Positions 1-64,000 of a stretch of 64,000 nt of DNA are shown here, piece by piece. How positions within the stretch are numbered: position 1 is the first letter of the stretch; every line of letters begins with the position of its first letter. The translations under genes were made by a program, and so were the position numbers. Source of the stretch: a virus. The DNA is taken from IMG/VR virus record IMGVR_UViG_3300013101_000007, positions 15,740-79,739 of that record, one strand, 5' to 3'. A model generated the notes under the pieces. That model saw only the letters and a program-made list of their open reading frames with translations. It was not told the origin of the DNA and searched no databases.

Positions 1-938
1 GGGAAATTGAAACTGAGTTAGCTACAACCGGTGTTGACGTTTCTTTAGTTCCAGTAGAGGACAAATTTAATGCAGTCAAGGCGCGTATTTTAGCCGAGGC
101 ACTGATTAAAGATGTTCAATTTAATGTAGATGATGCTGAAGTATTATCCATTATAGAACGCCTGTCTCAGCCCTCAACATCTACGCACCAATTTATTGTT
201 GATAATTTAAGTTTAAAAGATTCGATTGAGGATATAAAACGGGATACTGATTCAAAACATACCATTGTTGCGAATATAGAGGCGGCTCTTGCCAGTATTA
301 ATTCTGTCACACAAGATACCACAGCGGTACTTACTGTGACCGCGAATACAACTCAAGCGGTTAGTGCAATTGCAATACTGCAACAGCCTACTAATTCGCC
401 TCACAATGTTAATGCGAATACCAGTCAAGCACAATCTGCTATTAATGCCCTACAACGGACTACATTTTCTACTCATGTTGTTAAAGTGGTTGAGCAACGG
501 GCGGTAGGTGGACTAATTGGAGCGGTAAGAGGTGCTAGAGCCGCAATACCTCATTTTGCTGAAGGTACGGCAAGGGCAATACAAGGAACGGTAAGAGGGG
601 CTGGTTCTGGGACTTCTGATAGCATCTTTGCTAAGTTATCGCGGGGGGAGTTTGTTATTAAAGCTGCGGCTGTAAAACGGTATGGGCAATCTTTGTTTCA
701 AGGATTAAACTCTATGCGGTTTGGTAAAGAAAGATTACCGGCTTTTGCAAGTGGTGGGGGTGTTGGTTTTTCTGACATACCTGCGGCTACCCCAGCAAAC
801 AATCAGAATGGGGCAACCACAACTTTAAACCTTTCTTTTAATGGTGGGCAAACTTCTACCTTAACTGGAAGTAGGGATTCAGTTAATTTATTGGTTACTT
901 CTTTGCAGGAATTACAACGTGGCGTGGTGGGTGGTTAA
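1..938 (+). CDS. Tail tape measure protein, C-terminal part (5' truncated)
   Basis: Frame is open from position 3; GAGSGTSDSIFAKLSRGEFVIKAAAV..YG and FASGG motifs are typical of tape-measure C-termini; followed by tail tip genes. Confidence 0.85.
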   Translation, partial: EIETELATTGVDVSLVPVEDKFNAVKARILAEALIKDVQFNVDDAEVLSIIERLSQPSTSTHQFIVDNLSLKDSIEDIKRDTDSKHTIVANIEAALASINSVTQDTTAVLTVTANTTQAVSAIAILQQPTNSPHNVNANTSQAQSAINALQRTTFSTHVVKVVEQRAVGGLIGAVRGARAAIPHFAEGTARAIQGTVRGAGSGTSDSIFAKLSRGEFVIKAAAVKRYGQSLFQGLNSMRFGKERLPAFASGGGVGFSDIPAATPANNQNGATTTLNLSFNGGQTSTLTGSRDSVNLLVTSLQELQRGVVGG

Positions 939-1331
939 ATGGCAGCAATAGTTTTTTCTTTAGGTGGTATCGACCTTAACCCAAACATGATTTGGAGAGA
1001 TAGATTTACCTCACAACAAGTGGCTCAAACCACCTTGCGTACTTTAGCAGGTAGTTTTATTATATATCCACAGAGTTTATCTTTAGGTGAGTCTATTATT
1101 CTGGAATCAACCGAAGAACAAGGATGGCTTACAAAAACTCAAGTGGATGCGGTGTTGGGGCTTGCTATTAATGCAGGGGCGATTTATCAGCTAAACGTGG
1201 GTGGTGACATTAAAGATGTTGTTTTCAGGCATGAGGAACCACCAGCGGCAGTATTTACACCATTAGTACCCAGATTAAATGTTGAGGCTAATGATTATTT
1301 TACAGGTGTTATTAAACTTACTACGGTTTAA
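939..1331 (+). CDS. Putative distal tail / minor tail protein
   Basis: 130 aa directly after tape measure; synteny only. Confidence 0.55.
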   Translation: MAAIVFSLGGIDLNPNMIWRDRFTSQQVAQTTLRTLAGSFIIYPQSLSLGESIILESTEEQGWLTKTQVDAVLGLAINAGAIYQLNVGGDIKDVVFRHEEPPAAVFTPLVPRLNVEANDYFTGVIKLTTV

Positions 1332-1345
1332 TGCAATCAATTGCA
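1332..1345. repeat. Dispersed 14-bp palindrome, locus 1
   Basis: TGCAATCAATTGCA, intergenic. Confidence 0.9.
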
Positions 1346-1362
1346 ATTAGGAGATTTACAAA

Positions 1363-2361
1363 ATGAGTATTATTCAAAGTGAGTTGCTGTGGTACAAGGC
1401 CGTAGTTAATGACGACACTACCTCAAATGGTGGGCGCATGACCTCTGCTATTTCAATATCAGGGGTTAAAAATAATATATGGCCTGATGTTTCACAAGCA
1501 GAGAGAGTATCTGGTTCTACAAAGTATCGTAAAACTTTTATTAAGGTGGCTAACGATGATGATTTAATACTATTTGATTCTCGTATTTATGTAGAAACAT
1601 TTACTCCGGGTGATGATTCTATAGCTTTATTTTTAGGAACTCAGAGAGATACTCAGAATGATATAACTGGTAGTGAGCGATTGTATGGTTCTGGGCAATT
1701 AAGCGCAAGCCGTTTAATTGGTGATTCATTTATGGAAGTAGTAACTGAGGGTGCTTCTTTTGATATGTTTAAGCAGGGTGATTTAGTTAGGATTTCAGAT
1801 AAAGTTAATGTTGATGATTTAGTGGGTAATGAGGAATTTGTAACCATAGCCAATACACCTAGCTACACAGGTGATATTGTTGATTTCACTTTTTCACCTT
1901 CACTGGCTAATGCTTACACTAATACCTTAACAAGAGTAGCTTCAGTTATTGAGCATGGAGATATAGAAGGTTCAGTGGATGGCTATATTAAATCCTCAGT
2001 AAGTGGTACTTATGATGAAGTAGGTAATCCAGTTGAGGTAGATAGTATTGGTACAGTAGAAGAAACCATAACTATTACTTTTACTTCACCTACTGCTTAT
2101 GATGTTGTTGGGGATACTTTAGGCGCGTTAGGTTCTGGTAATATTAGTTCTGATTTTGCACCAAACAACCCAGACTTTAGTAAGCCTTATTTTATTTTAC
2201 GATTTGCTGGTTTTGCAGGTACGTGGGCAATCTCAGACAGTATTACTTTTGACACTCATCCTGCGGCTGTCCCAGTTTGGTACAAGCGTATTGTTCCAGC
2301 CGGTGCTAACTCTTTTGCGGGTAATAAAGTAATAGCGGCTATTGATGGCGAGAGTGCATAA
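1363..2361 (+). CDS. Virion structural (tail) protein
   Basis: AGGAG RBS; beta-rich S/T/G/D composition; tail module context. Confidence 0.6.
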   Translation: MSIIQSELLWYKAVVNDDTTSNGGRMTSAISISGVKNNIWPDVSQAERVSGSTKYRKTFIKVANDDDLILFDSRIYVETFTPGDDSIALFLGTQRDTQNDITGSERLYGSGQLSASRLIGDSFMEVVTEGASFDMFKQGDLVRISDKVNVDDLVGNEEFVTIANTPSYTGDIVDFTFSPSLANAYTNTLTRVASVIEHGDIEGSVDGYIKSSVSGTYDEVGNPVEVDSIGTVEETITITFTSPTAYDVVGDTLGALGSGNISSDFAPNNPDFSKPYFILRFAGFAGTWAISDSITFDTHPAAVPVWYKRIVPAGANSFAGNKVIAAIDGESA

Positions 2362-3266
2362 TGGCATTATCCCAAGCCGTACAGGTTAGATTTACTGACC
2401 CTGATAGTGGTTTAGAGGCCAATACTTTATTTATTGAAGAAAGGGCAACCGACAATAAAACCCCTTCTCAGTTATATAGAGAGGCTCAGACTTCTAGCGC
2501 GGCTCAAAGTGCATCTTGCTTGACTAAGACAGCCCAAGAAGAAAGTAATGTTTTGACGGCACAGCTTTGTCAGCAAGATATTGCGGCTTGGGGCGTAAGG
2601 AAACTACGGGTTTACCCTGCTGATATTATTCCAGAACTTCGTACAACGGTTGGGAGCATTAGAAGGTTAGGTGTTGGGGCTGATAATGTTTCTGAAGTAT
2701 TACAATTCTCAAATAGTAATGAAGCTAGTTTAAGATTTCCTGCTTCAGATATGAGTTTTGGTGATTCGACTTTTTATAATAAGGATGGTGACTTAATCAA
2801 TGTGAATTTTACCTTTGATGGCAACCGTAAAATTAAAGCTTCTGAATCTGGTTTTGGTTTGGTGTTTGTGAGCTACAATTCATCTTATAATATTGTTGAG
2901 TTATCAGTAAGTGCAACCGGTGGGGATATAGAAGCCTTTGTAATGGCAATATACAAGCCGTGGGGGGCTGCGGCTTCAACAACGGTACGTTATACACCGG
3001 TTGTGTGTGATACAGGCGTAGTGGCTGGCTGTGAAGCCATAGAGGAACTACCTGAAGAAGAACAAACACAAGTAGCATTTGATTCACATGTTTCTAACAA
3101 AAGCCCTACTGATGGCATTATTATACCTGAAAATATTATTTGGACAGAAAAATCAAGGCTAGAAGATACTGTAAATGTTAGTGGTGTAGATGTAGAAAGA
3201 TTTGTTAATGTTACTTTTAACGTTCCTAATGGTAACACGGTTACACTTAAATTTAATAGTCAGTAG
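2361..3266 (+). CDS. Putative tail protein
   Basis: Coupled (TAATG); segment EVLQFSNSNEASLRFPA resembles EFVEFSNESEGTLRFPP in 11535..12035. Confidence 0.5.
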   Translation: MALSQAVQVRFTDPDSGLEANTLFIEERATDNKTPSQLYREAQTSSAAQSASCLTKTAQEESNVLTAQLCQQDIAAWGVRKLRVYPADIIPELRTTVGSIRRLGVGADNVSEVLQFSNSNEASLRFPASDMSFGDSTFYNKDGDLINVNFTFDGNRKIKASESGFGLVFVSYNSSYNIVELSVSATGGDIEAFVMAIYKPWGAAASTTVRYTPVVCDTGVVAGCEAIEELPEEEQTQVAFDSHVSNKSPTDGIIIPENIIWTEKSRLEDTVNVSGVDVERFVNVTFNVPNGNTVTLKFNSQ

Positions 3267-3271
3267 ATACT

Positions 3272-4621
3272 ATGATACATGAAGGGCCTTTTCAAAGAAT
3301 AGTATCAATCCCTAATGGTGGTTTAGGTGATATTACTATTCAGGGTGTGGGAAAAGAACAGCTGGGGGGTCGGGTTGTTATTACGGTTACTCAGGTACGT
3401 CCTCAAGCTGGTATAGATACTATAGCGTGGTTTAACCCAAGCACTATAAAAAGGGCTCTTTGGAACTCTTTACCTTTACAAGCACAAACATTTGTACCTT
3501 TTAACAGTAATGTAATCCTTGCTGAAATAATTATTGAAGATGAGATTCTTGGCGTACCTAACTTTCCAGATACTCATGTTGTTCCAGCTCTACCAAGTTG
3601 GGTAGTTCTTGATTATAGAGGGGATCATATTTGGGTTGATATTAATGACTTTACTGTTAGTTTTAATGGGTTACTGCTAGAAATAATACAAGTTAATTTT
3701 AGGAGTATAACCGTAGTTATGCCTAGTAATTATCTGGATGATGATATTGGCATTACTGAAACTTTTGTAGTAACAAAGAATGGGTGGGTAATAGATTTAT
3801 CCACCTCTGTAGTACCTTCTATTTTAGGGGCAAGTAGGTTTAGGGAAATAACTACTTTTATGGATAATACCCCTTTGTCCTCTAACTTTCCTACAAGAGC
3901 AGCAAGCTACTCTTCTGTTGGTTCTGGCATTTTTTTTAGCGGACAATATTTAAATACTTATAAATTAGAACTCCCTTATCAACCTGAAAATAATCTACCT
4001 TCTACTAACTCTTTAGGTATTAATTTTGGTTTTGGTATATCGGTATTTAATGGATTATATAGAATAAGGATACCACGGGATTCTTTTTATTTTGGTGAGG
4101 GTTGGGATGAATGGAATTTGTATATTGACAATCAAAATAGGGGGGGTTTACAAAAAACTAGCCATCCTGATGTTAATTCCTTTGGTGCTTGGATAATTGC
4201 TGGTTCTTCTGGTGAAGGTGCTGTTAGTAGATTCAGGCATTTTAATACTTACACTCATTTACCTGCTAATCTTGGTTTTATACCTCATGCGGCTTTAGAT
4301 GATGGTTTTAATTCAGATGACACTCAAGTATTCTTTTTAGTAAACCAAGGGCATACTGTGAGAAATTGGGAAGCAGGGGTGGCTAATAATAGTTATCAAA
4401 TACATGTTGAGATTAATTCTATAAGAACAAAAATATATGATTATCCTATTTCTAATCTTATATCAAGATGGGCTTTAATTAGACAAGCTGGATTAATAAC
4501 AACCGTAGGTAACCCGGGAGGCCCTGTACAATTATTGAAGTTTGGGAACAATCCAGAAAAAAAAACTACCTTGTTTAATGATGATGGTGGATTGTTTATT
4601 GATACAGAATTATCAATTTAG
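3272..4621 (+). CDS. Hypothetical tail-associated protein (possible receptor-binding)
   Basis: 449 aa ORF in tail module, aromatic/Asn-rich C-terminal half. Confidence 0.45.
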   Translation: MIHEGPFQRIVSIPNGGLGDITIQGVGKEQLGGRVVITVTQVRPQAGIDTIAWFNPSTIKRALWNSLPLQAQTFVPFNSNVILAEIIIEDEILGVPNFPDTHVVPALPSWVVLDYRGDHIWVDINDFTVSFNGLLLEIIQVNFRSITVVMPSNYLDDDIGITETFVVTKNGWVIDLSTSVVPSILGASRFREITTFMDNTPLSSNFPTRAASYSSVGSGIFFSGQYLNTYKLELPYQPENNLPSTNSLGINFGFGISVFNGLYRIRIPRDSFYFGEGWDEWNLYIDNQNRGGLQKTSHPDVNSFGAWIIAGSSGEGAVSRFRHFNTYTHLPANLGFIPHAALDDGFNSDDTQVFFLVNQGHTVRNWEAGVANNSYQIHVEINSIRTKIYDYPISNLISRWALIRQAGLITTVGNPGGPVQLLKFGNNPEKKTTLFNDDGGLFIDTELSI

Positions 4622-4686
4622 TAAGGGTAATAGACAATACTGAGTAAGTAGTTGTATAGTATTTAACAAATTTAGGAGTAATAAAC

Positions 4687-7600
4687 ATGGCACTAACAAA
4701 GAACAATATAGTAAGAGATATATTCACTCAAGGCTTCAGCACACACATATCCAGTGCTATTAGAGGATTCTTTGATTTCAGTGAATCTTCTGGTGATTTT
4801 TTAATGACCACGCCTATTCCTGAGTTTGATGGAAATGCCTTAATATCTTTAACTCCTGTAGGTGGTGTTTCAAGGCAAGCGGCTGACCCTTTATTGCCTG
4901 TTGCTTTTTTAGGTAACGAGGTTCAATTAGATGGCGTTTCCGGCAGTCGATTAGATGTTACTTTTACTGAAACGTCTAATGTAAACAATGATAAACTTTT
5001 CAGTGTTATTGTAAAACTTGATGACCTTCTTACAGTGCAACCGATTTTTAGTTTCACGGGTGCTTCAAGTGCTACTTTAGGCGTGTACATTGATACTGAT
5101 GGAGTATTAAAACACGTATACTTTGATGGCGTGTCTACTTATACACCACTATCAGTACCAGCTAATGTGGCTGTACCTATTGTAGCCGGTGCTTATTTCT
5201 ACATTTCTGCTACCATTACTGATGATACTAACCAAGTAAGATTTTCTGTTATTTCTCTGGAATCAAGTAAGTCTTCTAGATTTACGGATAACTGGGGTAT
5301 GTCGGCAGGTGGTATCTTAGGAACTGATTGGGGTTCAGATGTGACCCTAGCGGCTATAGGAGAGCATACCGCTGATTATGGTACAGGTGTTGCCACGGAA
5401 TCATTTAAAGGCCGTATAAGTGCTTTCATGGTCTCAGAATTAGCTGATAATGGTTCTACGTTCAATGATGCTACCGATAATAGAACGCTCAAGGCATTAA
5501 TGGGCGCGGTTAGTATTTCTGATTTTGATTATGAAGAGCAGTTAGGACAAGAGTTAGGCGGTTCATTGGTTTATGATTATAACCTTGAGCCTTACATACC
5601 TCACACGGGTTCTAATCCTACTAATGCCCATGCACTTGAAAAAATCTCAGGTGATTCATGGTTGTTTACTGCTATACCAGTTTCATATAATTATGCTAAT
5701 AACAGTCAATTATTAGCACCAAAAAGACAAGCCTATATTGCATCCAATACCACGGCTGTTATTAATAATGTAACAAAGACTAATTTAGCAACATTAACTA
5801 CTAACTGGATAGCTCAAGTAGGTTTAGACTCTCAAACACCTCATAATGATTCTGCTTTAGAAGATTTTGGTATTCTTAGATTTGAAGATGACACCGGCCT
5901 GAAATATATTATTTTAGAAGTCAGAGGTGGTAGTTTATACCTTCGTGTTAAAGATGCCGGTGCTGAAGAAAGCTTTGGTGGTTTTAGTTTAGGTACTGTT
6001 AAGGGTATCAATCAATTTGTTGCCAGTATTTATGTTCGTGATGGAACAAACATAAGAGTACTTATATCAACTCCGGGCAGATCATCAACTTGGGTTAGCC
6101 GATATATTTTATTGAATGGTGCTTTAACAGCTGACTATAAATTGGTATCTATTGGTACAACTGGGGTTATTGATTCTGGTATTTTAAACACTCCTGCAAC
6201 TCAAGAATTAGCTATAGTTTCGCCTAGAGTATGGGATTTAACTACACCTCTTACTCTTAAACAGCAATATGATTTAGCCATGGCTTATAGTGGCGGCAAG
6301 CCCGATGCTGGAAGATATATTTATAAGAATAATTACACTATCCCTAATCCAATTATTTCGGATACAGAGAGGTATCCATTTATTCCTTTAAGTGGATTGC
6401 AATTGATTGCACTACCGAACTTAGGTAAGTTTGATTCATTACGATTTACTAAGGATGATGGCACTAATGTAGAAGTGTTTGAGGTTCTTAGAATAGAATC
6501 AAATGGAATTTATTTAAGACGCGGATTAGAAGGTACTACACCGGTAGCGTGGGTGGCTGGTGATTTAGAAAATCGCTTAACTGATGAAGCTTTAAATAAA
6601 CTTATTCGTTCCCACGTTAGGACTGAGGCTGCGGCTAGGGACAGTTCCCTTGTTATGCACATAAATCAGAAAATCGGTACTCCTCTTGATGAAGCCAGTG
6701 AGAGTTTTCCTTCAGTAAATTATTCTAAGACAGGGGCAACACTTAACGCTAGTTCCGGTACAGATAATGTGGGTAGGAATAATGTATCTTTAGGTAGAAA
6801 TTTATCTGTAATGGGTGATGACTCCGTAGTAATAGGTGGTAATAATATTTCTTATGGTGGGTACAATGTTTGTATCGGACTTAACAATTCTACTTTTGGT
6901 GGAGTAAGTGGTTACGGTGTTGCTATAGGCCATAACAATGAAAATAAAGCCGGTTACTCTACTTCACTAGGTTACGGCAACAATTGTACTGCTTCGGATA
7001 CTGCTAATAAGTCAGGTGGTGTTGCTATTGGGTATAACAACACGGCTAACGGTACTAATGGTTCTGATTATGGTGTTGCCATTGGGTACAGCAACTACGC
7101 TTCCGGTCAATCTTCAGTTTCTATAGGTGATGATACTGGTTCTTATGCTTATGCAACTGTAGCAATCGGAACTAATACTTATGTCCATGATAAGGGTGGT
7201 ATTGGTATTGGATATGATAACTACTGTAAAGGTATCTACTCTATAACAATTGGGTACGATAATTACAGTAATGGGAAGTCCAATATTCTTATAGGCTACG
7301 ACAATTACATATCTTCTGGTTATACTTATAGTGTTGTAATAGGACACGATAATTATTGTTATGGAAGTAGAAGCGTATTAATAGGGAAAGAAAACTACGC
7401 TGGTGAAGAAGGGGATTATAATGTACTTATTGGACACCAAAACTACGTTGGTGGTGGTGAGTACAATATATCTATTGGGTATGGTAATAGTACTTCATCT
7501 AGTTATTACTTTGTAGCTATTGGGTACAACATAGACAATACGGGTGATGAAGCCGTAGCTATTGGTTTTCAATGTACTGCTTCTGGGACTCGCGGCATTA

Positions 7601-8448
7601 GTATAGGTAATGCTTCAACTGCCAACCCTGCTAATGCAATTGCTTTAGGTGAGCTTGCTGGTGGCAATGGTATAAGAGGAATAAGCATAGGTAGAGATTC
7701 TGGTTCTATTGGGCAGGACTCAATATCTATTGGTTCTACTTCAGTGACAAACGCTACTAACGCTATTGGTGTTGGTACTAACTCCAATGCTGCGGGTTCT
7801 CATTCTGTTGCTATTGGTGCGGAATCTTATGGCGGTAGTTACGGGGCTGTTAGTATAGGTTACTCATCTTATGCAGCTGGCAATAATAACGTAGCTATAG
7901 GGTACGGTGCTTATACATTAAATGCAGATGCAACGGCTATAGGTAGTAATGCTAATGCAGTACCAGCGCGGTCTATTGCACTAGGTAAAGATGCCAAAGC
8001 TGAAGGTATTGGAATAATAAATATAGCAGCAGCACCGGCAATAAGATTAGCCGCTATAAATGAATTTACCGGTAGCGAATTAGAAAAATTATCCGGTGCT
8101 GAAGCGGTTATCACTCAGGAAGTTCTGGATGCAAAAACAGTAGCTACTTATTCCCTTGTGTTACCTACCGGTTATGTATTTATACCAACTAAACTAATAT
8201 TGCTTGCAACTAACATTGTCGGCTTAACTGTACAGCCTACCGTTTCTTTTGGTGCGGCTGGGGCATTGGTGGCGGCTGCAATAACAACCGCTTTAACTGC
8301 TAATAATAAGTACCAAGCATTTGAAGCTCCATTTGCAGATGATGTGACTGCTCAATCAACATTGACTTTTGATATAACTATTGTAGCAACTGGTACAACC
8401 GTAGAAGTAAAACCTGTATGGGTTGGAACTTTAATTAAAACCTCTTAA
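4687..8448 (+). CDS. Tail fibre/adhesin: N-terminal LamG-like region plus long YadA-head (Hep/Hag-type) repeat array
   Basis: Dozens of ~14-aa xAIG/xSIG repeats; central RRGLEGT..WVAG..ENRLT phage fibre motif; AGGAG RBS. Confidence 0.8.
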   Translation: MALTKNNIVRDIFTQGFSTHISSAIRGFFDFSESSGDFLMTTPIPEFDGNALISLTPVGGVSRQAADPLLPVAFLGNEVQLDGVSGSRLDVTFTETSNVNNDKLFSVIVKLDDLLTVQPIFSFTGASSATLGVYIDTDGVLKHVYFDGVSTYTPLSVPANVAVPIVAGAYFYISATITDDTNQVRFSVISLESSKSSRFTDNWGMSAGGILGTDWGSDVTLAAIGEHTADYGTGVATESFKGRISAFMVSELADNGSTFNDATDNRTLKALMGAVSISDFDYEEQLGQELGGSLVYDYNLEPYIPHTGSNPTNAHALEKISGDSWLFTAIPVSYNYANNSQLLAPKRQAYIASNTTAVINNVTKTNLATLTTNWIAQVGLDSQTPHNDSALEDFGILRFEDDTGLKYIILEVRGGSLYLRVKDAGAEESFGGFSLGTVKGINQFVASIYVRDGTNIRVLISTPGRSSTWVSRYILLNGALTADYKLVSIGTTGVIDSGILNTPATQELAIVSPRVWDLTTPLTLKQQYDLAMAYSGGKPDAGRYIYKNNYTIPNPIISDTERYPFIPLSGLQLIALPNLGKFDSLRFTKDDGTNVEVFEVLRIESNGIYLRRGLEGTTPVAWVAGDLENRLTDEALNKLIRSHVRTEAAARDSSLVMHINQKIGTPLDEASESFPSVNYSKTGATLNASSGTDNVGRNNVSLGRNLSVMGDDSVVIGGNNISYGGYNVCIGLNNSTFGGVSGYGVAIGHNNENKAGYSTSLGYGNNCTASDTANKSGGVAIGYNNTANGTNGSDYGVAIGYSNYASGQSSVSIGDDTGSYAYATVAIGTNTYVHDKGGIGIGYDNYCKGIYSITIGYDNYSNGKSNILIGYDNYISSGYTYSVVIGHDNYCYGSRSVLIGKENYAGEEGDYNVLIGHQNYVGGGEYNISIGYGNSTSSSYYFVAIGYNIDNTGDEAVAIGFQCTASGTRGISIGNASTANPANAIALGELAGGNGIRGISIGRDSGSIGQDSISIGSTSVTNATNAIGVGTNSNAAGSHSVAIGAESYGGSYGAVSIGYSSYAAGNNNVAIGYGAYTLNADATAIGSNANAVPARSIALGKDAKAEGIGIINIAAAPAIRLAAINEFTGSELEKLSGAEAVITQEVLDAKTVATYSLVLPTGYVFIPTKLILLATNIVGLTVQPTVSFGAAGALVAAAITTALTANNKYQAFEAPFADDVTAQSTLTFDITIVATGTTVEVKPVWVGTLIKTS
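6398..6411. repeat. Dispersed palindrome, locus 2
   Basis: TGCAATTGATTGCA, inside fibre CDS. Confidence 0.9.
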
Positions 8449-8462
8449 TTAGGAGAACAAAA

Positions 8463-8750
8463 ATGGCTTTACAAATAGATTTCGTAGCACCTCAAACTGG
8501 ACAAACGGTAACTGATGGCTACGTTAAAATTAACCGTATAAATATAAAAAACGGAAGTGGTGGTAATAAAAAAGGTTCTATTAAATTAGAGTTCTTTTTA
8601 ACCCAAGCTGATTCGGTGGCTAATAAAAATCCAGTGCAATACAAAAAATTTGATTTGGATATTGTTACGGCCTTATCAGCTAATCAACTTACTGAAGCTT
8701 ATGTAGCGTTAAAACTACTACCTGAATTTTCAGGCGCGGTTGACGTATAA
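8463..8750 (+). CDS. Small fibre-associated protein (possible chaperone)
   Basis: Immediately after fibre; AYVALKLLPEFSGAVDV C-terminus resembles small proteins found next to fibre genes. Confidence 0.5.
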   Translation: MALQIDFVAPQTGQTVTDGYVKINRINIKNGSGGNKKGSIKLEFFLTQADSVANKNPVQYKKFDLDIVTALSANQLTEAYVALKLLPEFSGAVDV

Positions 8751-8792
8751 TTTTTAATTTTTTTTAGCGTAGTAGAGATAGGAGATAGAGAT

Positions 8793-9608
8793 ATGAGTAA
8801 GGTATTTTTTCTAGGTGGGCTTCCAAGAGCCGGTTCAACTAAAATGAGTAATGTTTTAGACCAGAATCCAGCGTTGTATGTTTCACCTACTTCACCTTTG
8901 GCTGAGTTAATTCATCAAATTGCTGCGGTTTATGCCAAAAGTGGGGATATGAAAGCCGCACTTGATACTGATGAACAACAAGAGCGTATCTATGGGGCTT
9001 GTAGAGGGGCAATAGAGGGATGGTATCGTAACCATGACATTGCAATAGATAAAGGCCGCTATTGGCTTGGTAAGGGTGAATTTATGGACAAGATGTATCC
9101 TGAAGGTTGGAAGGTTATTGCTCCAATTCGTGACCTTCGTGGAATTGCATCTAGCATGGAAAAACTGATACGAAAAAGACCAGTGTATATGATGGCTGGG
9201 GGCACTGAACAGAACAATATGGGGGTGAGATTAACTCAGTGGTTTAATAGTAATCCTTTGGGAACGGCACTGAATAATATTCGTGAATCTGTTAATAGAG
9301 GTTATGCAGATAAAATTCTATTCGTGCGTATGGAGGACTATTGCAAAAACCCAAAACAAGCTACAAAAAAAATGTATAAATTTTTGGACTTACCATTGTA
9401 CGACCACGACTTTATAAATATTGAGCAGACTATACATGAGCATGATGCTATCCATTTACCTTTTGGCGATCATCAATGTGGTTCAGGGGCTATAAGACCA
9501 GCTGTTGAAGATTGGCTTGATATTATAGGGGCTGACATGAGTGCCGATATTGTCCGTACTAATAAATGGTTTTATGAAACTTTTTACCCTGAGAGACTAG
9601 AAGGATAA
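8793..9608 (+). CDS. PAPS-dependent sulfotransferase (Sulfotransfer_3-like)
   Basis: 5'-PSB loop FLGGLPRAGST; IRDLRGIASS 3'-PB motif; VRMEDYCKNP (YEDL-like). Confidence 0.85.
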   Translation: MSKVFFLGGLPRAGSTKMSNVLDQNPALYVSPTSPLAELIHQIAAVYAKSGDMKAALDTDEQQERIYGACRGAIEGWYRNHDIAIDKGRYWLGKGEFMDKMYPEGWKVIAPIRDLRGIASSMEKLIRKRPVYMMAGGTEQNNMGVRLTQWFNSNPLGTALNNIRESVNRGYADKILFVRMEDYCKNPKQATKKMYKFLDLPLYDHDFINIEQTIHEHDAIHLPFGDHQCGSGAIRPAVEDWLDIIGADMSADIVRTNKWFYETFYPERLEG

Positions 9609-9609
9609 A

Positions 9610-11535
9610 ATGGCTATAAATGACAGTGTTATTAATTCTACCTTAATCGGGGCAACTCAGGAAACTGAAGGTACTTTTGTACCTGATGTAATCATTTCCG
9701 GTACTGTAAATAGTTCATCAATTAACTTTGGTTTAATTGGCTCTAATACAGTTATCGCTGGAAGTGGGGAAGTTACTGAGCCGGTTGCAGGTACGATTAA
9801 TAGCTCTGTCATTAACTTCGGTTTAATTAATTCATCCATTGCAGGTGAGGAGGTTGTAACCCCACCCGTAATAAGATTTAAAGTAAGTTCTCAACACGAA
9901 TCTGGCTTTTCTGATGTACCTAAAGTCACGGCTAATCATCAATCAGAATACTTCTTAGGTTCTTTCATCAAAGAGCAGAATGATGCTGGCTACGTTTTAG
10001 GTGAGACTGGTGTTCGTAGACAGCATGAGGCTAGTGCTGTTTTAAGAACTAGAGTTGCGGAAGGTGTACAGCATCAAGCCAGTAGTGCTTTGCGAGTAAC
10101 AAACCAACAAACGGGGGTGTATAGCACTAAAATAGGAGCATTTCATATTGCTCAAGTAATGTATACCGTAACTGCCAGTAATTCTATTTCTTACTCAATT
10201 AATGATAAAGTATCTAATCAATTGGATTCGGATTATGCAATAAAAGATACAAGTACTATAAGTAATCAACATGAATCCAGCACATTAATTAAAGTACAAG
10301 GACAAAATTCTATTGATTATTCTATTCGTGGGTTAGTAGTACAACAACACGAATCTACTTTTAATTTAAGAATAATCACTGTTAAACAGCATGAGTCTGG
10401 ATGGGAATTAAAAACCAGAAATTTTATAACTAACACTCATAAAGATATTTGGAATATAGGACAATCTACAGTAATTAATATTACAGATATTCCTTTTATA
10501 ATTTTACGAGGTGAAATTATAGAGATAATAGATGCTACGGTTTCACAAGATGAGGATGGTTATGCTTGGTTGGCTAATGTTACACTTGCGGATATTGCAG
10601 ACTATCAGAAATTTAATAGTAATGATGTTTTTACTCTTAATTTATTGGGTGAATTATTCGAGTTAATTGTTGATACTAAGGGGTTAAACAGAACAAATCC
10701 TGCCGCTGTTAGATTGTCCTTATCAGGATTATCCCCTACCGCTTTATTATCATCACCACGGGGCGAAAGGTTTACTAAGTTATGGGATGCACCGGTTTTA
10801 GCTAAAGATGCCGCTGAAGAGTTCTTAGGGGGCTTGACGATTGACTGGCAATTGATTAACTGGACAATACCAGCATTTGCTTTAGGTGTTACCAATGTAA
10901 CAGCTATGGAGATAGTGCAATTGATTGCAACGGCAGCTGGTGGGGTTGTGGAAACTAATACCGATGGTTCAATATTAGTAAGGCAGCGACATGCTGTAAG
11001 AGTACCTGATTATGATTCTTCAGCGGTTGACCAGATTTATACTGATGCTGAAGATAATATTTCTGTATTAGAAGGGCAATTATTTTCTAAGTCGATTAAT
11101 AAAGTGGCAATACATAATCAGAGTTCAAGTGCTGTTAATTCAGATACTATTCAATTTGAAAGTGATGAAGCAGACACCACTAAAGGTGTATTGATGGCTT
11201 ACCCAAGTCCATTTAGAGATATTACCATTACTCATACAGGCCCTTCATCCGTAGTACTCTCAAAGATAGGAGAAGTGCTTAGAACGGAAACCGAAATAAT
11301 TGAAATATTTGATGGTTCAGGCGGGGTTACTTTTCCTATACTTTCCATTGATTCAATAGATTGGTTGGAAGATGATTTAGGCGGCTTAACTTTTGATGGT
11401 AAAAAAGTTAATTCTACTGACCTTATAAATAAATTTAGTTTGGTTCAGATAACCTACACCACTAAAAGTATTAATTATGATGCTCAATATGTGGCAGATA
11501 CCAGAAAAATACAATTTTTAATGGAGACAGCATAA
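9610..11535 (+). CDS. Tail tip / baseplate hub-like structural protein
   Basis: N-terminal INSSxINFGLI repeats, multiple QHES repeats, hub-like C-terminal half; tail context. Confidence 0.55.
   Translation: MAINDSVINSTLIGATQETEGTFVPDVIISGTVNSSSINFGLIGSNTVIAGSGEVTEPVAGTINSSVINFGLINSSIAGEEVVTPPVIRFKVSSQHESGFSDVPKVTANHQSEYFLGSFIKEQNDAGYVLGETGVRRQHEASAVLRTRVAEGVQHQASSALRVTNQQTGVYSTKIGAFHIAQVMYTVTASNSISYSINDKVSNQLDSDYAIKDTSTISNQHESSTLIKVQGQNSIDYSIRGLVVQQHESTFNLRIITVKQHESGWELKTRNFITNTHKDIWNIGQSTVINITDIPFIILRGEIIEIIDATVSQDEDGYAWLANVTLADIADYQKFNSNDVFTLNLLGELFELIVDTKGLNRTNPAAVRLSLSGLSPTALLSSPRGERFTKLWDAPVLAKDAAEEFLGGLTIDWQLINWTIPAFALGVTNVTAMEIVQLIATAAGGVVETNTDGSILVRQRHAVRVPDYDSSAVDQIYTDAEDNISVLEGQLFSKSINKVAIHNQSSSAVNSDTIQFESDEADTTKGVLMAYPSPFRDITITHTGPSSVVLSKIGEVLRTETEIIEIFDGSGGVTFPILSIDSIDWLEDDLGGLTFDGKKVNSTDLINKFSLVQITYTTKSINYDAQYVADTRKIQFLMETA
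10916..10929. repeat. Dispersed palindrome, locus 3
   Basis: TGCAATTGATTGCA, in CDS. Confidence 0.9.
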
Positions 11536-12035
11536 TGGCTATTTCAGCTTCAATAGTTGTACAATTTCAAGGATTGACTTCAGAAAGTAATGCACAATTA
11601 ATTGCCGAAGTTGACTCAAGGGATGTGGAGGACGGTGGGCTTAATGATTCTACAACCTTTATTGGTGGGGATACGGTTAGTATATTGGCTTATGAGGAAG
11701 GGCTCACATCCATACAATCACTTGTATCAGCCGGTGGTATAGTTAAAACCGGTTCAGGCTCACGGGTTATTGAGGAGTTTGTAGAATTTTCTAATGAGTC
11801 CGAAGGTACATTGAGATTTCCTCCAGCTTCGGGATTAGTGGTTGAATGGTTCGGAAATGATCTTGGTTCAGTAGCTTACATTGGTGGTGGTAAAGTTAGG
11901 GCGGCTAATTCAGGTGTAGCGGTGGCACGTATAACTTACACGGCTAATTATTCTATTTATCAATTGGCAGCACCAACTACCATAAATGGTGAATCTGAAT
12001 TTACAATAGTTGTAGTTTTTATTGGAGTAATCTGA
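11535..12035 (+). CDS. Putative tail protein
   Basis: Coupled; partial similarity to 2361..3266. Confidence 0.5.
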   Translation: MAISASIVVQFQGLTSESNAQLIAEVDSRDVEDGGLNDSTTFIGGDTVSILAYEEGLTSIQSLVSAGGIVKTGSGSRVIEEFVEFSNESEGTLRFPPASGLVVEWFGNDLGSVAYIGGGKVRAANSGVAVARITYTANYSIYQLAAPTTINGESEFTIVVVFIGVI

Positions 12036-12340
12036 TGGCTTTTGCAATGATAGTGCAACGGGGTTTAGGAGATAAACAAGGGGCTGATATTATCGACCCT
12101 TTAATTAATTCTGTGCTTGTTGGATTATCTAGGGGGCAATCTGAGATTGACGAAAATGGAGAGAACCTACAACAAGTGGTCATTAATACTGTATTTAGAT
12201 CGGGTGTTAAGCTTGGGCATTTAGCTGAAGTAAGTGACTCTTTGCAAGGGGTTACTTGGCGTGGAAAAATTATAGGCATAAGTCATGTTTCACGGTCAGG
12301 TACATTAACTACTGACCTAACTATAAGGAGACCGGCATGA
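12035..12340 (+). CDS. Putative tail protein
   Basis: Coupled ORF in tail operon. Confidence 0.45.
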   Translation: MAFAMIVQRGLGDKQGADIIDPLINSVLVGLSRGQSEIDENGENLQQVVINTVFRSGVKLGHLAEVSDSLQGVTWRGKIIGISHVSRSGTLTTDLTIRRPA

Positions 12341-12573
12341 GTCAAGGGTTAGTAGAATTAAGACGATTATTATTTCAAGGGACTGGAAAGGTAACGGCAC
12401 TTGTTTCAGCGATAAATGATACTGAATTAACAGTATCCACGCCTACCGGTATAAAGAAAATAGAGAACCAAACTGCTACTCAGTTTTTGGTTGGCGATTC
12501 AGTTGTAATAGATGGCAATACTCTTATAGGTAAAGTATCAAGTGAGCAGGCAATACCTGTGTACTTTGTTTAA
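12337..12573 (+). CDS. Small OB-fold-like tail tip protein
   Basis: ATGA overlap; FLVGDSVVIDG pattern. Confidence 0.4.
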   Translation: MSQGLVELRRLLFQGTGKVTALVSAINDTELTVSTPTGIKKIENQTATQFLVGDSVVIDGNTLIGKVSSEQAIPVYFV

Positions 12574-12620
12574 AAGAGGTTGTATGATTTTTCCATTAAC
12601 TAAGTAGAGGGCTACGCACG

Positions 12621-12938
12621 ATGGCACAAGTAACAGTAGCGGTTGAACCGCACTTCCCAGTATCATTGATTTACGACCCAGCCAATTCGGTACAGGGTGC
12701 TAATTCTAATGAATCTAAGATTTCAAGAGTACCTAGAATCATAACGGTTGAAGCAATGGCAGCGGGTACTGTAATATCAGTACAAGTATCGGTTCATCCT
12801 GATTCTGTATTTCAGGAAATTGTTAGTCTTGACGGTGCTAATGGTGCTGAACAGAATCATATTTTTGACCCTCGTTGGAACTTTGTTAAATTAGTTCGTA
12901 CAGGCGCACAAAACATTAAAGCTTATGCTCAATCTTAA
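12621..12938 (+). CDS. Hypothetical structural protein
   Basis: ORF with RBS, beta-rich. Confidence 0.45.
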   Translation: MAQVTVAVEPHFPVSLIYDPANSVQGANSNESKISRVPRIITVEAMAAGTVISVQVSVHPDSVFQEIVSLDGANGAEQNHIFDPRWNFVKLVRTGAQNIKAYAQS

Positions 12939-12942
12939 TCAG

Positions 12943-12956
12943 TGAAATTGATTGCA
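12943..12956. repeat. Dispersed palindrome, locus 4 (1 mismatch)
   Basis: TGAAATTGATTGCA, intergenic. Confidence 0.8.
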
Positions 12957-12969
12957 ATGGAGGTGATTT

Positions 12970-13332
12970 ATGGCAGCGGTCGAAAAAGATTTATTAATTG
13001 AACAAGGGGCTAAATTTACACATACCTTTATAAGACGGGATTCTGAACAAGTACCTATATCTTTATCTGGATTTGATGCTTTGATGCACATACGCGAAGC
13101 GATAGATTCTGATAATATATTGGAGACTTTATCTACCAGTAATGGGCGTATTGTTATTGAAGCCGCTTCTGAAACTGGTCGTATAGACTTGATAATTGGA
13201 GCAACGGACACAGCGGCTATGGTTTGGGTTAGTGGGGTGTATGATTTAGAATTAATTGAAATTGCGGATACTGAAAATGTTATCCGGTTGGTTAAGGGTG
13301 GGTTTACTGTTGACCCTGAAGTTACAAGATAA
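12970..13332 (+). CDS. Virion protein, BppU-like Ig-fold family
   Basis: IEQGA..F...LSGF.A.MHIR...GVYDLEL...G.FTVDPEVTR pattern common in phage structural proteins; GGAGG RBS. Confidence 0.6.
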   Translation: MAAVEKDLLIEQGAKFTHTFIRRDSEQVPISLSGFDALMHIREAIDSDNILETLSTSNGRIVIEAASETGRIDLIIGATDTAAMVWVSGVYDLELIEIADTENVIRLVKGGFTVDPEVTR

Positions 13333-13877
13333 TGGCTTCTATAATTACAGAAACAGAAACAGTCTGTGATTTAGTTTCTCAAGATAATGTAACCGAGCTT
13401 GTATCTGTTGACGAGATAACTTACATAGATGATATTTCAGATATAACTGAGATAGTGGAATCTATTAATGAAACTCAGATTTTATCTGTTGAATCGGTAA
13501 CTGAGATTGTTGATTCGTGTGTTCAAGGAGCGAAAGGTTCAAAAGGTAATGACGGCACGGCAGCACAACAAATAAATGTATCTGTTATGGTTGGTGCAAG
13601 CGTAATTGCTGATAACCTCTCTGTAGCCATAAATCCCTCTTCTAAGTGGATTATAACGGCTATTGATACCGTGGGTAACAAAAGGCGTATTAGTGAGGTA
13701 GTGGCTATTCACAATGGAATTGTGGCAAAGCATACTCATTATGGAATAACGGGTGATAAAGTACCTTACGTGGTAGATGTAATTATATCAGGTGGGTTAT
13801 TTTTTCAATTGAAGATAACGAATAACCATACTGAGGATTTAGACCTCAAGGTTTTGAGACTGAGTACTGTACTATGA
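13332..13877 (+). CDS. Structural protein with short collagen-like stretch
   Basis: GAKGSKGNDG; acidic N-terminus; C-terminal domain resembles that of 14082..15515. Confidence 0.5.
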   Translation: MASIITETETVCDLVSQDNVTELVSVDEITYIDDISDITEIVESINETQILSVESVTEIVDSCVQGAKGSKGNDGTAAQQINVSVMVGASVIADNLSVAINPSSKWIITAIDTVGNKRRISEVVAIHNGIVAKHTHYGITGDKVPYVVDVIISGGLFFQLKITNNHTEDLDLKVLRLSTVL

Positions 13878-14071
13878 GAATTGAAACAAGAAAATTAGGG
13901 TTAGCGGCTTTCATTAAAATGAATAATGGCAATTTAATTGAAGTAGCTTCGGGTAAGTTCGCATTTGAATCTGAAAAAGCAGAATCACAATGGGAAGTTG
14001 AGTATTTGAATTCGTGCTGTCATAGGCACGATACTGAACTAATCAATCTACGAAAATTAATCAGAAACTAA
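13874..14071 (+). CDS. Hypothetical protein
   Basis: ATGA overlap, 65 aa. Confidence 0.5.
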   Translation: MRIETRKLGLAAFIKMNNGNLIEVASGKFAFESEKAESQWEVEYLNSCCHRHDTELINLRKLIRN

Positions 14072-14081
14072 GGAGTCTGAA

Positions 14082-15515
14082 ATGTCAGAACAATTATTTA
14101 GCACCGGTTTAGGTTTTGCAATCGAAAATGAAGCTACCGGCACAGTAACATTTGAACACTTTGTAACAGGTGGACTCCCCGGAGACGCAGGTTTATCAGC
14201 TGATGAATTAGCATTATCCAATAACGCGCCTATTGGTGCAAAAGCTACAGATTCAACAAGTGGATTTGAGTACCGTAAAAAAACTGCTGGTTCGGGCACA
14301 GATAAATGGGTACGGTTAGCTGACCAAGATGACATTATCGCTTCAGGTGGTACAGAGTCATGGAGAGAACCGGCCTTAATTAAAGATGATACTGTCTACG
14401 CGAATATTGCAGCTGCGGAAGTTGCTGTAAACACTGGTACTATTGATGGTGTTTCTCTTTCTGCAACTGACCGTATTTTATTTACAGCTATAACAGGCGA
14501 AGGTAAAAACGTATTCATTGTTACCGGAACTCCCGGAGCTGGTGCAACATTGGTGGAAGATGCCAATGAAGAAACTAATAACGATGCAATTATTATTGAT
14601 GATGGTACTTTTGCAGGTAATCAGTTTAATTACAATAGTACTTCAGTTAGCTGGATTCGTTCTAATCAAACCAGTTTAGATGAGCTTGCCTTTATCCGTA
14701 CTTTCATTGGTAAAGATGCGGCTGGTTCTGAATTGCCTGGGTACACTTCTACAAACCATGTAGCTAACAATGATACTCTTGAAGTAGCAATTGGGAAACT
14801 GGATACTGCGGTAGGTAGTAATGATACTGACATTGGAAACAATGCCACTTCTATAGGCAATATTCAAACTGAATTAGATGACTTTGAAACCGCTATGGGT
14901 GCGGTCATTGATGCTAATGGTGATTATGTAGCCTTTTCTGGTACTAATTATCTTGATAGTAATAGTGACTTAACAGAAGATTTAACTGATCTGGATACAC
15001 AGGTTAAAGCTAACGCTGATGCTATTGGTTTAATATCGAATGATGATACAAACCAAAATGCCTTTATGGGCAAAACAAGCACCGGTGCGGAAACTCCAAC
15101 CTATTCATCCTCTGAGATTGTCACTCAATCAGGAAACCTTGAATCAGCAATTGGTGAACTGGATGCTTTCTTAGATCAAACTAACCACGCTGTTTCTATT
15201 TCAGGTATTACTACTTTACAGGTTATTGACTCAATTCTGGTTGATGATGTTAAAGCAGTACGTTGGTTGGTACATGTTCAACAAGGTACTAAAGTAATCA
15301 CTTATGAGATTGATGCTACACATGATGGCACAAGTTCAAGTGATGCTACTGCTACCGACTTCACTAAGTATGCCCGTTTGAAAATGAATGGTAATATCGT
15401 GGGTATTAAAATCAATGTAAGAATTGCTGGAGCTACTACGGCTCAAACAATGGAGCTTACTGTTGAAGCCACAAGTGGTGTTGTTGCATCTAGTTCAAGA
15501 CTTTCAGTAATCTAA
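14082..15515 (+). CDS. Fibre/whisker-like structural protein with coiled-coil repeats
   Basis: Repeated LExAIGxLD / YSS-type segments; AAGGAG RBS. Confidence 0.6.
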   Translation: MSEQLFSTGLGFAIENEATGTVTFEHFVTGGLPGDAGLSADELALSNNAPIGAKATDSTSGFEYRKKTAGSGTDKWVRLADQDDIIASGGTESWREPALIKDDTVYANIAAAEVAVNTGTIDGVSLSATDRILFTAITGEGKNVFIVTGTPGAGATLVEDANEETNNDAIIIDDGTFAGNQFNYNSTSVSWIRSNQTSLDELAFIRTFIGKDAAGSELPGYTSTNHVANNDTLEVAIGKLDTAVGSNDTDIGNNATSIGNIQTELDDFETAMGAVIDANGDYVAFSGTNYLDSNSDLTEDLTDLDTQVKANADAIGLISNDDTNQNAFMGKTSTGAETPTYSSSEIVTQSGNLESAIGELDAFLDQTNHAVSISGITTLQVIDSILVDDVKAVRWLVHVQQGTKVITYEIDATHDGTSSSDATATDFTKYARLKMNGNIVGIKINVRIAGATTAQTMELTVEATSGVVASSSRLSVI

Positions 15516-16009
15516 TGTCTGATGATGTACAATTTGCTCACGAAGTAGAATCGCTTATCGTGGGCAATGAACCTAACCTCATTGGCTTTTTTGCCGGTGG
15601 GGTTTTACCTCATATAGCGGTTCCTGATGCACCGATAAACTCAAGATATTATCGAAGCACTGGTGATTTATATGTCAATAAAAATGTATTGGGTGGCTTT
15701 GGTAGTTTAGCAGGTGACTGGGTTATTGATGATATTAATAGTATCGGAAGTAAAATAATAACCTTTGTTCCCTTCTACAAACCTAATGGGCAACAAGACC
15801 CTATTGTTTTATTAGATGCAGAAATTCTACCTTTTATCAATCAAGGCGGTAGTCAAGATGATATTGATTTGATAAATGGTGAAGTACCTTTCTTTAGTTC
15901 GGTTTTGGTGAGTGACCCTATATCTTTAGGAACTACCATTAATGCAACACAAGTACCCTTCTTTAATCAAGACGGTTCACAAGATAATATTCCAGTAGTT
16001 AATCCGTAA
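15515..16009 (+). CDS. Structural protein with VPF..xGSQDxI repeats
   Basis: Four internal repeats (VPFYKPNGQQDPI, LPFINQGGSQDDI, VPFF..SDPI, VPFFNQDGSQDNI). Confidence 0.5.
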   Translation: MSDDVQFAHEVESLIVGNEPNLIGFFAGGVLPHIAVPDAPINSRYYRSTGDLYVNKNVLGGFGSLAGDWVIDDINSIGSKIITFVPFYKPNGQQDPIVLLDAEILPFINQGGSQDDIDLINGEVPFFSSVLVSDPISLGTTINATQVPFFNQDGSQDNIPVVNP

Positions 16010-16023
16010 AAGGAGAAATAAAA

Positions 16024-16887
16024 ATGACAGATATAATACCGTTAAAGGTACGGAGGACGCTAGGCGATACTGACGCTTTGGCAGAATTTGAAGTGGGTGA
16101 TACTACGGCTTTGGTTCACGGTGGTACAAGTGCAACCACAGCTTCGGGTGCAAGAACTAATATAGGGGCGGCTTCTCAAGTTGATTTAGACTTACATGAA
16201 AATGACAACACTAATGGGCACGGAGTAACTGCGGCTCAAACTGGAGCGGTGGCATTATCCGAAAAGGCTGTTGCTAACGGTGTCGCTACTCTGGATGGTG
16301 GTGGTAAAATACCAGCGGCTCAAATACCCGCTGTAAGCTTACCTGAAGTACATGTTGTAGCAGATACAACCGCACGTTTAGCATTGACTGTTCAAGAGGG
16401 TGACGAGGCCATACAGCTTGATGATGGCAGTCATTGGATATACGATGGCAGCGCGTGGCATAATAGACCACAACCCTCAGTTATATTTGGTTCAGAATAT
16501 CAAGCAGAGACACACGAAAGCTTAGAATCAACAACAAGTGCTACTCCTATTCTTTACCATACATGGGTAACAAGTAATCTACCGGTTGGTGATTATAGAT
16601 TAATCTGGATACCTATATTTAGTACTTCTCAAGGTGCTGGTAAACGAATACATATTGACTTGTATCGTAATGCTGTTTTAGAAGGTCATCCAATACACCA
16701 AAAGTCTGCTAAAGATGATGAAAGTTATTTAAGTTTAAATTCAGGCTCAATAGATAGTCAAACTAGAATAATATTACTTAATTCTATTTCAGGTGTTCAA
16801 ACTTTTACAGTAGAGTATGCTTCTCAGGCAGCAACAAAAGAAGTTAATATGATTTCAAACCAATTTGAATTATGGAGGGTGGCATGA
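16024..16887 (+). CDS. Minor tail fibre-like protein
   Basis: GGTSATTASGARTNIG and ANGVATLDGGGKIPAAQIP phage fibre motifs. Confidence 0.65.
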   Translation: MTDIIPLKVRRTLGDTDALAEFEVGDTTALVHGGTSATTASGARTNIGAASQVDLDLHENDNTNGHGVTAAQTGAVALSEKAVANGVATLDGGGKIPAAQIPAVSLPEVHVVADTTARLALTVQEGDEAIQLDDGSHWIYDGSAWHNRPQPSVIFGSEYQAETHESLESTTSATPILYHTWVTSNLPVGDYRLIWIPIFSTSQGAGKRIHIDLYRNAVLEGHPIHQKSAKDDESYLSLNSGSIDSQTRIILLNSISGVQTFTVEYASQAATKEVNMISNQFELWRVA

Positions 16888-17507
16888 ATTATACTTATAG
16901 CGTGTTAGTGGATTTCACTTCTACTACTACACCGAGCGCGGGGGCATTAACTTCAGAGATAATGCTTTTGGGATTAGGTGCAAGTTTATCAGGTGTATCC
17001 ACAAAAGGTGATGTTGTAACCATTTCCTTTGATGGTTCGGTAACTGGTATGGATAAAACCAAACTAGACCAAGCAGTATCAGATCATACGGGCATAGTCA
17101 GTGTAAAAACAGTTATCGAAACTGTGATGATTGTACCTACAGACAGGCGCATAGATACTGAAAATGACTGGCAAGATTTAGGCGGGGTTATTGTTGCACC
17201 GGCTTCATTTCCAGTGGCTTTAGGTAATCTAAGGGCTCAAGTTACCGGTCAGTTTAAAATCAAAGCAGGTATGGATGCAGAACTATGCTTAACTGAATCT
17301 GGGGATTGGAACTCTTTACCTGATAGTGAGCTTATTGACCCTCCTCATGTTCTAACAAATAGTAATGATGGTTGGCTTCCATTTACAATTGTAAGCAATA
17401 TTGATGTTCGGGATGGATACTGGGCTTATGTAGTTAAAGCAAGGGCTGGTGGATGTGATGGTTTTTATCTTAGATACCTAACATTGTCTATTGTGGAGCA
17501 AACGTAA
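16884..17507 (+). CDS. Hypothetical fibre-associated protein
   Basis: ATGA overlap with GGAGGG RBS favours start at 16884. Confidence 0.5.
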   Translation: MNYTYSVLVDFTSTTTPSAGALTSEIMLLGLGASLSGVSTKGDVVTISFDGSVTGMDKTKLDQAVSDHTGIVSVKTVIETVMIVPTDRRIDTENDWQDLGGVIVAPASFPVALGNLRAQVTGQFKIKAGMDAELCLTESGDWNSLPDSELIDPPHVLTNSNDGWLPFTIVSNIDVRDGYWAYVVKARAGGCDGFYLRYLTLSIVEQT

Positions 17508-18020
17508 ATGATACCGGAGGCTAAACAAAAGCACATTGTACTAATTACAGATGATAGTGTTACGGAACGCGCTTTTATTAGCAGTTCTTTGCTTGCTAAT
17601 TCTCAAGCAGAAGTAACTATTTATGAATCTGAAAATCAAGAGGAATTATTTAATACCTTAGACCGGTTGATGTGTTCAAGAACTTTACCTTCATTAGTTA
17701 TTCTGGATTTCTTATTAGGTACTACGCATGGTGTGATTGTGGCAGACCGGCTAAGAAGAAATTATCCACCTATTCCAGTAGTAGTTCTTGGTGCTTGTTT
17801 AGGTAGTGGAGAATTAATAACCAAACTTTACCGGCTAGGGGTTAATGGCTATATTGTGAAACCCCAAACTGAAAAAGACTACGATAAAATAATGAATCAG
17901 ATAGTGGACATTTGGCTTCATCAACCTCAACCTGTTTGGAGATTTAGGGGGGATGCGTGTACTACTGAATGTTCAGTGAATGATAGGAGGCGGTATGATA
18001 GACGGGGTGTTGGTAAATGA
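17508..18020 (+). CDS. Stand-alone response regulator receiver (CheY-like) with Arg-rich tail
   Basis: LITDD acidic pocket, LVILD phospho-Asp, IPVVVL, GVNGYIVKP; C-terminal DRRRYDRR. Confidence 0.8.
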   Translation: MIPEAKQKHIVLITDDSVTERAFISSSLLANSQAEVTIYESENQEELFNTLDRLMCSRTLPSLVILDFLLGTTHGVIVADRLRRNYPPIPVVVLGACLGSGELITKLYRLGVNGYIVKPQTEKDYDKIMNQIVDIWLHQPQPVWRFRGDACTTECSVNDRRRYDRRGVGK

Positions 18021-18468
18021 CATAGGAGCTATAAATGCTATTGTTGGAATAACGGTGGCGGCTGTACCCTTATGGTTTGCCTTGAGGAAACTTAAAAACA
18101 TTTTATATGGTTTTTTTGTTCAGCCGTTAGTAGATAGATTTAATACATTTTGTCAGACTAGACAAGATGAAAGAATTAAACAGGTTTTTGAGGAGATACA
18201 ACCTATGATTGAAGCACATGTTCATTTAACGCTACAAGAGCATAGGCAATTATTGGATGACCAGCAAATAATTCTAAAGAGTTCAATCGCTGAAAACGTG
18301 GAATTCAAAAGTTTTGTTAATGAAGGGATGATAACCTTAACTAAGTCGATAGATAAATTGGTTTTGGTGGTAACAAAGAATACTGAGGATTCAAAACGTG
18401 TCAGGGATTGTTTAGAAACTATAGATGGTAAAACTTGCCCTGCATTTAAAATTAAACAAGGTGGATAA
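17995..18468 (+). CDS. Membrane-anchored coiled-coil protein (holin-like?)
   Basis: Single N-terminal TM segment; AGGAGG RBS; lysis region. Confidence 0.45.
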   Translation: MIDGVLVNDIGAINAIVGITVAAVPLWFALRKLKNILYGFFVQPLVDRFNTFCQTRQDERIKQVFEEIQPMIEAHVHLTLQEHRQLLDDQQIILKSSIAENVEFKSFVNEGMITLTKSIDKLVLVVTKNTEDSKRVRDCLETIDGKTCPAFKIKQGG

Positions 18469-18470
18469 TT

Positions 18471-18893
18471 ATGCAACACAAATATGAATTGATAGCCGAA
18501 GCCGGTTTTAACGATTTAACGCCTGAACAAAAAAATAAAATTTGTAATGGTGCTGGTGCGGCTGGAGACTGGAGAAGCATTTTAATTCCTAACACGCTTT
18601 GGGGGTTGGACTGTACTCAGGTTTTTGATCTACATGATTACGCATACCACGTAGGCAGAACTTACGAAGAAAAATGTAGGGCTGATATATCCATGTTGAT
18701 TAATCTGATACGGTTCATTAATAAAAAAGGTGGCTGGTTATCTGTTGCCAGAAGATACCGAGCAGTTACTTATTACGATGCTGTATTTGAGTTAGGAGAA
18801 GATGCTTTCTTTAATGAAGAAAAAGGTAATTTGCATTTAAAGCCTACTGAAGAATACATCATTGCAGGGGCAACGGCTGTTAAGATTAAATAG
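18471..18893 (+). CDS. Phospholipase A2-like / DUF1353-like protein
   Basis: CNGAG...DLHDYAY...RAD motif matches the PLA2-type HD signature. Confidence 0.5.
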   Translation: MQHKYELIAEAGFNDLTPEQKNKICNGAGAAGDWRSILIPNTLWGLDCTQVFDLHDYAYHVGRTYEEKCRADISMLINLIRFINKKGGWLSVARRYRAVTYYDAVFELGEDAFFNEEKGNLHLKPTEEYIIAGATAVKIK

Positions 18894-18896
18894 TAT

Positions 18897-18910
18897 TGCA
18901 ATCAATTGCA
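18897..18910. repeat. Dispersed palindrome, locus 5
   Basis: TGCAATCAATTGCA, intergenic. Confidence 0.9.
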
Positions 18911-19070
18911 CGGGGGTTTTTTATGGGTGGTATCTATTGGGGCAGGTTAAAACGGGCATTAGTGGTCTGTATAGTGGTGTTAGTGTGGGCTATGCTTCTT
19001 TCTGCATAACCAACATCATAATTATGTTAATAGGGCTTAAAACGCCTTAGATTAGATTAGGGGAATTAGT

Positions 19071-19364
19071 ATGGCGGCAACCGTTTATAACAAGCCTGTA
19101 ACCGGCCTTGTTAATGCAATACCAGCAATGGTTTTAATTTTAATTTTTTCGATTATTACTTTAGTGGGGTGCGAGACTATAACCACTATTTCAGAACATA
19201 GAAGGGTTTATTGTGATAGAACAACTGATAGCGTGGCTAAAGGGGTGGCAATCGAAGCCATCCGAGAAGATCATTCCTACTACCCAGAAGAAGGAATTTG
19301 TACCGATTTTGGAGAAGCCTATTTTGACAGAGCAACTGCTGAAGCAGAAGTCCAAAATGAGTAG
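19071..19364 (+). CDS. Lipoprotein (possible spanin component)
   Basis: Hydrophobic signal ending in lipobox LVGC; next to endolysin. Confidence 0.55.
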   Translation: MAATVYNKPVTGLVNAIPAMVLILIFSIITLVGCETITTISEHRRVYCDRTTDSVAKGVAIEAIREDHSYYPEEGICTDFGEAYFDRATAEAEVQNE

Positions 19365-19935
19365 CAAGTTAGTGATTCTAAGCTATGCCCATTTCCCTTC
19401 AAAACCCGGAGCGGGATTCAGGGGAGTACATGAGCATGAGGTTTCAATATCGTGGACAGATACCCTAGCAAACCAATTAGAACTTCGCGGGATAAATGTA
19501 GCCATAACTCCTGTAGGTGGATTGCGAAATAAAGTGGCTTTTATTAATGAGCGGGATGCTGAGTTATGTATCGAGATTCATTTTAATGGTTCAAGCAATC
19601 CTACAGTGTCAGGGGTTGAAACTCTGTATTGTCCTAAGTCGGTTAAAGGAAAATCATTAGCGGCTGGCCTACATGATTTATATGCTCCAGAAATGCACTG
19701 TAAAGATCGTGGCATTAAAGAGGGTTGGTATCGAATGGATAGGCCGTATATTGAGGACTACCCCGGAGACATAGATGGGGATGAAAAGGAGGATTATTTT
19801 TTGAAATATACTAATTGTCCTGCGGTTATTCTGGAACCTGAGTTTATGGCTCAAATAGATAACATTCTGAAATATGAAAAGGAAGCTTGCATTGCTTTAG
19901 CTGAAGGAGTACATTCTTATTTGGAGGTATTATGA
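19357..19935 (+). CDS. Endolysin, N-acetylmuramoyl-L-alanine amidase (Amidase_3)
   Basis: Zn ligands AH...E...EIHFN and catalytic ILEPEF; start moved to ATG 19357. Confidence 0.85.
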   Translation: MSSKLVILSYAHFPSKPGAGFRGVHEHEVSISWTDTLANQLELRGINVAITPVGGLRNKVAFINERDAELCIEIHFNGSSNPTVSGVETLYCPKSVKGKSLAAGLHDLYAPEMHCKDRGIKEGWYRMDRPYIEDYPGDIDGDEKEDYFLKYTNCPAVILEPEFMAQIDNILKYEKEACIALAEGVHSYLEVL

Positions 19936-20312
19936 CCATAAGCAAAACAACTTTGACTGTCGTTTCTGCGCTGTTCAGCTCATGGTTTTTTATGGATGCT
20001 TATTTTGCTCATGCCCAAGACCTTAGACAAGTCAAAAAAGATACACAAATAAAAGATTGGTCTATAGAGCAGAGCCTTAATTACATGCAACGTACTCATA
20101 TTAGAAATGATCTGAGAAAAGAGTTAAAAAAACCAGTAATTAAGCGGGATGAAGTACTTGTACATGACCTTAAAGAGTCTAATCGGGTACTAAAAACCAG
20201 AAGTGTTCATTTACAGAATATGCAAGATCAAGCTACATTGGATGCCTTGAAGCAGGATGATAAACCAAGTAAACTAGGCAAAATGTTTGATATTCTGATA
20301 GACGATGAATGA
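19932..20312 (+). CDS. Signal-anchored coiled-coil protein (lysis accessory?)
   Basis: N-terminal hydrophobic segment; GGAGG RBS. Confidence 0.45.
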   Translation: MTISKTTLTVVSALFSSWFFMDAYFAHAQDLRQVKKDTQIKDWSIEQSLNYMQRTHIRNDLRKELKKPVIKRDEVLVHDLKESNRVLKTRSVHLQNMQDQATLDALKQDDKPSKLGKMFDILIDDE

Positions 20313-20319
20313 TTAGTGC

Positions 20320-20348
20320 TTTACAAAACTGATGGAGTAATATAGACT
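20320..20348 (+). promoter_or_regulatory. Putative sigma70 promoter of a short non-coding transcript
   Basis: TTTACA-17bp-TAGACT. Confidence 0.45.
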
Positions 20349-20407
20349 GTAATTTACTTGGTACTGCTTTGCTAAGTTACTCCATTGGTTTGGGTGGGAA
20401 ATTAGAG

Positions 20408-20458
20408 AACCCTTAACGTGTCGCTCTCAGTTTTTACTGTTCACGTTAGGGGTTTTTT
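20408..20458 (+). terminator. Rho-independent terminator ending late/lysis operon
   Basis: AACCCTTAACGTG / CACGTTAGGGGTT stem followed by T-tract. Confidence 0.8.
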
Positions 20459-20478
20459 ATTGCCTAATGGAAATAAAT

Positions 20479-20506
20479 TTGACAATAGAATTTATTGATG
20501 TATAAT
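20479..20506 (+). promoter_or_regulatory. Consensus sigma70 promoter cassette
   Basis: TTGACA-16bp-TATAAT, then AAACGGATTAAA. Confidence 0.8.
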
Positions 20507-20561
20507 GTAGCGGTGTGATAATAAACGGATTAAACACTATTACAATTCATCAACCCAGTGG

Positions 20562-20575
20562 TGCAATCAATTGCA
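20562..20575. repeat. Dispersed palindrome, locus 6
   Basis: TGCAATCAATTGCA at HNH start. Confidence 0.9.
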
Positions 20576-21224
20576 TAAATTTGAATTAATACCGGCAGAT
20601 AAATCTTCCTATACAAGACGTAAACCTATATGGGGTGTAGGGATTAATGATGCAGACTACATGACTTCTTTACAAAAGAAGGATGGGCATACTAGATTTT
20701 GTAGATATTTTTTAGTGTGGCGAAACATGATTACCAGATGCTATTCAGCTAAATCTTTAGAACTGTACCCTAAGTATAAAGAGTGTACTGTTTGTATTGA
20801 GTGGCAAACTTTTACTACATTTAAAAAATGGATGGTTGACCAGTCGTGGCAGGGTCTTTGTTTAGATAAAGATATTATTTTACCTAATAATAAAATATAC
20901 GAGCCTGATAATTGCTGTTTTGTTTCCTATGATCTGAATAATCTTATACGTGACTATACTTACAATGGCTACCCTAGAGGTGTTACACCTACAAAGGGAA
21001 AGGTTACAAAATACGTGGTTTATTGTACCAGTCGTGGTAAGAATAAGAATTTAGGAACTTATGATTCTGTTAAGAAAGCCAATTTAGCTTTTTGTGTACA
21101 TAAATTAGATTTATTGCGTTTTTATGCCAAACAACAAACTGATGAAAGAATAAGGAGAGGCTTAATGCTTCATGCCAAATTATTAATGGAGAACACACAT
21201 GCTAGAGTTAGCTTTAAAATCTGA
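20571..21224 (+). CDS. HNH-type homing endonuclease-like protein (start uncertain)
   Basis: WRNMITRCYS...Y..CTVCIEW..F..FKKW...LDKDI...KIYEPDNCCFV family pattern. Confidence 0.75.
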   Translation: MHKFELIPADKSSYTRRKPIWGVGINDADYMTSLQKKDGHTRFCRYFLVWRNMITRCYSAKSLELYPKYKECTVCIEWQTFTTFKKWMVDQSWQGLCLDKDIILPNNKIYEPDNCCFVSYDLNNLIRDYTYNGYPRGVTPTKGKVTKYVVYCTSRGKNKNLGTYDSVKKANLAFCVHKLDLLRFYAKQQTDERIRRGLMLHAKLLMENTHARVSFKI

Positions 21225-22449
21225 ACTACCTTTAATCAAAATAATAACAGATGATACTGTAAATGTAGGTGACGTATTATCATACATTGTGGATGAGTCC
21301 GTAATGCTTATAGATGAGTCCCATATCCCAAAACTATCCAAGGAGACTTTTGAACCGGAAACCAGATACTTTTATTTACTGGATGCTAAAGAAATAAACT
21401 ACCCAGATATTTATGAAAAAATGGTTAATTGTGATCGCACTCTGATAATGGTTAATCCTTTAGATACCAGTACTCTTATGTTTGATGCTGGAGTGTTGCA
21501 TTTGCCTAATGGTATGCTAAAAGATTTTCTTGGTGGTCTGGTAACAAAAAAATCAGTAAAGCCGTTAGTGGCAACATTAAGCGGTTTATGCCTGAAAGAT
21601 GTTGGGGAGATATGCCGGTTAGCACAAACACAGTTTAAAGAGTTGACTCCACGGGCTGTAATGGAAACTAGACGTATTTATGTTGGTCGTATGCAAGGGG
21701 TGCAACAAGTATCAACTAAGTATGATTACTATAAACCACCGGCCTTTTTAAAGAAGTGGCTTTCAGTTGATGGAAAGATTTTTGTTGATTATACGGTTCA
21801 GGATTCATTGATACCACGAGGCTTGTTATTTGATGGGATACCGGGAGGCGGTAAAACGCTTGGCTCAAAATATCTGGCAGATGAATTAGGAATACCCCTT
21901 TACAGAATTGACCTTGGTGCGTTAATGGGTAAGTACGTGGGGGAGTCAGAAGAAAACCTAGCTCAAGCTTTATCTGTTATTGATAATTGCCAGCCTTGTG
22001 TGTTGTTATTTGATGAAATAGAAAAATCCATAACCTCACAAGATGATTCGGGTGTTAGCTCAAGGATGCTATCAGCGGTGTTGTGGTGGCTTCAGGAGCA
22101 TGATTCAAGGGTACTTACTATAATGACCACGAATAACGCTGCAATCCTACCTATCGAACTGTACAGGTCTGGACGGATAGATGAAGTATTTGAATTTAAG
22201 GGTATTACTAACCATGATGCCGCTACCGAGTTAATTATTGGGGTGCTGGAAAGTTTAGGATACAAAGATGACCCTAAAAATAAAACACAATTAGCTTATT
22301 GTTCAATCTGGGAAAACATAGAGGAGGTGAACAAATTTAGAACCACTGAAACAGATAATGAAGAGGTTATTTATTCACCACCCGTGAGCCATGCAGACCT
22401 CACTAGCATGGTGTATAAAGCAGTAAAACAACATATTGTTAATATTTGA
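21199..22449 (+). CDS. AAA+ ATPase (Ycf46-like)
   Basis: Walker A GIPGGGKT, KYVGESE, Walker B LLFDEIEK, SRH RSGRID. Confidence 0.85.
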   Translation: MLELALKSELPLIKIITDDTVNVGDVLSYIVDESVMLIDESHIPKLSKETFEPETRYFYLLDAKEINYPDIYEKMVNCDRTLIMVNPLDTSTLMFDAGVLHLPNGMLKDFLGGLVTKKSVKPLVATLSGLCLKDVGEICRLAQTQFKELTPRAVMETRRIYVGRMQGVQQVSTKYDYYKPPAFLKKWLSVDGKIFVDYTVQDSLIPRGLLFDGIPGGGKTLGSKYLADELGIPLYRIDLGALMGKYVGESEENLAQALSVIDNCQPCVLLFDEIEKSITSQDDSGVSSRMLSAVLWWLQEHDSRVLTIMTTNNAAILPIELYRSGRIDEVFEFKGITNHDAATELIIGVLESLGYKDDPKNKTQLAYCSIWENIEEVNKFRTTETDNEEVIYSPPVSHADLTSMVYKAVKQHIVNI

Positions 22450-22474
22450 CAATTAAATTTAGTTAAGTTAATAT
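22446..22474 (+). promoter_or_regulatory. Sigma70 promoter (degenerate -10)
   Basis: TTGACAATTAAA ... TAATAT. Confidence 0.55.
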
Positions 22475-22507
22475 GCTATTTCAAACCAAAATAAACGGAG
22501 TAATAAA

Positions 22508-23050
22508 ATGAGTGAGTTAGAGAGAATGATAGGAACCACAGGCAATGATGATTATGCGGTTGTGGTGAAAACAGAGGACTATAAAATAGGGATGAAACCT
22601 ATATTTGATTCTGCCCACAGCCAAACCTTTGTTGGTATGCGAATCAGACTTGTAGCTACTAAAGATAATGAGGATGTTGTGGACTTCGACCCTGAAGCTA
22701 AGTTGAAAAGTTTTTTTCCAAGTATACCGTGGCAACAAACTGGAGCAGACCGTTTATCATTAGTTGGCGGGTGTGTGGTCAATATACCTCAAAATAGCCC
22801 TGTTGCATTACACGGATGGCTTAGACAGGAAAAAATAATTGATAATTTGCTGGATAAACTTAAATCATTATTTGATCTGAAACTGGAAAACAAAAAGGAA
22901 TTAAAAAAATTCTACATGGATGTTTTTTGTACCGCTTATAAGAAGCCCATTAAACAACCTAAAATAACTAATGGTAGTGCGGTGGTTAATTTGGGTGACT
23001 ATAAGGATAAATTACAATCTGGGGACATTGAATATATAGAGGAAGAGTAA
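22508..23050 (+). CDS. Hypothetical protein
   Basis: GGAG RBS, own promoter. Confidence 0.6.
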   Translation: MSELERMIGTTGNDDYAVVVKTEDYKIGMKPIFDSAHSQTFVGMRIRLVATKDNEDVVDFDPEAKLKSFFPSIPWQQTGADRLSLVGGCVVNIPQNSPVALHGWLRQEKIIDNLLDKLKSLFDLKLENKKELKKFYMDVFCTAYKKPIKQPKITNGSAVVNLGDYKDKLQSGDIEYIEEE

Positions 23051-24093
23051 TGGTGGCTCTTTCACCAAACCAGAAACTTATGATACTGAGTGGAAAGGAT
23101 GCCCTCATAGCCAGAATAGAACATGTTAAGTTAACTGGTGATATTCATGCCGCTGTGGTTTTGGGGCGGTTGATATTTAGTTACTCCTATTTTTTAGAAA
23201 AACATGGTAAAGATTCCTTTTACAAAACTAATGAGGAATTAAAAAATGAGTGTATGGCTAGTTCTTCTCAATTAAGACGGATAAAAACCATACTCAATAC
23301 CCTACCTTTTTTGACAATAAAAAAGAAGGGGATACCGGCTAAGAATTGGTACACTTTTAATGCAGATGCTTACTATAAGTCTTTAGAGAAATTGGTTGAT
23401 GACCACTCTACAAGTGGTGCGGAAACAGACACCTCCAGTAGTGTCGAAAACAACACCACTGGTAGTGACGAAAACAACACCACTATTACAGAGAATACTA
23501 AAGAGAATACATCAGAGAATACTAAAGAGAAGGTTTCCTCTACGAGCAAACAACCCAAGAACCCCGAAATTAAAAAAGTAACCTTCGGGAAAGGTAAAAA
23601 AGGAGATAACATAGGTAAAAGCAAATTAAGCATTATGAAAGGAAAAGGTAATTATTCCGTAATGCAAAGCTACACTGAATTTGCAGAGGTAGCTAATGAA
23701 TATACCACTGAGGAATTAATAGAGGAATTCGAGACTCTTGAATATACCAATGCTAGGGTTTCGGATTTCTGGCGTAAATGTATGAGGATTAATTACCATG
23801 AGGAGTTAAAACTGATACCTTCCCTTAGTGGGGTTAATAAAAAGAGATTATGGAGGGTTATGGCTACCATAGAGGCCGACCACTACAAGACCCTTGGTAT
23901 CCTTATCAAAGATTGGGTTTCATTCACTGAGCATTGCGAGGTTAAGTTTTCTGCTTTTAAATCGCCTCACACTCCAATGCTTGCGTATCTGGATAAATAC
24001 ATTGATGCCATACCCAGTTTTTCAGGGGATACGATACCTACAGCTTCAAAAGGCCATACGGGTAAAACTTCATCATGGGAGGATGATGATTGA
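23050..24093 (+). CDS. Replication initiator-like protein (lambda O/DnaD-type winged helix)
   Basis: N-terminal wHTH pattern FYKTNEEL..E...S..QLRRIK..L....KKGIPAKNWY; internal DNA repeats; upstream of DnaC-like and DnaB. Confidence 0.7.
   Translation: MVALSPNQKLMILSGKDALIARIEHVKLTGDIHAAVVLGRLIFSYSYFLEKHGKDSFYKTNEELKNECMASSSQLRRIKTILNTLPFLTIKKKGIPAKNWYTFNADAYYKSLEKLVDDHSTSGAETDTSSSVENNTTGSDENNTTITENTKENTSENTKEKVSSTSKQPKNPEIKKVTFGKGKKGDNIGKSKLSIMKGKGNYSVMQSYTEFAEVANEYTTEELIEEFETLEYTNARVSDFWRKCMRINYHEELKLIPSLSGVNKKRLWRVMATIEADHYKTLGILIKDWVSFTEHCEVKFSAFKSPHTPMLAYLDKYIDAIPSFSGDTIPTASKGHTGKTSSWEDDD
23413..23531 (+). repeat. Iteron-like repeats (putative origin) inside initiator gene
   Basis: Three 24-bp units (consensus AGTAGTGxCGAAAACAACACCACT) then four 12-bp-period AGAGAA(TAC) units. 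Confidence 0.6.
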
Positions 24094-24104
24094 AATTGAT
24101 TGCA
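24091..24104. repeat. Dispersed palindrome, locus 7 (1 mismatch)
   Basis: TGAAATTGATTGCA overlapping stop codon. Confidence 0.8.
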
Positions 24105-24160
24105 ATAAAAAGCAGGTAGTAATACCATTCATAAAAAAACACAGGAGATAGGGGGTTACT

Positions 24161-24730
24161 ATGACCACTATAGTAGAACAGGCATTTGAAACTAACGTGC
24201 TACATAAAGATGTACACATGAGCTTAGTGAAAAATTTAGATAAGATTTCACTGGCTACAGGTGTGCCTAAAAAATTCATTTGGACAGAGGATACAGATAA
24301 TGTATGCACTAAACATGAGTGGAAATTTATTGTTAAGTGTCGGAAGTACAGGTCTGATGGTTATGCCGGCCTAATTATAACAAACAATAGTACACAGATT
24401 CATTCAGCTGAAGAAAAAATGATGATGATGGCGGGTAAGTTAATTCGTAATTTTATAGATGCGAGGCTTGTTATTGTCCAAGATTTATTGGATGAAATGA
24501 AAGAAGGGTATAAAGACGATTCAGACGTTCTTTTAATTCCAAACTTTTTTATTCCAAAAAAAGGTATTGCTTTACCAGATTGGCAGGTCAATACTTTACA
24601 AGGGTTATTGATAAAAAGACTATGTGCAGGGGATTTAACTATTCTTTATGTGCAGAGTATGGATGATTTAAAAAAGAGCTATGGAGCGGCAATGTATAAT
24701 CACTTAAATCAACATTATAAGATTTTATAA
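24161..24730 (+). CDS. DnaC/IstB-like helicase loader, degenerate Walker motifs
   Basis: Between initiator and DnaB; DLLDEMK..DVLLIPN..R....TI..S...L...YG pattern. Confidence 0.5.
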   Translation: MTTIVEQAFETNVLHKDVHMSLVKNLDKISLATGVPKKFIWTEDTDNVCTKHEWKFIVKCRKYRSDGYAGLIITNNSTQIHSAEEKMMMMAGKLIRNFIDARLVIVQDLLDEMKEGYKDDSDVLLIPNFFIPKKGIALPDWQVNTLQGLLIKRLCAGDLTILYVQSMDDLKKSYGAAMYNHLNQHYKIL

Positions 24731-24733
24731 AAA

Positions 24734-24769
24734 ACCTTAGTCGGTGCTGAGACTGACTAGGGTATTTTT
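24734..24769 (+). terminator. Stem-loop / probable terminator
   Basis: ACCTTAGTCGGT / ACTGACTAGGGT stem plus ATTTTT. Confidence 0.55.
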
Positions 24770-24793
24770 GTCTCAAAAATTCAGGAGTATACA

Positions 24794-26131
24794 ATGCAAA
24801 GTGTTGGTACAAAACTACTATCTAGCTTGATAGCAGAAGATAGCTTAACCTACTATATAAAAATGGGTTTAACAGTAGAAATGTTTTTAGGTATTGAGGA
24901 TGACCTGTTTACCTTTGTGGATGACCATGTTCATAATTATGGTGTCTTTCCAAAAGCAGAAACGATAGAAGAACAAATTGATATTGAGTTGCCAGAAACA
25001 ACCGAGCCCGTCAATTATTATTTAGATCATTTTGAAAACCGATACTACCAGCAACGTTTAAAAAAGATGATGCTGGAGGCTCAAAAAACATTAAAAGAAA
25101 AGAAACCTAAAGAAGCCTTAGAGATAATGCAGAATGAGATTGTGACTCTTACTTTAAATAAGAACCGCAAAAAGATGGTGAACTACACCAAAGACGCTCA
25201 TAAGTTGATTGAAGATAATTATAAACAGCAATGGTTGGGTGAGGATGGGATACATGTAGGATGGCCTTATCTGGATATTTTAACCGGTGGTTTATACGGT
25301 GGGGATATAATGGTTATTGTTGGGAGGCCAGGAACGGGCAAGACCTACAACCTATTACACATGGCAATGACCCCTTGGATGCAAGGAAAAGTTCCTTTAA
25401 TTGTTTCAATGGAAATGAATCCACTAGCATTAACACAACGAATTGCAGCCATGCAAGCCCACGTACCAGCCCACTATATTAAAACCGGAGACATTCCACC
25501 AAAATTTAAAGATAAAGTATTTAACGTATTAACTGAAAATAAAGAGGATAAAAATAAACCTCCATTCTGGATTGTGGATGGTAATTTGACAGCTTCGGTA
25601 AATGATATTGCTTTAATATGCCACCAGCTAAAACCTGATTGTGTTTATGTAGATGGCGCGTACATGTTGAGAGCTGAAAATGCTTATGCCAAACATGAAC
25701 AGATTGCAGAATCAATACAAGGCTTAAAAGAAAAAATAGCTAGTAACATGGATATTCCAGTTATTGCCAGTTATCAATTTAACCGCGACCAAGTTAAGGC
25801 GGCTAAGAAAGGCAAGACAGGCGTAGAGCATATTGGTGGTTCAGATGCCATAGGGCAAATAGCTTCAGTTGTTTTGGGTGTCTCAGGTGACGATGACCCC
25901 TCATTACCTTCAAACCATGAAGCAGTAAAAATAATTGAATTGCTGAAAGGCAGAAATGGAGAGACCGGTACTTTTAAAATCAATTGGAAGTTTGATGTGT
26001 GGCCTTATATGGACTTCACAGAATTAAATACTAAACAGTACCCAGAAAAAGATGATAAGGCCGGCTACGAGGAAATGGATTTTGATAACTTACCAGCCAT
26101 GCAAGAAAACACAGAGGATTTAAAATATTAG
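24794..26131 (+). CDS. dnaB: Replicative DnaB-family helicase
   Basis: GRPGTGKT, SMEM, YVDGAY, QFNR, IGGSDAIGQ, KGRNGE. Confidence 0.92.
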   Translation: MQSVGTKLLSSLIAEDSLTYYIKMGLTVEMFLGIEDDLFTFVDDHVHNYGVFPKAETIEEQIDIELPETTEPVNYYLDHFENRYYQQRLKKMMLEAQKTLKEKKPKEALEIMQNEIVTLTLNKNRKKMVNYTKDAHKLIEDNYKQQWLGEDGIHVGWPYLDILTGGLYGGDIMVIVGRPGTGKTYNLLHMAMTPWMQGKVPLIVSMEMNPLALTQRIAAMQAHVPAHYIKTGDIPPKFKDKVFNVLTENKEDKNKPPFWIVDGNLTASVNDIALICHQLKPDCVYVDGAYMLRAENAYAKHEQIAESIQGLKEKIASNMDIPVIASYQFNRDQVKAAKKGKTGVEHIGGSDAIGQIASVVLGVSGDDDPSLPSNHEAVKIIELLKGRNGETGTFKINWKFDVWPYMDFTELNTKQYPEKDDKAGYEEMDFDNLPAMQENTEDLKY

Positions 26132-26145
26132 TGCAACCAATTGCA
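26132..26145. repeat. Dispersed palindrome, locus 8
   Basis: TGCAACCAATTGCA upstream of promoter. Confidence 0.85.
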
Positions 26146-26158
26146 ATGCTAAATAAAT

Positions 26159-26186
26159 TTGACAATAGAAATTATACGTGTATAAT
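26159..26186 (+). promoter_or_regulatory. Consensus sigma70 promoter cassette
   Basis: TTGACA atagaaattatacgtg TATAAT. Confidence 0.85.
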
Positions 26187-26230
26187 GAAGCTCAACATTA
26201 ACCTAAACCAAACCATAGAGGATTAAAAAA

Positions 26231-26707
26231 ATGCCAGTAACCATAACAAAGAAAAAAATCGCTCCAAAAGGTAAATCTAAACTAAGTAAAAAAGCAACAA
26301 ACTCAAAAAAGATTGAAGCTATGAAAGACTTGGTTGATGTAATGGGTGTCACTCAGAAAGCAATGGAAAAACACCAAAAAGCAATGATGCCATTATCTGA
26401 AACTTATTCCAATGCTAAAGCAGAATTACTAACCATGGCTGATGAGGAATATGATGCCGCTCAAAAAGCACTAATATCCACAGATGATTATTTAGCCGAT
26501 ATTGGTATGAAGGGAAACAGAACCTCAATTACTGATAAGGCGAAAATTATTGATTTGCTGGATGGTATAGACGAGGACTTAGTAATCAAGTTAATCTCAT
26601 TTAAACTAACTGAATTAAAACAGTACTTGACCCCTACCGAAATAAAAGCAGTAACCGAGATAGAACGCTTAAATGCCAGAACGGTAAAAGTAAATCCTTT
26701 AACCTGA
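26231..26707 (+). CDS. Hypothetical protein (MPVTI-tagged)
   Basis: First gene after promoter cassette; Lys-rich N-terminus. Confidence 0.65.
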   Translation: MPVTITKKKIAPKGKSKLSKKATNSKKIEAMKDLVDVMGVTQKAMEKHQKAMMPLSETYSNAKAELLTMADEEYDAAQKALISTDDYLADIGMKGNRTSITDKAKIIDLLDGIDEDLVIKLISFKLTELKQYLTPTEIKAVTEIERLNARTVKVNPLT

Positions 26708-27687
26708 TGGATGAACAAAGAATTATCACCTTTCTAAAGGCGGTAGGTTCAGAACCATGTGAAATGCAGAATAGGGATGAATGGGTATTAGCACCTTGTC
26801 CATTTGCCCCTTGGTTTCACGAAGGGGGTGTAGACAATCATCCTTCATTTGGAGTTGAGAAGAAACCTAATGAGGAATCCAGATTTTATTGCTTCAGTTG
26901 TAATGCCAATGGCGATTTGATGGATATGATAATCAACCTGAAGCATGAAGGTGCTGTCATGGATGATGGTTATAACTTTCCTTTGGCTTTAACATTGATT
27001 GCAGAAGAGCAAGAAGAGGCAGAATTAGATATACCTGATTATGGTGAGGGTGTGGTAAAGCCTAAAGTAATAACCCAGATATTTGCCGAACAATTTTTGG
27101 AGTCCTTTAAGAAAGCTAAGTTCTTCAAGGATGGATTGCAGTATTTAAAAAGCAGAGGCTTAAACCCGTTAGAGATACATGAGTTGGATTTTAGATTTGA
27201 TTCAAAACATAAGCGTGTGTGTATCCCTGTAAGAGATTTTAATGGTAAGTTGATGGGATTGCATGGTAGAAGTATTATAAAAGGCACTACACCCCCTTAC
27301 AATGCCTATAAGTATAACAATCATTGGAATAAGTTGCCGTGGCTTGGAGAAGAATGGATAGATTTTGAAATACCTGTTGTTTTATGTGAGTCGGTATTTG
27401 ATTTTATTCAGATACGAAAAGTATACAGAAATGTAATGTGCAGTTTATCTTGTGGCATGGGCAAGGCTAAAGTAGATCGGATTAGGGGGGCTTTAGATGT
27501 TGTTAGTTTATATGACTACGGGAAGGGGGGTGATATGGCAAGAAAGTCTTTGCATAAGTATTTAAAAAGTTCAACCATTGTCCACTTAATACCAACAAAA
27601 GAGCAAGACGACCCCGGAGCAATGACTGAAGTAGAAATATATAATTTATTAAAAGGGTATGTTGATTTCAATTTGGAGGGTATATGA
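26707..27687 (+). CDS. DNA primase (Zn finger + TOPRIM)
   Basis: CPF..H...CFSC Zn finger; YLKSRG; LCESVFD TOPRIM; DPG. Confidence 0.9.
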   Translation: MDEQRIITFLKAVGSEPCEMQNRDEWVLAPCPFAPWFHEGGVDNHPSFGVEKKPNEESRFYCFSCNANGDLMDMIINLKHEGAVMDDGYNFPLALTLIAEEQEEAELDIPDYGEGVVKPKVITQIFAEQFLESFKKAKFFKDGLQYLKSRGLNPLEIHELDFRFDSKHKRVCIPVRDFNGKLMGLHGRSIIKGTTPPYNAYKYNNHWNKLPWLGEEWIDFEIPVVLCESVFDFIQIRKVYRNVMCSLSCGMGKAKVDRIRGALDVVSLYDYGKGGDMARKSLHKYLKSSTIVHLIPTKEQDDPGAMTEVEIYNLLKGYVDFNLEGI

Positions 27688-27911
27688 CTACTATTTCAAG
27701 CGAACTTAATATAACTAAAGGAGTAAGATTAAACCGGCTAATTTGGTTTATTTCACAAATTGAGCCAGAACAATTAATAACTTTAACTTTAGATGGAGGA
27801 ACTGCAACAGACCTTGCAGGACATTTAATTGTCAACCTTTGTACTGAGCATGATATTTTTTCACCAAAATTGTACACCGGAATAAAGATACAACAACATA
27901 AAGTTAATTAA
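27684..27911 (+). CDS. Hypothetical protein
   Basis: ATGA overlap, GGAGG RBS. Confidence 0.55.
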   Translation: MTTISSELNITKGVRLNRLIWFISQIEPEQLITLTLDGGTATDLAGHLIVNLCTEHDIFSPKLYTGIKIQQHKVN

Positions 27912-27913
27912 TT

Positions 27914-27941
27914 TTGACAATTAAAAACATACCCGTATAAT
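27914..27941 (+). promoter_or_regulatory. Sigma70 promoter for SSB
   Basis: TTGACA-16bp-TATAAT. Confidence 0.8.
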
Positions 27942-28011
27942 AGTAGGCGTTCACATTAGTTTGAACTTATGATAATCAGATACCGAAAGGTACAATATTA
28001 GGAGAAATAAC

Positions 28012-28695
28012 ATGGGGTTTTTAAAGAAAGGTAAGGCTAGTCAAAAGCAAGTAGCTGCGGCTGAGAAAAAGGCAGAAGAACAAGCAGAAGGTTATATTCG
28101 TAGATTTTGGCTTCCAAACGATGCAGAAACTACAATTACTTTTTTGGATGGTAAGTTGTTGCCAGATGGCTTACTTGATAATACAACATTTCTTGAACAT
28201 CAATTAAATTTAAACGGCTCATGGCAGAATTGGTACGCTTGTACCAGTGAAGATGAACCTTGTCCAATATGCGAAGGTGGAGATACCCCTTCATTAGTTG
28301 GCGTGTTTACAATCATAGATCATTCTGAGTGGACTTCTAAAAAAGATGGTTCAAAACACAAAGATGAAAAACGACTCTTTGTAGCAAAAAGACATACCTT
28401 AAAACAATTGCAGAAGATTGCCACTAAGCGTAAAGGCTTAACTGGAATTACCTTTGATGTTTCTCGTATTGGGGAAAAGGCCGCTAGTGTTGGGGATATG
28501 TTCGACTTTGTACAGAAAAAACCACTATCCTTTTTTCAGAAGAAATATAAAGATGCTGAAGCCTATGATTACGAGGAAATTTTGACGTATAAAGATGCTC
28601 AAGAACTTCGTGAAGAAGGTTTTGGTTCACTGTCAGTAGGTAATGAGCCAGAGGTTGATGAAGATGAAGAAGGTGAATATGAGGATGACGTATAG
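28012..28695 (+). CDS. Single-stranded DNA-binding protein (gp32-like)
   Basis: H...C..CPIC Zn site, OB-like core, very acidic C-terminal tail. Confidence 0.75.
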   Translation: MGFLKKGKASQKQVAAAEKKAEEQAEGYIRRFWLPNDAETTITFLDGKLLPDGLLDNTTFLEHQLNLNGSWQNWYACTSEDEPCPICEGGDTPSLVGVFTIIDHSEWTSKKDGSKHKDEKRLFVAKRHTLKQLQKIATKRKGLTGITFDVSRIGEKAASVGDMFDFVQKKPLSFFQKKYKDAEAYDYEEILTYKDAQELREEGFGSLSVGNEPEVDEDEEGEYEDDV

Positions 28696-28791
28696 CCTTT
28701 AAGGGTTTTGGTAGCGTCCGTTGGGCATTTGCTCATCACACTAATTGCGGGTGTTCATTGGTTGCTACCATTTTTATGGAGAATAAAATAA

Positions 28792-30135
28792 ATGACTTGG
28801 ACTAATCAAGTTCCATTGATAACAAAAGAAGCGGCTGTTTACCCTTATTCAGCAAAATTAAAAAAACGATTCAGTTTAGCCAGTAGGTATGATGACCCTA
28901 TAAATCTTTACAGAGAGATAGGCAAAGACAAACAACACAGAATTTTACTACCTAGACAAGTATGCCCTATGGGTGTGGATAAACGAGCGGTAGGTATTCC
29001 TGTAAAATTCGATACTATATTTAAACCCAGAAGTGATGAACAAGCCAGAGTTGTAAATGAAGCCTCTACTTTATTGTTGGCGGGTGAATCATTTGTAGTA
29101 AGAGCCCCTACTGGATTTGGTAAAACAATTTGTGCTATGCAGATGATTCATAATGTAGGTAGAAAAACATTAGTTATTGTCACTAAAGAGGACATAAGAG
29201 ACCAATGGATTGACGCGGCTAAAATGATACTAAAAATAAAGAACTCTGAAATAGGTATTATTCAAGGAGACCAATGCAATACCAAAGGAAAAAAGTTCTG
29301 TATTGGTATGATTCAATCCTTATCTAAGTCTGGGAAATACGCTCCTAGTACATGGACAGATTTTGGTTTAGTTATCTGGGATGAAGTACATAGAGTAGCG
29401 GCTGACCACTTCAGCAATAGTGCATGGCTATTACCGGCAAAATTAAGGTTAGGCCTTTCTGCAACACCTGAACGCAAAGACGGTAAAGATGTGGTTATTG
29501 CGGCTCATATAGGCAACGTAAGGGTGGCTACAGAGCAAATGACTATGATACCTAAAGTCTTGGTGGTTAAATCTAAATTCACCTTGCCTATGGTTCCTAG
29601 AAAGATAAATGGTAGATTTAAACAAGTACCTTTACCGCATACTCCGGGGCGTATTCAAGGTGTAAATAAGTGCCTGTCTAAAAATATGACCAGAAATAAG
29701 ATGATAGGCCAATTCATCAAGACCGCTTACAAGAAAGATAGAAATATAATTGTGTTCTCAGATTTAAAGGCTCACCTTGATAGACTTTATGAAATTTGTG
29801 TAATGAACGCGATACCTCAGAAGGATATGGCTTTTTATATTGGGGGTTTGACCAAACAAGAACGAGAACGGGCTAAAGTAAAAGCTATAATTTTTGCCAC
29901 GTATGCCATGACTTCAGAAGCAACTGATATACCGTGGATGGACACAGCGGTTTTATGTACTCCTCGCTCAGATGTGGTTCAGATTGTTGGGCGTATATTA
30001 CGGGAATACCCAGACAAAAAAGAACCTATAGTATTTGATGTTGTAGATCAGTGTAGCAATGTATTGACAGGCTATTACAATAACCGATTGCAATGGTACA
30101 AGTCCATAGGCGCGGAGGTTAGAAGGAAAAATTGA
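28792..30135 (+). CDS. Superfamily II helicase (UvsW/ResIII-like)
   Basis: APTGFGKT, DEVH, LSATPER, QIVGRILR. Confidence 0.92.
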   Translation: MTWTNQVPLITKEAAVYPYSAKLKKRFSLASRYDDPINLYREIGKDKQHRILLPRQVCPMGVDKRAVGIPVKFDTIFKPRSDEQARVVNEASTLLLAGESFVVRAPTGFGKTICAMQMIHNVGRKTLVIVTKEDIRDQWIDAAKMILKIKNSEIGIIQGDQCNTKGKKFCIGMIQSLSKSGKYAPSTWTDFGLVIWDEVHRVAADHFSNSAWLLPAKLRLGLSATPERKDGKDVVIAAHIGNVRVATEQMTMIPKVLVVKSKFTLPMVPRKINGRFKQVPLPHTPGRIQGVNKCLSKNMTRNKMIGQFIKTAYKKDRNIIVFSDLKAHLDRLYEICVMNAIPQKDMAFYIGGLTKQERERAKVKAIIFATYAMTSEATDIPWMDTAVLCTPRSDVVQIVGRILREYPDKKEPIVFDVVDQCSNVLTGYYNNRLQWYKSIGAEVRRKN

Positions 30136-30160
30136 CAATTAAGATAAAATAATTTATAAT
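30132..30160 (+). promoter_or_regulatory. Sigma70 promoter for HTH gene
   Basis: TTGACA-17bp-TATAAT. Confidence 0.8.
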
Positions 30161-30194
30161 TGTCAAAACTGGAAATATCAATAAGGAGAAATAA

Positions 30195-30680
30195 ATGCCA
30201 GTCAAAGTAAAAAAAATCACGGATAAAAAACCCTTCAAGAAGTGGTACGATGATAATAAAAAAGACTTCAATGAACAGCGTAGGGATAGATACCGGACTG
30301 ACCCAGAGTACAGAAAACGTGTGCAAGAAAATAACGCTAAGAATTCAAATAGAAAAAAGAAAAATCTACCTACCATGGATGAGTATGAATCTGTGCCTCT
30401 TGAAATGGAGGGCGGTATTATTCTTGAATGTTACAGTATTAAAGATGCTTGTGAGATTATAGGTAGGGGGAAGCAAACTATACGCCTATGGACAAAAAAC
30501 AAAGATATACCAGATGTATCGGTTGTGGATGAAGAGGGCATAAAGTATTACACCGACACTCAAATAAATCTACTAATTGATTTTGCAGATATTAGAAGGG
30601 GTTTGAGTGGGGCTACCATAAATGCCAATGCAGATTTAGCAAAGGCTTCAAAAATAGTGTTCACTAATTGGGAGAAATAA
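30195..30680 (+). CDS. MerR/excisionase-type HTH DNA-binding protein
   Basis: YSIKDACEIIGRGKQTIRLW....IP.......YYTDTQI. Confidence 0.7.
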   Translation: MPVKVKKITDKKPFKKWYDDNKKDFNEQRRDRYRTDPEYRKRVQENNAKNSNRKKKNLPTMDEYESVPLEMEGGIILECYSIKDACEIIGRGKQTIRLWTKNKDIPDVSVVDEEGIKYYTDTQINLLIDFADIRRGLSGATINANADLAKASKIVFTNWEK

Positions 30681-31172
30681 ATGCCAGTAACTATAAAAAA
30701 GAAAGATGATAACAAACCAGAAAAGGCTAAAGAAAAACCAGAAGTCACCTCCAAAAAGAAATCGGTTAATAAGCCAAAAACGGCAAGTAAAAAAGACCAC
30801 CCAACAGCTAACATAGCTAAACAGTCAAAAGAAACAAAACTGGTTGTAGATGGGCATGAGGTTTCTGATGGCGAAGTAATTAATATGAAAGAACCCACAG
30901 GTCAGGTGAGTCTTGAGTACCCAGATGGAACTACAAAAAATATTCAGATTAAATTAGCCAATGCCTCAAATTATATCGGAGCTACAGTAAATGTAGGAAT
31001 CAGTTTAGGCTTAACTGTCAATATTGGCAACTACGAAAATGTTAAAGCTCAAGTCTCAATTCATATTCCATGCTCACATGAAGAAATTGAAGATACTTAT
31101 GAATTTGCGAAGGAGTGGGCTGATGATAAACTTGAAGAACTACAAGGCGAAATAGAAACCCATAAAGAATAA
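30681..31172 (+). CDS. Hypothetical protein (MPVTI-tagged)
   Basis: GLTVNIGNYENVK motif of a common phage family; Lys-rich N-terminus. Confidence 0.6.
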   Translation: MPVTIKKKDDNKPEKAKEKPEVTSKKKSVNKPKTASKKDHPTANIAKQSKETKLVVDGHEVSDGEVINMKEPTGQVSLEYPDGTTKNIQIKLANASNYIGATVNVGISLGLTVNIGNYENVKAQVSIHIPCSHEEIEDTYEFAKEWADDKLEELQGEIETHKE

Positions 31173-31173
31173 A

Positions 31174-31187
31174 TGCAATCAATTGCA
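31174..31187. repeat. Dispersed palindrome, locus 9
   Basis: TGCAATCAATTGCA upstream of recA. Confidence 0.9.
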
Positions 31188-31201
31188 CTGGAGTATAAAT
31201 A

Positions 31202-32239
31202 ATGAGTTCAATTACTGAACTAGCAGAGCAGATGGGTAAACAGTATGGTAAAGGTGTCGTCACAAATGGTGCAGATGTACCAGAATCATTAAGAGCCGAT
31301 ACTGGAATTTTTCCATTTGATTTAGCAACCGGTGGGGGTTTTCCTATTGGTAAGATAAGTATTTTATATGGGCCTGAATCTAGTCTGAAAACAACCATTG
31401 CACTTAAAGCCATTGCTAGGTATCAACTATCTAATCCTGATAAAAAATGTGTGTTTGTGGATGTTGAAGCCAGTTACTCACCTAATTGGGCAAAGAAACT
31501 AGGTGTTGATACAGAGGCCTTAACTATACTCAGACCAACATGCGCTGAACATGCCGTGGATGCAATAGAAGGGATATTGTACGCTGACGATTGTGGAATT
31601 GTTGTTGTAGATTCATTGGCTGCATTAATAACTGCTAATGAGTTGGACAGTAGTGCTGAGAAGGCCGTAGTGGGCGGTTCTGGATTAGTGATTGGCAAAC
31701 TGTACCGTAAGGCAGTAATGTCACTTAATGATGCCATACGTGAGGACAGATACCCTACATTGATTTGTATAAACCAGATACGGTTTAAAATTGGGGTTAT
31801 GTATGGAGACCCTGAGACTATGCCCGGAGGAAATGCTTTTAAATTTGCTTCAGCATTAACGGTTCGCCTTTACGGTAAAGATGAAATAGATACCAAAATA
31901 AATGCTACTCTACCTGCATGGAAAATATGTTCAGGTATTGTTAAGAAGTATAAAGTACCGATATATGCAAAATCTTTTGAATTTAAACTTTCCATTACAA
32001 AAGCAACCGGCTTTTCAGTCGGTGATGTGGATGATTGGAATACTTTTCTTTCTAAGATGAAGGATTTGCAGATAATAATGAAAGGTAAAAAGGTTGGAAC
32101 GTGGGTAATGCTTGATAAGGAGTACAAAACCCTCAAAGAGATAAGAAAAACCATTGATGATGATGATGGCCTTAATTTGGCATTAAGGGAATTGGTAGTA
32201 GAGGGATGCTTAGATGATGATGATGAGGATGAGGATTAA
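31202..32239 (+). CDS. recA: RecA/UvsX recombinase
   Basis: YGPESSLKTT, VVDSLAAL, INQIRFKIGVMYGDPETMPGGNAFKF. Confidence 0.95.
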   Translation: MSSITELAEQMGKQYGKGVVTNGADVPESLRADTGIFPFDLATGGGFPIGKISILYGPESSLKTTIALKAIARYQLSNPDKKCVFVDVEASYSPNWAKKLGVDTEALTILRPTCAEHAVDAIEGILYADDCGIVVVDSLAALITANELDSSAEKAVVGGSGLVIGKLYRKAVMSLNDAIREDRYPTLICINQIRFKIGVMYGDPETMPGGNAFKFASALTVRLYGKDEIDTKINATLPAWKICSGIVKKYKVPIYAKSFEFKLSITKATGFSVGDVDDWNTFLSKMKDLQIIMKGKKVGTWVMLDKEYKTLKEIRKTIDDDDGLNLALRELVVEGCLDDDDEDED

Positions 32240-32242
32240 ATT

Positions 32243-32434
32243 ATGAGTGATACAATAGAAATGAGCGTAACTATTGTACGGGAAACAGCAAAGGCTTTTT
32301 TGGTAGATGATGGGGATGAGTGGTGGATTCCAAAGTCTCAAATTACTGACCCTGAACAGTTTGATGCAGATGCAAATGATGTAGTAATAATCGAAATATC
32401 AGAATGGTGGGCAGATAAAGCAGGATTATTATAA
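32243..32434 (+). CDS. Small acidic protein
   Basis: ETAKAFLV..WIPKSQI pattern; GAGG RBS. Confidence 0.6.
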   Translation: MSDTIEMSVTIVRETAKAFLVDDGDEWWIPKSQITDPEQFDADANDVVIIEISEWWADKAGLL

Positions 32435-32796
32435 TGGGAGAAAACCCGTGGATAAGAAAGAACACTGGTAAGAAAAATAACCACGGGCGTAAAGCCGAAG
32501 TAAAAACCTCTAGGAGATTAAAAGGTAAGTTACATGCCGGTAGCGGTAATATGGGTGTAAAAGCAGATTTTACAGTAAAAGATTACAAGGTGGAAAATAA
32601 AGCCACTATACACAGGAGCATTAAGCTGGAATTGGATTGGCTGTTAAAGGTGTCACAAGAAGCCATTGAAGTAGGCAAGATACCAGCACTGTCTATTCAG
32701 TTTGTAAATAGCCAAGGTACGCCTTTAAATAAAGGGCGGTGGGTGATGATACCAGAGGATGAGTTTAAAGATTTAATTGAAAACAAACAGGAGTAA
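32434..32796 (+). CDS. Hjc-like PD-(D/E)xK Holliday junction resolvase
   Basis: G..AE...GSG..KAD.....VENK. Confidence 0.7.
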   Translation: MGENPWIRKNTGKKNNHGRKAEVKTSRRLKGKLHAGSGNMGVKADFTVKDYKVENKATIHRSIKLELDWLLKVSQEAIEVGKIPALSIQFVNSQGTPLNKGRWVMIPEDEFKDLIENKQE

Positions 32797-32798
32797 CT

Positions 32799-33059
32799 AT
32801 GTTAAGCGAAGATGAAAAAAGAGAAATTATAGATCAACTAGATTATTTAAAATTTCTAGTCACACACTGTGATGATCTAAAGTATTACGTGTCTACTATA
32901 GGGGATGATGTGCCAGACGATTTCAAAGGACTAGCTAACGATACGGGCGTGGATTTTACAACAGAAAAAGGAAGGTCTTGGCACTCAGCCGCCTTTTGTA
33001 TTAATTTGAAAGTAAAGCATAAGAAGTTTAAAAAGCTAATGTTGGATAGGGTTTCCTGA
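32799..33059 (+). CDS. Hypothetical protein
   Basis: AGGAG RBS. Confidence 0.55.
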   Translation: MLSEDEKREIIDQLDYLKFLVTHCDDLKYYVSTIGDDVPDDFKGLANDTGVDFTTEKGRSWHSAAFCINLKVKHKKFKKLMLDRVS

Positions 33060-33394
33060 TGTTATCCAGAGAGGATTATTTATTACTGAAGTTATCGGAG
33101 GAATGTGCTGAAGTAATCAAAGAAGTTCATAAAGCGTTAGAGTTTGGATTGTACGATTTTGACCCAGACAAACCAAATACTAATAATAGAGAGAAAATAG
33201 TTCAAGAGTTTATTGAATGTCAAACCGTGTTTAATATGTTGGTGGATGAACAAGCATTGTTTTATCCGAATGAAGCTGAAGTAAGTATACGGATTGATGC
33301 TAAACAAAAGAAAGTAGAGAAATACATGGAGTACTCAAGAAACTGCGGTAAGTTAGAACAGGAAGGAATTACTGATTGGGGGGATGACACATAA
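33059..33394 (+). CDS. MazG-like NTP pyrophosphohydrolase
   Basis: LSEECAEVIKEVHKALEFG...E..E. Confidence 0.7.
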   Translation: MLSREDYLLLKLSEECAEVIKEVHKALEFGLYDFDPDKPNTNNREKIVQEFIECQTVFNMLVDEQALFYPNEAEVSIRIDAKQKKVEKYMEYSRNCGKLEQEGITDWGDDT

Positions 33395-34311
33395 TGCCTT
33401 TAAAAATAATAAAAAAATCTAAGCATCCTTTCAGTTTAAAAAAGGTATTACATGAAAAATTGGCTGGTATGGAGGTGGCAAGACCTATGCACAATATTCA
33501 TGCTTCAGAAGCAACTAATGAAGATAAAGAATTTTGTCCACGCGAATACTGTTTAATAGATATAACTAAAAAGAAGCGTAAAGATAAATTTATAGGCACT
33601 TCATTAAGGACAACCTTTGACCACGGCAATGATCTACAAAGACGATTAAACGAAGTATACCTAGCTGATATTATGGTAGGTGATTGGGTGTGTAGGAATT
33701 GTGGAGAGATAAAACAGTTATGCAAGAAACCACCTGAAAAACTACAGTGCTTTACTGATTCTGGGATAAAACATAATTGGGAGTACATAGAACCTAGACC
33801 TTTATCACAAATTTCTGGAATATCTGGCGGGATTGATGCCTTACTAAATACAGGTGAACCGAAGTATAGAATCTATGAAATTAAAACAATGGCTTCAGAT
33901 GCTTTTAAAGCCCTCTCAGCCCCTTTATCTGAGCATCGTATAAGGACTAACCTTTATATGCGTTTGGTTAATGAGGACAACACAGAGCTTCATGATAGAG
34001 TAAATAGTCACACGGCTAATATACTTTACGTGTGTAAGGGGTTTGGGTGCAAAGATGAATCATTAAAATTAATGGGAATAAAAGACGCGCCTTTTTCACC
34101 CTTTAAAGAATTTACAATACATAGGGATGATAGCACTACTACAATAGTTACTCGTAAAGCCAAACTAATAAAAAAATACCGTGCCGGTGGTAAGATGCCT
34201 GATGGAGTATGTGCAACCTCTTTTTGTAAACGTGCAAAAACATGCCCTGTTATCAGTGAATGTTTTAGTGGTAAATTTCCAGCCCAAACAACATGGAATA
34301 AAAAACTATAA
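33394..34311 (+). CDS. Cas4-like PD-(D/E)xK exonuclease
   Basis: N-terminal CPR, GGIDA..YEIKT, C-terminal Cys cluster (C....C.....CP...C). Confidence 0.75.
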   Translation: MPLKIIKKSKHPFSLKKVLHEKLAGMEVARPMHNIHASEATNEDKEFCPREYCLIDITKKKRKDKFIGTSLRTTFDHGNDLQRRLNEVYLADIMVGDWVCRNCGEIKQLCKKPPEKLQCFTDSGIKHNWEYIEPRPLSQISGISGGIDALLNTGEPKYRIYEIKTMASDAFKALSAPLSEHRIRTNLYMRLVNEDNTELHDRVNSHTANILYVCKGFGCKDESLKLMGIKDAPFSPFKEFTIHRDDSTTTIVTRKAKLIKKYRAGGKMPDGVCATSFCKRAKTCPVISECFSGKFPAQTTWNKKL

Positions 34312-34329
34312 ATAAGAAGGTGATTTAGT

Positions 34330-34803
34330 ATGACTGAAGAAGTAGCTCAATGTGAAATGCCCAGATATGAATGTAGTAAAATAGTATGGGCTTTGCAGAT
34401 TAAAGATGTGTTGACTCAAAAAGAATCAATATATTTAACCTTTATTGATGACCGATTTGCAGCAATACAAATTAGTCCAGAATATGTGCAGGAGAATAAA
34501 CCAGAAAGTTTAGGCTATTACATGGTTACAGAAGGAGAACAAGCATCTTATTTGTCTGAAAAATCCTTTAACGTTCATTACAAACCAGAAGGGCACGAAT
34601 GGACACTGGTTGATTGTGAGGACGGTAAGCTTATTAATTTACCGGAAACAGAAGAACTAACTTTGTTTTGCTATGGCAAAGATCAGTACTTAGGCCGGTT
34701 TAATAATGAAGAGCATGAGTTTGGATTTTATACTGAGGCTATTATTGGTGACGGTGACTTTGTTGAAGCCGAACACGTTAAGAAGTGGAAGTATTTGAAA
34801 TGA
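34330..34803 (+). CDS. Conserved phage hypothetical protein
   Basis: PRYECSKIVWALQIK...GYYMV....SYLS..F..Y pattern. Confidence 0.55.
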   Translation: MTEEVAQCEMPRYECSKIVWALQIKDVLTQKESIYLTFIDDRFAAIQISPEYVQENKPESLGYYMVTEGEQASYLSEKSFNVHYKPEGHEWTLVDCEDGKLINLPETEELTLFCYGKDQYLGRFNNEEHEFGFYTEAIIGDGDFVEAEHVKKWKYLK

Positions 34804-35360
34804 GAATACTAGGCTTAGATACTTCAACTAAGACAGGTGTATCTATTCTGGAATATGACCCAGAAATTAATATCATTGATAACTTGTATAAGGATGAATG
34901 GTACTTTGCAAAGCTAAAAGGTATGCCACGGTTGAAAGCTTTTGCAGATAAGCTTTACGAGTTGCTTGATGAATACGAGCCTGATTTTTGCATTATAGAA
35001 GGTTATGGTTTTGCAAACAAACATACATTGGTTACATTGGTTGAGGTAGGTACTGTAATGAAGTACACCTTACACCTATACCGAGTACCTATATTAGATG
35101 TACCACCAACTTCATTAAAAAAATTTGTATCTGGTAAAGGTAATGTAAAAAAAGATGTTATGATGTTGGAAGCATACAAGAGGTGGCAGTTTGAGGGCAC
35201 TGATAACGAAGTCGATGCTTTTTGTTTAGCTCAGTTTGGTATGGGATTATTAGGATTAGTTAAAGTTCCCAAGACCAATGAGAGCGCATTATCTGAATGG
35301 AAAAAGAAGCACCTTGACGATGTTAAGCTAGTGCAATTGATTGCAAATAATGAAAAATAA
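34800..35360 (+). CDS. ruvC: RuvC-like Holliday junction resolvase
   Basis: ILGLDTS, IIEGY, EVG, LKKFVSGKGN..K, DNEVDAFCLA. Confidence 0.85.
   Translation: MRILGLDTSTKTGVSILEYDPEINIIDNLYKDEWYFAKLKGMPRLKAFADKLYELLDEYEPDFCIIEGYGFANKHTLVTLVEVGTVMKYTLHLYRVPILDVPPTSLKKFVSGKGNVKKDVMMLEAYKRWQFEGTDNEVDAFCLAQFGMGLLGLVKVPKTNESALSEWKKKHLDDVKLVQLIANNEK
35332..35345. repeat. Dispersed palindrome, locus 10
   Basis: TGCAATTGATTGCA in ruvC 3' end. Confidence 0.9.
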
Positions 35361-35372
35361 ATTAAATTAAAT

Positions 35373-35400
35373 TTGACAATTAAAATTATATCAGTATAAT
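35373..35400 (+). promoter_or_regulatory. Consensus sigma70 promoter cassette
   Basis: TTGACA-16bp-TATAAT + GAAGCTCAC + AAACGGATTAAA. Confidence 0.85.
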
Positions 35401-35433
35401 GAAGCTCACATTAAACGAAACGGATTAAACAAA

Positions 35434-35562
35434 ATGAAAAAGATTATAACTGATGACTTACAAGAAATGACTGAAATTGCAATGTCTTTAACTGAAAAAG
35501 GTGCGGCTTTTGAGGTACATAAAGTAAATGGGAGTTGGTTGATCGAAATTACAGGATACTAG
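35434..35562 (+). CDS. 42-aa protein (below ORF-track cutoff)
   Basis: ATG right after promoter-cassette leader; MKKIITDDLQEM...WLIEITGY. Confidence 0.6.
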   Translation: MKKIITDDLQEMTEIAMSLTEKGAAFEVHKVNGSWLIEITGY

Positions 35563-35606
35563 GATTTTATGCCACGGATGGCTTTATTAACTTTGGAGAA
35601 ATAAAA

Positions 35607-36458
35607 ATGGCTACAACAGCGAAAAAAACAACCACGGCTTCTAAATTAGCAGCCGGTAACAAAAAACCCGTAACTAAAGCAAAAACAACAACCAAAACCG
35701 CAACTAAAGCAAAAACGGTTGACCTTATTACAGATACCGCGCATAAATTAGAAAATTTAACTAAATCTAAAGCTTATGCAATGGTGGACAAACTGGCACA
35801 AGAAATGGATTTTTCTTACTTCCAGTTAGGTGGTGTTTTATCTGTTATTCAATCAAACGGTTGGTACTCAGATGAAGGACACGAAACGTTTAAATCCTTC
35901 ATTGAAGCTGAACATGGCATTGGGTACAGAAAGGCTATGTACATGGTTGGCATTTATAACGGCTTGGTTGAAGCAAATGTTCCTTGGGCTAAAGTTGAAT
36001 GTTTGGGCTGGTCTAAACTTAAAGAACTTTGTGATACCTTGACAGAGGATAATGTGGATGAATGGGTTGAAATTGCTAAAGATATGACAGTGATTCAATT
36101 ACAGGCCTACATTAAAGAACAGAATAAAGGTTCAACTTCCACAGATGATGACAGTGATGCACCTGATGAGGATGATGTTGCTGATTCTAAGAAATTATCT
36201 ACTTTGACTTTCAAGGTACATGATGACCAAAAAGAAATTATCAATGATGCTGTGGATAAAGCGAAAAATGACGCTGACACAGAATTCGCTAACGTGGCTT
36301 TGGAATCAATCTGCATGGCTTATTTGGCGGGTGGTAAACCTTCTAAAGCTAAACCAAAATCATTACAGGCCACTATGAAAGCATCATCATGGGAAGAGGT
36401 ACTGGATATATTTGAAAAATTGTGGCCTGATGTGATTCTGACCGCTGAAGTTCAATAA
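35607..36458 (+). CDS. Putative DNA-binding protein with Lys/Ala/Thr-rich N-terminus
   Basis: GGAG RBS before ATG 35607; histone-H1-like KTTTKTATKAK; helical core. Confidence 0.55.
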   Translation: MATTAKKTTTASKLAAGNKKPVTKAKTTTKTATKAKTVDLITDTAHKLENLTKSKAYAMVDKLAQEMDFSYFQLGGVLSVIQSNGWYSDEGHETFKSFIEAEHGIGYRKAMYMVGIYNGLVEANVPWAKVECLGWSKLKELCDTLTEDNVDEWVEIAKDMTVIQLQAYIKEQNKGSTSTDDDSDAPDEDDVADSKKLSTLTFKVHDDQKEIINDAVDKAKNDADTEFANVALESICMAYLAGGKPSKAKPKSLQATMKASSWEEVLDIFEKLWPDVILTAEVQ

Positions 36459-36464
36459 CCGGCT

Positions 36465-36485
36465 GGGGGTGTAAAAACCCCCTTA
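36465..36485 (+). terminator. Hairpin, possible terminator
   Basis: GGGGGT-gtaaaa-ACCCCC; weak T-tract. Confidence 0.4.
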
Positions 36486-36510
36486 ACACTTAAACAAACT
36501 GAGAGCATAT

Positions 36511-36864
36511 ATGTTTAATTTTATAAAAAACTTATTTACTGGAGAAGTGGGCTCACCTGCTGATATTAGTAAAAGCACTGTGATAAAAGAAGCAAAAAAA
36601 CATCCTGATTTTAAATTTGATCTGGGGGATGAAGTAAAGGACACTGTGACCGGCTACACAGGTATTATTGAGTACCGTATGCAATGGCTTACTAACTGTA
36701 ATTGTTATGGGGTGTTACCAAGAAAATTAGCCCCTGATGGAAAGATCAAAGACCGGCAACAAATTGATGAACCTCGTTTGGAGTTGGTACGACCTAAAGT
36801 AGTGAAAGAAAATAGACTTACTGGGGGCAATCAAGATATGCCTACGGAAAGTAATCGTTTTTAA
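36511..36864 (+). CDS. Conserved phage hypothetical protein
   Basis: LGDEVKDTVTGYTG......WLTNC....V.P pattern. Confidence 0.6.
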   Translation: MFNFIKNLFTGEVGSPADISKSTVIKEAKKHPDFKFDLGDEVKDTVTGYTGIIEYRMQWLTNCNCYGVLPRKLAPDGKIKDRQQIDEPRLELVRPKVVKENRLTGGNQDMPTESNRF

Positions 36865-36887
36865 TTTTAATTTAATTGGAGAACACA

Positions 36888-37457
36888 ATGAAGCCTGAAC
36901 AATACTTAGTTGACTCAGAAAGAACACTGGCTAAATTCCCTGAAGGGGTGGCGTTATCATCTAAAAATGCAGAAGGATTAGGTTGCTTAATTGATGCTGT
37001 TATTAGACAGTGCCGATTACTTGATGGGATGAAAAAGCATATTTTTTATGGAAAGCCTTTTGATTTGGATGCGGCTATACATGAATTGGCAGAAAACGAG
37101 AAAGTTATTTTAACTACTCAAGTGATTGAAAATTTATCTAAGTTTGATGAGCGGGAAACAAACTTACTTCATGCAGCCATGGGTAAATTAACCGAAGCTG
37201 GTGAAGTTATGGAGAATGTCTATGATTATATTTCCAGTCAAGAACAAAACTACGATGCCGCTAACACTGTAGAAGAAGTGGGTGATGGTTGGTGGTACGA
37301 TGCTATTCTTTTACGTGATGTTGGTGAATCAGTAGAAGGTTGTATGAGTAAAAATATCAATAAGCTGGTAGCCAGATACCCAGATAAATTTAATTCAGAT
37401 GATGCCATTAACCGAGATACTGAAGCTGAAAAGAAAGCTATGGAATCTGATGGATAA
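36888..37457 (+). CDS. MazG-like nucleotide pyrophosphohydrolase
   Basis: LLHAAMG..TEAGE...EEVGD..WY...NINKL.ARYP; GGAG RBS favours start at 36888. Confidence 0.8.
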   Translation: MKPEQYLVDSERTLAKFPEGVALSSKNAEGLGCLIDAVIRQCRLLDGMKKHIFYGKPFDLDAAIHELAENEKVILTTQVIENLSKFDERETNLLHAAMGKLTEAGEVMENVYDYISSQEQNYDAANTVEEVGDGWWYDAILLRDVGESVEGCMSKNINKLVARYPDKFNSDDAINRDTEAEKKAMESDG

Positions 37458-37710
37458 GGATAGAAGGGTTGGTGTTGTCGATAGAAGGATTTATGAGAAC
37501 ACTGGCTCTTTATTTAAAGGGTTACTAAACAGCCTACGGTTTATGATAGAGACCATTTTAATTGTATGTAGTTTTATATATTTGGGTTTTTATGTTGGTA
37601 TTCCTGTTACTTATCTTGTATGGATGTTTGAGAAAAAGTTATGGACTATGAATGATTGGGAGAGGACAGTTGGAAGAAGAAAAACAGACTGGGATAACTA
37701 TTACGCATAA
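37450..37710 (+). CDS. Small membrane protein with DRRxxxxDRR and RRKTD motifs
   Basis: Central TM segment flanked by Arg-rich motifs. Confidence 0.55.
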   Translation: MDKDRRVGVVDRRIYENTGSLFKGLLNSLRFMIETILIVCSFIYLGFYVGIPVTYLVWMFEKKLWTMNDWERTVGRRKTDWDNYYA

Positions 37711-38254
37711 ACCAGCAATTATCTGGATGACTGGTTTATGTGGTTCAGGTAAAACAGCTTTGGCTAATCAAGTTGTACATGAATTGATTGTACGTGGTTA
37801 TGGTGCGGTAGGGCTTGATGGTGATGAACTAAGAAAAGGATTATGTTCTGATTTGGGTTATTCATTATCAGACCGCTCAGAGAACGTAGAGCGGGTTGGG
37901 GAGGTGGCTAAGTTACTTCTTGAAAAAACCCAAGCCTTTGTAGTGGTGTCTATGATTTCACCTTTACATATTGATAGGGATATGATTCGTTATTCTGTAG
38001 AAGAACATCAATTCATTGAAGTCTATATGAACGCCACTATAGAGTACTGTATAAAAGTGGATGCTAAAGGTAATTATGCAAAAGCTAAAGAAGGTAAACT
38101 GAAAAGTTTTACTGGAATCACCTCCCCTTATGAACCACCAAAAGACCCTGAGTTGTCATTTAATATTGAAGTGCATGATATTGAGCTGGTATGTATAAGA
38201 AACATTATGGCTGTTTTAACTAAACGTGGAAACATACCTGAAGGTTTTTTATGA
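37652..38254 (+). CDS. cysC: Adenylyl-sulfate (APS) kinase
   Basis: IWMTGLCGSGKT, LDGDELR.GL..DLGYS..DR.EN, ISP, FTGITSPYEPP. Confidence 0.92.
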   Translation: MIGRGQLEEEKQTGITITHKPAIIWMTGLCGSGKTALANQVVHELIVRGYGAVGLDGDELRKGLCSDLGYSLSDRSENVERVGEVAKLLLEKTQAFVVVSMISPLHIDRDMIRYSVEEHQFIEVYMNATIEYCIKVDAKGNYAKAKEGKLKSFTGITSPYEPPKDPELSFNIEVHDIELVCIRNIMAVLTKRGNIPEGFL

Positions 38255-38727
38255 CAGATGAAAATAAACCGCCTTTAAAGATTGACCAGAAAATAAAAGA
38301 CTTTCAGGTTAAGCCTGAAGAGGTGGTTGGTCTTGTGTGTGAACAAGTAGGGATGAACGAAGAAATAAAAAGGGAGGAAATACTGCATGGCAAAACCTAT
38401 AAATTCAAACATCCTTCAAAAGACTTCGCCTATTACGTTACTTTAAACGATATTGAAATTGGTGGCACGTTGTATCCCTATGAGATTTTTATTAACTGTA
38501 AAGACCCTGAGAGCGCACAATGGGTATTTGCCTTAACCCGTGTAATATCCGCAGTATTCAGAAAAGGTGGAGATATTCTTTTTTTGGTTGAAGAATTAAA
38601 AGGAGTATTTGACCCTGCGGGTGGGTATTACAGAAAGGGGGGTGTGTACATGCCATCAATAGTAGCTGAGATAGGGCATATAATTGAAAAGCATTTATTA
38701 GGTATGGGGATTAAACCAGATGACTAA
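38251..38727 (+). CDS. NrdJb-like (TSCPD domain) ribonucleotide reductase subunit
   Basis: PYEIFIN...ALTRVISAVFRKGGD..FLVEELK.VFDP.GGY...G.YMPSIVAEIG. Confidence 0.75.
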   Translation: MTDENKPPLKIDQKIKDFQVKPEEVVGLVCEQVGMNEEIKREEILHGKTYKFKHPSKDFAYYVTLNDIEIGGTLYPYEIFINCKDPESAQWVFALTRVISAVFRKGGDILFLVEELKGVFDPAGGYYRKGGVYMPSIVAEIGHIIEKHLLGMGIKPDD

Positions 38728-39223
38728 ATGGGACTATAAATTTTTGAAACTGGCAGAGTATATTGCAGATAACTGGAGTAAAGACCCTCATATTAAAGTG
38801 GGGGCGGTTGTTGTAGATACAAAAAACCCAGCTGAGTATTACACCGGCTACAATGGCTTTCCTAAAAAAATAATAGATAGTGAAGAAAGGTATAAGCAGA
38901 AAGAAATAAAACATAAAATAATAATCCATGCTGAATTAAACGCTATCTTGAATTCCAAAAGATGCCTAGCAGGGTTTACTTTATACTCCACTAGATTTCC
39001 CTGTTTAAAATGCGTATTGGCTATTATCCAAGTTGGTATTGGGTTGGTGGTTACTTATGCACCAAGTAAAAAAGATGTGTGGAAGCATAAATCTGATTAC
39101 CTAACTATTGTGACTTTATTGATTGAAGCAGATGTGCCTATTGTTTTAATAGAAAACGATACCGTAATAAGTTTGGATGATTTCAAAACAAGGGTTCTAA
39201 AAAGTGCTGAAAGAGAAACATAA
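38720..39223 (+). CDS. dCMP deaminase
   Basis: SKDP..KVGA, GYNGFP, HAELNAI, PCLKC. Confidence 0.9.
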   Translation: MTKWDYKFLKLAEYIADNWSKDPHIKVGAVVVDTKNPAEYYTGYNGFPKKIIDSEERYKQKEIKHKIIIHAELNAILNSKRCLAGFTLYSTRFPCLKCVLAIIQVGIGLVVTYAPSKKDVWKHKSDYLTIVTLLIEADVPIVLIENDTVISLDDFKTRVLKSAERET

Positions 39224-39395
39224 AACTATAATTTTATAAAGGGATTCAAGCAATGTGCTTATATGCGAAACAAGATAAGATAGCTATTCTATTACTATGT
39301 GTTGCGGTTTTCTTTGTAGGTTTTTTAATGGGTATGTTGGTACTAATACCAAAAGTTACAGATACCGATAAAGCATTACAGGTTTATATTGAGAA

Positions 39396-39746
39396 ATGTT
39401 TATGAAGCCAGATTACTTACAAGAGTCCATAGATAAATTTATGTTGGATGGAGAAGAGCTGGGATTGTTTGTAACACTAAAAGGTATTATTCCAGATGTT
39501 CACTTCTGCTTACCTAAGTGGTGCAGTATTCATTTTGAAGAAGGTAAGCCGCCACAGAAAGCTAGAGATTCATTATTTAAAAACAAAAAAGATAAGGAGG
39601 TTAATTACTTAGAAACCAAAAAAATGCTGGTTAATATGATGCACGTTACTATTCAAGTTCAAGCATTAATTAAGCAATTACTTCATACCCTTGAAGAAGG
39701 TAGGGAGAGTAAACCAGATAACCAAACAAACAAAAGGTTACACTAA
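39396..39746 (+). CDS. Hypothetical protein
   Basis: ORF in operon. Confidence 0.5.
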   Translation: MFMKPDYLQESIDKFMLDGEELGLFVTLKGIIPDVHFCLPKWCSIHFEEGKPPQKARDSLFKNKKDKEVNYLETKKMLVNMMHVTIQVQALIKQLLHTLEEGRESKPDNQTNKRLH

Positions 39747-39943
39747 TGCACAAGTATAAAATAACCGTAATAGATCAATACACCGGTGTAGCAATAGCTG
39801 AGATTATTGAATCTCCAACATTTCCCACTCCACAAGACCCACTTCATTATTTAAAAGATGGCAGGGGTGGTATTCCAATTCGAGTAGAACGGGTAATAGA
39901 AGCCGACTACACAGAAACACTTGATTTATCTTCAGTATTATAG
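39746..39943 (+). CDS. Hypothetical protein
   Basis: TAATG coupling. Confidence 0.5.
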   Translation: MHKYKITVIDQYTGVAIAEIIESPTFPTPQDPLHYLKDGRGGIPIRVERVIEADYTETLDLSSVL

Positions 39944-39952
39944 GGGCAATAA

Positions 39953-40306
39953 ATGTATCATTACAAATGTAAGCTAGATAGAGTAATAGATGGCGATACA
40001 GTGGACGCTACGATTGAATTAGGATTTAAGATAACGATTCATAAGCGTATTCGTTTAATGGGCTTAGACGCGCCTGAGACACGTACACGGGATAAAGAAG
40101 AAAAAGAGCATGGCCTTGAATCTAAAGCGTGGTTGGCTAATAGAATTAAGGTGGATGGTGATGGGTACTTTGAACTTATCACTGAGAAAGATGATTCAGG
40201 AAAATACGGGAGGTTACTTGGTACGCTATATGTTGACCATGTAAATCTCAATGAGCAGATGGTTGACCTTCAATTAGCAGAACCTTACAACGGTGGAAAA
40301 AGATAA
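39953..40306 (+). CDS. Thermonuclease (SNase family)
   Basis: RVIDGDT, RLMGLDAPE, KYGRLLG. Confidence 0.88.
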   Translation: MYHYKCKLDRVIDGDTVDATIELGFKITIHKRIRLMGLDAPETRTRDKEEKEHGLESKAWLANRIKVDGDGYFELITEKDDSGKYGRLLGTLYVDHVNLNEQMVDLQLAEPYNGGKR

Positions 40307-40494
40307 TGCAATACACTTGTCCTAATTGTGGGGCAATTGGTGGTGACAATAATAAAACTTACAGGGATGTAGGTTATTGGTGTCATGTATGCCACGACCC
40401 AAAAGTAAGAATGAAACCTTCCAATAACGGTAAAATACTACCAGAATCAGAAGTAATAAAACATAATAAAATTATTGAGCTAAATGGGGAGTGA
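40306..40494 (+). CDS. Small zinc-ribbon protein
   Basis: CPNC...CHVC. Confidence 0.55.
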   Translation: MQYTCPNCGAIGGDNNKTYRDVGYWCHVCHDPKVRMKPSNNGKILPESEVIKHNKIIELNGE

Positions 40495-40498
40495 TTAA

Positions 40499-40522
40499 TG
40501 CAATTGATTGCAATTGATTGCA
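40499..40522. repeat. Dispersed palindrome, locus 11 (overlapping double copy)
   Basis: TGCAATTGATTGCAATTGATTGCA. Confidence 0.9.
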
Positions 40523-40694
40523 CTGGCTAAATCCCTCAAGGCCACGGGAATGGCGGGAATGGCGGAAAAGAACACTGAATACAGTATAGAGTATAAAGAT
40601 AAACATATACAGAGAGTAATAGAGAGAGATAAATAATAGTAAATGTGCTTAATACCTATGACGAATTGTTAGTACAAATAATAATTCATAAAAT

Positions 40695-40723
40695 TTGACC
40701 CTAAGTAGATAATAACGTATATT
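40695..40723 (+). promoter_or_regulatory. Putative sigma70 promoter of the ParB/modification/terminase operon
   Basis: TTGACC-17bp-TATATT. Confidence 0.5.
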
Positions 40724-40813
40724 TGGGTTTAATGTGTATAGAACGCCTTAATACCTAGAAGTGTAGGGGGGTGTAGATGTATGTTACTAACCTAAAATAA
40801 ATGTTATCTACCT

Positions 40814-41419
40814 ATGAAAATAAAAAATACCACCTTATCTAGCCTGAAACCCTCGCCCAGCAACGTCCGCGTACATTCTGACGAACAAATTAACTCAGTA
40901 GTTGCCAGTATGGAAGAGTTCGGATATACGAACCCTATCTTAGTGGATGAGGACAATAATATACTGGCGGGGCACTGTCGATATGAAGCACTAACCCGAA
41001 TGGAGATTGAGAAGGTAAAAGTTTTAGTAGTGGCTGGATTATCAGATATTCAAAAACGTGCTTACATGTTGGCTGATAATAAATTAGCAATGAATTCTGA
41101 TTGGGATGTAGAGGCATTAAATGAAGAACTGTTGGCCTTGCAAGAATCAGATGAAATAGATTTTGATTTACTTGGATTCAATGAGCAGGATATGGCAGAC
41201 ATTGAAGAAGAGTTGTTAGCGTTAGCCGAAGCCGCTGAACTTGATGAAAGTGGATTTAAACCAGAAATAAACCCTTCATCAAAAGACTACAAAGAAGTGG
41301 ATGGTGACGACTTAGATAAAACAGCCGAGGCTTTGGGTAGTAAGTTTGATAGTACTGAAGAAGAAACGGTTGAAGTAGTATGCCCTCATTGTGCTGAAAC
41401 ATTTTTAGTGAGACTATAA
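40814..41419 (+). CDS. ParB/Srx N-terminal domain protein with C-terminal CPxC
   Basis: N.R.HS..QI..SMEEFGYTNPILVD....LAGHCRYEAL...LADNK. Confidence 0.88.
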   Translation: MKIKNTTLSSLKPSPSNVRVHSDEQINSVVASMEEFGYTNPILVDEDNNILAGHCRYEALTRMEIEKVKVLVVAGLSDIQKRAYMLADNKLAMNSDWDVEALNEELLALQESDEIDFDLLGFNEQDMADIEEELLALAEAAELDESGFKPEINPSSKDYKEVDGDDLDKTAEALGSKFDSTEEETVEVVCPHCAETFLVRL

Positions 41420-41710
41420 ATGGATATTAAAGAAGTAACTGAAATATTCAATAGCCTTGATTGGACGTTTGCCAAAACAATGCCACGCAATCCGCACTTT
41501 TATACAGTGAGAAAAGATTGGGAGGATGATGCCTTATTTTGTAAAGTAGTTATGTTTATACGAAGGAATGGGCATGTAGTGAAATTTGGTAAAGCTAAAT
41601 ACACTATATTAGTTATAAATGGTTTTAGGTATTGGACTATGGGTTGTCCTTTAAATAGACCGGATGGCTCACATTTCACCAGATTGATAAACAGGGCTGT
41701 AGAGAAATGA
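41420..41710 (+). CDS. Conserved hypothetical protein (WTFAKTMP.NPH.Y family)
   Basis: WTFAKTMPRNPHFY...RYWTMG...LINRA. Confidence 0.6.
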   Translation: MDIKEVTEIFNSLDWTFAKTMPRNPHFYTVRKDWEDDALFCKVVMFIRRNGHVVKFGKAKYTILVINGFRYWTMGCPLNRPDGSHFTRLINRAVEK

Positions 41711-42099
41711 GTCGTGGCTTTCTGAGGATTCAGACTGTAGATAAGCATGTTGCGAGAAGGTATTTAATATCTATGCAAGTGTTACAGAATTTTGAGTATA
41801 GAGATAGAGATTTATGGTTAGGGGTGTACAGTGATAAATTACTGGTAGGCGTTTGTTGTTTCTCATATATGGAATCTACTGGAAACATAATGCACAACTA
41901 TGTAACCCTTAGATACAGAAGAAGAGGGGCATTGGCTAAGATACTAATACGAATAAAGAGATTTGCCAGAGATAATAGTATAGGGGTTATCTATTCCTTT
42001 GTTACTCCATTAGCATTAAATTCTCATTTACGGGCGGGTGCTAAATTTGTATGTTCTTATAAAAATAAAAATACTAAGGTAATGTATGAGAATTTTTAG
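41707..42099 (+). CDS. GNAT-family acetyltransferase
   Basis: LVGVC..., YVTLRYRRRG acetyl-CoA motif A, terminal AGAKFV. Confidence 0.65.
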   Translation: MSRGFLRIQTVDKHVARRYLISMQVLQNFEYRDRDLWLGVYSDKLLVGVCCFSYMESTGNIMHNYVTLRYRRRGALAKILIRIKRFARDNSIGVIYSFVTPLALNSHLRAGAKFVCSYKNKNTKVMYENF

Positions 42100-43303
42100 C
42101 GGTAAAAATGTATTTGACACGGCCTTAGATAGAATAAGGCATTTATACGATGAGTTTGAGAATGTTATAGTAAGTTTTTCTGGAGGTAAAGATAGTACTA
42201 TCTGTTTACAGTTGGCTTTAATTGTTGCAGAAGAAAAAGGACGATTACCTGTTAGTGTGGTATTTATAGATCAAGAGGCTGAATGGACTTTTGTACAAAC
42301 ATACATGAAGAAGGTTATGTATGATGAAAGAATAAAGCCCTACTGGTTTCAGATGCCTATAAAAATAACCAATTCCACTTCAACTACAGACCCGTGGTTG
42401 TATTGTTGGAAAGAGGAGGATAAAGAGAACTGGTTGCATCAAAAAGACCCGATAAGTATAAAAAATAATGTGTACGGTACTGATAGATTTTCAGAATTAT
42501 TCAATGCCATTATAGGTGAGGAGTTTAAAGGGCAAAGAACAGCTAATCTGGGAGGTATAAGGGCAGAAGAAAGCCCCTCCAGAGCATTAGGTTTGACCGG
42601 TGCTATTACCTACAAAGATATAACTTGGGGGAAGGTATTAAGCAAGAAGTTACAACACTTCACTTTTTATCCAATATATGACTGGGGTTATCGGGATGTA
42701 TGGAAAGCGATTCTGGATAATAAATGGCAGTACTGTAAATTGTATGATTACATGTATCAATATGGTGTGAGTGTTCATAACATGAGAGTATCTAATCTAC
42801 ACCATGAGACCGCAATACAAAACCTATATATCCTACAAGAAATTGAACCTGAGTTATGGGGTAGGTTGACAAAGAGATTACAAGGTATTAACACCGCAGG
42901 GCAGTTAAAGTTTGGCAGTATAAAGCCGCCAAAAACATTACCTTTTATGTTTAAAGACTGGATGGAGTATCGGGATTATTTACTGGAGAAACTGGTATCA
43001 GATGAGGATATAAAAAAGAAATTTAAGCGTTACTTTGAATTACATGATGATAAATTTAAACCACCTAAGATAAGAGAACACTGGTTAAAAGCTAATATTG
43101 TAGCAATACTCATTAATGACCCAGATACTAAACTCACAATGTTTAAAGTTCGGGCTAATGTGCGTGAATATGTGGCTTACTTAAAAGGTATTAAACGGCC
43201 TAATAATGTAAACAATACTTATATACTAGACTTACTTGATTATGAATCTAAACAAAAAATTAAAAGACGTAATAAAAGCGGCCTCAAATTCAGCAAAAAA
43301 TAA
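42086..43303 (+). CDS. PAPS-reductase-family PP-loop protein (IbrA/YbdN, DUF3440-like)
   Basis: VSFSGGKDS, FIDQEAE, GIRAEES..R, YPIYDW...DVW, MRVS. Confidence 0.88.
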   Translation: MRIFSGKNVFDTALDRIRHLYDEFENVIVSFSGGKDSTICLQLALIVAEEKGRLPVSVVFIDQEAEWTFVQTYMKKVMYDERIKPYWFQMPIKITNSTSTTDPWLYCWKEEDKENWLHQKDPISIKNNVYGTDRFSELFNAIIGEEFKGQRTANLGGIRAEESPSRALGLTGAITYKDITWGKVLSKKLQHFTFYPIYDWGYRDVWKAILDNKWQYCKLYDYMYQYGVSVHNMRVSNLHHETAIQNLYILQEIEPELWGRLTKRLQGINTAGQLKFGSIKPPKTLPFMFKDWMEYRDYLLEKLVSDEDIKKKFKRYFELHDDKFKPPKIREHWLKANIVAILINDPDTKLTMFKVRANVREYVAYLKGIKRPNNVNNTYILDLLDYESKQKIKRRNKSGLKFSKK

Positions 43304-43961
43304 AGATGATTTTGTTTATGCCTTGAGGGAGTTTATCCATACTGAAATCTCAATAAGAAAGCACCAGCCGGTTGATTTAATCCGGTGGGTGGATATAGGT
43401 AAGGTAAAGCCAAACGATTACAACCCTAATAGCGTGGCTACGGTTGAATTGAAGCTATTGCATACATCCGTAAAGGCAGATGGTTATACGCAGCCTATAG
43501 TGACGATATACGATGAAGAGAACGATGAGTATATTATTGTTGATGGCTTTCATAGATACTTCACTATGTTGAATAATGCAGATATTACTGAAATGACCCT
43601 AGACAAGTTGCCGGTGGTGGTTATTAATTCTAAAATTAATGATCGTATGGCTTCAACTGTCAGGCATAATCGGGCAAGAGGTAAACACTCAATTAATGGA
43701 ATGTCTAACATGGTTTTTAATATGTTGGAGAATGGTTGGGAGGATGCCCAGATATGTAATGAGTTGGGTATGGAAGCCGAAGAGTTACTGAAGTTAAAAC
43801 ATATAACTGGCTTCTCAAAATTATTCGAGAATATTGATTATGCTAAAGCATGGGAAACGAAAAAACAACTTCAGTTAAAAAAGAAGTATCGGGATGAAAA
43901 CCCAGTGCAACCAATTGCAAAAAAGAAAGGCGTTACCATTGTTAGAAAGGGTAAGAAGTAA
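43242..43961 (+). CDS. ParB-like partner (IbrB/YbdM)
   Basis: PVD..WV....PNDYNPN.VA, DGYTQPIV, IVDGFHR, RMASTVRHNRARGKH. Confidence 0.88.
   Translation: MNLNKKLKDVIKAASNSAKNKDDFVYALREFIHTEISIRKHQPVDLIRWVDIGKVKPNDYNPNSVATVELKLLHTSVKADGYTQPIVTIYDEENDEYIIVDGFHRYFTMLNNADITEMTLDKLPVVVINSKINDRMASTVRHNRARGKHSINGMSNMVFNMLENGWEDAQICNELGMEAEELLKLKHITGFSKLFENIDYAKAWETKKQLQLKKKYRDENPVQPIAKKKGVTIVRKGKK
43906..43919. repeat. Dispersed palindrome, locus 12
   Basis: TGCAACCAATTGCA in IbrB-like CDS. Confidence 0.85.
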
Positions 43962-44761
43962 TGATTGATTCAAGAGTAAAAATAATTGTGGCAACTACTG
44001 GAGACAGGCCGAAGTTATTATTCGCTTGTTTAAAATCCTTATTACAGTACATGCCAGAATACCCAATAATTGTGGTGGCTCAAGAAGTGCCATCAATCGT
44101 TGTCAGTACATTAAAGAGGCTAAAAAGAAACAACCCTGAGTGGAGTATAGAGTTTTTGTGGCATGAGAAAAAGATAGGGCCTCACTCTGCTAAAGTATCG
44201 GTATTGGAGAAATATCCTGATACTGAGTTATGGGTATCAATGGATGACGATATGGAGGTACTACCAGAGACCGACTACAAGACCCCCTTAGAATACGTTT
44301 TAACTGAGTCGGTTGGGATAGTAAGCTGTAATTGGGTACAAACAGAAACCATGATTGCTAAGAAGAAGTCCAAGATGGAAGAGGCGTATAAACCTCAAAA
44401 GTTAATATACACCGGTGGGGGGTTTATATTTGCTAAGAAGATTGCAGATTTGATAGTTAAGCTACCTGATTTGCCTTATGTATTTGATGATTGCTTATGG
44501 GCGGCTGTGGCTTATGCTGAAGGGTATTTGAATTACAGATACATGGGGAGTGTCTGTATACACCGTATTTGCTCAAAAGGTGGCAGACGTAGTTTTTTAA
44601 TGAGAGAGGATTCAGCCTTACCACCTGAAGGATTACTCATAATGAACCCGTGCAAGAAACAAACTTATCCTTACAAGACTTCAAATTACTACATGCCACG
44701 GGCTAATGAGATACATGCAGATGCAGAAGCCAAACACGCTATAAATAAGAAGGGTGGATAA
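43961..44761 (+). CDS. GT-A fold glycosyltransferase (GT2-like)
   Basis: IIVATTGDR, SMDDDM (DxD), GGGF, FDDC. Confidence 0.7.
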   Translation: MIDSRVKIIVATTGDRPKLLFACLKSLLQYMPEYPIIVVAQEVPSIVVSTLKRLKRNNPEWSIEFLWHEKKIGPHSAKVSVLEKYPDTELWVSMDDDMEVLPETDYKTPLEYVLTESVGIVSCNWVQTETMIAKKKSKMEEAYKPQKLIYTGGGFIFAKKIADLIVKLPDLPYVFDDCLWAAVAYAEGYLNYRYMGSVCIHRICSKGGRRSFLMREDSALPPEGLLIMNPCKKQTYPYKTSNYYMPRANEIHADAEAKHAINKKGG

Positions 44762-44763
44762 TT

Positions 44764-45372
44764 ATGCCTGTAACTATAGTACAAAAACCAAAGGCCAAAA
44801 AGAATAAACATAATGATTCTAGGATACCGTGGCCTGAGATAAAACAACAGTTTATTGAAACCAATTTGGAAGGGAGAATGACCCTGACCCAAGTAGCTGA
44901 AGCGAATAATATTGTTGTTGGTACTTTGGCTAATAAAGCTGCGGCTGATAGGTGGTATGATGAATTGCGGGAAAAGAAATTAGAAATAACCCGTGAAGTA
45001 GAAAAAGCAATGGCGGTTGATACCAAGAAAGTCATTACTCAATTAAAAGCCAAAAATCTTAATGATGAATTGGCAGTAAGGCAGAGGCATTTAGGGTTAT
45101 CAAGAAAGGCATTATTGATAGCTAAAGCCAGACTGGATACTTTAGATTCTAAAAAAATGACGGTACGGGAAACCTTAGACCTTCTTAAATTTGGAGTAGA
45201 GCAGGAACGTAGGGCATTAGGTATGGTAGATGAAACTACTTTAATATTACAGGATGCTCCTAACAGTAATGTTGAATTATCTTATGGTAAGGTTGATTCA
45301 GTTATTGGTACATTGATTGACTTAATGAAAGGGGATGATGGCGTATATGAAGAAGTCAAACAGGGAAATTAA
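44764..45372 (+). CDS. terS: Terminase small subunit
   Basis: N-terminal HTH (W..IKQQF....TLTQVAE....GTL...A....W), directly upstream of terL. Confidence 0.65.
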   Translation: MPVTIVQKPKAKKNKHNDSRIPWPEIKQQFIETNLEGRMTLTQVAEANNIVVGTLANKAAADRWYDELREKKLEITREVEKAMAVDTKKVITQLKAKNLNDELAVRQRHLGLSRKALLIAKARLDTLDSKKMTVRETLDLLKFGVEQERRALGMVDETTLILQDAPNSNVELSYGKVDSVIGTLIDLMKGDDGVYEEVKQGN

Positions 45373-47206
45373 AAGAGAAAGGATTAATCAAGTAATTGAT
45401 ACTCAGATACCGTCTTACCATAAAGAGTTTTTTATGGAGATATTACGTGCTAGACAGCACGGAGTAATATCTGCAATAGAGAAGAAGTACAAACGCTTAC
45501 CAGTACCAGCTAATATATTCATTAATGAGCAGACATTATTAGGGACTCCAAACACGTTGTATCCTGAGATAATGAAGTGCATGGTTGATCTGAACAACGG
45601 GACGTACACTGAAGCAGTATTAACCGGCTCAATAGGGTGTGGCAAGACGACTTTAGCCTTGTACACCACCGCATACCAGTTATATTTATTATCGTGCCTT
45701 AGAGACCCTCACAGAGAGTTTGGACTTGACCCTGCTTCAGAGATAATATTTATATTCCAGTCAATCAATGAGGCACTTGCAAAGCAGGTGGATTTTGCCA
45801 GATTTAAAGCAATGATTGAGAACAGTGAATACTTCACCAAGCATTTCATGTTTGATAGGAGTCTGGAATCTAAATTAAAATTCAATAACAGAATAGAAGT
45901 GATACCTGTATCTGGACAAGAGACAGCTGCCATAGGACAAAATGTAATTGGTGGGGTGATTGATGAGCTTAACTACATGGCGGTTATTGATAGGTCTAAG
46001 AGTAGTGTAGATGGCGGCACTTACGACCAAGCGATTGCCTTGTATAACTCATTGGCGCGTAGAAGAAAATCAAGATTTATGTCAAAGGGCGCATTGCCGG
46101 GAGTATTGTGTTTAGTATCCTCCAAACGATACCCAGGCCAATTCACAGATATTAAGATGGAAGAGGCTCGTAATGAGCTAGAACGTGAAGGTAAAACTAC
46201 TATTTATGTCTACGATAAAAAATCGTGGGATGTGATACCACCTGAAAGATTTGTAGGTACACGCTTCAAGGTATTCACGGGTGATGAATCAAAGAAAGCG
46301 TATATCATTACAACCAAGAAGGAACTAAAGAGGCATGAGGATGAACCAGAATTAGTATTGTCTGTGCCTACTGAGTATAGAACAGAATTTGAAACCGATA
46401 TGATGAACTCCTTGAGGGAGATTGCCGGTGTAAGTACATTAGCCAAACATCCATTTCTGGTTAATACTGAGAAGGTTGCAGAGGCATTTAATATTAACCA
46501 TGAGTCCATATTATCGAGGGAGTGTGTGGACTTCAAAGATACTCAGTTATTGATATACCCAGAACGGTTCAAGAACTTAAAAGAGCCACGGTGGGTACAT
46601 TTAGATTTAGCATTGACTGGTGATAGTGCCGGTATGAGTATGGGGTATGTAAAGGATTTCAAAGCCATTAAGCGTGGTGAGTTTGAAATGGAATTACTAC
46701 CGAATATAAACATGGATTTTACCCTAGAGATAGAACCACCTAAAGGGGATGAAATACAGTTCCATAAATTGCGATCATTAATTTATAAGCTGTCTGAGTA
46801 CGGGATTAAGATTAAATGGGTAAGTCTGGATAGTTATCAATCCTCAGATTTTCTACAGATACTACGAGTGAAGGGGTACAAGACCGGCTTAATATCCTTA
46901 GATAAAACCACCATGCCGTACAACATAACAAAGACTTGTATTTATGATGGCAGATTAACCACTCATCCCCATGCGAAACTAAAGCATGAATTATTATCAC
47001 TAGAGATCGACCAGAAGAAGGGCAAGATTGACCACCCAAGCACTTCCACTAAAGATGTATCTGATTCTTTAGGCGGTGTAGTTTACGGATTGACCACTAG
47101 AAAAGAGATATGGATTAGGCATAAAGTGCCATTAAGTAAAGTACCTCAGTCAGTTGTTGGGGCTTTAGAATCACAGGCTTCAGCAGATAATATAAAGGGT
47201 GCATGA
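45335..47206 (+). CDS. terL: Terminase large subunit
   Basis: Walker A TGSIGCGKT, Walker B GVIDE, nuclease HLDLALTGDSAG, LDSYQS, KIDHP...KDVSDS. Confidence 0.9.
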   Translation: MMAYMKKSNREIKRERINQVIDTQIPSYHKEFFMEILRARQHGVISAIEKKYKRLPVPANIFINEQTLLGTPNTLYPEIMKCMVDLNNGTYTEAVLTGSIGCGKTTLALYTTAYQLYLLSCLRDPHREFGLDPASEIIFIFQSINEALAKQVDFARFKAMIENSEYFTKHFMFDRSLESKLKFNNRIEVIPVSGQETAAIGQNVIGGVIDELNYMAVIDRSKSSVDGGTYDQAIALYNSLARRRKSRFMSKGALPGVLCLVSSKRYPGQFTDIKMEEARNELEREGKTTIYVYDKKSWDVIPPERFVGTRFKVFTGDESKKAYIITTKKELKRHEDEPELVLSVPTEYRTEFETDMMNSLREIAGVSTLAKHPFLVNTEKVAEAFNINHESILSRECVDFKDTQLLIYPERFKNLKEPRWVHLDLALTGDSAGMSMGYVKDFKAIKRGEFEMELLPNINMDFTLEIEPPKGDEIQFHKLRSLIYKLSEYGIKIKWVSLDSYQSSDFLQILRVKGYKTGLISLDKTTMPYNITKTCIYDGRLTTHPHAKLKHELLSLEIDQKKGKIDHPSTSTKDVSDSLGGVVYGLTTRKEIWIRHKVPLSKVPQSVVGALESQASADNIKGA

Positions 47207-47213
47207 TAACCAG

Positions 47214-47227
47214 TGCAATCAATTGCA
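47214..47227. repeat. Dispersed palindrome, locus 13
   Basis: TGCAATCAATTGCA after terL. Confidence 0.9.
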
Positions 47228-47249
47228 ATTAAAATAAATAAGAAATGAT

Positions 47250-47277
47250 TTGACAATAGAAATTATACGTGTATAAT
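47250..47277 (+). promoter_or_regulatory. Early promoter cassette
   Basis: TTGACA atagaaattatacgtg TATAAT. Confidence 0.85.
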
Positions 47278-47308
47278 GAAGCTCAACATCAACAAACGGA
47301 TTAAACAA

Positions 47309-47461
47309 ATGTTGGAATTATCAATTGTCTTTATACTTCTTTTAACATTCATCATTATGTTGGTGATGTTGGTTAAAAACTTATTTCCTACTCCAGATTA
47401 TGATTTGTCTACGGAATACGACCAAAACATTGATTTTACTACAACACCTTTTGAATTTTAG
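47309..47461 (+). CDS. Small membrane protein, first early gene
   Basis: ATG after leader motif; 20-aa TM helix. Confidence 0.55.
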   Translation: MLELSIVFILLLTFIIMLVMLVKNLFPTPDYDLSTEYDQNIDFTTTPFEF

Positions 47462-47479
47462 AAAACGGATTAAACCATT

Positions 47480-47722
47480 ATGAATACTCAAACAGATTTT
47501 GACCATGACGAAACTCAAACAGTAATGTCATTTCAGGTAGGTAATTCTGAAGCTGACGTTGTAGATACCGAGGGAGCGGCTATGTTTCATGGCGTACAAT
47601 GGGAATGTGAATCAGGAGACTTCTGGACTACATTTGATGTGTGGTCTGTTTTTGATACAGATGAATCAAGAGCTGAAGTACAAAGATTTGTTGATTGGGC
47701 TACAGATGTTGAGGAGGCATAA
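47480..47722 (+). CDS. Highly acidic small protein
   Basis: 20 D/E versus 2 R and no K in 80 aa; own AAACGGATTAAA leader. Confidence 0.6.
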   Translation: MNTQTDFDHDETQTVMSFQVGNSEADVVDTEGAAMFHGVQWECESGDFWTTFDVWSVFDTDESRAEVQRFVDWATDVEEA

Positions 47723-47979
47723 TGTTAAAAGTTAAATGGGAGCGTAGAACAGCCACGTATTCTAATGGGTGGACTGGGGCGGTTGGGAAATGGAAAGTTG
47801 TATTTATTGATTTTGATGGATGCAAACCACCTGAAGGAAAATCCAATAAAGTAACCACAGTTTTACCGGGAGTAAAGATATTACTTGGGCATTATGAAAC
47901 GCATGAAGAGGCCGTAAAACGTGCTGAGAAGGTGGTCGCTTGGTGGTATGATAATCTGATTAACTATAAGGATGAATAG
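47722..47979 (+). CDS. Hypothetical protein
   Basis: TAATG coupling, GGAGG RBS. Confidence 0.55.
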   Translation: MLKVKWERRTATYSNGWTGAVGKWKVVFIDFDGCKPPEGKSNKVTTVLPGVKILLGHYETHEEAVKRAEKVVAWWYDNLINYKDE

Positions 47980-48099
47980 TTGTGAATGTAACTAACGAAG
48001 AACTAAGACAGATAATGACTGCATGGGCAGGGTACGAAGTTGATATTGTTACTATACAAGAGTTGGCAGAATTATTTTTTGAATAAAGTAAAATAAGAT

Positions 48100-48127
48100 T
48101 TGACAATTAAAATTATACGTGTATAAT
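48100..48127 (+). promoter_or_regulatory. Early promoter cassette
   Basis: TTGACA attaaaattatacgtg TATAAT. Confidence 0.85.
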
Positions 48128-48164
48128 TAAGCTCAACATCAACGAACACAACGGATTAAATATC

Positions 48165-48401
48165 ATGGCTAAAATCACAAAAACCCAACTTCAAGATCAA
48201 ATGGATACCGTAAAATATGCGGCTGGTAACATTATGCCATGTGTGAATGACACCGAAAAAAACCGCGCTAAAGATTATTTGCGTACCGTGGGATTACAAT
48301 TAATTGAAATGTTAGAGGATGATCTGGCAAAACCCGCACTATCATTGGTCGCTAAAGCTGAATCAATGATTGACCGCAATGTTAAATTACTAGAATTATA
48401 A
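48165..48401 (+). CDS. Hypothetical protein
   Basis: First gene after promoter cassette. Confidence 0.6.
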   Translation: MAKITKTQLQDQMDTVKYAAGNIMPCVNDTEKNRAKDYLRTVGLQLIEMLEDDLAKPALSLVAKAESMIDRNVKLLEL

Positions 48402-48411
48402 GGGGGTTGTT

Positions 48412-48810
48412 ATGGGATGCTTTTCTTTTATGTGTAAAGAGTGTGGTGATGCTGTGTTGTCATCTAGTGAGCCTAATTCATCAAAAACAGATGAGGTTCA
48501 TTTATTCCTTCTTAAAGAGGGTACTGTTGTACAAACACTGGAAGGTCAATACGATTCATACGGTAGAGTATTTAAAGGCACTACAACGGACTCAGTACAC
48601 TGGGATATGCCTTGGTCTGATGTATGTGATTTGATGTTTGATAAGGATAAGGGTTCAGGTTTGGCGGCTGTACATAAACGGTGCTTTACTGGAAACGTGC
48701 CCACTACTCAATCAGATGATGACCCTAATCAGGGTTGGGGTGAAGATGATGCTGATGAATATGATTACTATGATTGTGAGGATGACGATTGTGAAGAGGA
48801 TGAATATTAA
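48412..48810 (+). CDS. Conserved phage protein (MG.FS...G.YDSYGRV) with acidic tail
   Basis: Motif and D/E-rich C-terminus. Confidence 0.6.
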   Translation: MGCFSFMCKECGDAVLSSSEPNSSKTDEVHLFLLKEGTVVQTLEGQYDSYGRVFKGTTTDSVHWDMPWSDVCDLMFDKDKGSGLAAVHKRCFTGNVPTTQSDDDPNQGWGEDDADEYDYYDCEDDDCEEDEY

Positions 48811-48976
48811 TGACCGGAAATGAAGAGTACATAGCTGGGGTGGAGCAGATGAATGAATGGGAATTACTTACTGAAGTTATAGAAAGTCCTGAGCATTTAT
48901 CTGACTCTTATTATTCTGTATTTGGTGATGCACTTCGTAAGCGATACGAGACCCTCAAACTACTCAATAAATAAAT

Positions 48977-49004
48977 TTGACAATAGAAATTATACGTGTA
49001 TAAT
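48977..49004 (+). promoter_or_regulatory. Early promoter cassette
   Basis: TTGACA atagaaattatacgtg TATAAT. Confidence 0.85.
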
Positions 49005-49039
49005 AAGCTACACACTTACAAACAAACGGATTAAACCTT

Positions 49040-49348
49040 ATGATGCTTTTAACTAAAAAAATCAAGAAAACAATGCCAGCTTTATATTCCACTGACGGTG
49101 TGGAGGTTTGCAATAAACAGGTGGCGGTTAAATTCTTTACACCTTGGACTAATTGGACTTGGTTTGTTTTTGAGGGAGAAGAGCAAGAAAATGGGGATTG
49201 GGAGTTTTTTGGAATGATTCACGGACAGACTAAAGAAATGGGTTATTTCCGATTATCTGATTTAACCTCATTACGGGGGCCTTTTGGATTAAAGATTGAA
49301 CGTGATCGCTCAGTATCATTCGATACTTATAATGAGGGGAAACTATAA
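49040..49348 (+). CDS. DUF2958-family protein
   Basis: VKFFTPW..WTW...E....FFG.....EMGYF.L.DL......L.IERD. Confidence 0.75.
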   Translation: MMLLTKKIKKTMPALYSTDGVEVCNKQVAVKFFTPWTNWTWFVFEGEEQENGDWEFFGMIHGQTKEMGYFRLSDLTSLRGPFGLKIERDRSVSFDTYNEGKL

Positions 49349-49581
49349 TGCTTAAAACATCAATTGAATTAGTGATGGACTTCAAAGACCACGGCAAAAT
49401 AACCATACCTAAAGGTACTTCCGTGACTCATCAAACCGCACTAGGTAATGACCCTGAGTATAATTTTATAAATGATTTTAGCTGGATGGTATACCCAGAT
49501 GGAAAGAAGAAACACAGCCTTATACATGATGCAAAGTATTACGGTATTGACGTACCTGAAAGCTGTGTGGAGGATGTATGA
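49348..49581 (+). CDS. Hypothetical protein
   Basis: Coupled ORF. Confidence 0.55.
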   Translation: MLKTSIELVMDFKDHGKITIPKGTSVTHQTALGNDPEYNFINDFSWMVYPDGKKKHSLIHDAKYYGIDVPESCVEDV

Positions 49582-49847
49582 CTGGTTTTAAGGTACTTAA
49601 AGAGAAATGCAACCAATGCTTATTTTCTGCTGACAAGATTGTATCTAATAAAAGAAGAACTGAAGTATTACAAGAGTGTAAGCAGAATGACTCACATTTT
49701 AATTGCCATAAGTTTCGGGATGTTTGTTGCAGAGGGTTTTTTGACACTCAAGATAGCCAGATGATACAGATAGCAAAACGGCTTAATGTGGTAAACTTTG
49801 TTGAAGAAAATGATAACTCATTAACCAGAAGAATACCAAAGGATTAA
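49578..49847 (+). CDS. Cys-rich putative Zn-binding protein
   Basis: CNQCLFS...FNCHK...CRGF; resembles part of 51295..51909. Confidence 0.55.
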   Translation: MTGFKVLKEKCNQCLFSADKIVSNKRRTEVLQECKQNDSHFNCHKFRDVCCRGFFDTQDSQMIQIAKRLNVVNFVEENDNSLTRRIPKD

Positions 49848-49852
49848 GTACA

Positions 49853-50143
49853 ATGGCTAAAACAATATTAACCAAAATCTTGCATACCAGACAAGAGTTT
49901 TTAAAATCTCACACATACCGGCCTACAAAATTACACGTAAGTAAATATTTTCTAAATGAACTCAATATATTCTTTGCCATGCAACATAAAAAGAAACGAA
50001 TCTCAGAAGAGAATAGGGTAATGAGCCCACACTTATTACCGGCCTTTGTAGAACTACCTTTAGTTTATTATGGGGATAATGTTCTTGGTATGACTCTTAA
50101 AGAACCACTACCAGATTCAGCTGACCAATTGGTTCTTAGATGA
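49853..50143 (+). CDS. Hypothetical protein
   Basis: ORF in operon. Confidence 0.5.
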   Translation: MAKTILTKILHTRQEFLKSHTYRPTKLHVSKYFLNELNIFFAMQHKKKRISEENRVMSPHLLPAFVELPLVYYGDNVLGMTLKEPLPDSADQLVLR

Positions 50144-50517
50144 GGGCGGTATTGTATTCAAGTATTGATCTTGAACCGATTACCATACTACACCTTCAAC
50201 AATTCGCTGTAGATCATCTAAAACGAAATAGGCGGGTGATGTTACCGATATTTGAAACTCAAGCCATAAGACCACACTCAGCTAGTTTAATGACTAAAGC
50301 AGTAAACCTAAAGACCGTGGAGATAAGAGCAGAAACACTTTACATTTATGGCAAGGAAACCATGATGCTTTTTACTTATGATGATGAAAGCGCATTGTTG
50401 CTGAAGTCTGTATTTCTGGCGGGGCAACAAAAAGAATTAAGAGCCATAAAAGATGATGCTGTAATTGAAGGAGTATTATTAACATTACATAAACTTGGAT
50501 TTGATAAGGGGGATTAA
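50140..50517 (+). CDS. Hypothetical protein
   Basis: ATGA overlap. Confidence 0.55.
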   Translation: MRAVLYSSIDLEPITILHLQQFAVDHLKRNRRVMLPIFETQAIRPHSASLMTKAVNLKTVEIRAETLYIYGKETMMLFTYDDESALLLKSVFLAGQQKELRAIKDDAVIEGVLLTLHKLGFDKGD

Positions 50518-50644
50518 TGTATACATTGATGGTTTATAAAGGTGATGGTTTGAGAAGCAAACCGTACCGGACTAATAATAGTTATGATTACTTGAGTGTA
50601 TTGGCTCAAGGATTTCCACCTTCTTATATCTGGACAATAAATCC

Positions 50645-50830
50645 ATGCTAATAAATATAACCGATAATATGTATTTGGGGACTGATGCACTCATAGAGGA
50701 TTGTATTGCTATGGCTAGGAAGCTGGACAATGGCGTATGGTGCTGGGATGACTCAAAAGATCAATTTCTGGAAGTGTACCCTGAGTCAACTGTAGAATCT
50801 GTCTATAAATATTATGGATGGTCTGAATAA
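50645..50830 (+). CDS. Hypothetical protein
   Basis: Small ORF in operon. Confidence 0.45.
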   Translation: MLINITDNMYLGTDALIEDCIAMARKLDNGVWCWDDSKDQFLEVYPESTVESVYKYYGWSE

Positions 50831-50845
50831 TAACTGGAGTAAAAA

Positions 50846-51295
50846 ATGACTACAATGATGCAAGCAATGTTGGATGCTGGAGTAGAGCAACCAAAAGTAG
50901 GAACTGTTATGTGTAAGTATTGTGGTGGAAGAGCCGCACTTGTAACCGGAAAAAAGATATACCCTCATAGATCGGATTTATTCAAACTGAACTTCTATGA
51001 GTGTGAACCTTGTGATGCTAGGGTGGGTTGTCACAAAGACAGTGAAGAACCGTTAGGGGAATTAGCCAATTCTGAATTACGTGGGTGGAGGATACAAGCA
51101 CATAATGCCTTTGACCCTATATGGAAGAAAAAAGAAATGTCCAGAAATAAAGCGTATGCTTGGTTACGAGGTGCAACCGGTTTATCTGTTCATCAATGTC
51201 ACATAGGTTCAATGGATAAAGAATTGTGTAAGCTGGTAATAAAGTGCTGTAAAAACCGGTGCAATCAATTGCAATGCAACAAAGGTACACAGTAA
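50846..51295 (+). CDS. DUF3268-like zinc-finger protein
   Basis: CKYCG...CEPCDARVGCH...PLG.LAN..LR..R..AH..FD.IWK...AY.WL...CHIG. Confidence 0.75.
   Translation: MTTMMQAMLDAGVEQPKVGTVMCKYCGGRAALVTGKKIYPHRSDLFKLNFYECEPCDARVGCHKDSEEPLGELANSELRGWRIQAHNAFDPIWKKKEMSRNKAYAWLRGATGLSVHQCHIGSMDKELCKLVIKCCKNRCNQLQCNKGTQ
51260..51273. repeat. Dispersed palindrome, locus 14
   Basis: TGCAATCAATTGCA in CDS. Confidence 0.9.
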
Positions 51296-51909
51296 TGAAT
51301 AAAAAAATAAACTGCAAACATAATGACCGTGGCGCGTGGTGTACTTGCACTAAAGTTAAAAAATCTATATTTGGGTTAGGTGCAAGATTATGCACTGAGT
51401 ATTATGAATCAGATAATACTTGTGAGTTTCAAGTAAAACATCCACGACCAAAAGCACCACCTCCACCACCTTTACCTTTTAATATCCAAACCCCATTAGT
51501 CCCTAGAATGAAAGAAGTAAAAGTATGTTCTAAGATGTGTGATGATTGTCCTTTTTCTAAGAAGTCTATAAGAGGATTTCTGGCAACATATACCATTGAC
51601 CAGATACAGCAATACATTACCTCAAGTGTATTTTTTGTTTGTCATAAGTATATCAAGGCAGACATGGACAATGATAGCTGTATGAAAGCCGTATTGAATG
51701 GTGAGTTGCCGATGTGTAGAGGGTATATGGAATGTATGGTAAAAAGTGCTATCGTGCCTAGAAACGCAGATTTGGCGGTTATTCGATCAGTAATAAAACA
51801 TGAGTTATCTGATGATAGTATGAGTATGATGGAATTCAGACAACACCATGACCTTTTGTATAGCCCAAAACCTTTTAATCCACCGGTAAAAAAAGATGAC
51901 AGAGAATAG
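51295..51909 (+). CDS. Cys-rich protein
   Basis: CDDCPFS...FVCHK...CRGY; poly-Pro linker. Confidence 0.55.
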   Translation: MNKKINCKHNDRGAWCTCTKVKKSIFGLGARLCTEYYESDNTCEFQVKHPRPKAPPPPPLPFNIQTPLVPRMKEVKVCSKMCDDCPFSKKSIRGFLATYTIDQIQQYITSSVFFVCHKYIKADMDNDSCMKAVLNGELPMCRGYMECMVKSAIVPRNADLAVIRSVIKHELSDDSMSMMEFRQHHDLLYSPKPFNPPVKKDDRE

Positions 51910-52096
51910 ATACACTTTGCATGTATTACCTAAAGTTCCCACTAAATGCCCACGGGATAAGTGTGTATACAATCAAGAGGGTGTGTGTGATGATGTGAGC
52001 ATAAACAAAGGCAACAGTGATTCAACTTGTTACAGAAAGAGCAATAAGTTTATGATGGAGTTTTTTAGGTTTATGTGTAAAGATAAAAAGATTTGA
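51896..52096 (+). CDS. Small Cys-rich protein
   Basis: C....C.YN..G.C. Confidence 0.5.
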   Translation: MTENRYTLHVLPKVPTKCPRDKCVYNQEGVCDDVSINKGNSDSTCYRKSNKFMMEFFRFMCKDKKI

Positions 52097-52120
52097 CAAT
52101 TAAAATTATACGTGTATAAT
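52093..52120 (+). promoter_or_regulatory. Early promoter cassette
   Basis: TTGACA attaaaattatacgtg TATAAT. Confidence 0.85.
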
Positions 52121-52154
52121 AAAGCTCACACTTAACAACAAACGGATTAAACAA

Positions 52155-52436
52155 ATGTCAAACTTAAATCAAGAATCACAAGATGAATTAAAAGCTGCCA
52201 TTAACACGGTAATGAAACACCTTAACTACATGGGTGTTAAAGAAGCCGATATTGGTAAATTAATATCTGACACAGTTCAAAGAGAACACCGCACCATACA
52301 ACAAACATTCTGGAGAACCATTAATGAGGCCGCAACGGATTACGGACGGTATGCCTCTGTAGACCTTCGTAACGAGGGTTCGCGTGTATGGTGTAACAAT
52401 GTATCTGAAATTGAAACCACCATGCCTTTTATATGA
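52155..52436 (+). CDS. Hypothetical protein
   Basis: First gene after promoter cassette; HRTIQQ...DLRNE motif. Confidence 0.6.
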   Translation: MSNLNQESQDELKAAINTVMKHLNYMGVKEADIGKLISDTVQREHRTIQQTFWRTINEAATDYGRYASVDLRNEGSRVWCNNVSEIETTMPFI

Positions 52437-52771
52437 TAGCCACCGGTAATTACTGCCCATCTTGTTTAGGGTTTTATATGGATGATGACCTTACACCTGA
52501 TGACCTAAAAGAACTAACATTGGTAGGGGCGGTTGTATACTGCCCTAGAGGTTGCATGGATGATTACAATGATTCTGAAAGACAAGTATTAATGGATTCA
52601 GACGAGTTGGAAGTATCGACCCCACGAATGGAGGCGGCTTTTAATAAAAAGATGGATGAATTACAGTTGTTGTTATCTAAAGCAAATGATGTATCTGAAC
52701 AAATGCAACGGCTTAGTTTTACATACCAACACAGTAATGTATCCATAAAAGAATTTAACACTTTTACATAG
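52433..52771 (+). CDS. Hypothetical protein
   Basis: ATGA overlap; CxxC..CxxxC. Confidence 0.5.
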   Translation: MIATGNYCPSCLGFYMDDDLTPDDLKELTLVGAVVYCPRGCMDDYNDSERQVLMDSDELEVSTPRMEAAFNKKMDELQLLLSKANDVSEQMQRLSFTYQHSNVSIKEFNTFT

Positions 52772-52779
52772 GTCTACTT

Positions 52780-53145
52780 ATGAAACGTAAAATAGAGATA
52801 GATACTTGTTTGGTCTGTCCTCACAAAGCTCACAGAGGCGAGTTTGGCAAAATATCTTATGTACCTGTATGTGGTAAGGAGCAACGAAAAGAGTTACCTT
52901 ACACTACAGAAAAGAGCCATGGCATTGTTCACGCCTCGCCTACGGGCAAAATACCAGATTGGTGTACATTGACACCGGATAAACCTCCAATGCCTCTCTT
53001 AGTGCGTATAGGGGATGAAACGGTAGGTATATTTAACTCACCTAGAAAGGCGGCTAAATATCTGACTAAGAAACATCCTAACAAGAGTTACTCAATAGTG
53101 CCGGTGCATGTGTTTTTTGATACTGATTACAAAGAGGAAAAGTAA
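52780..53145 (+). CDS. Hypothetical protein
   Basis: CLVCPH...IPDWC. Confidence 0.5.
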   Translation: MKRKIEIDTCLVCPHKAHRGEFGKISYVPVCGKEQRKELPYTTEKSHGIVHASPTGKIPDWCTLTPDKPPMPLLVRIGDETVGIFNSPRKAAKYLTKKHPNKSYSIVPVHVFFDTDYKEEK

Positions 53146-53330
53146 TGGCTGTAATAATTTATACCCACGTAAAAAGTAAAAAGGATATTCTTACTTGGGA
53201 TTCTACTACCGGTACAATGGTATGGGATGTAACTCATAAGGATGGATTAAAAAATTACTTGGGTGATGATGACTCAAAAATTCAAATAATGTGGGAGGAC
53301 GACTCACCCACTATGTACCACGGGTGGTGA
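53145..53330 (+). CDS. Hypothetical protein
   Basis: Coupled ORF. Confidence 0.45.
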   Translation: MAVIIYTHVKSKKDILTWDSTTGTMVWDVTHKDGLKNYLGDDDSKIQIMWEDDSPTMYHGW

Positions 53331-53332
53331 TA

Positions 53333-53584
53333 ATGAATACTTTACAAAGTGAATGGGAATCCTATAGAAAGGGGGTTATGAGTAAAGATTGCGATAAAGT
53401 CCAGATAACGGAAACTGAACAAGCATTTTTTGCCGGTGGAATAGCCACCATGACCTTAATACAATCCTTTGCTGAATACCCTGAAGAAACAGCAGTTAAT
53501 TTAGCTGAAGGATTGCATCAAGAACTATTGGCTTTCTTTACAGAAAAAGAAAAGCTATTAGCTGCATTGGAGAAAATAAAATGA
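53333..53584 (+). CDS. Hypothetical protein
   Basis: Q..E.EQAFFAG motif. Confidence 0.55.
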   Translation: MNTLQSEWESYRKGVMSKDCDKVQITETEQAFFAGGIATMTLIQSFAEYPEETAVNLAEGLHQELLAFFTEKEKLLAALEKIK

Positions 53585-53949
53585 TAAGTAATCCAGCAAC
53601 ATTTTTTATTGATGGCAATAAAGAATTAGCCTTTGAATATGAAGGTGGAAATGTTTTATACCATTTTTCAACCCGTGATAGTGGTCTTAGTATAAATATT
53701 GATATTAATGTAATATTTTTTGCCAATGACAAAGATCATGCTAAAGAGGTATTAGGTAGAATGTTATCCTTCAAATTGGGTTGCCTGACTACATACCGAA
53801 AACAAGACCCCGAAAAAAACAAAGTTGAAACCGATACCAGAATTGACCGAGTAACTGAATATCTTGAGCGCATGGCAGAATGGAAAATAACACTTGCACC
53901 TAGAAACCAGATGTATATTGTAGGATGGGCAGCTAATGATATTCTCTAA
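53581..53949 (+). CDS. Hypothetical protein
   Basis: ATGA overlap. Confidence 0.55.
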   Translation: MISNPATFFIDGNKELAFEYEGGNVLYHFSTRDSGLSINIDINVIFFANDKDHAKEVLGRMLSFKLGCLTTYRKQDPEKNKVETDTRIDRVTEYLERMAEWKITLAPRNQMYIVGWAANDIL

Positions 53950-54523
53950 AGATGATATTCACTATCAATTAGTTAAAAGCGTGTATAAGTTACGTGTAGC
54001 CAAAAGAACAGGCAGACTCTACATAGATCATATCAATGAAGGTTTAATCGTCTTAGACGCGCTCTCAGCCACTACAATAAGTAAACAGGCGTTCTGTTTA
54101 CATCCACTATTGCAAAGTGATAAAGAATTGCACAGGATGCTTCAATATAATCCAGATTTATTACTAAATTGCAGTCCAGTGTCAATAATAATTGCAATGG
54201 AGTACCGACAACACTTAAACAGGTTTTCCTCACAAACTGTAATTAATGCCAGAAGGAAAATATTAATTAGTTCACTAAAAAAGGTGATGGAAGAAACCCC
54301 CTATTTACGACCAATGGCAATAGCAGATAAAGTTCAGAATAGAAAAGATTTTCTTGCTTTCCATAAAGGTACTCACCCACGGTCTAAAGAATTGGATTAC
54401 TATTTTCAAACATGGCTCTATGATATACTTGAGGTTGATGAGGATAAGTACCAGCGTTTAGCCGGTGCAATTGATTGCAATAAGGCTACCAGTGAAAAAG
54501 ATAATAGAGGAAATGGGTTATAA
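53936..54523 (+). CDS. HD-fold-like phage protein
   Basis: YIDHINEG...LHPLLQSD...IADKVQN pattern reminiscent of HD/RelA-hydrolase-like fold. Confidence 0.45.
   Translation: MIFSKDDIHYQLVKSVYKLRVAKRTGRLYIDHINEGLIVLDALSATTISKQAFCLHPLLQSDKELHRMLQYNPDLLLNCSPVSIIIAMEYRQHLNRFSSQTVINARRKILISSLKKVMEETPYLRPMAIADKVQNRKDFLAFHKGTHPRSKELDYYFQTWLYDILEVDEDKYQRLAGAIDCNKATSEKDNRGNGL
54466..54479. repeat. Dispersed palindrome, locus 15
   Basis: TGCAATTGATTGCA in CDS. Confidence 0.9.
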
Positions 54524-54689
54524 GGTTCTGGATAAAGACTATTTTTTATACGTGTATTTAGGTGAAAGGTTTATTACTTTATTAAGTAAGGATATTGGTT
54601 CATGTTACTGGCATAGCCCGACAGGGGAAACAATGACCCCGCTTAATGTTGGTAAAGCATTGATGGACTTAGGTAGGCGCAAAAAATAA
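54513..54689 (+). CDS. Hypothetical protein
   Basis: GAGG RBS before ATG 54513. Confidence 0.45.
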   Translation: MGYKVLDKDYFLYVYLGERFITLLSKDIGSCYWHSPTGETMTPLNVGKALMDLGRRKK

Positions 54690-54692
54690 GAT

Positions 54693-54720
54693 TTGACAAT
54701 AGAAATTATACGTGTATAAT
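54693..54720 (+). promoter_or_regulatory. Early promoter cassette
   Basis: TTGACA atagaaattatacgtg TATAAT. Confidence 0.85.
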
Positions 54721-54752
54721 TAAGCTCAACATCAACCAAACGGATTAAAATT

Positions 54753-55178
54753 ATGTCTGCTTTCATCATATCAAACAACCACGCCCTTTTAATTGCCATT
54801 GCTCACCTGTCTGATTATACCCACGGTGGAGACAACACCATATTAAAATACCCGCGACCATTTGAAGTTATCAAAGAGGCTAGGGCTTTACTTGCGGAAA
54901 ATATAAAATCAGTCAATCACAGATACCCAGATAATGAGAATTTTGAGGAAACTAAGGCTATATTATCTGGACTTAATATTGACGAAAAAGGAATTAAATT
55001 ATTAATCCATAGAAGGGCTGCAATAGATATAATCAAACAAATACATTGTTATACTTATCAATCGTGTGAGCATGATGGATGGGAAACGTCTTGGTCTTAT
55101 GCTACCTGCAAAGAAACCACAGATAAATTAATCCCTCATATCGCTGGGTATGAATCTGCTTCATGGGGTATAGAGTAA
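54753..55178 (+). CDS. Conserved mobile-element protein (MSAF...EN..SV..RY...CY.YQSCE)
   Basis: First gene after promoter cassette; motif. Confidence 0.65.
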   Translation: MSAFIISNNHALLIAIAHLSDYTHGGDNTILKYPRPFEVIKEARALLAENIKSVNHRYPDNENFEETKAILSGLNIDEKGIKLLIHRRAAIDIIKQIHCYTYQSCEHDGWETSWSYATCKETTDKLIPHIAGYESASWGIE

Positions 55179-55186
55179 AATAAGAT

Positions 55187-55214
55187 TTGACAATTAAAAT
55201 TATACGTGTATAAT
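55187..55214 (+). promoter_or_regulatory. Early promoter cassette
   Basis: TTGACA attaaaattatacgtg TATAAT. Confidence 0.85.
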
Positions 55215-55247
55215 GAAGCTCAACATTAACCAAACGGATTAAACCTT

Positions 55248-55391
55248 ATGACTACTTCACTTTCAGACTCTTTAAAAAACGCATGGACTGAGCTACATTT
55301 TAACTTAGAGCGTAATTCCTGCCAAGAAACCATTACACGTTTAGAAAATAGAATTTCCGAACTTCAACAAAAAATAAAACAAGGTGAGTAA
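55248..55391 (+). CDS. 47-aa coiled-coil protein (below ORF-track cutoff)
   Basis: ATG after leader motif; MTTSLSDSLKNAW...QKIKQGE. Confidence 0.55.
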   Translation: MTTSLSDSLKNAWTELHFNLERNSCQETITRLENRISELQQKIKQGE

Positions 55392-55392
55392 A

Positions 55393-55617
55393 ATGGTTAA
55401 TCAACTTGTAATTACACGCTCCATTGATGGTTATAATTTCCTTTCACCTGTATTCAATACATTGGAAGAAGCAGAAAATGATAAAACGGCAAAACACCAC
55501 CATATTCAGAAAACCCGTAAAGCCCATGGAGACCCCGCTGACGGTTGGATGATTTGGTCTGATGGTAATTTTGGCTGGTATGAAACTGAAGCAAGAAAGG
55601 TAAAATCTAATGCGTAA
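55393..55617 (+). CDS. Hypothetical protein
   Basis: ORF in operon. Confidence 0.5.
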   Translation: MVNQLVITRSIDGYNFLSPVFNTLEEAENDKTAKHHHIQKTRKAHGDPADGWMIWSDGNFGWYETEARKVKSNA

Positions 55618-55710
55618 ATTAAATGTTCAGAATGTAGAGTTAGCGGTATCGCTTATTATTTTTCTGGTTGTGGTTGTAATCCATAACCATGTAACAAACC
55701 TACCCCCACT

Positions 55711-55893
55711 ATGAGAGGCAACGATAATGATTTGGTGGATGCCTTGAGAGTATTAGATCAAGTATTTCAAAACACCGAGAAACAAACAAAAACCCTAGTC
55801 AGAGCATTACAACAATTAGCTGATATACCAGATATGCAGATACCTAAAGTAAAGGCTGAACAGCCTTGGTACAGGATGAATCAGAAATGGTAA
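55711..55893 (+). CDS. Hypothetical protein
   Basis: Small ORF. Confidence 0.4.
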   Translation: MRGNDNDLVDALRVLDQVFQNTEKQTKTLVRALQQLADIPDMQIPKVKAEQPWYRMNQKW

Positions 55894-56135
55894 TTGAAGA
55901 AGGTAAACATTACAAAACAAAAAACGGCTTTCCTGTATTAATTCATAACTATCAGGGCAAAGGAACCTTCAGTATTAAGGGTTCTATTTACAAGAAGCAC
56001 CGAGGTAGGCACAATAACCCACGCTATGAGATATGGCAACCCAATGGAATGAACAGGGCTATAGAGGCGTGTGAGTGGGACTTAGTGGAGATATGCACCG
56101 CTGAGATAAACGATCTTTTTGAACGGAGGAAATAA
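55887..56135 (+). CDS. Hypothetical protein
   Basis: GKHYKTKNG...W..NG.....DLV pattern. Confidence 0.55.
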   Translation: MVIEEGKHYKTKNGFPVLIHNYQGKGTFSIKGSIYKKHRGRHNNPRYEIWQPNGMNRAIEACEWDLVEICTAEINDLFERRK

Positions 56136-56428
56136 TGGATACTACGGACTTTGAAGAAAGAATGTCTAAGGATTCAGAGAGTAAACACTATGATTGTGTT
56201 TATGCAAGACCCTTGTTTATTCACTACTTCATGGAAGAAAAGAAAAAACATTTACCTGAAGGGGTGGAACTAATACCTTGGACTACAAACCGGTCTTTAT
56301 CTGTATTTCAATATAATAAATTTATTATAACCATAACTTATGAGTGCATTGAGGACGGTGGTGGTTCAGATGAATTAGATAGAGTATTAAACGAATTACA
56401 ACAACAGAGTAAAAAAAATGATAATTAA
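56135..56428 (+). CDS. Hypothetical protein
   Basis: GGAGG RBS, coupled. Confidence 0.5.
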   Translation: MDTTDFEERMSKDSESKHYDCVYARPLFIHYFMEEKKKHLPEGVELIPWTTNRSLSVFQYNKFIITITYECIEDGGGSDELDRVLNELQQQSKKNDN

Positions 56429-56720
56429 GATAAACACTGAAAATAAAAGTGAGATAGAAGAGGCACTTATTGTTCTGAATATGTTGATTTCAAAAATTCC
56501 AGAAGCACGTAAGGATAACCCTTTCTTAAAACAATCTATAGAAACCTTACAGCTACCAACAATGGTATTAAACGCTTTACTAACTGAAGGGATAAGGAGT
56601 ATTGACTTGCTTACTAGATATACCGAAACAGAATTATTCCATCTACCTAATATGGGAAAAAAGGGCATTGCTGAGATTAAGTCGGTGTTAGACAATAATA
56701 ACTTACAATTAGGGAGGTGA
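56418..56720 (+). CDS. RNA polymerase alpha-subunit C-terminal-domain-like protein
   Basis: SIETLQL...LNAL..EGI.SI..L...TETEL..LPNMGKKGIAEIK.VL....L.LG aligns with alpha-CTD. Confidence 0.8.
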   Translation: MIIKINTENKSEIEEALIVLNMLISKIPEARKDNPFLKQSIETLQLPTMVLNALLTEGIRSIDLLTRYTETELFHLPNMGKKGIAEIKSVLDNNNLQLGR

Positions 56721-56721
56721 T

Positions 56722-57099
56722 ATGCCGGTTACTATAGTAAGAAAAAAGAAGGTGGTTGATACCAGCCCAAAACTATCAGGCAGATTGGCAACCTTATACC
56801 CTAACTGGAAACCTACAGTAAAGGAGTATATTCTACGTCTAAGGCGCAATATGCTGGTACATTCACATTTGTATTACCGACTAGACAATCAGCTTGTACC
56901 AGATGATTTGTGGCAACGCTGGGCAGATGAACTTGCAGAAGTACAAAAGGATTATGGCACTGACTGGGATTACTACGATGAGTTTTTTGCAGACTGGGAT
57001 GGCTCAACAGGTTATCATCTACCTTCAGATAAGTGGGTGGTGTATAAAGCTGCATTCCTAATGAATATTTGTGGAGAAGGAAAATGCAATACCGCGTAA
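56722..57099 (+). CDS. Stand-alone NAD-dependent ligase domain Ia-like protein
   Basis: RLRR..LVHS.LYY.LDN.LVPD..W.....EL matches LigA Ia H...YY..D.P...D..YD..L..EL. Confidence 0.65.
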   Translation: MPVTIVRKKKVVDTSPKLSGRLATLYPNWKPTVKEYILRLRRNMLVHSHLYYRLDNQLVPDDLWQRWADELAEVQKDYGTDWDYYDEFFADWDGSTGYHLPSDKWVVYKAAFLMNICGEGKCNTA

Positions 57100-57296
57100 T
57101 GATAAACGGTAAGGATTCGGGATTAATTGAGACTGTTTATGAGTGGGCTAAACAGTATTGGGATAAACGCGCCACAGTAACCGGCTTTAAAATTAAATTG
57201 CAACCAATTGCACAAAGTCTGGATGTTGAGTTAATAAAAAGACAATCGGCTATAAGTAAACGCTTGGCTGGTAATGAAATTAAATTTGACAATTAA
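57084..57296 (+). CDS. Hypothetical protein
   Basis: AAGGA RBS. Confidence 0.45.
   Translation: MQYRVMINGKDSGLIETVYEWAKQYWDKRATVTGFKIKLQPIAQSLDVELIKRQSAISKRLAGNEIKFDN
57199..57212. repeat. Dispersed palindrome, locus 16
   Basis: TGCAACCAATTGCA in CDS. Confidence 0.85.
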
Positions 57297-57313
57297 AATT
57301 ATATCAGTATAAT
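57286..57313 (+). promoter_or_regulatory. Early promoter cassette
   Basis: TTGACA attaaaattatatcag TATAAT. Confidence 0.85.
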
Positions 57314-57345
57314 GAAGCTCAACATCAATCAAACGGATTAAAACA

Positions 57346-57534
57346 ATGAATGACTTACAAAACGAATACATCAAATTAATAATCAGACGAGAGGAAATGA
57401 AACGTAATAATTCCACATCCAAGGCTGTCAGTTTTCTGATTAAACAATGTGATGAGGCCAAAGCTAAGTTATCCGGTCAAGAATGGATGCTGGCTTGTGA
57501 ACATTTGATACTTGAAAAAGGGTTAATGGTATGA
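57346..57534 (+). CDS. Hypothetical protein
   Basis: First gene after promoter cassette. Confidence 0.55.
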   Translation: MNDLQNEYIKLIIRREEMKRNNSTSKAVSFLIKQCDEAKAKLSGQEWMLACEHLILEKGLMV

Positions 57535-57706
57535 CAATTATTATTCCAGAATGGTTAGGTTATCTAATAGGCATATCATTTATTTTGTCCTGCATTAATT
57601 ATCTGTTAGGTTTTGTAAGAATTATTTTAATGATTGCAGTAGGTAAGCAGAAACAAAAAATCATAATGGCGGCTTTAAATCCTAATAAGTCAAAGAAGGA
57701 AATGTA

Positions 57707-57976
57707 ATGGGTGATATGGCAGAAGGGTTCAAGGATATGACCGCAATGAGTAAATCCAAACGCGCTCACAATCGTAAATCCTCTAAAGAGATATTAGACA
57801 GGTACGAGGTATCATATACCTCACATAATGGGGATGCACACTTTATTGTAACTCACGGAACTTGTGTTGTTGACTTCTGGGCTGGTACTGGTAAATGGCA
57901 CTTCAGGAAAGCCGGTGGTAAAGGTAGAGGTGTATTCCAGTTATTGCGTAGATTAGGAATTGAAATTGAGGATTAA
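57707..57976 (+). CDS. Conserved phage hypothetical protein
   Basis: MGDM...F...VDFW.GTGKW....GRG. Confidence 0.6.
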   Translation: MGDMAEGFKDMTAMSKSKRAHNRKSSKEILDRYEVSYTSHNGDAHFIVTHGTCVVDFWAGTGKWHFRKAGGKGRGVFQLLRRLGIEIED

Positions 57977-57977
57977 G

Positions 57978-58217
57978 ATGAAAAAATTAAAAGTATTTTC
58001 TGGTTGTTTTGATGGCTGTAATGAACTAATAGTTGCCTCATACACCAAGAAACGAGCCGCTGAGTTATGCGGTGTACCAATAAGCACATTTAATGCTTAT
58101 GGTTCTGAAACAGGTAATCAGCATCAATGCAGAATAGCACTATCGAAACCCGAAACTGTATTCACTGGTAAAAATGATTTCAAGCATAACTACACGGAGC
58201 TAAAATCTAATGTGTGA
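57978..58217 (+). CDS. Hypothetical protein
   Basis: GAGG RBS before ATG 57978. Confidence 0.5.
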   Translation: MKKLKVFSGCFDGCNELIVASYTKKRAAELCGVPISTFNAYGSETGNQHQCRIALSKPETVFTGKNDFKHNYTELKSNV

Positions 58218-58371
58218 TGAAAAAACAGATTGTAATTATTGTGCTGGGACGGGTGAATGTCAAGATTGTGAAGGGACTGGAGAAAATCAAAATGAAGTTG
58301 ATTGTGTGGAATGTGAAACTTGCGGGGGCGGGGGTGAGTGTAATGAATGTGATGGTAGAGGCACAGAATGA
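58210..58371 (+). CDS. 53-aa DnaJ-type zinc-finger microprotein (not in ORF track)
   Basis: Four CxxCxGxG repeats: CNYCAGTG, CQDCEGTG, CETCGGGG, CNECDGRG; overlaps both neighbours. Confidence 0.7.
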   Translation: MCDEKTDCNYCAGTGECQDCEGTGENQNEVDCVECETCGGGGECNECDGRGTE

Positions 58372-58739
58372 GTACTCTATTGGATAGTTTAATACCTCTA
58401 CTTCGTGAAAAGAATAGAATAGCGGCCTCCATAACCAGATTAGCCAGACCTTACCTGTATGAGAGTGGACTTGTAACCCCGATATACAAAGAACGCCCAT
58501 TTAACGGCTCTAGGCCACTAAAACTAGCCGCACTAAACAAACCCTTCACCTCAAAAGTAAAAACGCCACTAAGCTTCAATTTGGAGGCATATACAATGAC
58601 CCATATATGTGAGTTCGGTACGGTAGGTGAAGGTCTGGAATCTTTTTTGATAAGTAGTTTACCCGCTAGATATTTAGATAGATTACACAAGCACATATTG
58701 AAGCACGGATTTAAACCACTAAGGCTACACCATGAATGA
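58368..58739 (+). CDS. Hypothetical protein
   Basis: ATGA overlap. Confidence 0.5.
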   Translation: MSTLLDSLIPLLREKNRIAASITRLARPYLYESGLVTPIYKERPFNGSRPLKLAALNKPFTSKVKTPLSFNLEAYTMTHICEFGTVGEGLESFLISSLPARYLDRLHKHILKHGFKPLRLHHE

Positions 58740-58903
58740 CCAGATAAACGAATTAAAAAAACAAATTGCCATGCTTGAGCTTGAGAAAGAGTTACTGCAA
58801 GGGGCTTTAATAGAAGTGGCAGATTGTTTACATCAAATAGCACCGCCTTATATTCAAGAACGGATGGAAGCGGTAATGGTAACTGTGAAATTTGGAGCAG
58901 AAA

Positions 58904-59101
58904 ATGGGTGACATAATAGTAGGTAGAGAATACCAACATATAAAGAAAGGCACTAGATACCGAGTGATCGGAATATCTAATCTGGATGCTGATGAGGATA
59001 GAAAAGATTTTATCCCTCATGTTTTTTACATAGCCACTGATTTAAAGTTATGGAGTAGACCACTTCAAGTATTTATAGACAGATACCGGCTGATAAGCTA
59101 A
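58904..59101 (+). CDS. DUF1653-like protein
   Basis: YQH.KG..Y.VI......V.Y......WSRP...F. Confidence 0.7.
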   Translation: MGDIIVGREYQHIKKGTRYRVIGISNLDADEDRKDFIPHVFYIATDLKLWSRPLQVFIDRYRLIS

Positions 59102-59364
59102 TGAGTGGTGGCATGGGTGTAGAACAAAAGCTAGATTTGTTTCAGTGGATTGATAGCTTTGTTGATTTATCCTCACAAAAAAATACCAGCACTGAAACTT
59201 GGATGGCTCTTTGCCATGATGCGGTTGAAGCATATAATGATAATAAGAATAACTCTGTATTCTGTGTTAGCCTTTTAGACTTTCAAGACTACATGGTTGA
59301 GTATCTACAATATTTAGAAAAGGGCACGTTATGTGGACTGAAGAATCAATACTCTATCGTGTAG
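59101..59364 (+). CDS. Hypothetical protein
   Basis: Coupled ORF. Confidence 0.5.
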   Translation: MSGGMGVEQKLDLFQWIDSFVDLSSQKNTSTETWMALCHDAVEAYNDNKNNSVFCVSLLDFQDYMVEYLQYLEKGTLCGLKNQYSIV

Positions 59365-59657
59365 TAATCTTATATGATCGCATACATACTGAGACTTACC
59401 ATATACTAAGCCAGACTGAATGTGGTGCTTGGATATGTATTTTTGGTGGTAAAAAATTCGTTAATTTAAAGGCAAGAAAACAATGGGCTTCAGTGACCGA
59501 ACAGAAAGCATTGGATTGCTTCATTGCCAGAAAAAACAGACACCTTAATATATTACGAGGCCAGATAAAAACCATAGAGACCGGCCTACGATTAATAAAG
59601 ACAGGGAATTATAAACAACAAACCATTTCAGATTTTGGCGGGTTTGAGATATTTTAG
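59331..59657 (+). CDS. Hypothetical protein
   Basis: T.CGAWI.....KFV...ARK.WA..T...AL..FIARK pattern. Confidence 0.55.
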   Translation: MWTEESILYRVVILYDRIHTETYHILSQTECGAWICIFGGKKFVNLKARKQWASVTEQKALDCFIARKNRHLNILRGQIKTIETGLRLIKTGNYKQQTISDFGGFEIF

Positions 59658-59667
59658 GAGTACTTAG

Positions 59668-59970
59668 ATGACCAATGAACAAACCGCTGTTATGTTGCAA
59701 TTGATTGCAAACAATTTACGGGACGCTATAAGTGAAGCAGATATGGAACTGGAGAATGTACCTAGACAACAAATAAAAACGTATATTGGTAATCCTTTGA
59801 AAGTAGGACTTATACCACCTTCAGAAAAAGAAAGACCAGAGTTGTATCTAATTACAGAAGGTGATGTAATGGCACTTATGCCACTTCGACAAGTATTGAA
59901 TGGTATGGAAAATCATATAAATGGGTTACTACTAGAGCATCCACCTAGACCAATGGCAGAACGGAAATGA
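59668..59970 (+). CDS. Hypothetical protein
   Basis: AGGAG RBS. Confidence 0.55.
   Translation: MTNEQTAVMLQLIANNLRDAISEADMELENVPRQQIKTYIGNPLKVGLIPPSEKERPELYLITEGDVMALMPLRQVLNGMENHINGLLLEHPPRPMAERK
59696..59709. repeat. Dispersed palindrome, locus 17
   Basis: TGCAATTGATTGCA in CDS. Confidence 0.9.
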
Positions 59971-60242
59971 GTAAATTAAAATCAAATGGTACTTTTAAGA
60001 AGCAACCACAACTAATACGAGATAAAATACATTGTGTGTTTATTGATGCCGCTACGGTATTTGAATATGATGGTGACTGGAGAGCGATATTTAAAAAGGC
60101 CGGCTACCAGACTCAAGGGCACTCAAAGAAAATGTTTGAAACGATGGCAAAAGCAACTGATACTCAAATGGATAATTTTGTTTCTCAGTTAATCTATAAT
60201 GTTAAACAGGTGAGATATGAAAAAACTACTGCAAGTGCATAA
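59967..60242 (+). CDS. Hypothetical protein
   Basis: ATGA overlap. Confidence 0.5.
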   Translation: MSKLKSNGTFKKQPQLIRDKIHCVFIDAATVFEYDGDWRAIFKKAGYQTQGHSKKMFETMAKATDTQMDNFVSQLIYNVKQVRYEKTTASA

Positions 60243-60663
60243 AGACCAACTACATAACCGAGAATTAAATCTGGAAACCTTAAAGCGTAAATTAGAAACA
60301 GATACTAATTATTATTTGGCGGTAAAATCTGAAGTTAAATTTTACGAAATGCAGATACACGAAGCCAGAAGTAAAGGACTAAGAGAATTCGATTCTCAGG
60401 ATTTTATACCAAAAGCCAAACCAAAACCCGACACGGCCTTAATGGTAGCCCTACAAACCTTACACGATGCCCTAGAGTCACAACCAGATTATGCTCATGG
60501 GTGGCATTGCAATCTAGCTATGAGTTTTCTGGATGCCGAACGAAGTAATGCTGGTCAGAAGAATATGCACGAAGTTTGTAATGATGGTGCTTCACGGTTT
60601 ATGAGGGCGGCTTTTAACATAACAACAAGCAATGATATGCTGGAGAAAGATTATGACAGATGA
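60217..60663 (+). CDS. Hypothetical protein
   Basis: YAHGWHCNLAM motif. Confidence 0.55.
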   Translation: MKKLLQVHKDQLHNRELNLETLKRKLETDTNYYLAVKSEVKFYEMQIHEARSKGLREFDSQDFIPKAKPKPDTALMVALQTLHDALESQPDYAHGWHCNLAMSFLDAERSNAGQKNMHEVCNDGASRFMRAAFNITTSNDMLEKDYDR

Positions 60664-60916
60664 CCAAAAACTAACTGAGTTATTCAAACAATTCAATGAT
60701 GCTAGTTTTGCCAGTGGTGATGCTTCAGATAGAGCGTTACTTAATCTATTATTCGAGCGTAGAGACACGCTACCGGCTTTAGATGATAAATTCATGGATG
60801 GGTTTAAGCAAGGCGAACTTGGTTCACAGTTGGACTATATAAACTCTGCAATATACAACTTACTTGTAAGCAGTCAAGATTTCTGGAAATGCTTTGATAG
60901 AGTAAAAAGACTGTAG
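60653..60916 (+). CDS. Hypothetical protein
   Basis: GGAG RBS. Confidence 0.5.
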   Translation: MTDDQKLTELFKQFNDASFASGDASDRALLNLLFERRDTLPALDDKFMDGFKQGELGSQLDYINSAIYNLLVSSQDFWKCFDRVKRL

Positions 60917-60917
60917 A

Positions 60918-60946
60918 TTGACAATTAAAATTATTTAGGGTAGTAT
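60918..60946 (+). promoter_or_regulatory. Sigma70 promoter (variant)
   Basis: TTGACA-17bp-TAGTAT. Confidence 0.65.
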
Positions 60947-60974
60947 AAGTGTTCAATATAAAACGGAGTAAACT

Positions 60975-61385
60975 ATGTTAAAAAGATTTAAGAAGTGGAA
61001 TACCCTCAGATTAGGTAAGCTAATAGCAGAAACAGAACAGCGTGGATATAATTGGGCGGCTGGCATGATGCTAAAATCTAATCATACAATGGAAGTAGAA
61101 TCTAAAATTGATGGGGCTAGGCAGTTTGGGGCTACCACAGCTTTCGATACGGGGGCGGCTACAGCACTATTTGATTATTCTAAACTAAAGCAATCAAAAA
61201 ATTCAATAGTAAAACTTAAATGGATACCGGCAGATACCTTTCCTAACGGTGAAAAAAAATGTTTGTTCCTTATGACTTCAGGATTAATCGTTTCAGGTAT
61301 ATTCATTCAAGGTAAATTCATTGAAGATATTATAAATTCTCAGGATAAAATTTTATCTTGGATACCACTAGACTCATTAAGGTAA
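60975..61385 (+). CDS. Hypothetical protein
   Basis: After promoter, GGAG RBS. Confidence 0.55.
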   Translation: MLKRFKKWNTLRLGKLIAETEQRGYNWAAGMMLKSNHTMEVESKIDGARQFGATTAFDTGAATALFDYSKLKQSKNSIVKLKWIPADTFPNGEKKCLFLMTSGLIVSGIFIQGKFIEDIINSQDKILSWIPLDSLR

Positions 61386-61391
61386 AAACCA

Positions 61392-61727
61392 ATGGCAACT
61401 AAAGCAGAACTAGAACAGATAATTAAAGAAAAAGATACCTTCGTAAGTGATGTTATAGCTGAGAAGGTTCTACTAGACCAACAAATAAAAAAGTTGGAAC
61501 GTAAAGTAAATGATGCGGTTATAGAAGCAAATGCAGCTGATAAGGCGTGTCGTATCCATGAGGATAGATTGGCACGGGTTAAAGAGTCCGTATCTACCGT
61601 ATTAGCGGCTAAATTTCCCAATGCGTACAATGCAGACCCTGATGCCTACAAAGACCCCAACGCACCGGAGGATGCAAAAGTTGAGGAGTTGCTGGTATAT
61701 CAATACATTCTTAACATAGTGAGCTGA
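61392..61727 (+). CDS. Coiled-coil hypothetical protein
   Basis: Heptad-rich ORF. Confidence 0.55.
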   Translation: MATKAELEQIIKEKDTFVSDVIAEKVLLDQQIKKLERKVNDAVIEANAADKACRIHEDRLARVKESVSTVLAAKFPNAYNADPDAYKDPNAPEDAKVEELLVYQYILNIVS

Positions 61728-61768
61728 TGAATTTTAAAATCTGGTAATTGATTAAAGGGGGGGTATTA

Positions 61769-62029
61769 ATGGCTCAATTAAAAGACACAACCATACTAAA
61801 CACGGAGGGTTTTAAAAATGTCATGTTTGATATATTAAATAAGGAAATGTTGGAAGCAGCTGAACCAGTAATACAGGAGGCATTAAAGAAAGCAGAAAAA
61901 GAAATGAGAGCTAAATTGGCTCAAAAGATAATATCGGTAATAGAATCTGATTACTCTATTGAAAAAATGCAGAATAGAATAGTTATAACAGTAAAACAAG
62001 CTGAAAAAGATGGGAGACCTTTCTTGTGA
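61769..62029 (+). CDS. Hypothetical protein
   Basis: G-rich RBS before ATG 61769. Confidence 0.5.
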   Translation: MAQLKDTTILNTEGFKNVMFDILNKEMLEAAEPVIQEALKKAEKEMRAKLAQKIISVIESDYSIEKMQNRIVITVKQAEKDGRPFL

Positions 62030-62283
62030 TGGAAACAATAATAGTTTACTTTTTTGTAGGGGTTCTTATATTTATTGCGGTGCTTATATTAAGCAGATTA
62101 ATTATAGGTATTACTTTATTCATTTATGCGGGATTCAATTTTAAATTACATAGATGTTATGATAGGTACTACACCTCTATAATAAGTGCGGAAACCTTCA
62201 GTATTATCCTTATCATTGTTACTGGGATAGCAGTTATCGCTTCCTATTATGTAACAAAGGAATATGTATGCCTGAAAAGTTAA
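62026..62283 (+). CDS. Membrane protein (2 TM)
   Basis: Two hydrophobic segments. Confidence 0.55.
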   Translation: MMETIIVYFFVGVLIFIAVLILSRLIIGITLFIYAGFNFKLHRCYDRYYTSIISAETFSIILIIVTGIAVIASYYVTKEYVCLKS

Positions 62284-62480
62284 TTATTGAGAACCGCACC
62301 GGGAGGCCAATACTTGAAATACTTTCTCATGTAGAACAAGTATTGGTTATGGGTAGAATAAGTAAAAATGATACCCAGTATTGTTATGCTACTAAGTTTG
62401 ATGATGATATTATTGTCTATGCAAGTAAGAACAAACAATCAGATAAATTTGTAGTTTCTAATTATAAAAAAATAGGATAG
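62268..62480 (+). CDS. Hypothetical protein
   Basis: GRISK...QYCYAT motif. Confidence 0.55.
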   Translation: MPEKLIIENRTGRPILEILSHVEQVLVMGRISKNDTQYCYATKFDDDIIVYASKNKQSDKFVVSNYKKIG

Positions 62481-62482
62481 TT

Positions 62483-63418
62483 ATGTATAAAACAGAAGTA
62501 GAAGGTGCGGGTGGCATCTATGCAAAAGTAGTTGAACACTCAAGTAATCCACTATACCCAGATGTACCGGATATTTTTACCCTTGAGTTAAAATACCACC
62601 GGTTTATTCATGCAGAATTTATGACTCATAGAGTATTCAGTCGGAACGCTTCAAGTAGTCGGGCTGTTCCAGTGAAACGAGTATTGTCTAATGTAAACAA
62701 TGAACCGGCAATGCCTATTCATTGGGGGCAAAACCAAGCTGGTATGCAAGCCGGTGCAGAAATAGATGCCCCTGTGTTTGTTATGGGGAGACACTACTCA
62801 CCACAAGAAGCATGGGAATTGGCAGGTAAGGACAAAGCCATATTTGCCGAGGCGTTCAATGAAGCCGGCTACCATAAACAAGTAGTAAACCGATTAACTG
62901 AATCACATCAATTTATTAAAGTGGTAGTGACTGCAACGGAATGGGCTAACTTCTTTAGTCTGAGAATACATCCTGATGCACAACCAGAAATACAAGAGCT
63001 GGCAAACTGTATGCGTTCAGCAATGAATTTCAGTGTACCAGAACGGCCTGCAAATGGAATGATGAATAAAAATGGTGATGATGTTTATACTCACCTACCT
63101 TATTTACAGTCCATAGATTACGATATGTACTACCATGGCGATTTATCCTTAGATCAGCTTTGTGCAATATCTTCAGGACGTTGTGCTAGAGTATCTTATT
63201 TAAACCATGATAACTCACAACCAGATTACCATAAGGATATTCAACTACATGATGATTTGGCTAAAGTACGGCACATGAGCCCATTTGAGCATGTAGCTAA
63301 AATCATGCTGGATGCTGACCCAGAAACACCACCAATAGGAGCAACCCATAGAGACTTAGATGGGCGGTGGTGGTCTGGTAATTTCAGACAATGGGCACAG
63401 TATAGACAGCTCATGTAA
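62483..63418 (+). CDS. thyX: Flavin-dependent thymidylate synthase ThyX
   Basis: HAEFMTHRVFSRNASSSRA, FFSLR...AQPEI..LA, ARVSY, HMSPFEH. Confidence 0.9.
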   Translation: MYKTEVEGAGGIYAKVVEHSSNPLYPDVPDIFTLELKYHRFIHAEFMTHRVFSRNASSSRAVPVKRVLSNVNNEPAMPIHWGQNQAGMQAGAEIDAPVFVMGRHYSPQEAWELAGKDKAIFAEAFNEAGYHKQVVNRLTESHQFIKVVVTATEWANFFSLRIHPDAQPEIQELANCMRSAMNFSVPERPANGMMNKNGDDVYTHLPYLQSIDYDMYYHGDLSLDQLCAISSGRCARVSYLNHDNSQPDYHKDIQLHDDLAKVRHMSPFEHVAKIMLDADPETPPIGATHRDLDGRWWSGNFRQWAQYRQLM

Positions 63419-63515
63419 TTCGTTTTTGTTTCTCTGGTATAGTACCAGTGTTCTCGTAGCGGTATCGCAACCCTTACAGTAGTAACAACCCCTGACCAGA
63501 GAAACAATTTAATAG

Positions 63516-63529
63516 TGCAATCAATTGCA
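63516..63529. repeat. Dispersed palindrome, locus 18
   Basis: TGCAATCAATTGCA upstream of promoter. Confidence 0.9.
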
Positions 63530-63541
63530 ATGAAATAAGAT

Positions 63542-63569
63542 TTGACAATTGAAATTATAACTGTATAAT
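63542..63569 (+). promoter_or_regulatory. Early promoter cassette
   Basis: TTGACA attgaaattataactg TATAAT. Confidence 0.85.
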
Positions 63570-63601
63570 AAAGCTCACACTCATCAAACGGATTAAACAA
63601 C

Positions 63602-63817
63602 ATGGCTTCTCAAATTAAACAAAACTGGTTTGAAACATTAAACGCTTCACTGGAATCAGAAAATCTAATACATGCTTGGGAATTTGGTTTGAATATCGGT
63701 TATGGTCAAACCGTTTCCACCACGTTTGATGATGGTACTAAACACGGTCATTACATTTCAATTACACGCGAAACAGATGGACGTTATGAGAGACCTGTAC
63801 ATTATGCCCGTGGGTAA
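63602..63817 (+). CDS. Hypothetical protein
   Basis: First gene after promoter cassette. Confidence 0.6.
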   Translation: MASQIKQNWFETLNASLESENLIHAWEFGLNIGYGQTVSTTFDDGTKHGHYISITRETDGRYERPVHYARG

Positions 63818-63862
63818 TACAGATTAACCGCCACGGATGGCTTAACGCTTTGGAGAATAAAT

Positions 63863-64000
63863 ATGGATTATGAAGATGATGATTTCAACAACTTTCCTGA
63901 TGGTGAGGAATTCGATTGTGACCAAGCGGTTGAAGAGGCTATAGAGGCGCGTAACCATGAATGGGCTTCAATACAAACAGATATAGATGCTCAAGGATAC
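63863..64000 (+). CDS. Acidic protein, 3' truncated
   Basis: GGAG RBS; MDYEDDDFNNFPDGEEFD... open to window end. Confidence 0.5.
   Translation, partial: MDYEDDDFNNFPDGEEFDCDQAVEEAIEARNHEWASIQTDIDAQGY

What the first reader, a model, noticed from the sequence alone, without database searches (positions are those of the whole stretch)
1332..63529. Genome-wide lattice of a 14-bp palindrome TGCAAT-CA-ATTGCA, one every ~1.7-6 kb
Seen: 19 copies at 18 loci (1332, 6398, 10916, 12943, 18897, 20562, 24091, 26132, 31174, 35332, 40499+40509, 43906, 47214, 51260, 54466, 57199, 59696, 63516), at most 1 mismatch, in both orientations. No gap I found exceeds ~6 kb, and late, replication and early modules all carry sites. 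Eight lie inside CDSs and are read in different frames (LQLIA, VQLIA, VQPIA, LQPIA, CNQLQ, AIDC), so selection acts on the DNA rather than the protein. Only some sit near promoters (26132, 35332, 47214, 63516). Inference: binding sites for a dimeric protein that coats or organises the whole genome. Analogies are parS/matS/SlmA-type sites or mycobacteriophage stoperators; alternatives are loading sites for the ParB-domain modification machinery or marks for packaging, ejection or self-recognition. Candidate binders are the two ParB proteins (40814, 43242), the HTH protein (30195) and 35607.
Basis: partly seen in the sequence, partly recalled or inferred. Interest (0 to 1): 0.88.

Follow-up and report, generated by a model that had tools for sequence, protein, structure and literature searches.

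The report
Genome-wide palindrome array in phages
This phage and a whole family of relatives, including cultured Stenotrophomonas and Vibrio phages, keep one 14-letter DNA palindrome every 2-3 kb along the genome, most likely as docking sites for an unannotated phage protein with a ParB-like DNA-binding fold, so an unexplained kind of phage genome organisation can now be tested in the laboratory.

Summary
TGCAATCAATTGCA (at most 1 mismatch) occurs 19 times in the window and 24 times in the 79.7-kb record, against 0.04 expected. Spacing is far more even than random.

The same word, or a lineage-specific 6+2+6 palindrome of the same build, forms an array in dozens of distantly related ~80-120-kb siphophages. 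Their GC runs from 35 to 66% and core proteins are 25-55% identical. Cultured members include Stenotrophomonas phage DLP5 and, in degenerate form, Vibrio phages SIO-2 and VHS1.

Selection acts on the DNA. In GC-rich relatives nearly every QLIA or QSIA peptide is spelled with the motif's rare codons. Some intragenic sites sit at the same codon in proteins only ~30% identical.

ParB_N proteins and the MerR-like HTH protein are each missing from complete array-bearing genomes. The best candidate reader is the product of 35607-36458. It is a universal core protein with no Pfam match and a ParB/KorB-type DNA-binding fold plus an RHH-like domain. A site lies just upstream of its gene in 54% of loci. 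Binding and function are inferred, not shown.

No paper searched describes the array. This scan has noted analogous arrays, with other words, in other phages.

The parts
1332..1345 (.). array site, exact; intergenic, directly after the stop at 1331 and 17 bp before the ATG at 1363
6398..6411 (.). array site, exact; mid-gene in the 1253-aa tail-fibre-like ORF 4687-8448
10916..10929 (.). array site, exact; inside the 641-aa ORF 9610-11535
12943..12956 (.). array site, 1 mismatch (TGAAAT arm); intergenic, 13 bp before the ATG at 12970
18897..18910 (.). array site, exact; 3 bp after the stop at 18893
20562..20575 (.). array site, exact; intergenic, upstream of ORF 20571-21224 and the AAA ATPase gene
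24091..24104 (.). array site, 1 mismatch; overlaps the stop of 23050-24093, 56 bp upstream of the first gene of the replication module (24161). A site upstream of this gene recurs in 7 of 10 related loci.
26132..26145 (.). array site, 1 mismatch (TGCAAC arm); directly after the DnaB stop, 13 bp upstream of the -35 of a sigma70-like promoter at 26159
31174..31187 (.). array site, exact; between the 163-aa core protein gene and the RecA-like gene (ATG 31202)
35332..35345 (.). array site, exact; in the last codons of the RuvC-like gene, 27 bp upstream of the -35 (35373) of the promoter that drives a 43-codon ORF and the candidate reader gene. Proposed autoregulatory operator.
35607..36458 (+). 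candidate reader gene ('p307'; the ORF is also open from TTG 35535). Predicted parts: Lys/Thr/Ala-rich disordered N-terminal tail, a helical HTH domain with a ParB/KorB-type DNA-binding fold, an acidic linker, an RHH-like domain and a small C-terminal domain.
40499..40522 (.). two overlapping exact sites offset by 10 bp, giving three TGCA blocks one helical turn apart; 4 bp after the stop at 40494, at the head of a 319-bp intergenic region
43906..43919 (.). array site, 1 mismatch; near the 3' end of the IbrB-like ParB_N gene 43236-43961
47214..47227 (.). array site, exact; 7 bp after the large-terminase stop, 22 bp upstream of the promoter -35 at 47250
51260..51273 (.). array site, exact; at the junction of ORFs 50846-51295 and 51259-51909
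54466..54479 (.). array site, exact; near the 3' end of ORF 53936-54523
57199..57212 (.). array site, 1 mismatch; 73 bp upstream of the promoter -35 at 57286
59696..59709 (.). array site, exact; codon 12 of ORF 59668-59970
63516..63529 (.). array site, exact; 12 bp upstream of the promoter -35 at 63542
30195..30680 (+). MerR_1/HTH_17 protein (phrog_19880), considered as reader and disfavoured
40814..41419 (+). ParB_N protein (201 aa), considered as reader and disfavoured

Best explanation
The 14-bp quasi-palindromes are specific binding sites on double-stranded DNA for a phage-encoded dimeric protein. Selection acting on the DNA keeps them as an evenly spaced array over the whole chromosome.

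The most likely reader is the product of 35607-36458. It is a universal core protein of this phage family. Its model combines a basic disordered tail, a ParB/KorB-type helix-turn-helix DNA-binding domain without the ParB N-terminal CTPase domain, and an RHH-like domain.

Inferred mechanism: each half of a dimer reads one TGCAAT arm. The two TGCA blocks lie one helical turn apart, across a flexible pyrimidine-purine centre. One site just upstream of the protein's own promoter would give autoregulation. The remaining sites, one every 2-3 kb, would nucleate protein along the entire genome, to organise or compact it and/or to modulate transcription and replication units at gene boundaries.

Shown here: the array, its evenness, selection at the DNA level, conservation across the clade, and co-varying arms.

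Inferred: that a protein binds, that it is this protein (about 45%), and what the array achieves (open).
For: Real and non-random.

Selection on DNA: QLIA/QSIA peptides are encoded by the motif codons in 14/14 cases in G007 (62% GC; expected fraction 0.0004), 21/21 in G001 and 10/12 in G000. The same codon position is occupied in a tail gene in 5 genomes at ~30% aa identity. This also holds in the pre-tape-measure gene, the SF2 helicase and RuvC.

Clade-wide: there are 26-52 copies in ~95-kb relatives that share almost no nucleotide similarity with G000 and have 55-62% GC. They share a syntenic core proteome. DLP5 has 35 copies.

Palindromy kept through change: the variants found are TGCAAC, TGCACT, TGCAGA, GGCAAT, CGCAAT, TCCAAT, TGAAAT, TGACAT, TGAACC and CGCACG. 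All are 6+2+6, and the centre is mostly CA/TG/TA/CG.

RecA-bearing outgroup phages without the clade's core genes have no array.

The hairpin is only -2.5 kcal/mol, with z about -1.2.

- It is present in 12 of 12 genomes.
- Its AF2 model has mean pLDDT 82.
- Residues 66-180 align to ParB-parS, KorB, Spo0J, SopB, P1 ParB and VirB DNA-binding domains, with VIA Z 6.9-4.5. Foldseek gives probability 0.66 for ParB and 0.44 for the Noc DNA-binding domain.
- Residues 195-243 match RHH domains.
- A site lies within 200 bp upstream of its ORF in 26 of 48 loci. Other module genes score 0-23% apart from p189 (7 of 10), and about 9% is expected. This holds in every motif class.
- Residue 139 is Arg whenever arm position 5 is C, and residue 162 is Arg or Lys whenever position 6 is C. 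One case (L381) was predicted before the motif was looked up.
Against: No binding data exist.

The fold matches are middling (Z<8), and Rubisco factor Raf1 scores as high. There is no sequence-level link to ParB or KorB.

The covariation does not discriminate. The same test on control proteins also gives 0-2 perfect-split columns each for SSB, primase, HJR and exonuclease, because few independent lineages carry variant motifs.

K109T occurs in a TGCAAT lineage, L288.

Some clade members with this protein show no clear array in the ~20 kb examined.

A site upstream of the gene could merely mark an operon boundary. The first replication gene shows the same pattern in 7 of 10 loci.

The DLP3 ortholog (gp62) was not among the proteins detected in ghost particles.
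Confidence: 0.45

Rival explanations
1. The reader is another phage protein that I did not identify, for example a small fast-evolving RHH/HTH protein or a domain of the universal AAA ATPase. The array still works as a genome-wide docking lattice.
For: Evidence for the 35607 product is indirect. The covariation control is not discriminating. Many small ORFs were never analysed, because ORFs under 60 aa were excluded.
Against: No other universal core protein has a recognisable sequence-specific DNA-binding fold. The 163-aa universal protein has no such fold.
Confidence: 0.15
2. The MerR-like HTH protein (30195-30680) reads the sites.
For: It is a Pfam HTH (MerR_1/HTH_17) and a PHROG 'transcriptional regulator'. 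It is present in 11 of 12 genomes, next to the recombination genes.
Against: It is absent at the syntenic place and from the whole 100-kb complete genome G015, which has 14 perfect TGCAAC-TA-GTTGCA sites. It is also absent in L288 and L293, which carry arrays. Its recognition helix varies freely among genomes with the identical motif. No site lies upstream of its gene in any of 41 loci.
Confidence: 0.1
3. ParB_N-domain proteins (40814-41419, 43236-43961) load at the sites as parS-like CTP-dependent clamps.
For: ParB-family proteins bind 14-16-bp palindromes. ParB_N genes sit near the terminase in many array-bearing relatives. DLP5 is a phagemid prophage.
Against: There is no ParB_N anywhere in SIO-2, 1.215.A, VHS1 or VA-RY-4. 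There is none in the complete genomes G011 (28 perfect sites) and G012. The IbrA/IbrB pair is not conserved in the clade. No ParA-type ATPase is found in this record. The 201-aa protein has only the N-terminal domain recognised by Pfam.
Confidence: 0.07
4. The sites are targets of a sequence-specific DNA enzyme of the recombination or packaging machinery, such as a junction resolvase, nickase or topoisomerase. Branched or concatemeric DNA could then be processed within a limited distance of any point.
For: Even spacing with a capped maximum gap. The genome encodes RecA, a RuvC-like protein, a second resolvase, a Cas4-like exonuclease and helicases. Each TGCAAT arm contains ATTG, which matches the RuvC cleavage preference (A/T)TT(G/C); that preference is from my own knowledge.
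Against: Variant arrays such as TGCAGA-CA-TCTGCA and TGCACG-CG-CGTGCA lose ATTG. Junction resolution does not need a palindrome. RuvC is not found in G008, which has the array. Symmetric nicks in a palindrome would break the genome.
Confidence: 0.1
5. The sites are operators of a conserved host transcription factor or nucleoid protein. The word resembles LacI/PurR/CytR-type operators; that resemblance is from memory only.
For: The build is a 14-bp palindrome with a central pyrimidine-purine step. 5 of ~16 strong promoters in this phage have a site 12-73 bp upstream of the -35.
Against: The identical word is used by phages from 37 to 62% GC whose hosts include Stenotrophomonas, with the degenerate TA-centred form in Vibrio phages. 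Meanwhile, similarly related phages use different arms. Most sites are not at promoters, and many are intragenic.
Confidence: 0.05
6. The element acts as a nucleic-acid structure (RNA or ssDNA hairpin, terminator or processing site), or it is a selfish mini-repeat.
For: Compensatory changes in both arms would also preserve a stem. All genes are on one strand, so every site is transcribed.
Against: The stem is 5 bp with a 4-nt loop, at -2.5 kcal/mol and z about -1.2. No T-run follows. Recurrent variants break the stem (ATTTCA). Positions 6 and 9 stay complementary although they would lie in the loop. The flanks are not conserved.
Confidence: 0.04

Closest known systems
17-bp dyad repeat of Cluster O mycobacteriophages (5'-TGTTCGGNNNCCGAACA; Cresawn et al. 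2015, PMC4351075)
   Same: It has more than 30 near-invariant palindromic copies spread through a ~70-kb siphophage genome. They lie between genes, near gene ends, or inside genes. No function or reader is known, and a ParB-like gene is present.
   Different: The word and build differ (7+3+7 against 6+2+6). The host phylum differs. It was described in five closely related phages, whereas the array here spans a family-level clade with almost no nucleotide similarity, shows arm variants that change together, and has a candidate reader.
KorB-OB network of plasmid RK2 (PMC11790492)
   Same: A ParB-family DNA-binding domain reads a short palindromic operator, from which KorB represses promoters kilobases away. 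That the operator is present at multiple dispersed places on the replicon, and that KorB autoregulates, is from my own knowledge. The KorB DNA-binding domain is among the best fold matches to the candidate reader.
   Different: KorB has the N-terminal CTPase domain and works as a CTP-dependent sliding clamp locked by KorA. The candidate here has no ParB_N domain, carries an RHH-like domain, and has 24-52 sites instead of about a dozen (the KorB number is from my own knowledge).
ParB-parS, Noc-NBS, SlmA-SBS and MatP-matS chromosome-organising sites
   Same: All are 12-16-bp palindromes bound by dimers at many chromosomal places to organise DNA (own knowledge). ParB and Noc DNA-binding domains match the candidate's fold.
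   Different: No ParA is found. There is no CTPase domain in the candidate, and ParB_N is dispensable across the clade. The sites are not clustered near an origin and not excluded from any region; they are evenly spread over a virus genome.
Stoperators of Cluster A mycobacteriophages
   Same: There are tens of copies of a 13-14-bp repressor site across a phage genome, including within transcribed regions (own knowledge).
   Different: Stoperators are asymmetric, oriented with transcription, and diversify with immunity groups. Here the sites are symmetric, show no orientation bias in this genome (12:12), and use the same word in phages as far apart as 30% TerL identity. No integrase is found.

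Membership tests
   The candidate reader has no Pfam match. ParB_N proteins exist in this genome, but PF02195 is absent from complete array-bearing relatives.
ParABS partition system (ParB-parS) | A partner ParA-type Walker ATPase | tested here: not met
   PF13614 and PF01656 are not found in the 79.7-kb record, which is 89% complete.
ParABS partition system (ParB-parS) | A ParB-type HTH DNA-binding domain reading a palindrome | tested here: inconclusive
   Fold matches to ParB, KorB, Spo0J, SopB and VirB DNA-binding domains reach Z 4.5-6.9, below the level that excludes a common helical arrangement. There is no sequence similarity.
KorB-type global regulator with dispersed operators | A CTP-dependent clamp (N-terminal domain) and a clamp-locking partner (KorA or TrbA) | tested here: not met
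   The candidate has no ParB_N domain. A partner was not searched for.
KorB-type global regulator with dispersed operators | An operator upstream of the regulator's own operon (autoregulation) | tested here: met
   A site lies 27 bp upstream of the -35 of the promoter that precedes 35607. A site lies within 200 bp upstream of the ortholog in 26 of 48 loci.
Cluster A stoperators | An asymmetric site oriented with the direction of transcription | tested here: not met
   The arms are symmetric. Orientation of the CA/TG centre is 12:12 in this genome. The 2:1 bias in relatives is explained by the coding frame.
Cluster A stoperators | The sites bind the immunity repressor of a temperate phage | not testable with these tools
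   No integrase is found. DLP5 is a phagemid prophage. No repressor is assigned in this genome.
Cluster O-type dispersed dyad repeat (descriptive class; function unknown) | Tens of near-invariant short palindromes spread through a siphophage genome, at gene boundaries and inside genes | tested here: met
   compared with PMC4351075.
Intrinsic terminator or RNA hairpin | A stable stem-loop, followed by a T-run in the case of a terminator | tested here: not met
   -2.5 kcal/mol with z about -1.2. No T-run in the flanks.
Oriented self-marking words (Chi, KOPS, DNA uptake sequences) | An asymmetric word with strand or orientation bias | tested here: not met
   The word is palindromic and shows no orientation bias.

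The most novel reading that the evidence does not exclude
A large, unannotated family of phage proteins (at least 1,200 clusters at 50% identity) with a ParB-like DNA-binding fold but no CTPase domain coats or marks the whole phage chromosome from an evenly spaced lattice of palindromes. This would be a virus-encoded 'chromatin' or self-identity system. Its sites and reader co-evolve, and it is needed for a core step such as recombination-dependent replication, episome maintenance or protection of phage DNA, rather than for ordinary promoter control.
Probability: 0.2. Interest if true: 0.9.

Novelty: new variant of a known kind. Interest (0 to 1): 0.74.

Why it matters
Dispersed palindromes in phage genomes have been reported once in detail, for Cluster O mycobacteriophages, and were left unexplained.

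Here the same kind of array is a deeply conserved trait of a whole family of abundant environmental and clinical-host phages. It is maintained against codon usage across a 30-point GC range, and the two arms change together between lineages. That pattern means a sequence reader is under strong selection.

The work also nominates a specific gene without annotation, and it points to cultured phages in which the idea can be tested at once: DLP5 and DLP3 of Stenotrophomonas, and SIO-2 and VHS1 of Vibrio.

It would bear on phagemid maintenance, pseudolysogeny and the engineering of these phages.

Tried and rejected
- Literature: no paper holds the 14-mer or its cores in a phage context. The DLP5 and DLP3 papers do not mention the repeat.
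- ParB_N as universal reader: rejected by its absence from complete genomes.
- HTH161 as universal reader: rejected by its absence in G015 and by its variable recognition helix.
- The 163-aa universal protein: the model is beta-hairpins plus one long helix, with no fold match. It gives no evidence either way; its position next to RecA suggests a recombination mediator.
- Small terminase (44764-45372): it has no detectable homolog even in relatives with the identical motif, so it is an unlikely reader.
- ESM Atlas for the candidate: only unnamed phage clusters. The leads to DUF1016/ParB-HTH and DUF3102 scored 0.83, which is chance level.
- Sequence searches of the candidate against PDB and Pfam: nothing.
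It cannot give full host-genome statistics.
- DLP3 virion proteomics: the ortholog gp62 is not listed. Ghost particles had lost their DNA, so this says little.


Full report
**1. Observation.** TGCAATCAATTGCA with at most one mismatch occurs 19 times in the window, at exactly the coordinates given. Dinucleotide shuffles give 0.04. The window is the 3' 64 kb of a 79,739-bp IMG/VR virus record, estimated 89% complete. The whole record has 24 sites: 18 exact, 6 with one mismatch and none with two, so the word is sharply defined. The arms are always 2 bp apart and the centre is always CA/TG. All genes lie on one strand.

**2. Spacing and placement.** Gaps run from 1.7 to 6.0 kb, apart from one overlapping pair. 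The gap CV is 0.41 against 0.94 for random placement (P<5e-5). The largest gap is smaller than expected (P=0.0014). Four relatives behave the same way, with CV 0.55-0.63. Sites prefer gene boundaries: the median distance to an ORF end is 28 bp against 142 bp at random, and 18 of 24 lie within 60 bp. The mid-gene sites lie in the long tail genes, where no boundary is available. This points to two constraints: put the site where it costs least, and never leave a long stretch without one.

**3. A clade-wide trait.** An exact-word scan of IMG/VR found many contigs with several copies. Whole records hold 26-52 copies per ~95 kb. These genomes have 55-62% GC against 37.6% here and share almost no nucleotide similarity with this record. 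They do share about 25-30 syntenic core proteins at 25-55% identity. These include DNA polymerase A, portal, protease, capsid, DnaB, primase, an SSB-like protein, SF2 helicase, RecA, two resolvases, a Cas4-like exonuclease and large terminase.
- Cultured members are Stenotrophomonas phage DLP5 with 35 sites. It is a phagemid prophage with heavily modified DNA (PMC5834331).
- The Vibrio phages SIO-2, VHS1 and 1.215.A also belong. They carry a degenerate form with a TA centre and one well-kept arm (TTAATTGCA), 20-29 times per 81 kb.
- The most distant member, G008 (TerL about 30% identical), uses the same word, so it is probably ancestral.

**4. Selection is on the DNA.** In one reading frame the word encodes x-Q-(L/S)-I-A. 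In G007 (62% GC) all 14 QLIA/QSIA peptides use the motif's rare codons, where codon usage predicts a fraction of 0.0004. The counts are 21/21 in G001, 19/22 in G002 and 10/12 here. Several intragenic sites occupy the same codon in orthologs that are only ~30% identical: a tail gene in 5 genomes, the pre-tape-measure protein in 3, the SF2 helicase in 4 and RuvC in 3. The frame preference, and the 2:1 orientation bias in relatives, follow from the other frames meeting a TGA stop or a Cys codon.

**5. Variants keep the architecture.** Some lineages carry arrays of TGCAAC-TA-GTTGCA (G015), TGCAGA-CA-TCTGCA (G011, 28 perfect copies) or GCACT-TA-AGTGC (G014). Others carry GGCAAT, CGCAAT, TCCAAT, TGAAAT, TGACAT, TGAACC-CG or CGCACG-CG. 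Both arms always change together, the 6+2+6 build stays, and the centre is mostly a pyrimidine-purine step. The two outer TGCA blocks lie one helical turn apart, and the tandem site at 40499-40522 adds a third block in phase. As RNA the word folds at only -2.5 kcal/mol. Recurrent variants break the would-be stem. Positions that would lie in the loop stay complementary. This is the signature of a symmetric dimer on duplex DNA, not of a hairpin. Phages that share only a RecA homolog have no array.

**6. Who reads it.**
- ParB_N proteins are excluded as a universal reader. PF02195 is absent from SIO-2, 1.215.A, VHS1 and VA-RY-4. It is also absent from the complete genomes G011 and G012.
- The MerR-like HTH protein is absent from complete G015, where the helicase gene abuts the next core gene. 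It is absent in other array-bearing loci. Its recognition helix varies freely among genomes with the identical word. No site lies upstream of its gene in any of 41 loci.
- The product of 35607-36458 is found in all 12 genomes compared. It has no Pfam, PDB or source annotation. It belongs to a large family, with 1,202 clusters at E<=1e-30.
- Its AlphaFold model (pLDDT 82) shows a disordered Lys/Thr/Ala-rich tail. Residues 66-180 form a helical domain whose best structural neighbours are the DNA-binding domains of ParB-parS, KorB, Spo0J, SopB, P1 ParB and VirB (Z 6.9-4.5; Foldseek ParB 0.66 and Noc 0.44). Residues 195-243 form an RHH-like domain.
- In this genome the site at 35332 lies 27 bp upstream of the -35 of a near-consensus promoter that drives a 43-codon ORF and this gene.
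- Across the clade a site lies within 200 bp upstream of the ortholog in 26 of 48 loci. Most neighbouring genes score 0-23%, and 9% is expected. This holds whatever the motif class. Only the first replication gene is similar, at 7 of 10.

**7. Covariation.** An unbiased column scan put residue 139 first for arm position 5: Arg when C, Lys or Ser when A, Ala when G. It put residue 162 first for position 6: Arg or Lys when C. One Arg-139 lineage was predicted to carry C5 and does. The same test on control proteins also yields occasional perfect splits, because variant lineages are few. I therefore count this as weak support only.

**8. Function.** Only 5 of about 16 copies of the phage's 36-bp promoter have a site nearby, and many sites are intragenic. 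The array is therefore not simply a promoter element. No ParA or integrase is present. Even coverage, boundary preference and probable autoregulation fit a protein that nucleates along the whole chromosome, to organise it and perhaps to modulate transcription or replication units. Which of these it does is open.

**9. Comparison and novelty.** The closest description is the 17-bp dyad repeat of Cluster O mycobacteriophages, whose function is unknown (PMC4351075). The closest mechanism is KorB and its OB operators on RK2 (PMC11790492), but without the CTPase clamp. No searched paper reports this array. Other notes of this scan describe analogous evenly spaced palindromes, with other words, in other phages. 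The same array was also noted from an overlapping window of this genome.

Noticed in passing
window 20479, 26159, 27914, 35373, 47250, 48100, 48977, 52093, 54693, 55187, 57286, 63542 (also upstream of the window): About 16 copies of a near-identical ~36-bp sigma70-like promoter (TTGACAAT..N..TATAAT followed by GAAGCTCA). Many are followed by a conserved leader, ACGGATTAAAC (12 copies). They are concentrated in the small-gene region at 47-64 kb.
   Followed up: partly
L316 (IMGVR_UViG_3300035562_000082), whole locus: A clade member carries a second, different evenly spaced word, GTTGATCA(AC). It occurs 15 times in 21 kb, about every 2 kb, alongside GCAAT-NN-ATTGC sites. Two arrays can therefore coexist in one genome.
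   Followed up: no
L237, whole locus: Besides TGCACG-CG-CGTGCA, this relative has a second palindrome, GTGGTA-N4-TACCAC, 5 times in 17 kb.
   Followed up: no
window 30681-31172: A universal 120-160-aa protein is encoded immediately upstream of RecA in every clade member. It has a conserved start M-(P/G)-(V/I)-K-(I/F), a Lys-rich linker, and a C-terminal beta-hairpin-plus-helix domain with no fold match. Its position suggests a RecA mediator.
   Followed up: partly
window 42086-44761: A PAPS-reductase/DUF3440 (IbrA-like) gene, a ParB_N (IbrB-like) gene and a glycosyltransferase sit just upstream of the terminase genes. They are not conserved in the GC-rich relatives.
   Followed up: no
L511 (Comamonas testosteroni SWCO2 scaffold KZ984448.1) and L512 (Paraburkholderia elongata): Bacterial assemblies with 4 and 2 exact sites within 6-8 kb. 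These are probably prophage or phagemid relatives, which points to betaproteobacterial hosts for part of the clade.
   Followed up: no
whole record (G000): The identical candidate-reader protein is on record on a 90,215-bp contig. The complete genome is therefore probably about 90 kb, and the 79.7-kb record lacks about 10 kb.
   Followed up: no
L434, L435: Distant relatives (candidate reader ~27-33% identical) have TGCAAC-GG/CC-GTTGCA arrays. This is the only class whose centre is not a pyrimidine-purine step.
   Followed up: no

Follow-up and report, generated by a model that had tools for sequence, protein, structure and literature searches.

A lysine-rich end-peptide shared by unrelated DNA-handling proteins of a Vibrio-type phage looks like a docking label

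Background

AAA unfoldases and tethering peptides require a disordered-linker architecture, as in ssrA and ClpX, the XB tail of SspB and the MIT-MIM pairing of Vps4. The XB tail, which docks on the ClpX N-domain, and the AAA+ degrons of ssrA, the lambda O N-terminus and the MuA C-terminus are short aliphatic/basic terminal peptides on long disordered linkers, and one motor handles many unrelated clients from either protein end; lambda O, a phage replication protein degraded via its N-terminus, is the classical phage replication client. In ESCRT-III the classic-clade AAA Vps4 reads a common short terminal motif (MIM) on subunits of the polymers that it disassembles. The SSB tip (D-D-D-I-P-F), the acidic tails of T7 gp2.5 and gp4 and the basic 'B' peptide of T4 gp32 are short peptides at protein ends by which replication and recombination proteins are organised around SSB, while the T4 capsid-targeting sequence is an N-terminal peptide common to unrelated phage proteins. 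Adenovirus pVIc (GVQSLKRRRCF), finally, is a terminal peptide of eleven residues in which a strand-forming part leads into a basic run and which keeps or moves proteins on viral DNA (PMC4740752, PMC4797294).

We report that in a Vibrio-type phage of approximately 80 kb (G000; IMG/VR record IMGVR_UViG_3300013101_000007) eight DNA-handling and packaging proteins with no other relationship share an end-peptide, or tag, of Pro-Val-Thr-Ile followed by lysines. The window, i.e. the whole stretch of 64,000 nucleotides analysed (positions 15,740 to 79,739 of the record), holds six of the seven N-terminal tags and the single C-terminal copy. The peptide is neither an XB (LRVVK) nor an ssrA motif, and its candidate motor, a phage-encoded classic-clade (Cdc48/VCP-like) AAA, has no ClpX zinc domain or known peptidase partner. 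Vps4 acts on MIMs that are C-terminal helices or Pro-rich strands on paralogues, whereas the carriers here belong to unrelated families, the reader is a predicted one and its N-terminal part does not resemble an MIT domain. Compared to the SSB-tip systems the polarity is reversed: the clients and not the hub carry the shared peptide, which is basic and N-terminal. Unlike our peptide, pVIc is a cleaved, separate peptide docking on one cargo, and its sliding needs the basic core only, while here the non-basic part is best conserved. The present carriers also differ from those of the T4 capsid-targeting sequence in being replication, recombination and terminase proteins lacking a protease-site signature.

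Results

Tagged proteins

The six N-terminal tags of the window and the C-terminal copy on a ParB-like protein had been noticed in a preliminary description, and all of them were confirmed, together with its domain calls (MerR-type HTH; PD-(D/E)XK/Cas4-like, phrog_2506; Nlig-Ia, PF22745; ParB-like, phrog_2159; AAA, PF00004). That the tagged proteins act on DNA is borne out by the domains of the carriers, and the proposed motif search over the proteome and relatives yielded a seventh N-terminal tag (portal) and a wide phage clade. All window genes described below are on the + strand.

The 158-aa protein encoded between the DnaB-like helicase and primase genes (26231..26707) starts with MPVTITKKK (codons 1-9, 26231-26257), followed by a Lys-rich linker. 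In G001, an 84%-related phage, its orthologue retains MPVTINKKK, and the N-termini of homologues from PJ32, 1.215.A and IMG/VR loci read MAVKIAK.., MAVTIIKK.. and MTITVTKPK..; the sole identity lead is to DUF7173/Mu Gam-like proteins (ESM-Atlas). The MerR-type HTH regulator (30195..30680; Pfam MerR_1, phrog_19880) reads MPVKVKKIT, and its tag (MPVKVKK, 30195-30215) is separated by about 8 residues from the conserved FKKWYDDNK core. In other phages, over 20 orthologues lack a tag and begin directly at the WY(D/E)xNK core, and only G000 and G001 have the tag. The 163-aa protein at 30681..31172, a member of the phrog_25619 family (1014 library matches), starts with MPVTIKKKD (tag MPVTIKKK, 30681-30704), continues with a disordered linker of ~60 residues and ends in a conserved C-terminal domain. 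Its AlphaFold2 model, which gave no fold match in the PDB, has a structureless stretch at residues 1-70 (pLDDT about 50) followed by four strands and a helix; a tag on a disordered linker is the architecture required by AAA unfoldases. Among unselected representatives of this family 82/143 (57%) have an M-[PAGST]-[VILM]-x-[IVFLM] start.

The PD-(D/E)XK (Cas4-like) exonuclease (33394..34311; phrog_2506, E 6e-43) starts with MPLKIIKKS (tag MPLKIIKK, 33394-33417), and its orthologues with MPLKITKK (G001), MAIKLLKALKK (L036), MAITFLKK (L038) and, in PJ32 and 1.215.A, MAIKVGNFF/MGLKVGNFF. The ParB-like protein (43242-43961; phrog_2159) ends in KKKGVTIVRKGKK, which contains the C-terminal copy GVTIVRKGKK (43929..43958). 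The G001 counterpart, GVTIKRKGKKV, is encoded by different codons throughout and the linker preceding it has diverged; across nine genomes no other C-terminal copy is convincing. The gene at 44764..45372 lies directly upstream of, and overlaps, terL (45335-47206), and its product starts with MPVTIVQKPK (tag MPVTIVQK, 44764-44787). No match was found in Pfam or PHROG and the nearest ESM-Atlas clusters are terminase small subunit/Terminase_5, such that the earlier terS call is retained here as putative, by position and by this lead; in G001 the start is MPIKIIKK at an overall identity of only 50%. The stand-alone NAD-ligase domain Ia-like (Nlig-Ia) protein (56722..57099; PF22745, E 1.7e-23) carries MPVTIVRKKK (56722-56751), which in G001 reads MPVIIKRRKK. 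The portal gene (genome position 2464, 13 kb upstream of the window; phrog_12, E 1.3e-19) starts with MPVTIKQKS, a late-gained tag confined to G000 and G001.

Gene starts and statistics

Four of the tag starts (30195, 30681, 33394 and 56722) have a clear purine-rich Shine-Dalgarno (SD) motif of the GGAG type 5-10 nt upstream, while those at 26231 and 44764 have a weaker one (a crude SD score is 0 at 44764 and for some G001 orthologues); no upstream in-frame start was detected for any of the six starts in the window. The motif is more frequent at gene starts than expected: among the 132 + strand genes PVTI is present at residues 2-5 in five, against 0.011 expected from the N-terminal column frequencies of the phage's own proteins (P 1.4e-12), and comparing N-terminal with internal frequencies of a stricter motif including the basic pair gives P 3.7e-14. 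A chance origin of the shared peptide is excluded (P about 1e-12). At residues 6-10, K/R account for 54% in the tagged proteins vs 14% in the remaining proteins.

Selection at the protein level

Comparing G000 with G001, tag codons 2-5 comprise 13 identical, 10 synonymous and 5 conservative replacements, and 36/49 of residues 2-8 are identical vs 7-8/22 in the linker (three proteins). The codons in use (CCA/CCT/CCG, GTA/GTT/GTC, ACC/ACT/ACG and ATA/ATC) roughly match the codon usage of the genome. The residues are thus conserved despite synonymous drift and form a conservation island before a diverging linker, which bears out the earlier interpretation of the codon variation and supports that the tag is a portable short linear motif selected as protein and not a DNA repeat. 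Since position 2 remains small and positions 3 and 5 aliphatic at GC contents of 0.36 to 0.63, docking of a strand in a hydrophobic groove would fit better than bare charge.

Spread among phages

A more general motif, M-[A/G/P/S/T]-[V/I/L]-x-[I/V/L/F]-x-K-K followed by a disordered linker, was found in cultured Vibrio siphophages (PJ32, VH2_2019, 1.215.A and SIO-2), Stenotrophomonas phage DLP_5 and numerous IMG/VR phages; the preliminary description had missed that other phages share the motif. Elsewhere it occupies varying subsets of one replication-recombination module (SSB-like protein, DnaB, recombinase, exonuclease, RuvC and two small proteins). As the earlier proposal to look for tagless homologues brought out, most relatives have tagless HTH, portal, RuvC and DnaB cores and few have tagged ones, which supports a modular gain in which conserved cores received the tag lineage by lineage.

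Pro at position 2 is a local flavour only, being replaced by Ala or Gly in other phages. This too had gone unnoticed, as had the core carriers elsewhere, i.e. the SSB-like protein, helicase, recombinase and resolvase. Three local flavours (P-V-T-I, A-V-K-I and G-V/L-N-I) were distinguished, and the phages bearing them all infect Vibrio (for G000, its sole recognisable relatives do), a weak argument that the reader would be encoded by the phage and not by the host. Single genomes (L041) have A, G, P, S or T at position 2, so the flavours may reflect drift rather than co-evolution with a reader. The pattern recurs at GC contents up to 62-63% (L040/G007). Given the protein-level selection and the recurrence in a wide phage clade, the end-peptide resembles an address or docking label of a kind not yet described.

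A candidate reader

The gene heading the replication module encodes a 416-aa classic-clade AAA ATPase (21199..22449, + strand; AAA, PF00004). Its unfoldase motifs are intact (Walker A GIPGGGKT, pore loop KYVGES, Walker B LLFDEIEK and an SRH with RSGR) and its best solved relatives are NVL, Cdc48/VCP, AFG2 and Rix7. The model of residues 1-165 shows an AAA-like alpha/beta plus helical part that resembles a degenerate AAA domain, and no recognisable peptide-binding N-domain was found in the protein. Each of the 11 tag-positive genomes that are complete or cultured (G000, G001, PJ32, VH2_2019, 1.215.A, SIO-2, G003, G007, G009, G026 and G038) has the AAA. IMG/VR loci having this AAA including its N-terminal part (n=56) show 29 strict tags among 1231 genes, vs 0 among 460 genes for loci with only a generic AAA core (n=22), a co-occurrence that may reflect ancestry only, as the tag, the AAA and a closer version of the replication module are co-inherited. 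The preliminary description had named this ATPase as one candidate reader; the classic-clade assignment, the intact pore loop and its presence in all complete tagged genomes speak for this while the link itself is confounded by ancestry, and it remains the best single candidate.

Discussion

We infer that some protein reads the tag, and the reading that we tentatively put forward, as possible rather than probable, is that it serves for docking on and engagement by the phage's own Cdc48/VCP-like AAA unfoldase. Three elements would make up the tag: a small residue exposed by Met removal, a beta-strand-type aliphatic-x-aliphatic, and a lysine cluster on a flexible disordered linker. Lineages would have added it to the ends of proteins working on phage DNA (SSB-like protein, helicase, recombinase, exonuclease, resolvase, regulator, ParB, small terminase and portal), and a single phage-encoded reader could thereby recognise them all. 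The likeliest reader would be the single-ring AAA, which would bind the tag, engage at the unstructured linker, and then might remodel, recycle or remove DNA-bound oligomers at the switch between replication, recombination and packaging. The ParB copy, having the same polarity at the opposite protein end, fits groove docking and not simple end-first threading. Why a portal or small terminase should be an unfoldase client is not obvious, which counts against the AAA.

It is also conceivable, although rather unlikely in our view, that the tag docks on an SSB-like hub and recruits its carriers to SSB-coated DNA, either through the SSB-like core, like the N-terminal cooperativity peptide of T4 gp32, or through acidic C-terminal tails of the SSB-like protein, recombinase and helicase, like the T7 gp2.5/gp4 tails and basic patches. 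The SSB-like protein (28012..28695, + strand; phrog_17226) ends in a strongly acidic tail (EGEYEDDV; 10/15 acidic residues at the C-terminal end) and the recombinase in DDDDEDED. The tail tip of the SSB-like protein is [Y/F]-x-[D/E/N]-[D/E]-[L/V/M] in tag-positive phages, while in tag-negative relatives it and DnaB both end in a classical D-[V/I]-P-F tip, suggesting that the interaction code differs between the clades; this correlation is, as for the AAA, phylogenetically confounded, and no co-variation of tag flavour and tail tip is visible. The SSB-like protein is itself tagged in at least seven phages (e.g. MAIKIVKKEK, MAVKLTKKD and MAISLGKKK), as expected of a self-association peptide, and a family-wide S-W-M-K-K-G element at its N-terminus is similar to the tag, but in G000 and G001 it starts with MGFLKKGK and not with the local tag. 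The carriers agree with the classical interactome of SSB (helicase, recombinase, nucleases and resolvase) except that the portal, terS and HTH would be unexpected clients, and specific complexes of two disordered peptides are rare. Equally unlikely, we think, is a nucleic-acid arm in which the lysine cluster binds DNA non-specifically and lets its carrier slide or remain on phage DNA, a 'molecular sled' with no protein reader. All carriers act on DNA, either protein end would do (as for ParB), 3-4 consecutive basic residues at a peptide end are enough to bind DNA and slide on it, with little dependence on exact sequence (PMC4797294, PMC4740752), and pVIc shares the outline of the tag (small, Val, polar, x, aliphatic, basic run). 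Such activity, however, needs neither the small residue 2 nor the aliphatic residues 3 and 5 that are best conserved here, and in the portal tag just two of the first eight residues are lysines. The same module proteins of tag-positive and tag-negative clades alike have basic N-termini (about 3 K/R in residues 2-13); since the tag-negative clade has basic arms without the small/aliphatic element, this element is an addition under its own constraint.

A tethering signal or degron for a host AAA+ protease, comparable to the lambda O N-terminal ClpX signal or the XB tail and giving a short life unless assembled on DNA, is improbable. The terminal position and disordered linker would suit it, lambda O sets the precedent, and the Lys-4 variants (A-V-K-I and P-L-K-I) fit the ClpX 'N-motif 1', reportedly T/hydrophobic, hydrophobic, basic, hydrophobic, an outline that leaves out the Thr, Ser and Asn variants. 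The ClpX N-domain does recognise some substrates and adaptors (PMC5415555); yet degradation is unlikely for structural or ring proteins like the portal, the local flavour varies among phages of the same host genus, and, among the related phage genomes and loci scanned, the motif was seen only in the AAA-bearing clade. We regard as very improbable that the motif is a translation effect, whether through a favourable early-codon or nascent-peptide context, with unstructured, A-rich mRNA and with Ile and Lys at codons 3-5, or through an operator in the mRNA bound by a RegA-like repressor. Early codons affect protein yield, lysine codons are A-rich and the motif follows the start codon exactly in all cases but one, but that one is a conserved C-terminal copy, a disordered linker comes with the motif, residues stay while third codon positions drift freely, and the pattern persists in the high-GC genomes. 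Moreover, no shared sequence beyond the SD motif was seen upstream of the ATG, and the presumed highest-expressed genes (capsid/tail, assigned by position only) lack the motif. Prohead loading as for T4 internal proteins, one of the earlier suggestions, is hardly credible: the portal is tagged and unrelated proteins share a short N-terminal peptide, but the portal tag is the late gain noted above, the tag is not followed by a conserved protease site, and the clade-wide core carriers (SSB-like protein, helicase, recombinase, resolvase and small terminase) are not expected inside heads.

Returning to the AAA as the putative reader, a weak lead comes from other clades: an AAA-less clade shows no common N-terminus, while a sister clade with a different AAA of ~550 aa has a different, Arg-rich one.

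Tagged gene starts

Of a 79.7-kb IMG/VR phage genome (G000), the window covers the right-hand 64 kb (37% GC, with nearly all genes on the + strand), and the only recognisable GenBank relatives of the phage are the ~80-kb Vibrio siphophages PJ32, VH2_2019, 1.215.A, Ares1 and SIO-2. The preliminary description reported an MPVTI-type peptide followed by lysines at the N-terminus of six unrelated proteins, and all six gene starts read as described, i.e. those of the 158-aa protein (26231-26707), the MerR-type HTH protein (30195), the 163-aa protein (30681-31172; phrog_25619 family), the PD-(D/E)XK exonuclease (33394), the putative TerS (44764-45372) and the Nlig-Ia protein (56722-57099). The C-terminal copy reported for the ParB-like protein is also present, this protein ending in KKKGVTIVRKGKK. 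The domain calls hold, the AAA ATPase being identified by PF00004 (E 4.7e-24); the product at 44764 is a putative small terminase, a lead that is based on its position beside terL and on an ESM-Atlas match. A clear GGAG-type Shine-Dalgarno motif is located 5-10 nt upstream of the starts at 30195, 30681, 33394 and 56722, the upstream motif is weaker at 26231 and 44764 (crude SD score 0 at the latter), and none of the six genes has an upstream in-frame start. Outside the window, 13 kb upstream, the portal gene (assigned by phrog_12) opens with MPVTIKQKS, the seventh N-terminal copy. We also noted CAATTGCAATG immediately ahead of the portal start codon (genome ~2445-2463, likewise outside the window); this sequence contains ATTGCA and is found at the same place in the related phage G001.

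The peptide PVTI occupies residues 2-5 in 5 of 132 genes, with 0.011 expected from the genome's own N-terminal column frequencies (P ~1e-12), and gene starts are ~1000-fold enriched over protein interiors in the PVTI-type pattern combined with a basic pair. The column-frequency and the N-terminal versus internal nulls rule out chance and an A-rich start context, and therefore the objection that A-rich initiation regions would predict the motif at this frequency, which the preliminary description had itself raised, falls. The motif can also be used as an annotation aid that marks true start codons and flags module members.

Selection at the protein level

In the complete genome of G001 (89.8 kb; terL 84% identical), each of the seven orthologues still has the tag, and so does the C-terminus of ParB. 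Comparing tag codons 2-5 between G000 and G001 (28 comparisons), 13 are identical, 10 synonymous and 5 conservative replacements, the latter all within the motif (T/K, V/I, T/I). Residues 2-8 are identical at 36 of 49 positions (73%), while over residues 9-30 only 7-8 of 22 are identical (~35%) in the 158-aa protein, the 163-aa protein and TerS; identity climbs again in the folded domains behind the linker. At the ParB C-terminus, GVTI(V/K)RKGKK, all codons differ between the two phages, and the copy is conserved behind a linker that has diverged. Looking for C-terminal copies on other proteins, we found none above chance beside the ParB orthologue pair.

Synonymous codon variation had been claimed for the tags, and the Pro, Val, Thr and Ile codons do vary within the genome about as codon usage predicts. 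The sequences upstream of the ATG share only the purine-rich SD-type motif, and two of the six starts have it in weak form. The synonymous drift together with the lack of a common upstream sequence excludes a DNA repeat or RNA operator, and paralogous N-terminal regions are excluded by the likeness stopping after about 8-10 residues. Residues that are kept while their codons and the adjoining linker diverge are what purifying selection on the protein leaves at a short linear motif. The linker behind the tag is rich in Lys, Pro, Ala and Glu and variable in length (40-sequence alignment), and AlphaFold2 models the first 70 residues of the 163-aa protein without secondary structure (pLDDT 47-61).

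Distribution among phages

The exact Pro-type pattern is absent from the distant Vibrio phages, as if restricted to one lineage, but these phages commonly have tags of like construction in which position 2 is Ala or Gly. Specifically, PJ32 carries MAVKIAKSIAKK, MAVKITKIKK and MAVKLTTKPKK; VH2_2019 carries MAIKIVKKEK, MALTITKNPR, MALSIVVPKRKK, MAIVIKTKK and MALVIKRKAP; and SIO-2 carries MGVNIGVKK, MGLNISLGG and MAINIGKPK, all with ATG starts as annotated in GenBank. The SIO-2 homologue of the 163-aa protein (138 aa) begins (V)GVQIKLKSKK, where the annotated start is GTG and the first residue hence M in vivo, and Stenotrophomonas phage DLP_5 has MGVKMG and MGVKLPG. With these variants and the tagged IMG/VR relatives, the notion of a tag private to this phage was rejected.

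Using the 163-aa protein as query, a word-indexed search gave only 4 matches and an exhaustive HMMER search, needed to recover the full family, gave 1014 relatives; TerS as query gave no IMG/VR relatives. Among 143 unselected representatives of the 163-aa family 82 (57%) start M-[PAGST]-[VILM]-x-[IVFLM], in 79 of these 82 with a basic residue among the three positions that follow. Behind this N-terminus come a linker highly variable in length and composition and a conserved C-terminal domain of ~65 residues, for which a fold search returned no PDB match. Phages of Pseudomonas, Rhizobium and Rhodobacter also encode members of the family. Whole-genome scans gave 5-10 tagged proteins per genome, some of them outside the replication-recombination module. 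The clade with the tag is large and partly cultured, comprising Vibrio and Stenotrophomonas phages (the tag being confirmed in DLP_5) and many uncultured phages, and the initial observation is confirmed and extended.

Carriers in the replication-recombination module

The 36 IMG/VR loci found via the 163-aa family have one replication-recombination module in common, with the order DnaB-like helicase, primase, SSB-like protein (phrog_17226; 28012-28695 in the window), SF2 helicase (phrog_16), HTH regulator, 163-aa family, UvsX/Sak4-like recombinase, small resolvase-like protein, PD-(D/E)XK exonuclease and RuvC. One sub-clade has the tag on changing subsets of the module proteins: almost always on the 158-aa family, and further on the 163-aa family, the SSB-like protein in at least 7 phages, DnaB in PJ32 and 1.215.A, the recombinase in L038, L040 and DLP_5, the exonuclease in L036, L038, G000 and G001, and RuvC in L040 and L041 (L-numbers denote IMG/VR loci). 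No tag was seen on the AAA ATPase, the primase or the SF2 helicase. In each case the tag and a short linker precede a core whose counterparts in other phages begin with no tag, e.g. MAITIKQKPKGEVVTL stands before the RuvC motif AVDPSTK and MPVKVKKITDKKP before FKKWYDDNK of the HTH family; the tag thus behaves as a portable module. The portal and HTH tags are gains of the G000/G001 lineage, and in the distant Vibrio phages we detected neither an Nlig-Ia homologue nor an orthologue of the putative TerS.

Module proteins of tag-positive and tag-negative phages alike generally have a basic N-terminus, residues 2-13 containing about three K/R. This basic arm is hence probably old, and its role may be no more than to hold these proteins on DNA. 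Only one clade has the small-aliphatic-x-aliphatic element; this strand-like element is an addition under its own constraint, and of the two parts it is the one that asks for a specific reader.

Three other module or carrier proteins deserve mention. The 120-aa protein of phrog_2002 (annotated as Holliday junction resolvase; window 32434-32796), which follows the recombinase gene and has homologues in about 25 loci, shows a conserved N-P-[F/W/Y]-[L/M]-x-[R/K] at residues 3-9, possibly another short docking motif of this module. The gene at 56722-57099 encodes a stand-alone Nlig-Ia, i.e. the NMN-binding domain Ia of NAD-dependent DNA ligase with the rest of the ligase absent, and its product may modulate host LigA or bind NAD/NMN. 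The 158-aa protein, encoded between helicase and primase, gave the ESM-Atlas leads DUF7173 and Mu Gam-like (score 0.91-0.92, TM ~0.5), a likeness that is a lead from predicted structures; Mu Gam-like proteins are Ku-like and bind DNA ends.

Comparison with known motif classes and candidate readers

The terminal peptides by which cells and viruses direct many proteins to one machine include degrons, SSB tails, PIP boxes and capsid-targeting sequences. Conservation amid a diverging flank, synonymous drift and a disordered setting are what a short linear docking motif would show, and the docking or targeting motif proposed in the preliminary description is in this respect supported in kind; the part of that proposal that concerned capsid loading is disfavoured. 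Specifically, a T4-type capsid-targeting sequence is unlikely in view of the carriers (SSB-like protein, DnaB, recombinase, exonuclease, RuvC, HTH, ParB and TerS), and we found no residue pattern common to the tags after the lysines, as for a prohead-protease site. A beta-clamp binding motif (QL[SD]LF or QLxLxL) was rejected, the Q-L-x-L-F pattern occurring in no tag. Our literature search, of incomplete coverage, gave nothing usable on a phage tag of this kind, on Ycf46-like phage ATPases or on the SIO-2 virion proteome, and the motif, its clade and its set of clients appear to be undescribed.

Several candidates come into question as reader of the tag. DNA alone might bind it, as it does the pVIc sled: a molecular sled has at least three clustered basic residues at a flexible end (PMC4797294), and most tags have 3-4 K/R within residues 6-10. 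Such a reading accounts for the lysines but leaves the best-conserved positions unexplained. A host factor such as ClpX possibly reads the Lys-4 variants (A-V-K-I, P-L-K-I), which match the outline of ClpX N-motif 1. This N-terminal outline runs polar, T or hydrophobic, hydrophobic, basic, hydrophobic, and the SspB XB motif is a C-terminal L-R-V-V-K; the Thr/Ser/Asn-4 variants (P-V-T-I, G-V-N-I) and the ParB end (..RKGKK) do not fit. That there are three local flavours in phages that infect Vibrio, or have only Vibrio-infecting relatives, i.e. around one host genus, argues weakly against a host reader. The SSB-like protein, for which no solved sequence relative was found, is a further candidate, as a hub: it has a very acidic C-terminal tail, as does the recombinase, and in tag-negative relatives it and DnaB both end D-[V/I]-P-F while the tag-positive SSB-like protein ends [Y/F]-x-[D/E/N]-[D/E]-[L/V/M]. 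However, tag-positive phages are also one another's closest relatives, so that this correlation is confounded, and by eye the tag flavour and the tail tip do not co-vary.

The leading candidate, unproven and in our judgement somewhat doubtful as the actual reader, is the 416-aa AAA ATPase encoded at 21199-22449. By its motifs (Walker A GIPGGGKT, Walker B LLFDEIEK, pore loop KYVGES and SRH TTNN..YRSGRID with Arg fingers) it is a classic-clade AAA unfoldase, which would be expected to form a hexameric threading ring; its nearest PDB sequences are NVL, Cdc48/VCP, AFG2, NSF and Rix7, and its N-terminal 165 residues form a degenerate AAA-like domain in the monomer model. A tag at the terminus with an unstructured stretch behind it is the arrangement on which AAA unfoldases and their tethering peptides depend. 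The AAA gene opens the replication module and is present in 11 of 11 complete or cultured tag-positive genomes examined. IMG/VR loci holding the AAA core together with this N-part have 29 strict tags among 1231 genes, and loci with a generic AAA core alone have none among 460; most apparent zero-tag loci show looser tag variants. A sister clade has a different AAA, ~550 residues long, and there an Arg-rich MA-x-R-R-x-R-[S/T] opens the SSB-like protein, the recombinase and the 163-aa family (seen in L049, L054, L055, L057 and L060); this may be a second flavour of common N-terminus, and in the clade that lacks an AAA the module proteins have no common N-terminus. These clade differences are a weak lead, and the co-occurrence of AAA and tag is confounded by the same kinship as the SSB-tail correlation.

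If the AAA ATPase were the reader, this widespread siphophage clade might run its own tag-and-unfoldase system, which we consider less likely still. Proteins of replication, recombination, partition and packaging would be marked by a dedicated terminal peptide that passes freely from gene to gene; a phage-encoded Cdc48-like segregase would strip or recycle the marked proteins from phage DNA; and this would time the hand-over from replication to packaging. Such a system would resemble chromatin extraction by Cdc48/p97 or the remodelling of MuA by ClpX, as a viral counterpart with its own address code. The carriers are core enzymes of recombination-dependent replication and, in G000, also the portal, the putative small terminase and ParB. 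Finding the reader would explain the organisation or timing of replication, recombination and packaging in these phages. It would also assign a role to the AAA ATPase, a common orphan, and to the orphan families phrog_25619 and 158-aa, and would yield a small transferable tag with which proteins could be steered to either phage DNA or a phage motor.

The start of the AAA gene is overlapped by an HNH endonuclease gene (phrog_953, E 1e-64; window 20571-21224), and two of the loci, L100 and L127, are one IMG/VR record (96,542 bases) with two AAA copies that have the same N-part and lie ~53 kb apart. Of the acidic C-termini, the recombinase (window 31202-32239) ends LDDDDEDED, and a 132-aa Cys-rich protein (window 48412-48810) has 10 acidic residues among its last 15. 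Finally, the D-[V/I]-P-F tips were seen in the tag-negative loci L037, L039, L053 and L058 (and L046, L050, L060 and L066). D-[V/I]-P-F is the classical bacterial SSB C-terminal motif, and the DnaB-like helicase of these relatives seems to copy the SSB tail, much as T7 gp4 copies the tail of gp2.5.

Follow-up and report, generated by a model that had tools for sequence, protein, structure and literature searches.

We consider the chances about even that the eight genes at positions 40814–47206 of the window (the whole 64 000-nucleotide stretch of viral DNA analysed here) encode a DNA-directed, ATP-dependent modification cassette that is expressed with the packaging enzymes and has DNA as its putative target. 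This reading is favoured by the predicted binding of IbrA to IbrB, by the fusions in which the small96 domain is found, by the DNA adenine-methyltransferase-like gene that relatives carry in the position of the glycosyltransferase gene, and by the likeness of ParB1 to the ParB domains that are fused to methyltransferases. If it is true, a mark on the packaged DNA would guard against host restriction. The cassette as a gene set is not new and has been annotated in hundreds of phages. Its genes and flanking regions are as follows:

40495..40813, + strand, upstream non-coding region with dispersed motif copies and a sigma-70-like match, a putative promoter region
40814..41419, + strand, ParB1 (phrog_620, E 6.5e-51)
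41420..41710, + strand, small96, a 96-aa conserved domain of the alpha/beta type, belonging to no named family
41707..42099, + strand, GNAT-fold acyltransferase, weak in Pfam alone and recognized through its profile match to solved GNATs
42086..43303, + strand, IbrA (PAPS_reduct plus DUF3440, phrog_2302)
43236..43961, + strand, IbrB, ParB/Srx fold, start at TTG 43236 or ATG 43242 (phrog_2159, E 1.1e-71)
43961..44761, + strand, GT-A (GT2-like) glycosyltransferase (Atlas GT2 clusters, DDD motif)
44764..45372, + strand, putative terS, from its position, size and an N-terminal helix-turn-helix-like stretch in alignments
45335..47206, + strand, terL, ATPase plus RNase H-like nuclease, verified by fold
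47207..47277, + strand, unit end with a dispersed motif copy, a sigma-70 consensus and a palindrome

All eight open reading frames are on the + strand. ParB1 and small96 abut at the operon start (41419/41420), the small96 and GNAT genes overlap by 4 nt (41707–41710) and the GNAT and IbrA genes by 14 nt (42086–42099), both candidate starts of IbrB lie inside the end of IbrA (43303), position 43961 is common to the IbrB stop and the glycosyltransferase start, a 2-nt gap precedes the terS start at 44764, and terS and terL overlap at 45335–45372. The eight genes are translationally coupled, and from this tight coupling we infer a single promoter. The gene upstream is separated from ParB1 by 319 nt (40495–40813), a region in which the dispersed 14-bp motif TGCAATTGATTGCA occurs twice with overlap (40499–40522) and which has, as a candidate promoter, a sigma-70-like match at 40695–40723 (10/12). 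Checked on the window, the gene calls of the sequence-only reading were exactly right, down to the abutting and overlapping junctions, and so was its coupling of the operon to the terminase: terL belongs to the same tightly packed unit and its fold matches large terminases. Its proposal of DNA hypermodification is partly supported: the evidence for a DNA-directed role is circumstantial, and the option of sulfur transfer or phosphorothioation is unlikely (see below).

The phage carrying the operon is uncultured and comes from sediment. At least 188 viral contigs and 223 cultured-phage records contain relatives of IbrA. A gene-neighbourhood survey, which the sequence-only reading had proposed, recovered the same order (ParB1, small96, a variable slot, IbrA, IbrB, a terS-like gene and terL) in 72 distinct viral loci, and of the 48 loci whose DNA extends far enough downstream, 38 have terL 0.6–2.7 kb past IbrA; the arrangement is therefore far beyond chance. 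The terL genes behind the cassette span six sequence clusters, and representatives of four of these match at least three Pfam terminase families. The IbrA HMM also matches proteins of Flavobacterium phage FCL-2, Hendrix, Akoma, CHPC1148 and PhiR5_2 (E 1e-38 to 1e-100). Mycobacteriophage Akoma has the order ParB, two small genes, a PAPS-reductase-like gene, ParB and terminase; Microbacterium phage Hendrix has, at the genome end, a glycosyltransferase, a methyltransferase and an N-acyltransferase followed by the PAPS-reductase-like gene; and in Streptococcus thermophilus phage CHPC1148 and Escherichia coli phage PhiR5_2 the IbrA/IbrB pair is located away from the terminase. FCL-2, Akoma, CHPC1148 and PhiR5_2 lack the small96 gene, as do 76 of 80 bacterial loci.

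IbrA matches PF01507 (PAPS_reduct) over residues 27–224 (56.6 bits versus a cut-off of 22.5, E 4.2e-15), PF11922 (DUF3440) over residues 227–317 (37.1 bits versus 25, E 3.6e-9) and phrog_2302 (E 3.7e-82), which marks it as a PAPS-reductase-family PP-loop enzyme, an ATP pyrophosphatase or adenylyltransferase, with an added DUF3440 domain. The PP-loop SGGKDS (S32-G33-G34-K35-D36-S37) is invariant in 70 homologues and in alignment A8, as are about 55 further residues of the protein; the motifs DQEAE, G.R..E.P.R, YP.YDW and MR.SN..HET are invariant or nearly so. The same 70 homologues have no conserved cysteine cluster: C107 is a cysteine in 80% of them and the other cysteine columns reach at most 59%. 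An identical domain pair is formed by the phage genes labelled 'PAPS reductase' and 'ParB-like' (phrog_2302 and phrog_2159), and the E. coli IbrA/IbrB proteins (ECOR-9 island; K-12 paralogues YbdN/YbdM) likewise combine PAPS_reduct and DUF3440 with an adjoining ParB-fold partner. In contrast to the E. coli pair, the one studied here is embedded with ParB1, small96, the GNAT and the glycosyltransferase and is joined into a terminase operon. Membership in the IbrA/IbrB family tells little about function.

With CysD, CysH and eukaryotic FAD synthase, IbrA shares the PF01507 fold family, the PP-loop, the Arg-loop and YP.YDW-type motifs; it differs from them in its extra DUF3440 domain and obligate ParB-like partner, and lacks a CysN partner and the CysH cysteine. 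As CysH it scores 16.5 versus a cut-off of 165.1 (TIGR00434) and 16.9 versus 154 (NF002537), and neither its sequence nor its conserved columns show the C-terminal cysteine motif. As CysD it reaches 35.7 versus 195 (NF003587) and 25.6 versus 396.6 (TIGR02039), the match covering the PP-loop region only (residues 14–92), and no gene for a CysN-type GTPase was found in the operon with Pfam or PHROG. These scores, far below the cut-offs, weigh against a set of auxiliary genes in which IbrA, as PAPS reductase or ATP sulfurylase, would act with the phage APS kinase, boosting host sulfate assimilation or feeding the phage sulfotransferase; we regard such a role as highly improbable. It would fit the label 'phosphoadenosine phosphosulfate reductase' that PHROG and GenBank give to the family, the APS kinase gene 2.5 kb upstream (E 9.3e-51), the sulfotransferase in the tail module, and the lack in this phage of an ATP-sulfurylase-type (PF01747) gene, which leaves IbrA as its sole CysD-like protein. 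When ybdNM was de-repressed in E. coli, expression of the cys regulon was higher as well (PMC9068703). However, a ParB-like partner accompanies IbrA in nearly all loci, and the APS kinase and sulfotransferase are found in the present phage and its sister only, being absent from the other 84 loci. Nor does IbrA conserve a cysteine of the ECG(L/I)H type, which we take to be the catalytic cysteine motif of CysH.

The combination of a PAPS-reductase-family PP-loop enzyme with a ParB-superfamily protein carrying a DGxHR-type motif resembles DndB/DndC. In DndC, three cysteines carry a 4Fe-4S centre and there is also a cysteine dyad (PMC10853773; C280 in PMC11662687). IbrA conserves no such set and scores 26.1 bits as DndC versus a cut-off of 290.4 (TIGR03183). 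None of the eight operon proteins matched the cysteine desulfurase, DndD or DndE families (Pfam, PHROG, NCBIfam, PADLOC). With no such partners seen in the operon, no conserved cysteine set and scores far below the cut-offs for DndC, CysH and CysD, the phosphorothioation or other sulfur transfer that had been suggested for this operon is unlikely. By PADLOC, weak matches identify DndC (E 1.1e-8), BrxP and SspD as distant kin of IbrA, all of which act on DNA (PMC10853773, PMC12839542). Together with the methyltransferase likeness of ParB1 and the adenine-methyltransferase gene in the glycosyltransferase slot, this kinship makes a circumstantial, sequence-derived case for a DNA-directed role.

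IbrB retains the nucleotide-binding motifs of the ParB/Srx fold, with DGFHR and RHNRARGKH invariant (alignment A9), and its nearest solved sequences are ParB and Noc. The PF02195 scores of ParB1 (23.1 bits) and IbrB (23.8 bits) are just below the Pfam cut-off of 26.3; their PHROG matches and motifs, among them AGHCR of ParB1 and DGFHR of IbrB, putative phosphate-binding motifs of the G(E/H)xR type, place both in the ParB/Srx superfamily, as judged from sequence. A complex of IbrA with IbrB is predicted with an ipSAE of 0.75, the best of three controls reaching 0.01; solved complexes attained the mark used in 58 of 80 cases and mismatched pairs in 2 of 110, which are rough figures here, since own alignments were used. 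At least 67% of the contacts agreed between prediction runs and the partner pLDDT was at least 67. In the model, invariant IbrB residues 190–204 meet the invariant IbrA stretch YP.YDW..D.WK, so that the predicted complex would form through the conserved C-terminal tail of IbrB. Among bacterial loci with IbrB, 79 of 80 also contain IbrA.

IbrA/IbrB and ParB1 might instead regulate the late genes, the packaging genes or the start of packaging: the ParB-like proteins would bind the phage DNA and turn on or arrange the terminase operon, and IbrA would be an ATP-using cofactor. Many phages place late activators where the cassette sits, and in Akoma IbrB is directly 5' of the terminase with no annotated terS. 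A precedent is provided by DndB, a ParB-superfamily protein that is reported to be an ATP-modulated transcription regulator (PMC11662687, PMC10853773), and E. coli genetics, as outlined in PMC4541368, had IbrA/IbrB activating prophage gene expression, the phenotype behind the family name. Nevertheless, we judge regulation to be improbable: the junctions between IbrB, the glycosyltransferase, terS and terL are overlaps or gaps of 0–2 nt, which leaves no space for a promoter and would put the regulators on one transcript with the genes they regulate; strictly kept catalytic motifs and a slot filled with transferases are not expected of a pure regulator; and this locus, like most of the others, has a distinct terS-like gene.

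ParB1 starts with a ParB domain (residues 1–100), continues with an acidic linker and ends in a short tail with a CxxC motif. It matches the DNA methyltransferase family phrog_498 (E 1.5e-42), its best PADLOC match is a type II methyltransferase (MTase_II, E 3.9e-28), and its identity to the N-terminal domain of the ParB–methyltransferase encoded at positions 5944–7209 of locus L017 is 35% (E 1e-16). By these comparisons, ParB1 is a free-standing version of the ParB domain that is fused to DNA methyltransferases. Such fusions (phrog_498), found in phages and plasmids, and the DpdA/DpdB system, in which DpdB, a ParB-like ATPase (PMC12839542), aids the insertion of a modified base into DNA, are both cases of a ParB domain serving DNA modification. 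Unlike in these systems, ParB1 stands alone, the phage has no methyltransferase or transglycosylase, and the partners are a PP-loop enzyme, a GNAT and a glycosyltransferase.

For small96, no match was found in Pfam, PHROG, NCBIfam or PADLOC, and its AF2 model (pLDDT 96.5) showed no clear fold match to solved structures. An alignment of 46 sequences has H26, Y71 and W72 as invariant residues. The domain occurs in 937 longer proteins, mostly fusions to class I SAM methyltransferases and a few to GNATs, and its probable role is to dock the tailoring enzyme encoded next or to bind that enzyme's substrate. That enzyme is here the GNAT, whose Pfam match to Acetyltransf_1 is below the cut-off (E 0.0026), but whose profile, built from 21 homologues, matches GNATs of known structure along its positions 31–117 (E 1.8e-11 to 1e-6); R71 is invariant and G74 nearly so. 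One fused protein (P0197) aligns both with small96 (E 3e-22) and with the GNAT of the operon (E 2e-5). As fusions of small96 with SAM methyltransferases or GNATs are frequent, we read the two adjacent genes as a split two-domain enzyme.

The glycosyltransferase is likewise below the Pfam cut-off (17.3 bits versus 23.3, E 0.0048); its Atlas model resembles ten GT2 clusters (TM 0.68–0.73, feature score 0.98) and the protein carries the DxD-type motif SMDDDM. It has matches in five viral loci at 68% identity. Exactly in its position, L003 and L002, which are the two closest relatives, have a DNA N6-adenine-methyltransferase-like gene. The cluster of this gene is represented in 17 of the 72 loci, and its solved relatives are DNA adenine methyltransferases only: DpnA (E 1.4e-10), CcrM, MboIIA and RsrI. 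Other occupants of the slot are TylF-like and NNMT-like methyltransferases, an AdoMet decarboxylase and further glycosyltransferase-like genes. Thus, the statement that no methyltransferase gene is visible is correct for the present phage but not for its relatives, which carry several methyltransferase types in the same slot.

The contents of the slot bear on a further explanation, in which IbrA/IbrB activate a small molecule, or the glycosyltransferase, GNAT and methyltransferases decorate virion proteins, a metabolite or a nucleotide-sugar late in infection. The solved sequences nearest to IbrA are those of CysD (E 5.5e-7) and FAD synthase, whose adenylylation substrates are small molecules and not DNA; small molecules or sugars are also the usual substrates of enzymes such as the TylF-like sugar O-methyltransferases, the NNMT-like enzymes and the generic class I methyltransferases of the slot, and the AdoMet decarboxylase points the same way. 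The ParB/Srx fold includes kinases (IbrB matches SerK weakly, E 0.0024), mycobacteriophage glycosyltransferases are known to glycosylate virions, and the APS kinase and sulfotransferase indicate that this phage runs PAPS-type small-molecule chemistry. A hydroxymethylase-type precursor enzyme was not found in the phage, which also counts against DNA. On the other side are the retention of two ParB-fold proteins in the cassette, one of them of the methyltransferase-fused type, the adenine-methyltransferase-like genes in 17 loci, and the confinement of the APS kinase and sulfotransferase to two phages. We consider a target other than DNA rather unlikely, if a more serious contender than regulation. 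The phage has ordinary ThyX and dCMP deaminase.

Under DNA-directed modification, the ParB-fold proteins ParB1 and IbrB would keep the enzymes on replicated phage DNA, and IbrA would use ATP for an adenylyl transfer that activates either a position in the DNA or a group destined for it. Interchangeable tailoring enzymes may then complete the mark: in the present phage the GNAT acyltransferase, recruited via the split-off small96, plus the GT-A glycosyltransferase, and in sister phages a small96–SAM methyltransferase plus the DNA adenine-methyltransferase-like enzyme. Co-expression with terS and terL would allow the DNA to be marked before or during packaging.

The putative terS had no match in Pfam, PHROG, NCBIfam or PDB, and aligned with other positional terS proteins at E 0.02 (hhalign); a terS-like gene is kept ahead of terL in L002 and L003. 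No Pfam match was found for terL, which has more than 1105 homologues and carries a Walker A motif (GSIGCGKT) and a Walker B motif (VIDE). Its AF2 model (pLDDT 88.3) matched, by Foldseek, the large terminases of HK97 (6z6d, E 1e-14), D6E, Sf6 and T4 (gp17) at E 1e-14 to 1e-11, and the nuclease domain alone matched that of G20c (TM 0.74). The modelled folds, an ATPase and an RNase H-like nuclease, identify terL as a large terminase. Past terL there is a further copy of the dispersed 14-bp motif (47214–47227), followed by a perfect TTGACA-16-TATAAT sigma-70 consensus at 47250–47277, which is overlapped by the operator-like palindrome TTATACGTGTATAA and starts the next block, one of small genes.

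The virus is represented by a 79.7-kb IMG/VR contig, estimated to be 89% complete, of which the window comprises bases 15740–79739. Among public sequencing runs, four sediment metagenomes contain near-identical DNA and no RNA run with the phage sequence is listed. The sister phage (G001/L003), which is complete at 89.8 kb and has terminal repeats, has a common layout with this phage. All genes of the window lie on the plus strand and are arranged as follows.

Gene layout of the window (window coordinates)
~1–20 kb, +, tail genes
8793–9608, +, sulfotransferase among the tail genes (PF13469, E 3.8e-12, over the cut-off; also PF00685)
20–36 kb, +, replication and recombination genes (helicase loader, DnaB, primase, helicase, UvsX-like protein, exonuclease, RuvC)
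35535–36458, +, 307-aa protein of a function-unknown family (phrog_17202, E 5.1e-76; no Pfam match)
36.8–39.2 kb, +, nucleotide-metabolism genes
36876–37457, +, MazG-like pyrophosphatase
37652–38254, +, full-length APS kinase (PF01583, E 9.3e-51)
38251–38727 and 38720–39223, +, TSCPD-domain protein and dCMP deaminase
39953–40306, +, staphylococcal-nuclease-like gene (PF00565, E 5.2e-12)
40306–40494, +, 62-aa zinc-ribbon-like ORF
40.8–47.2 kb, +, operon from ParB1 to terL
from 47.25 kb, +, small-gene block behind strong sigma-70-type promoters
62483–63418, +, ThyX-type thymidylate synthase (PF02511, E 3.7e-10)

The phrog_17202 protein heads the nucleotide-metabolism block and is kept in the sister phage, which also keeps both the nuclease-like gene and the zinc-ribbon-like ORF that lie directly 5' of the gap upstream of the operon. 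The phage has ThyX but no ThyA-type enzyme, and nothing pointing to a hydroxymethylase-type precursor pathway was seen in it. A megablast search among cultured phages found no close DNA relatives of the 6.4-kb operon stretch.

The sequence-only reading had described this stretch as eight overlapping or abutting genes forming a putative DNA hypermodification operon, and its gene assignments hold: the ORFs are real, with overlaps or gaps of no more than 2 nt, and strong family matches identify ParB1, IbrA (a PAPS-reductase domain with DUF3440) and IbrB (a ParB/Srx fold). The match of the GNAT is weak as a single sequence, and a 21-sequence profile matches solved structures (E 1.8e-11); the glycosyltransferase (GT) has fold-level support (Atlas TM 0.72, feature score 0.98) and a DDD motif. 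For terL, the local Pfam search gave no match, the sole PHROG match was weak (phrog_17415, terminase large subunit, E 5.6e-4), sequence and profile searches of the PDB returned nothing, and hhalign comparisons with other terL clusters were weak (best E 3.4e-4, probability 38%). Its identity is settled by the fold search, in which the AF2 model (pLDDT 88.3) matches the large terminases of HK97, D6E, Sf6 and T4 with E values of 1e-14 to 1e-11; PF27249 is carried by all terL homologues. The putative terS is assigned by position only.

Relatives of IbrA occur in at least 188 places in viral contigs, 80 of which were fetched; ORFs were called in all loci and then clustered. The proposed coupling to terminase genes was borne out by this survey of gene neighbourhoods, in which the order ParB1, small96 (a conserved 96-aa protein, here at 41420–41710) or its fusion to a SAM methyltransferase, slot, IbrA, IbrB, terS-like gene and terL is found in 72 distinct loci, with ParB1 placed after IbrB in a minority. 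The slot is a variable place for putative tailoring enzymes, filled as listed below.

Slot genes in the 72 cassette loci
small96–methyltransferase fusion, 29 of 72
GNAT, 23 of 72
DNA adenine-methyltransferase-like protein with a DPPW motif (cluster c8), 17 of 72
cluster c7, for which no identity was found, 14 of 72
GT, 11 of 72
TylF-like and NNMT-like methyltransferases, AdoMet decarboxylase and other GT-like proteins, rarer

The S-adenosylmethionine decarboxylase (PF02675, E 5.2e-12), an enzyme that makes an amine donor, occupies the tailoring slot directly 5' of IbrA in two related viral loci (L048, region 1823–2194; L049, 1823–2194). A terL gene lies 0.6–2.7 kb downstream in 38 of the 48 testable loci and, since these genes belong to six sequence clusters, the coupling of cassette and terminase is independent of the terminase lineage. 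Representatives chosen from four of the six clusters were scanned with Pfam and matched Terminase_3, TerL_ATPase/nuclease and T7-type models, and the cluster of the window is a terminase by fold.

The family extends to cultured phages, with an IbrA relative in 223 records from hosts that include Flavobacterium, Mycobacterium, Streptococcus, Arthrobacter, Bacillus and Microbacterium, among others. Phage Akoma has a ParB gene, two small genes, a PAPS-reductase-like gene and another ParB gene, followed by the terminase, and in Hendrix a GT, a methyltransferase carrying the small96 domain and an N-acyltransferase precede the PAPS-reductase-like gene; in CHPC1148 and PhiR5_2 the IbrA/IbrB pair is distant from the terminase. 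Bacterial genomes from many phyla contain relatives of IbrB, at a minimum of 563 places; of the 80 bacterial loci fetched, 79 have IbrA next to IbrB. Only four of these 80 loci contain small96, which thus marks a sub-clade that includes the window phage and not the whole family.

Judged by its sequence, ParB1 is of the ParB-domain type found fused to DNA methyltransferases (phrog_498, E 1.5e-42; PADLOC MTase_II, E 3.9e-28; 35% identity to a ParB–methyltransferase fusion). The small96 protein belongs to no family in Pfam, PHROG, NCBIfam or PADLOC. Its model is of very high confidence (pLDDT 96.5) and found no convincing match among solved structures: the best PDB profile match had an E value of 0.26 and the best Foldseek match 0.29, a wide VIA-align search peaked at a Z of 4.4, its rows being mixed and several of them winged-helix DNA binders, and all Atlas matches were below 0.85. 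No fold can be assigned, which does not in itself prove a new one. Longer proteins with an N-terminal small96 (937 in number) are almost all fusions to class I SAM methyltransferases, with a few GNAT fusions. One of the latter aligns both to small96 (E 3e-22) and to the GNAT of the window (E 2e-5), so that the overlapping small96 and GNAT genes represent a split two-domain enzyme. We favour reading small96 as a domain that docks tailoring enzymes or binds their substrates.

IbrA has an invariant PP-loop and about 55 further invariant residues, with no conserved cysteine set among them. It is therefore neither CysH nor DndC, the latter having a 4Fe-4S centre and a cysteine dyad (PMC10853773, PMC11662687). 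The solved sequences nearest to it are CysD and FAD synthase, both of which are adenylyltransferases. In IbrB, the DGFHR and RHNRARGKH motifs and the C-terminal tail are invariant. A complex prediction supports binding of IbrA to IbrB, with a score of 0.75 against 0.01 for the best control; of 80 solved complexes 58 score this high, as do two of 110 mismatched pairs, counts that are only a rough guide here because our own alignments were used. The runs share at least 67% of contacts, with a partner pLDDT of at least 67, and place the IbrB tail (190–220) against IbrA residues 1–13, 171–180 and 199–230, including the invariant YP.YDW..D.WK stretch. We found no biochemical studies of IbrA/IbrB, YbdN/YbdM or DUF3440 in the literature.

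The relatives closest to IbrA of the window, in the sister phage (L003, 73% identical) and in L002 (56%), are accompanied by a c8 gene instead of the GT between IbrB and terS, and the sole solved relatives of the c8 protein are DNA adenine methyltransferases. It is this natural swap that hints most strongly at a DNA-related, anti-restriction-type role of the GT. We consider it an even bet that the cassette is a DNA-directed, ATP-dependent modification system; what IbrA acts on, which donors and acceptors serve the GNAT and GT, and when this happens with respect to packaging are all inferred. The wider proposal, that IbrA and IbrB power a new, modular kind of DNA hypermodification that takes place after replication, is put forward more tentatively. 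In this scheme, adenylyl transfer from ATP by IbrA would activate a position on the DNA, ParB-fold clamps would keep IbrA on the genome, and tailoring enzymes, free or docked through small96 and exchanged between phages as cassettes, would build differing marks, which may be acylated and/or glycosylated in the window phage and methylated or amine-bearing elsewhere. A target other than DNA, either a small molecule or virion proteins, seems unlikely, and a role of the cassette in regulating late genes or packaging still less likely. Against the regulatory role speak the strictly conserved catalytic motifs and the fact that no room for a promoter is left between IbrB and the terminase genes. The probability that these readings and the sulfur one below leave over falls to some other function.

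An auxiliary function in sulfur metabolism appears very improbable for the cassette, as IbrA scores far under the cut-offs of all curated families and has an obligate ParB partner. What keeps it alive is an unexpected feature, the phage's own APS kinase and the sulfotransferase among its tail genes. The APS kinase gene, 2.5 kb upstream of the cassette, is translationally coupled to those of the TSCPD-domain protein and dCMP deaminase and preceded by the MazG-like pyrophosphatase, a block common to this phage and its sister only; the sister also has a sulfotransferase. Together, these two enzymes point to synthesis and use of PAPS by the phage, perhaps for sulfation of a virion or host surface component; no ATP sulfurylase (PF01747) was found. 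As parts of the cassette both were rejected, being absent from the other cassette loci, the sister phage excepted.

Cassette genes are among the commonest 'auxiliary' genes of phage genomes and are routinely mislabelled as sulfur metabolism (PAPS reductase) or partition (ParB). If the cassette does mark DNA and its tailoring enzymes are interchangeable, it would open up a large and so far unexplored repertoire of DNA modifications and anti-restriction strategies, and virome annotation would change. Three testable features are added here: the predicted IbrA–IbrB interface, the natural exchange, between sister phages, of the GT for a gene resembling DNA methyltransferases, and a helper domain, small96, with neither a family name nor a clear solved-fold match, that would tether methyltransferases or acetyltransferases.

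Two repeated DNA elements were also found. The window contains 19 copies of the 14-bp near-palindrome TGCAAT(TG/CA)ATTGCA, where 0.59 would be expected, and the contig 24, which makes roughly one every 3.3 kb, with copies in either orientation (e.g. at 1332, 18897, 31174, 40499, 40509, 43906, 47214 and 63516). About half of the copies are in short intergenic gaps, many directly 3' of a stop codon, and the others within ORFs; the count in the sister phage is 24. The dispersed palindrome TGCAATNNATTGCA was rejected as a general ParB loading site or cassette feature: it is confined to these two phages, no comparable repeated palindrome was found in 47 other cassette loci, and the motif is thus a feature of the lineage. 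The second repeat, TTATACGTGTATAA, has 10 copies (0.4 expected), among them those at 26172, 47263, 48113, 48990, 52106, 54706 and 55200. The perfect TTGACA-16-TATAAT promoter at 47250–47277 has a -10 box that one of these copies overlaps, and the repeat is probably an operator on the promoters of the small-gene block that follows terL.
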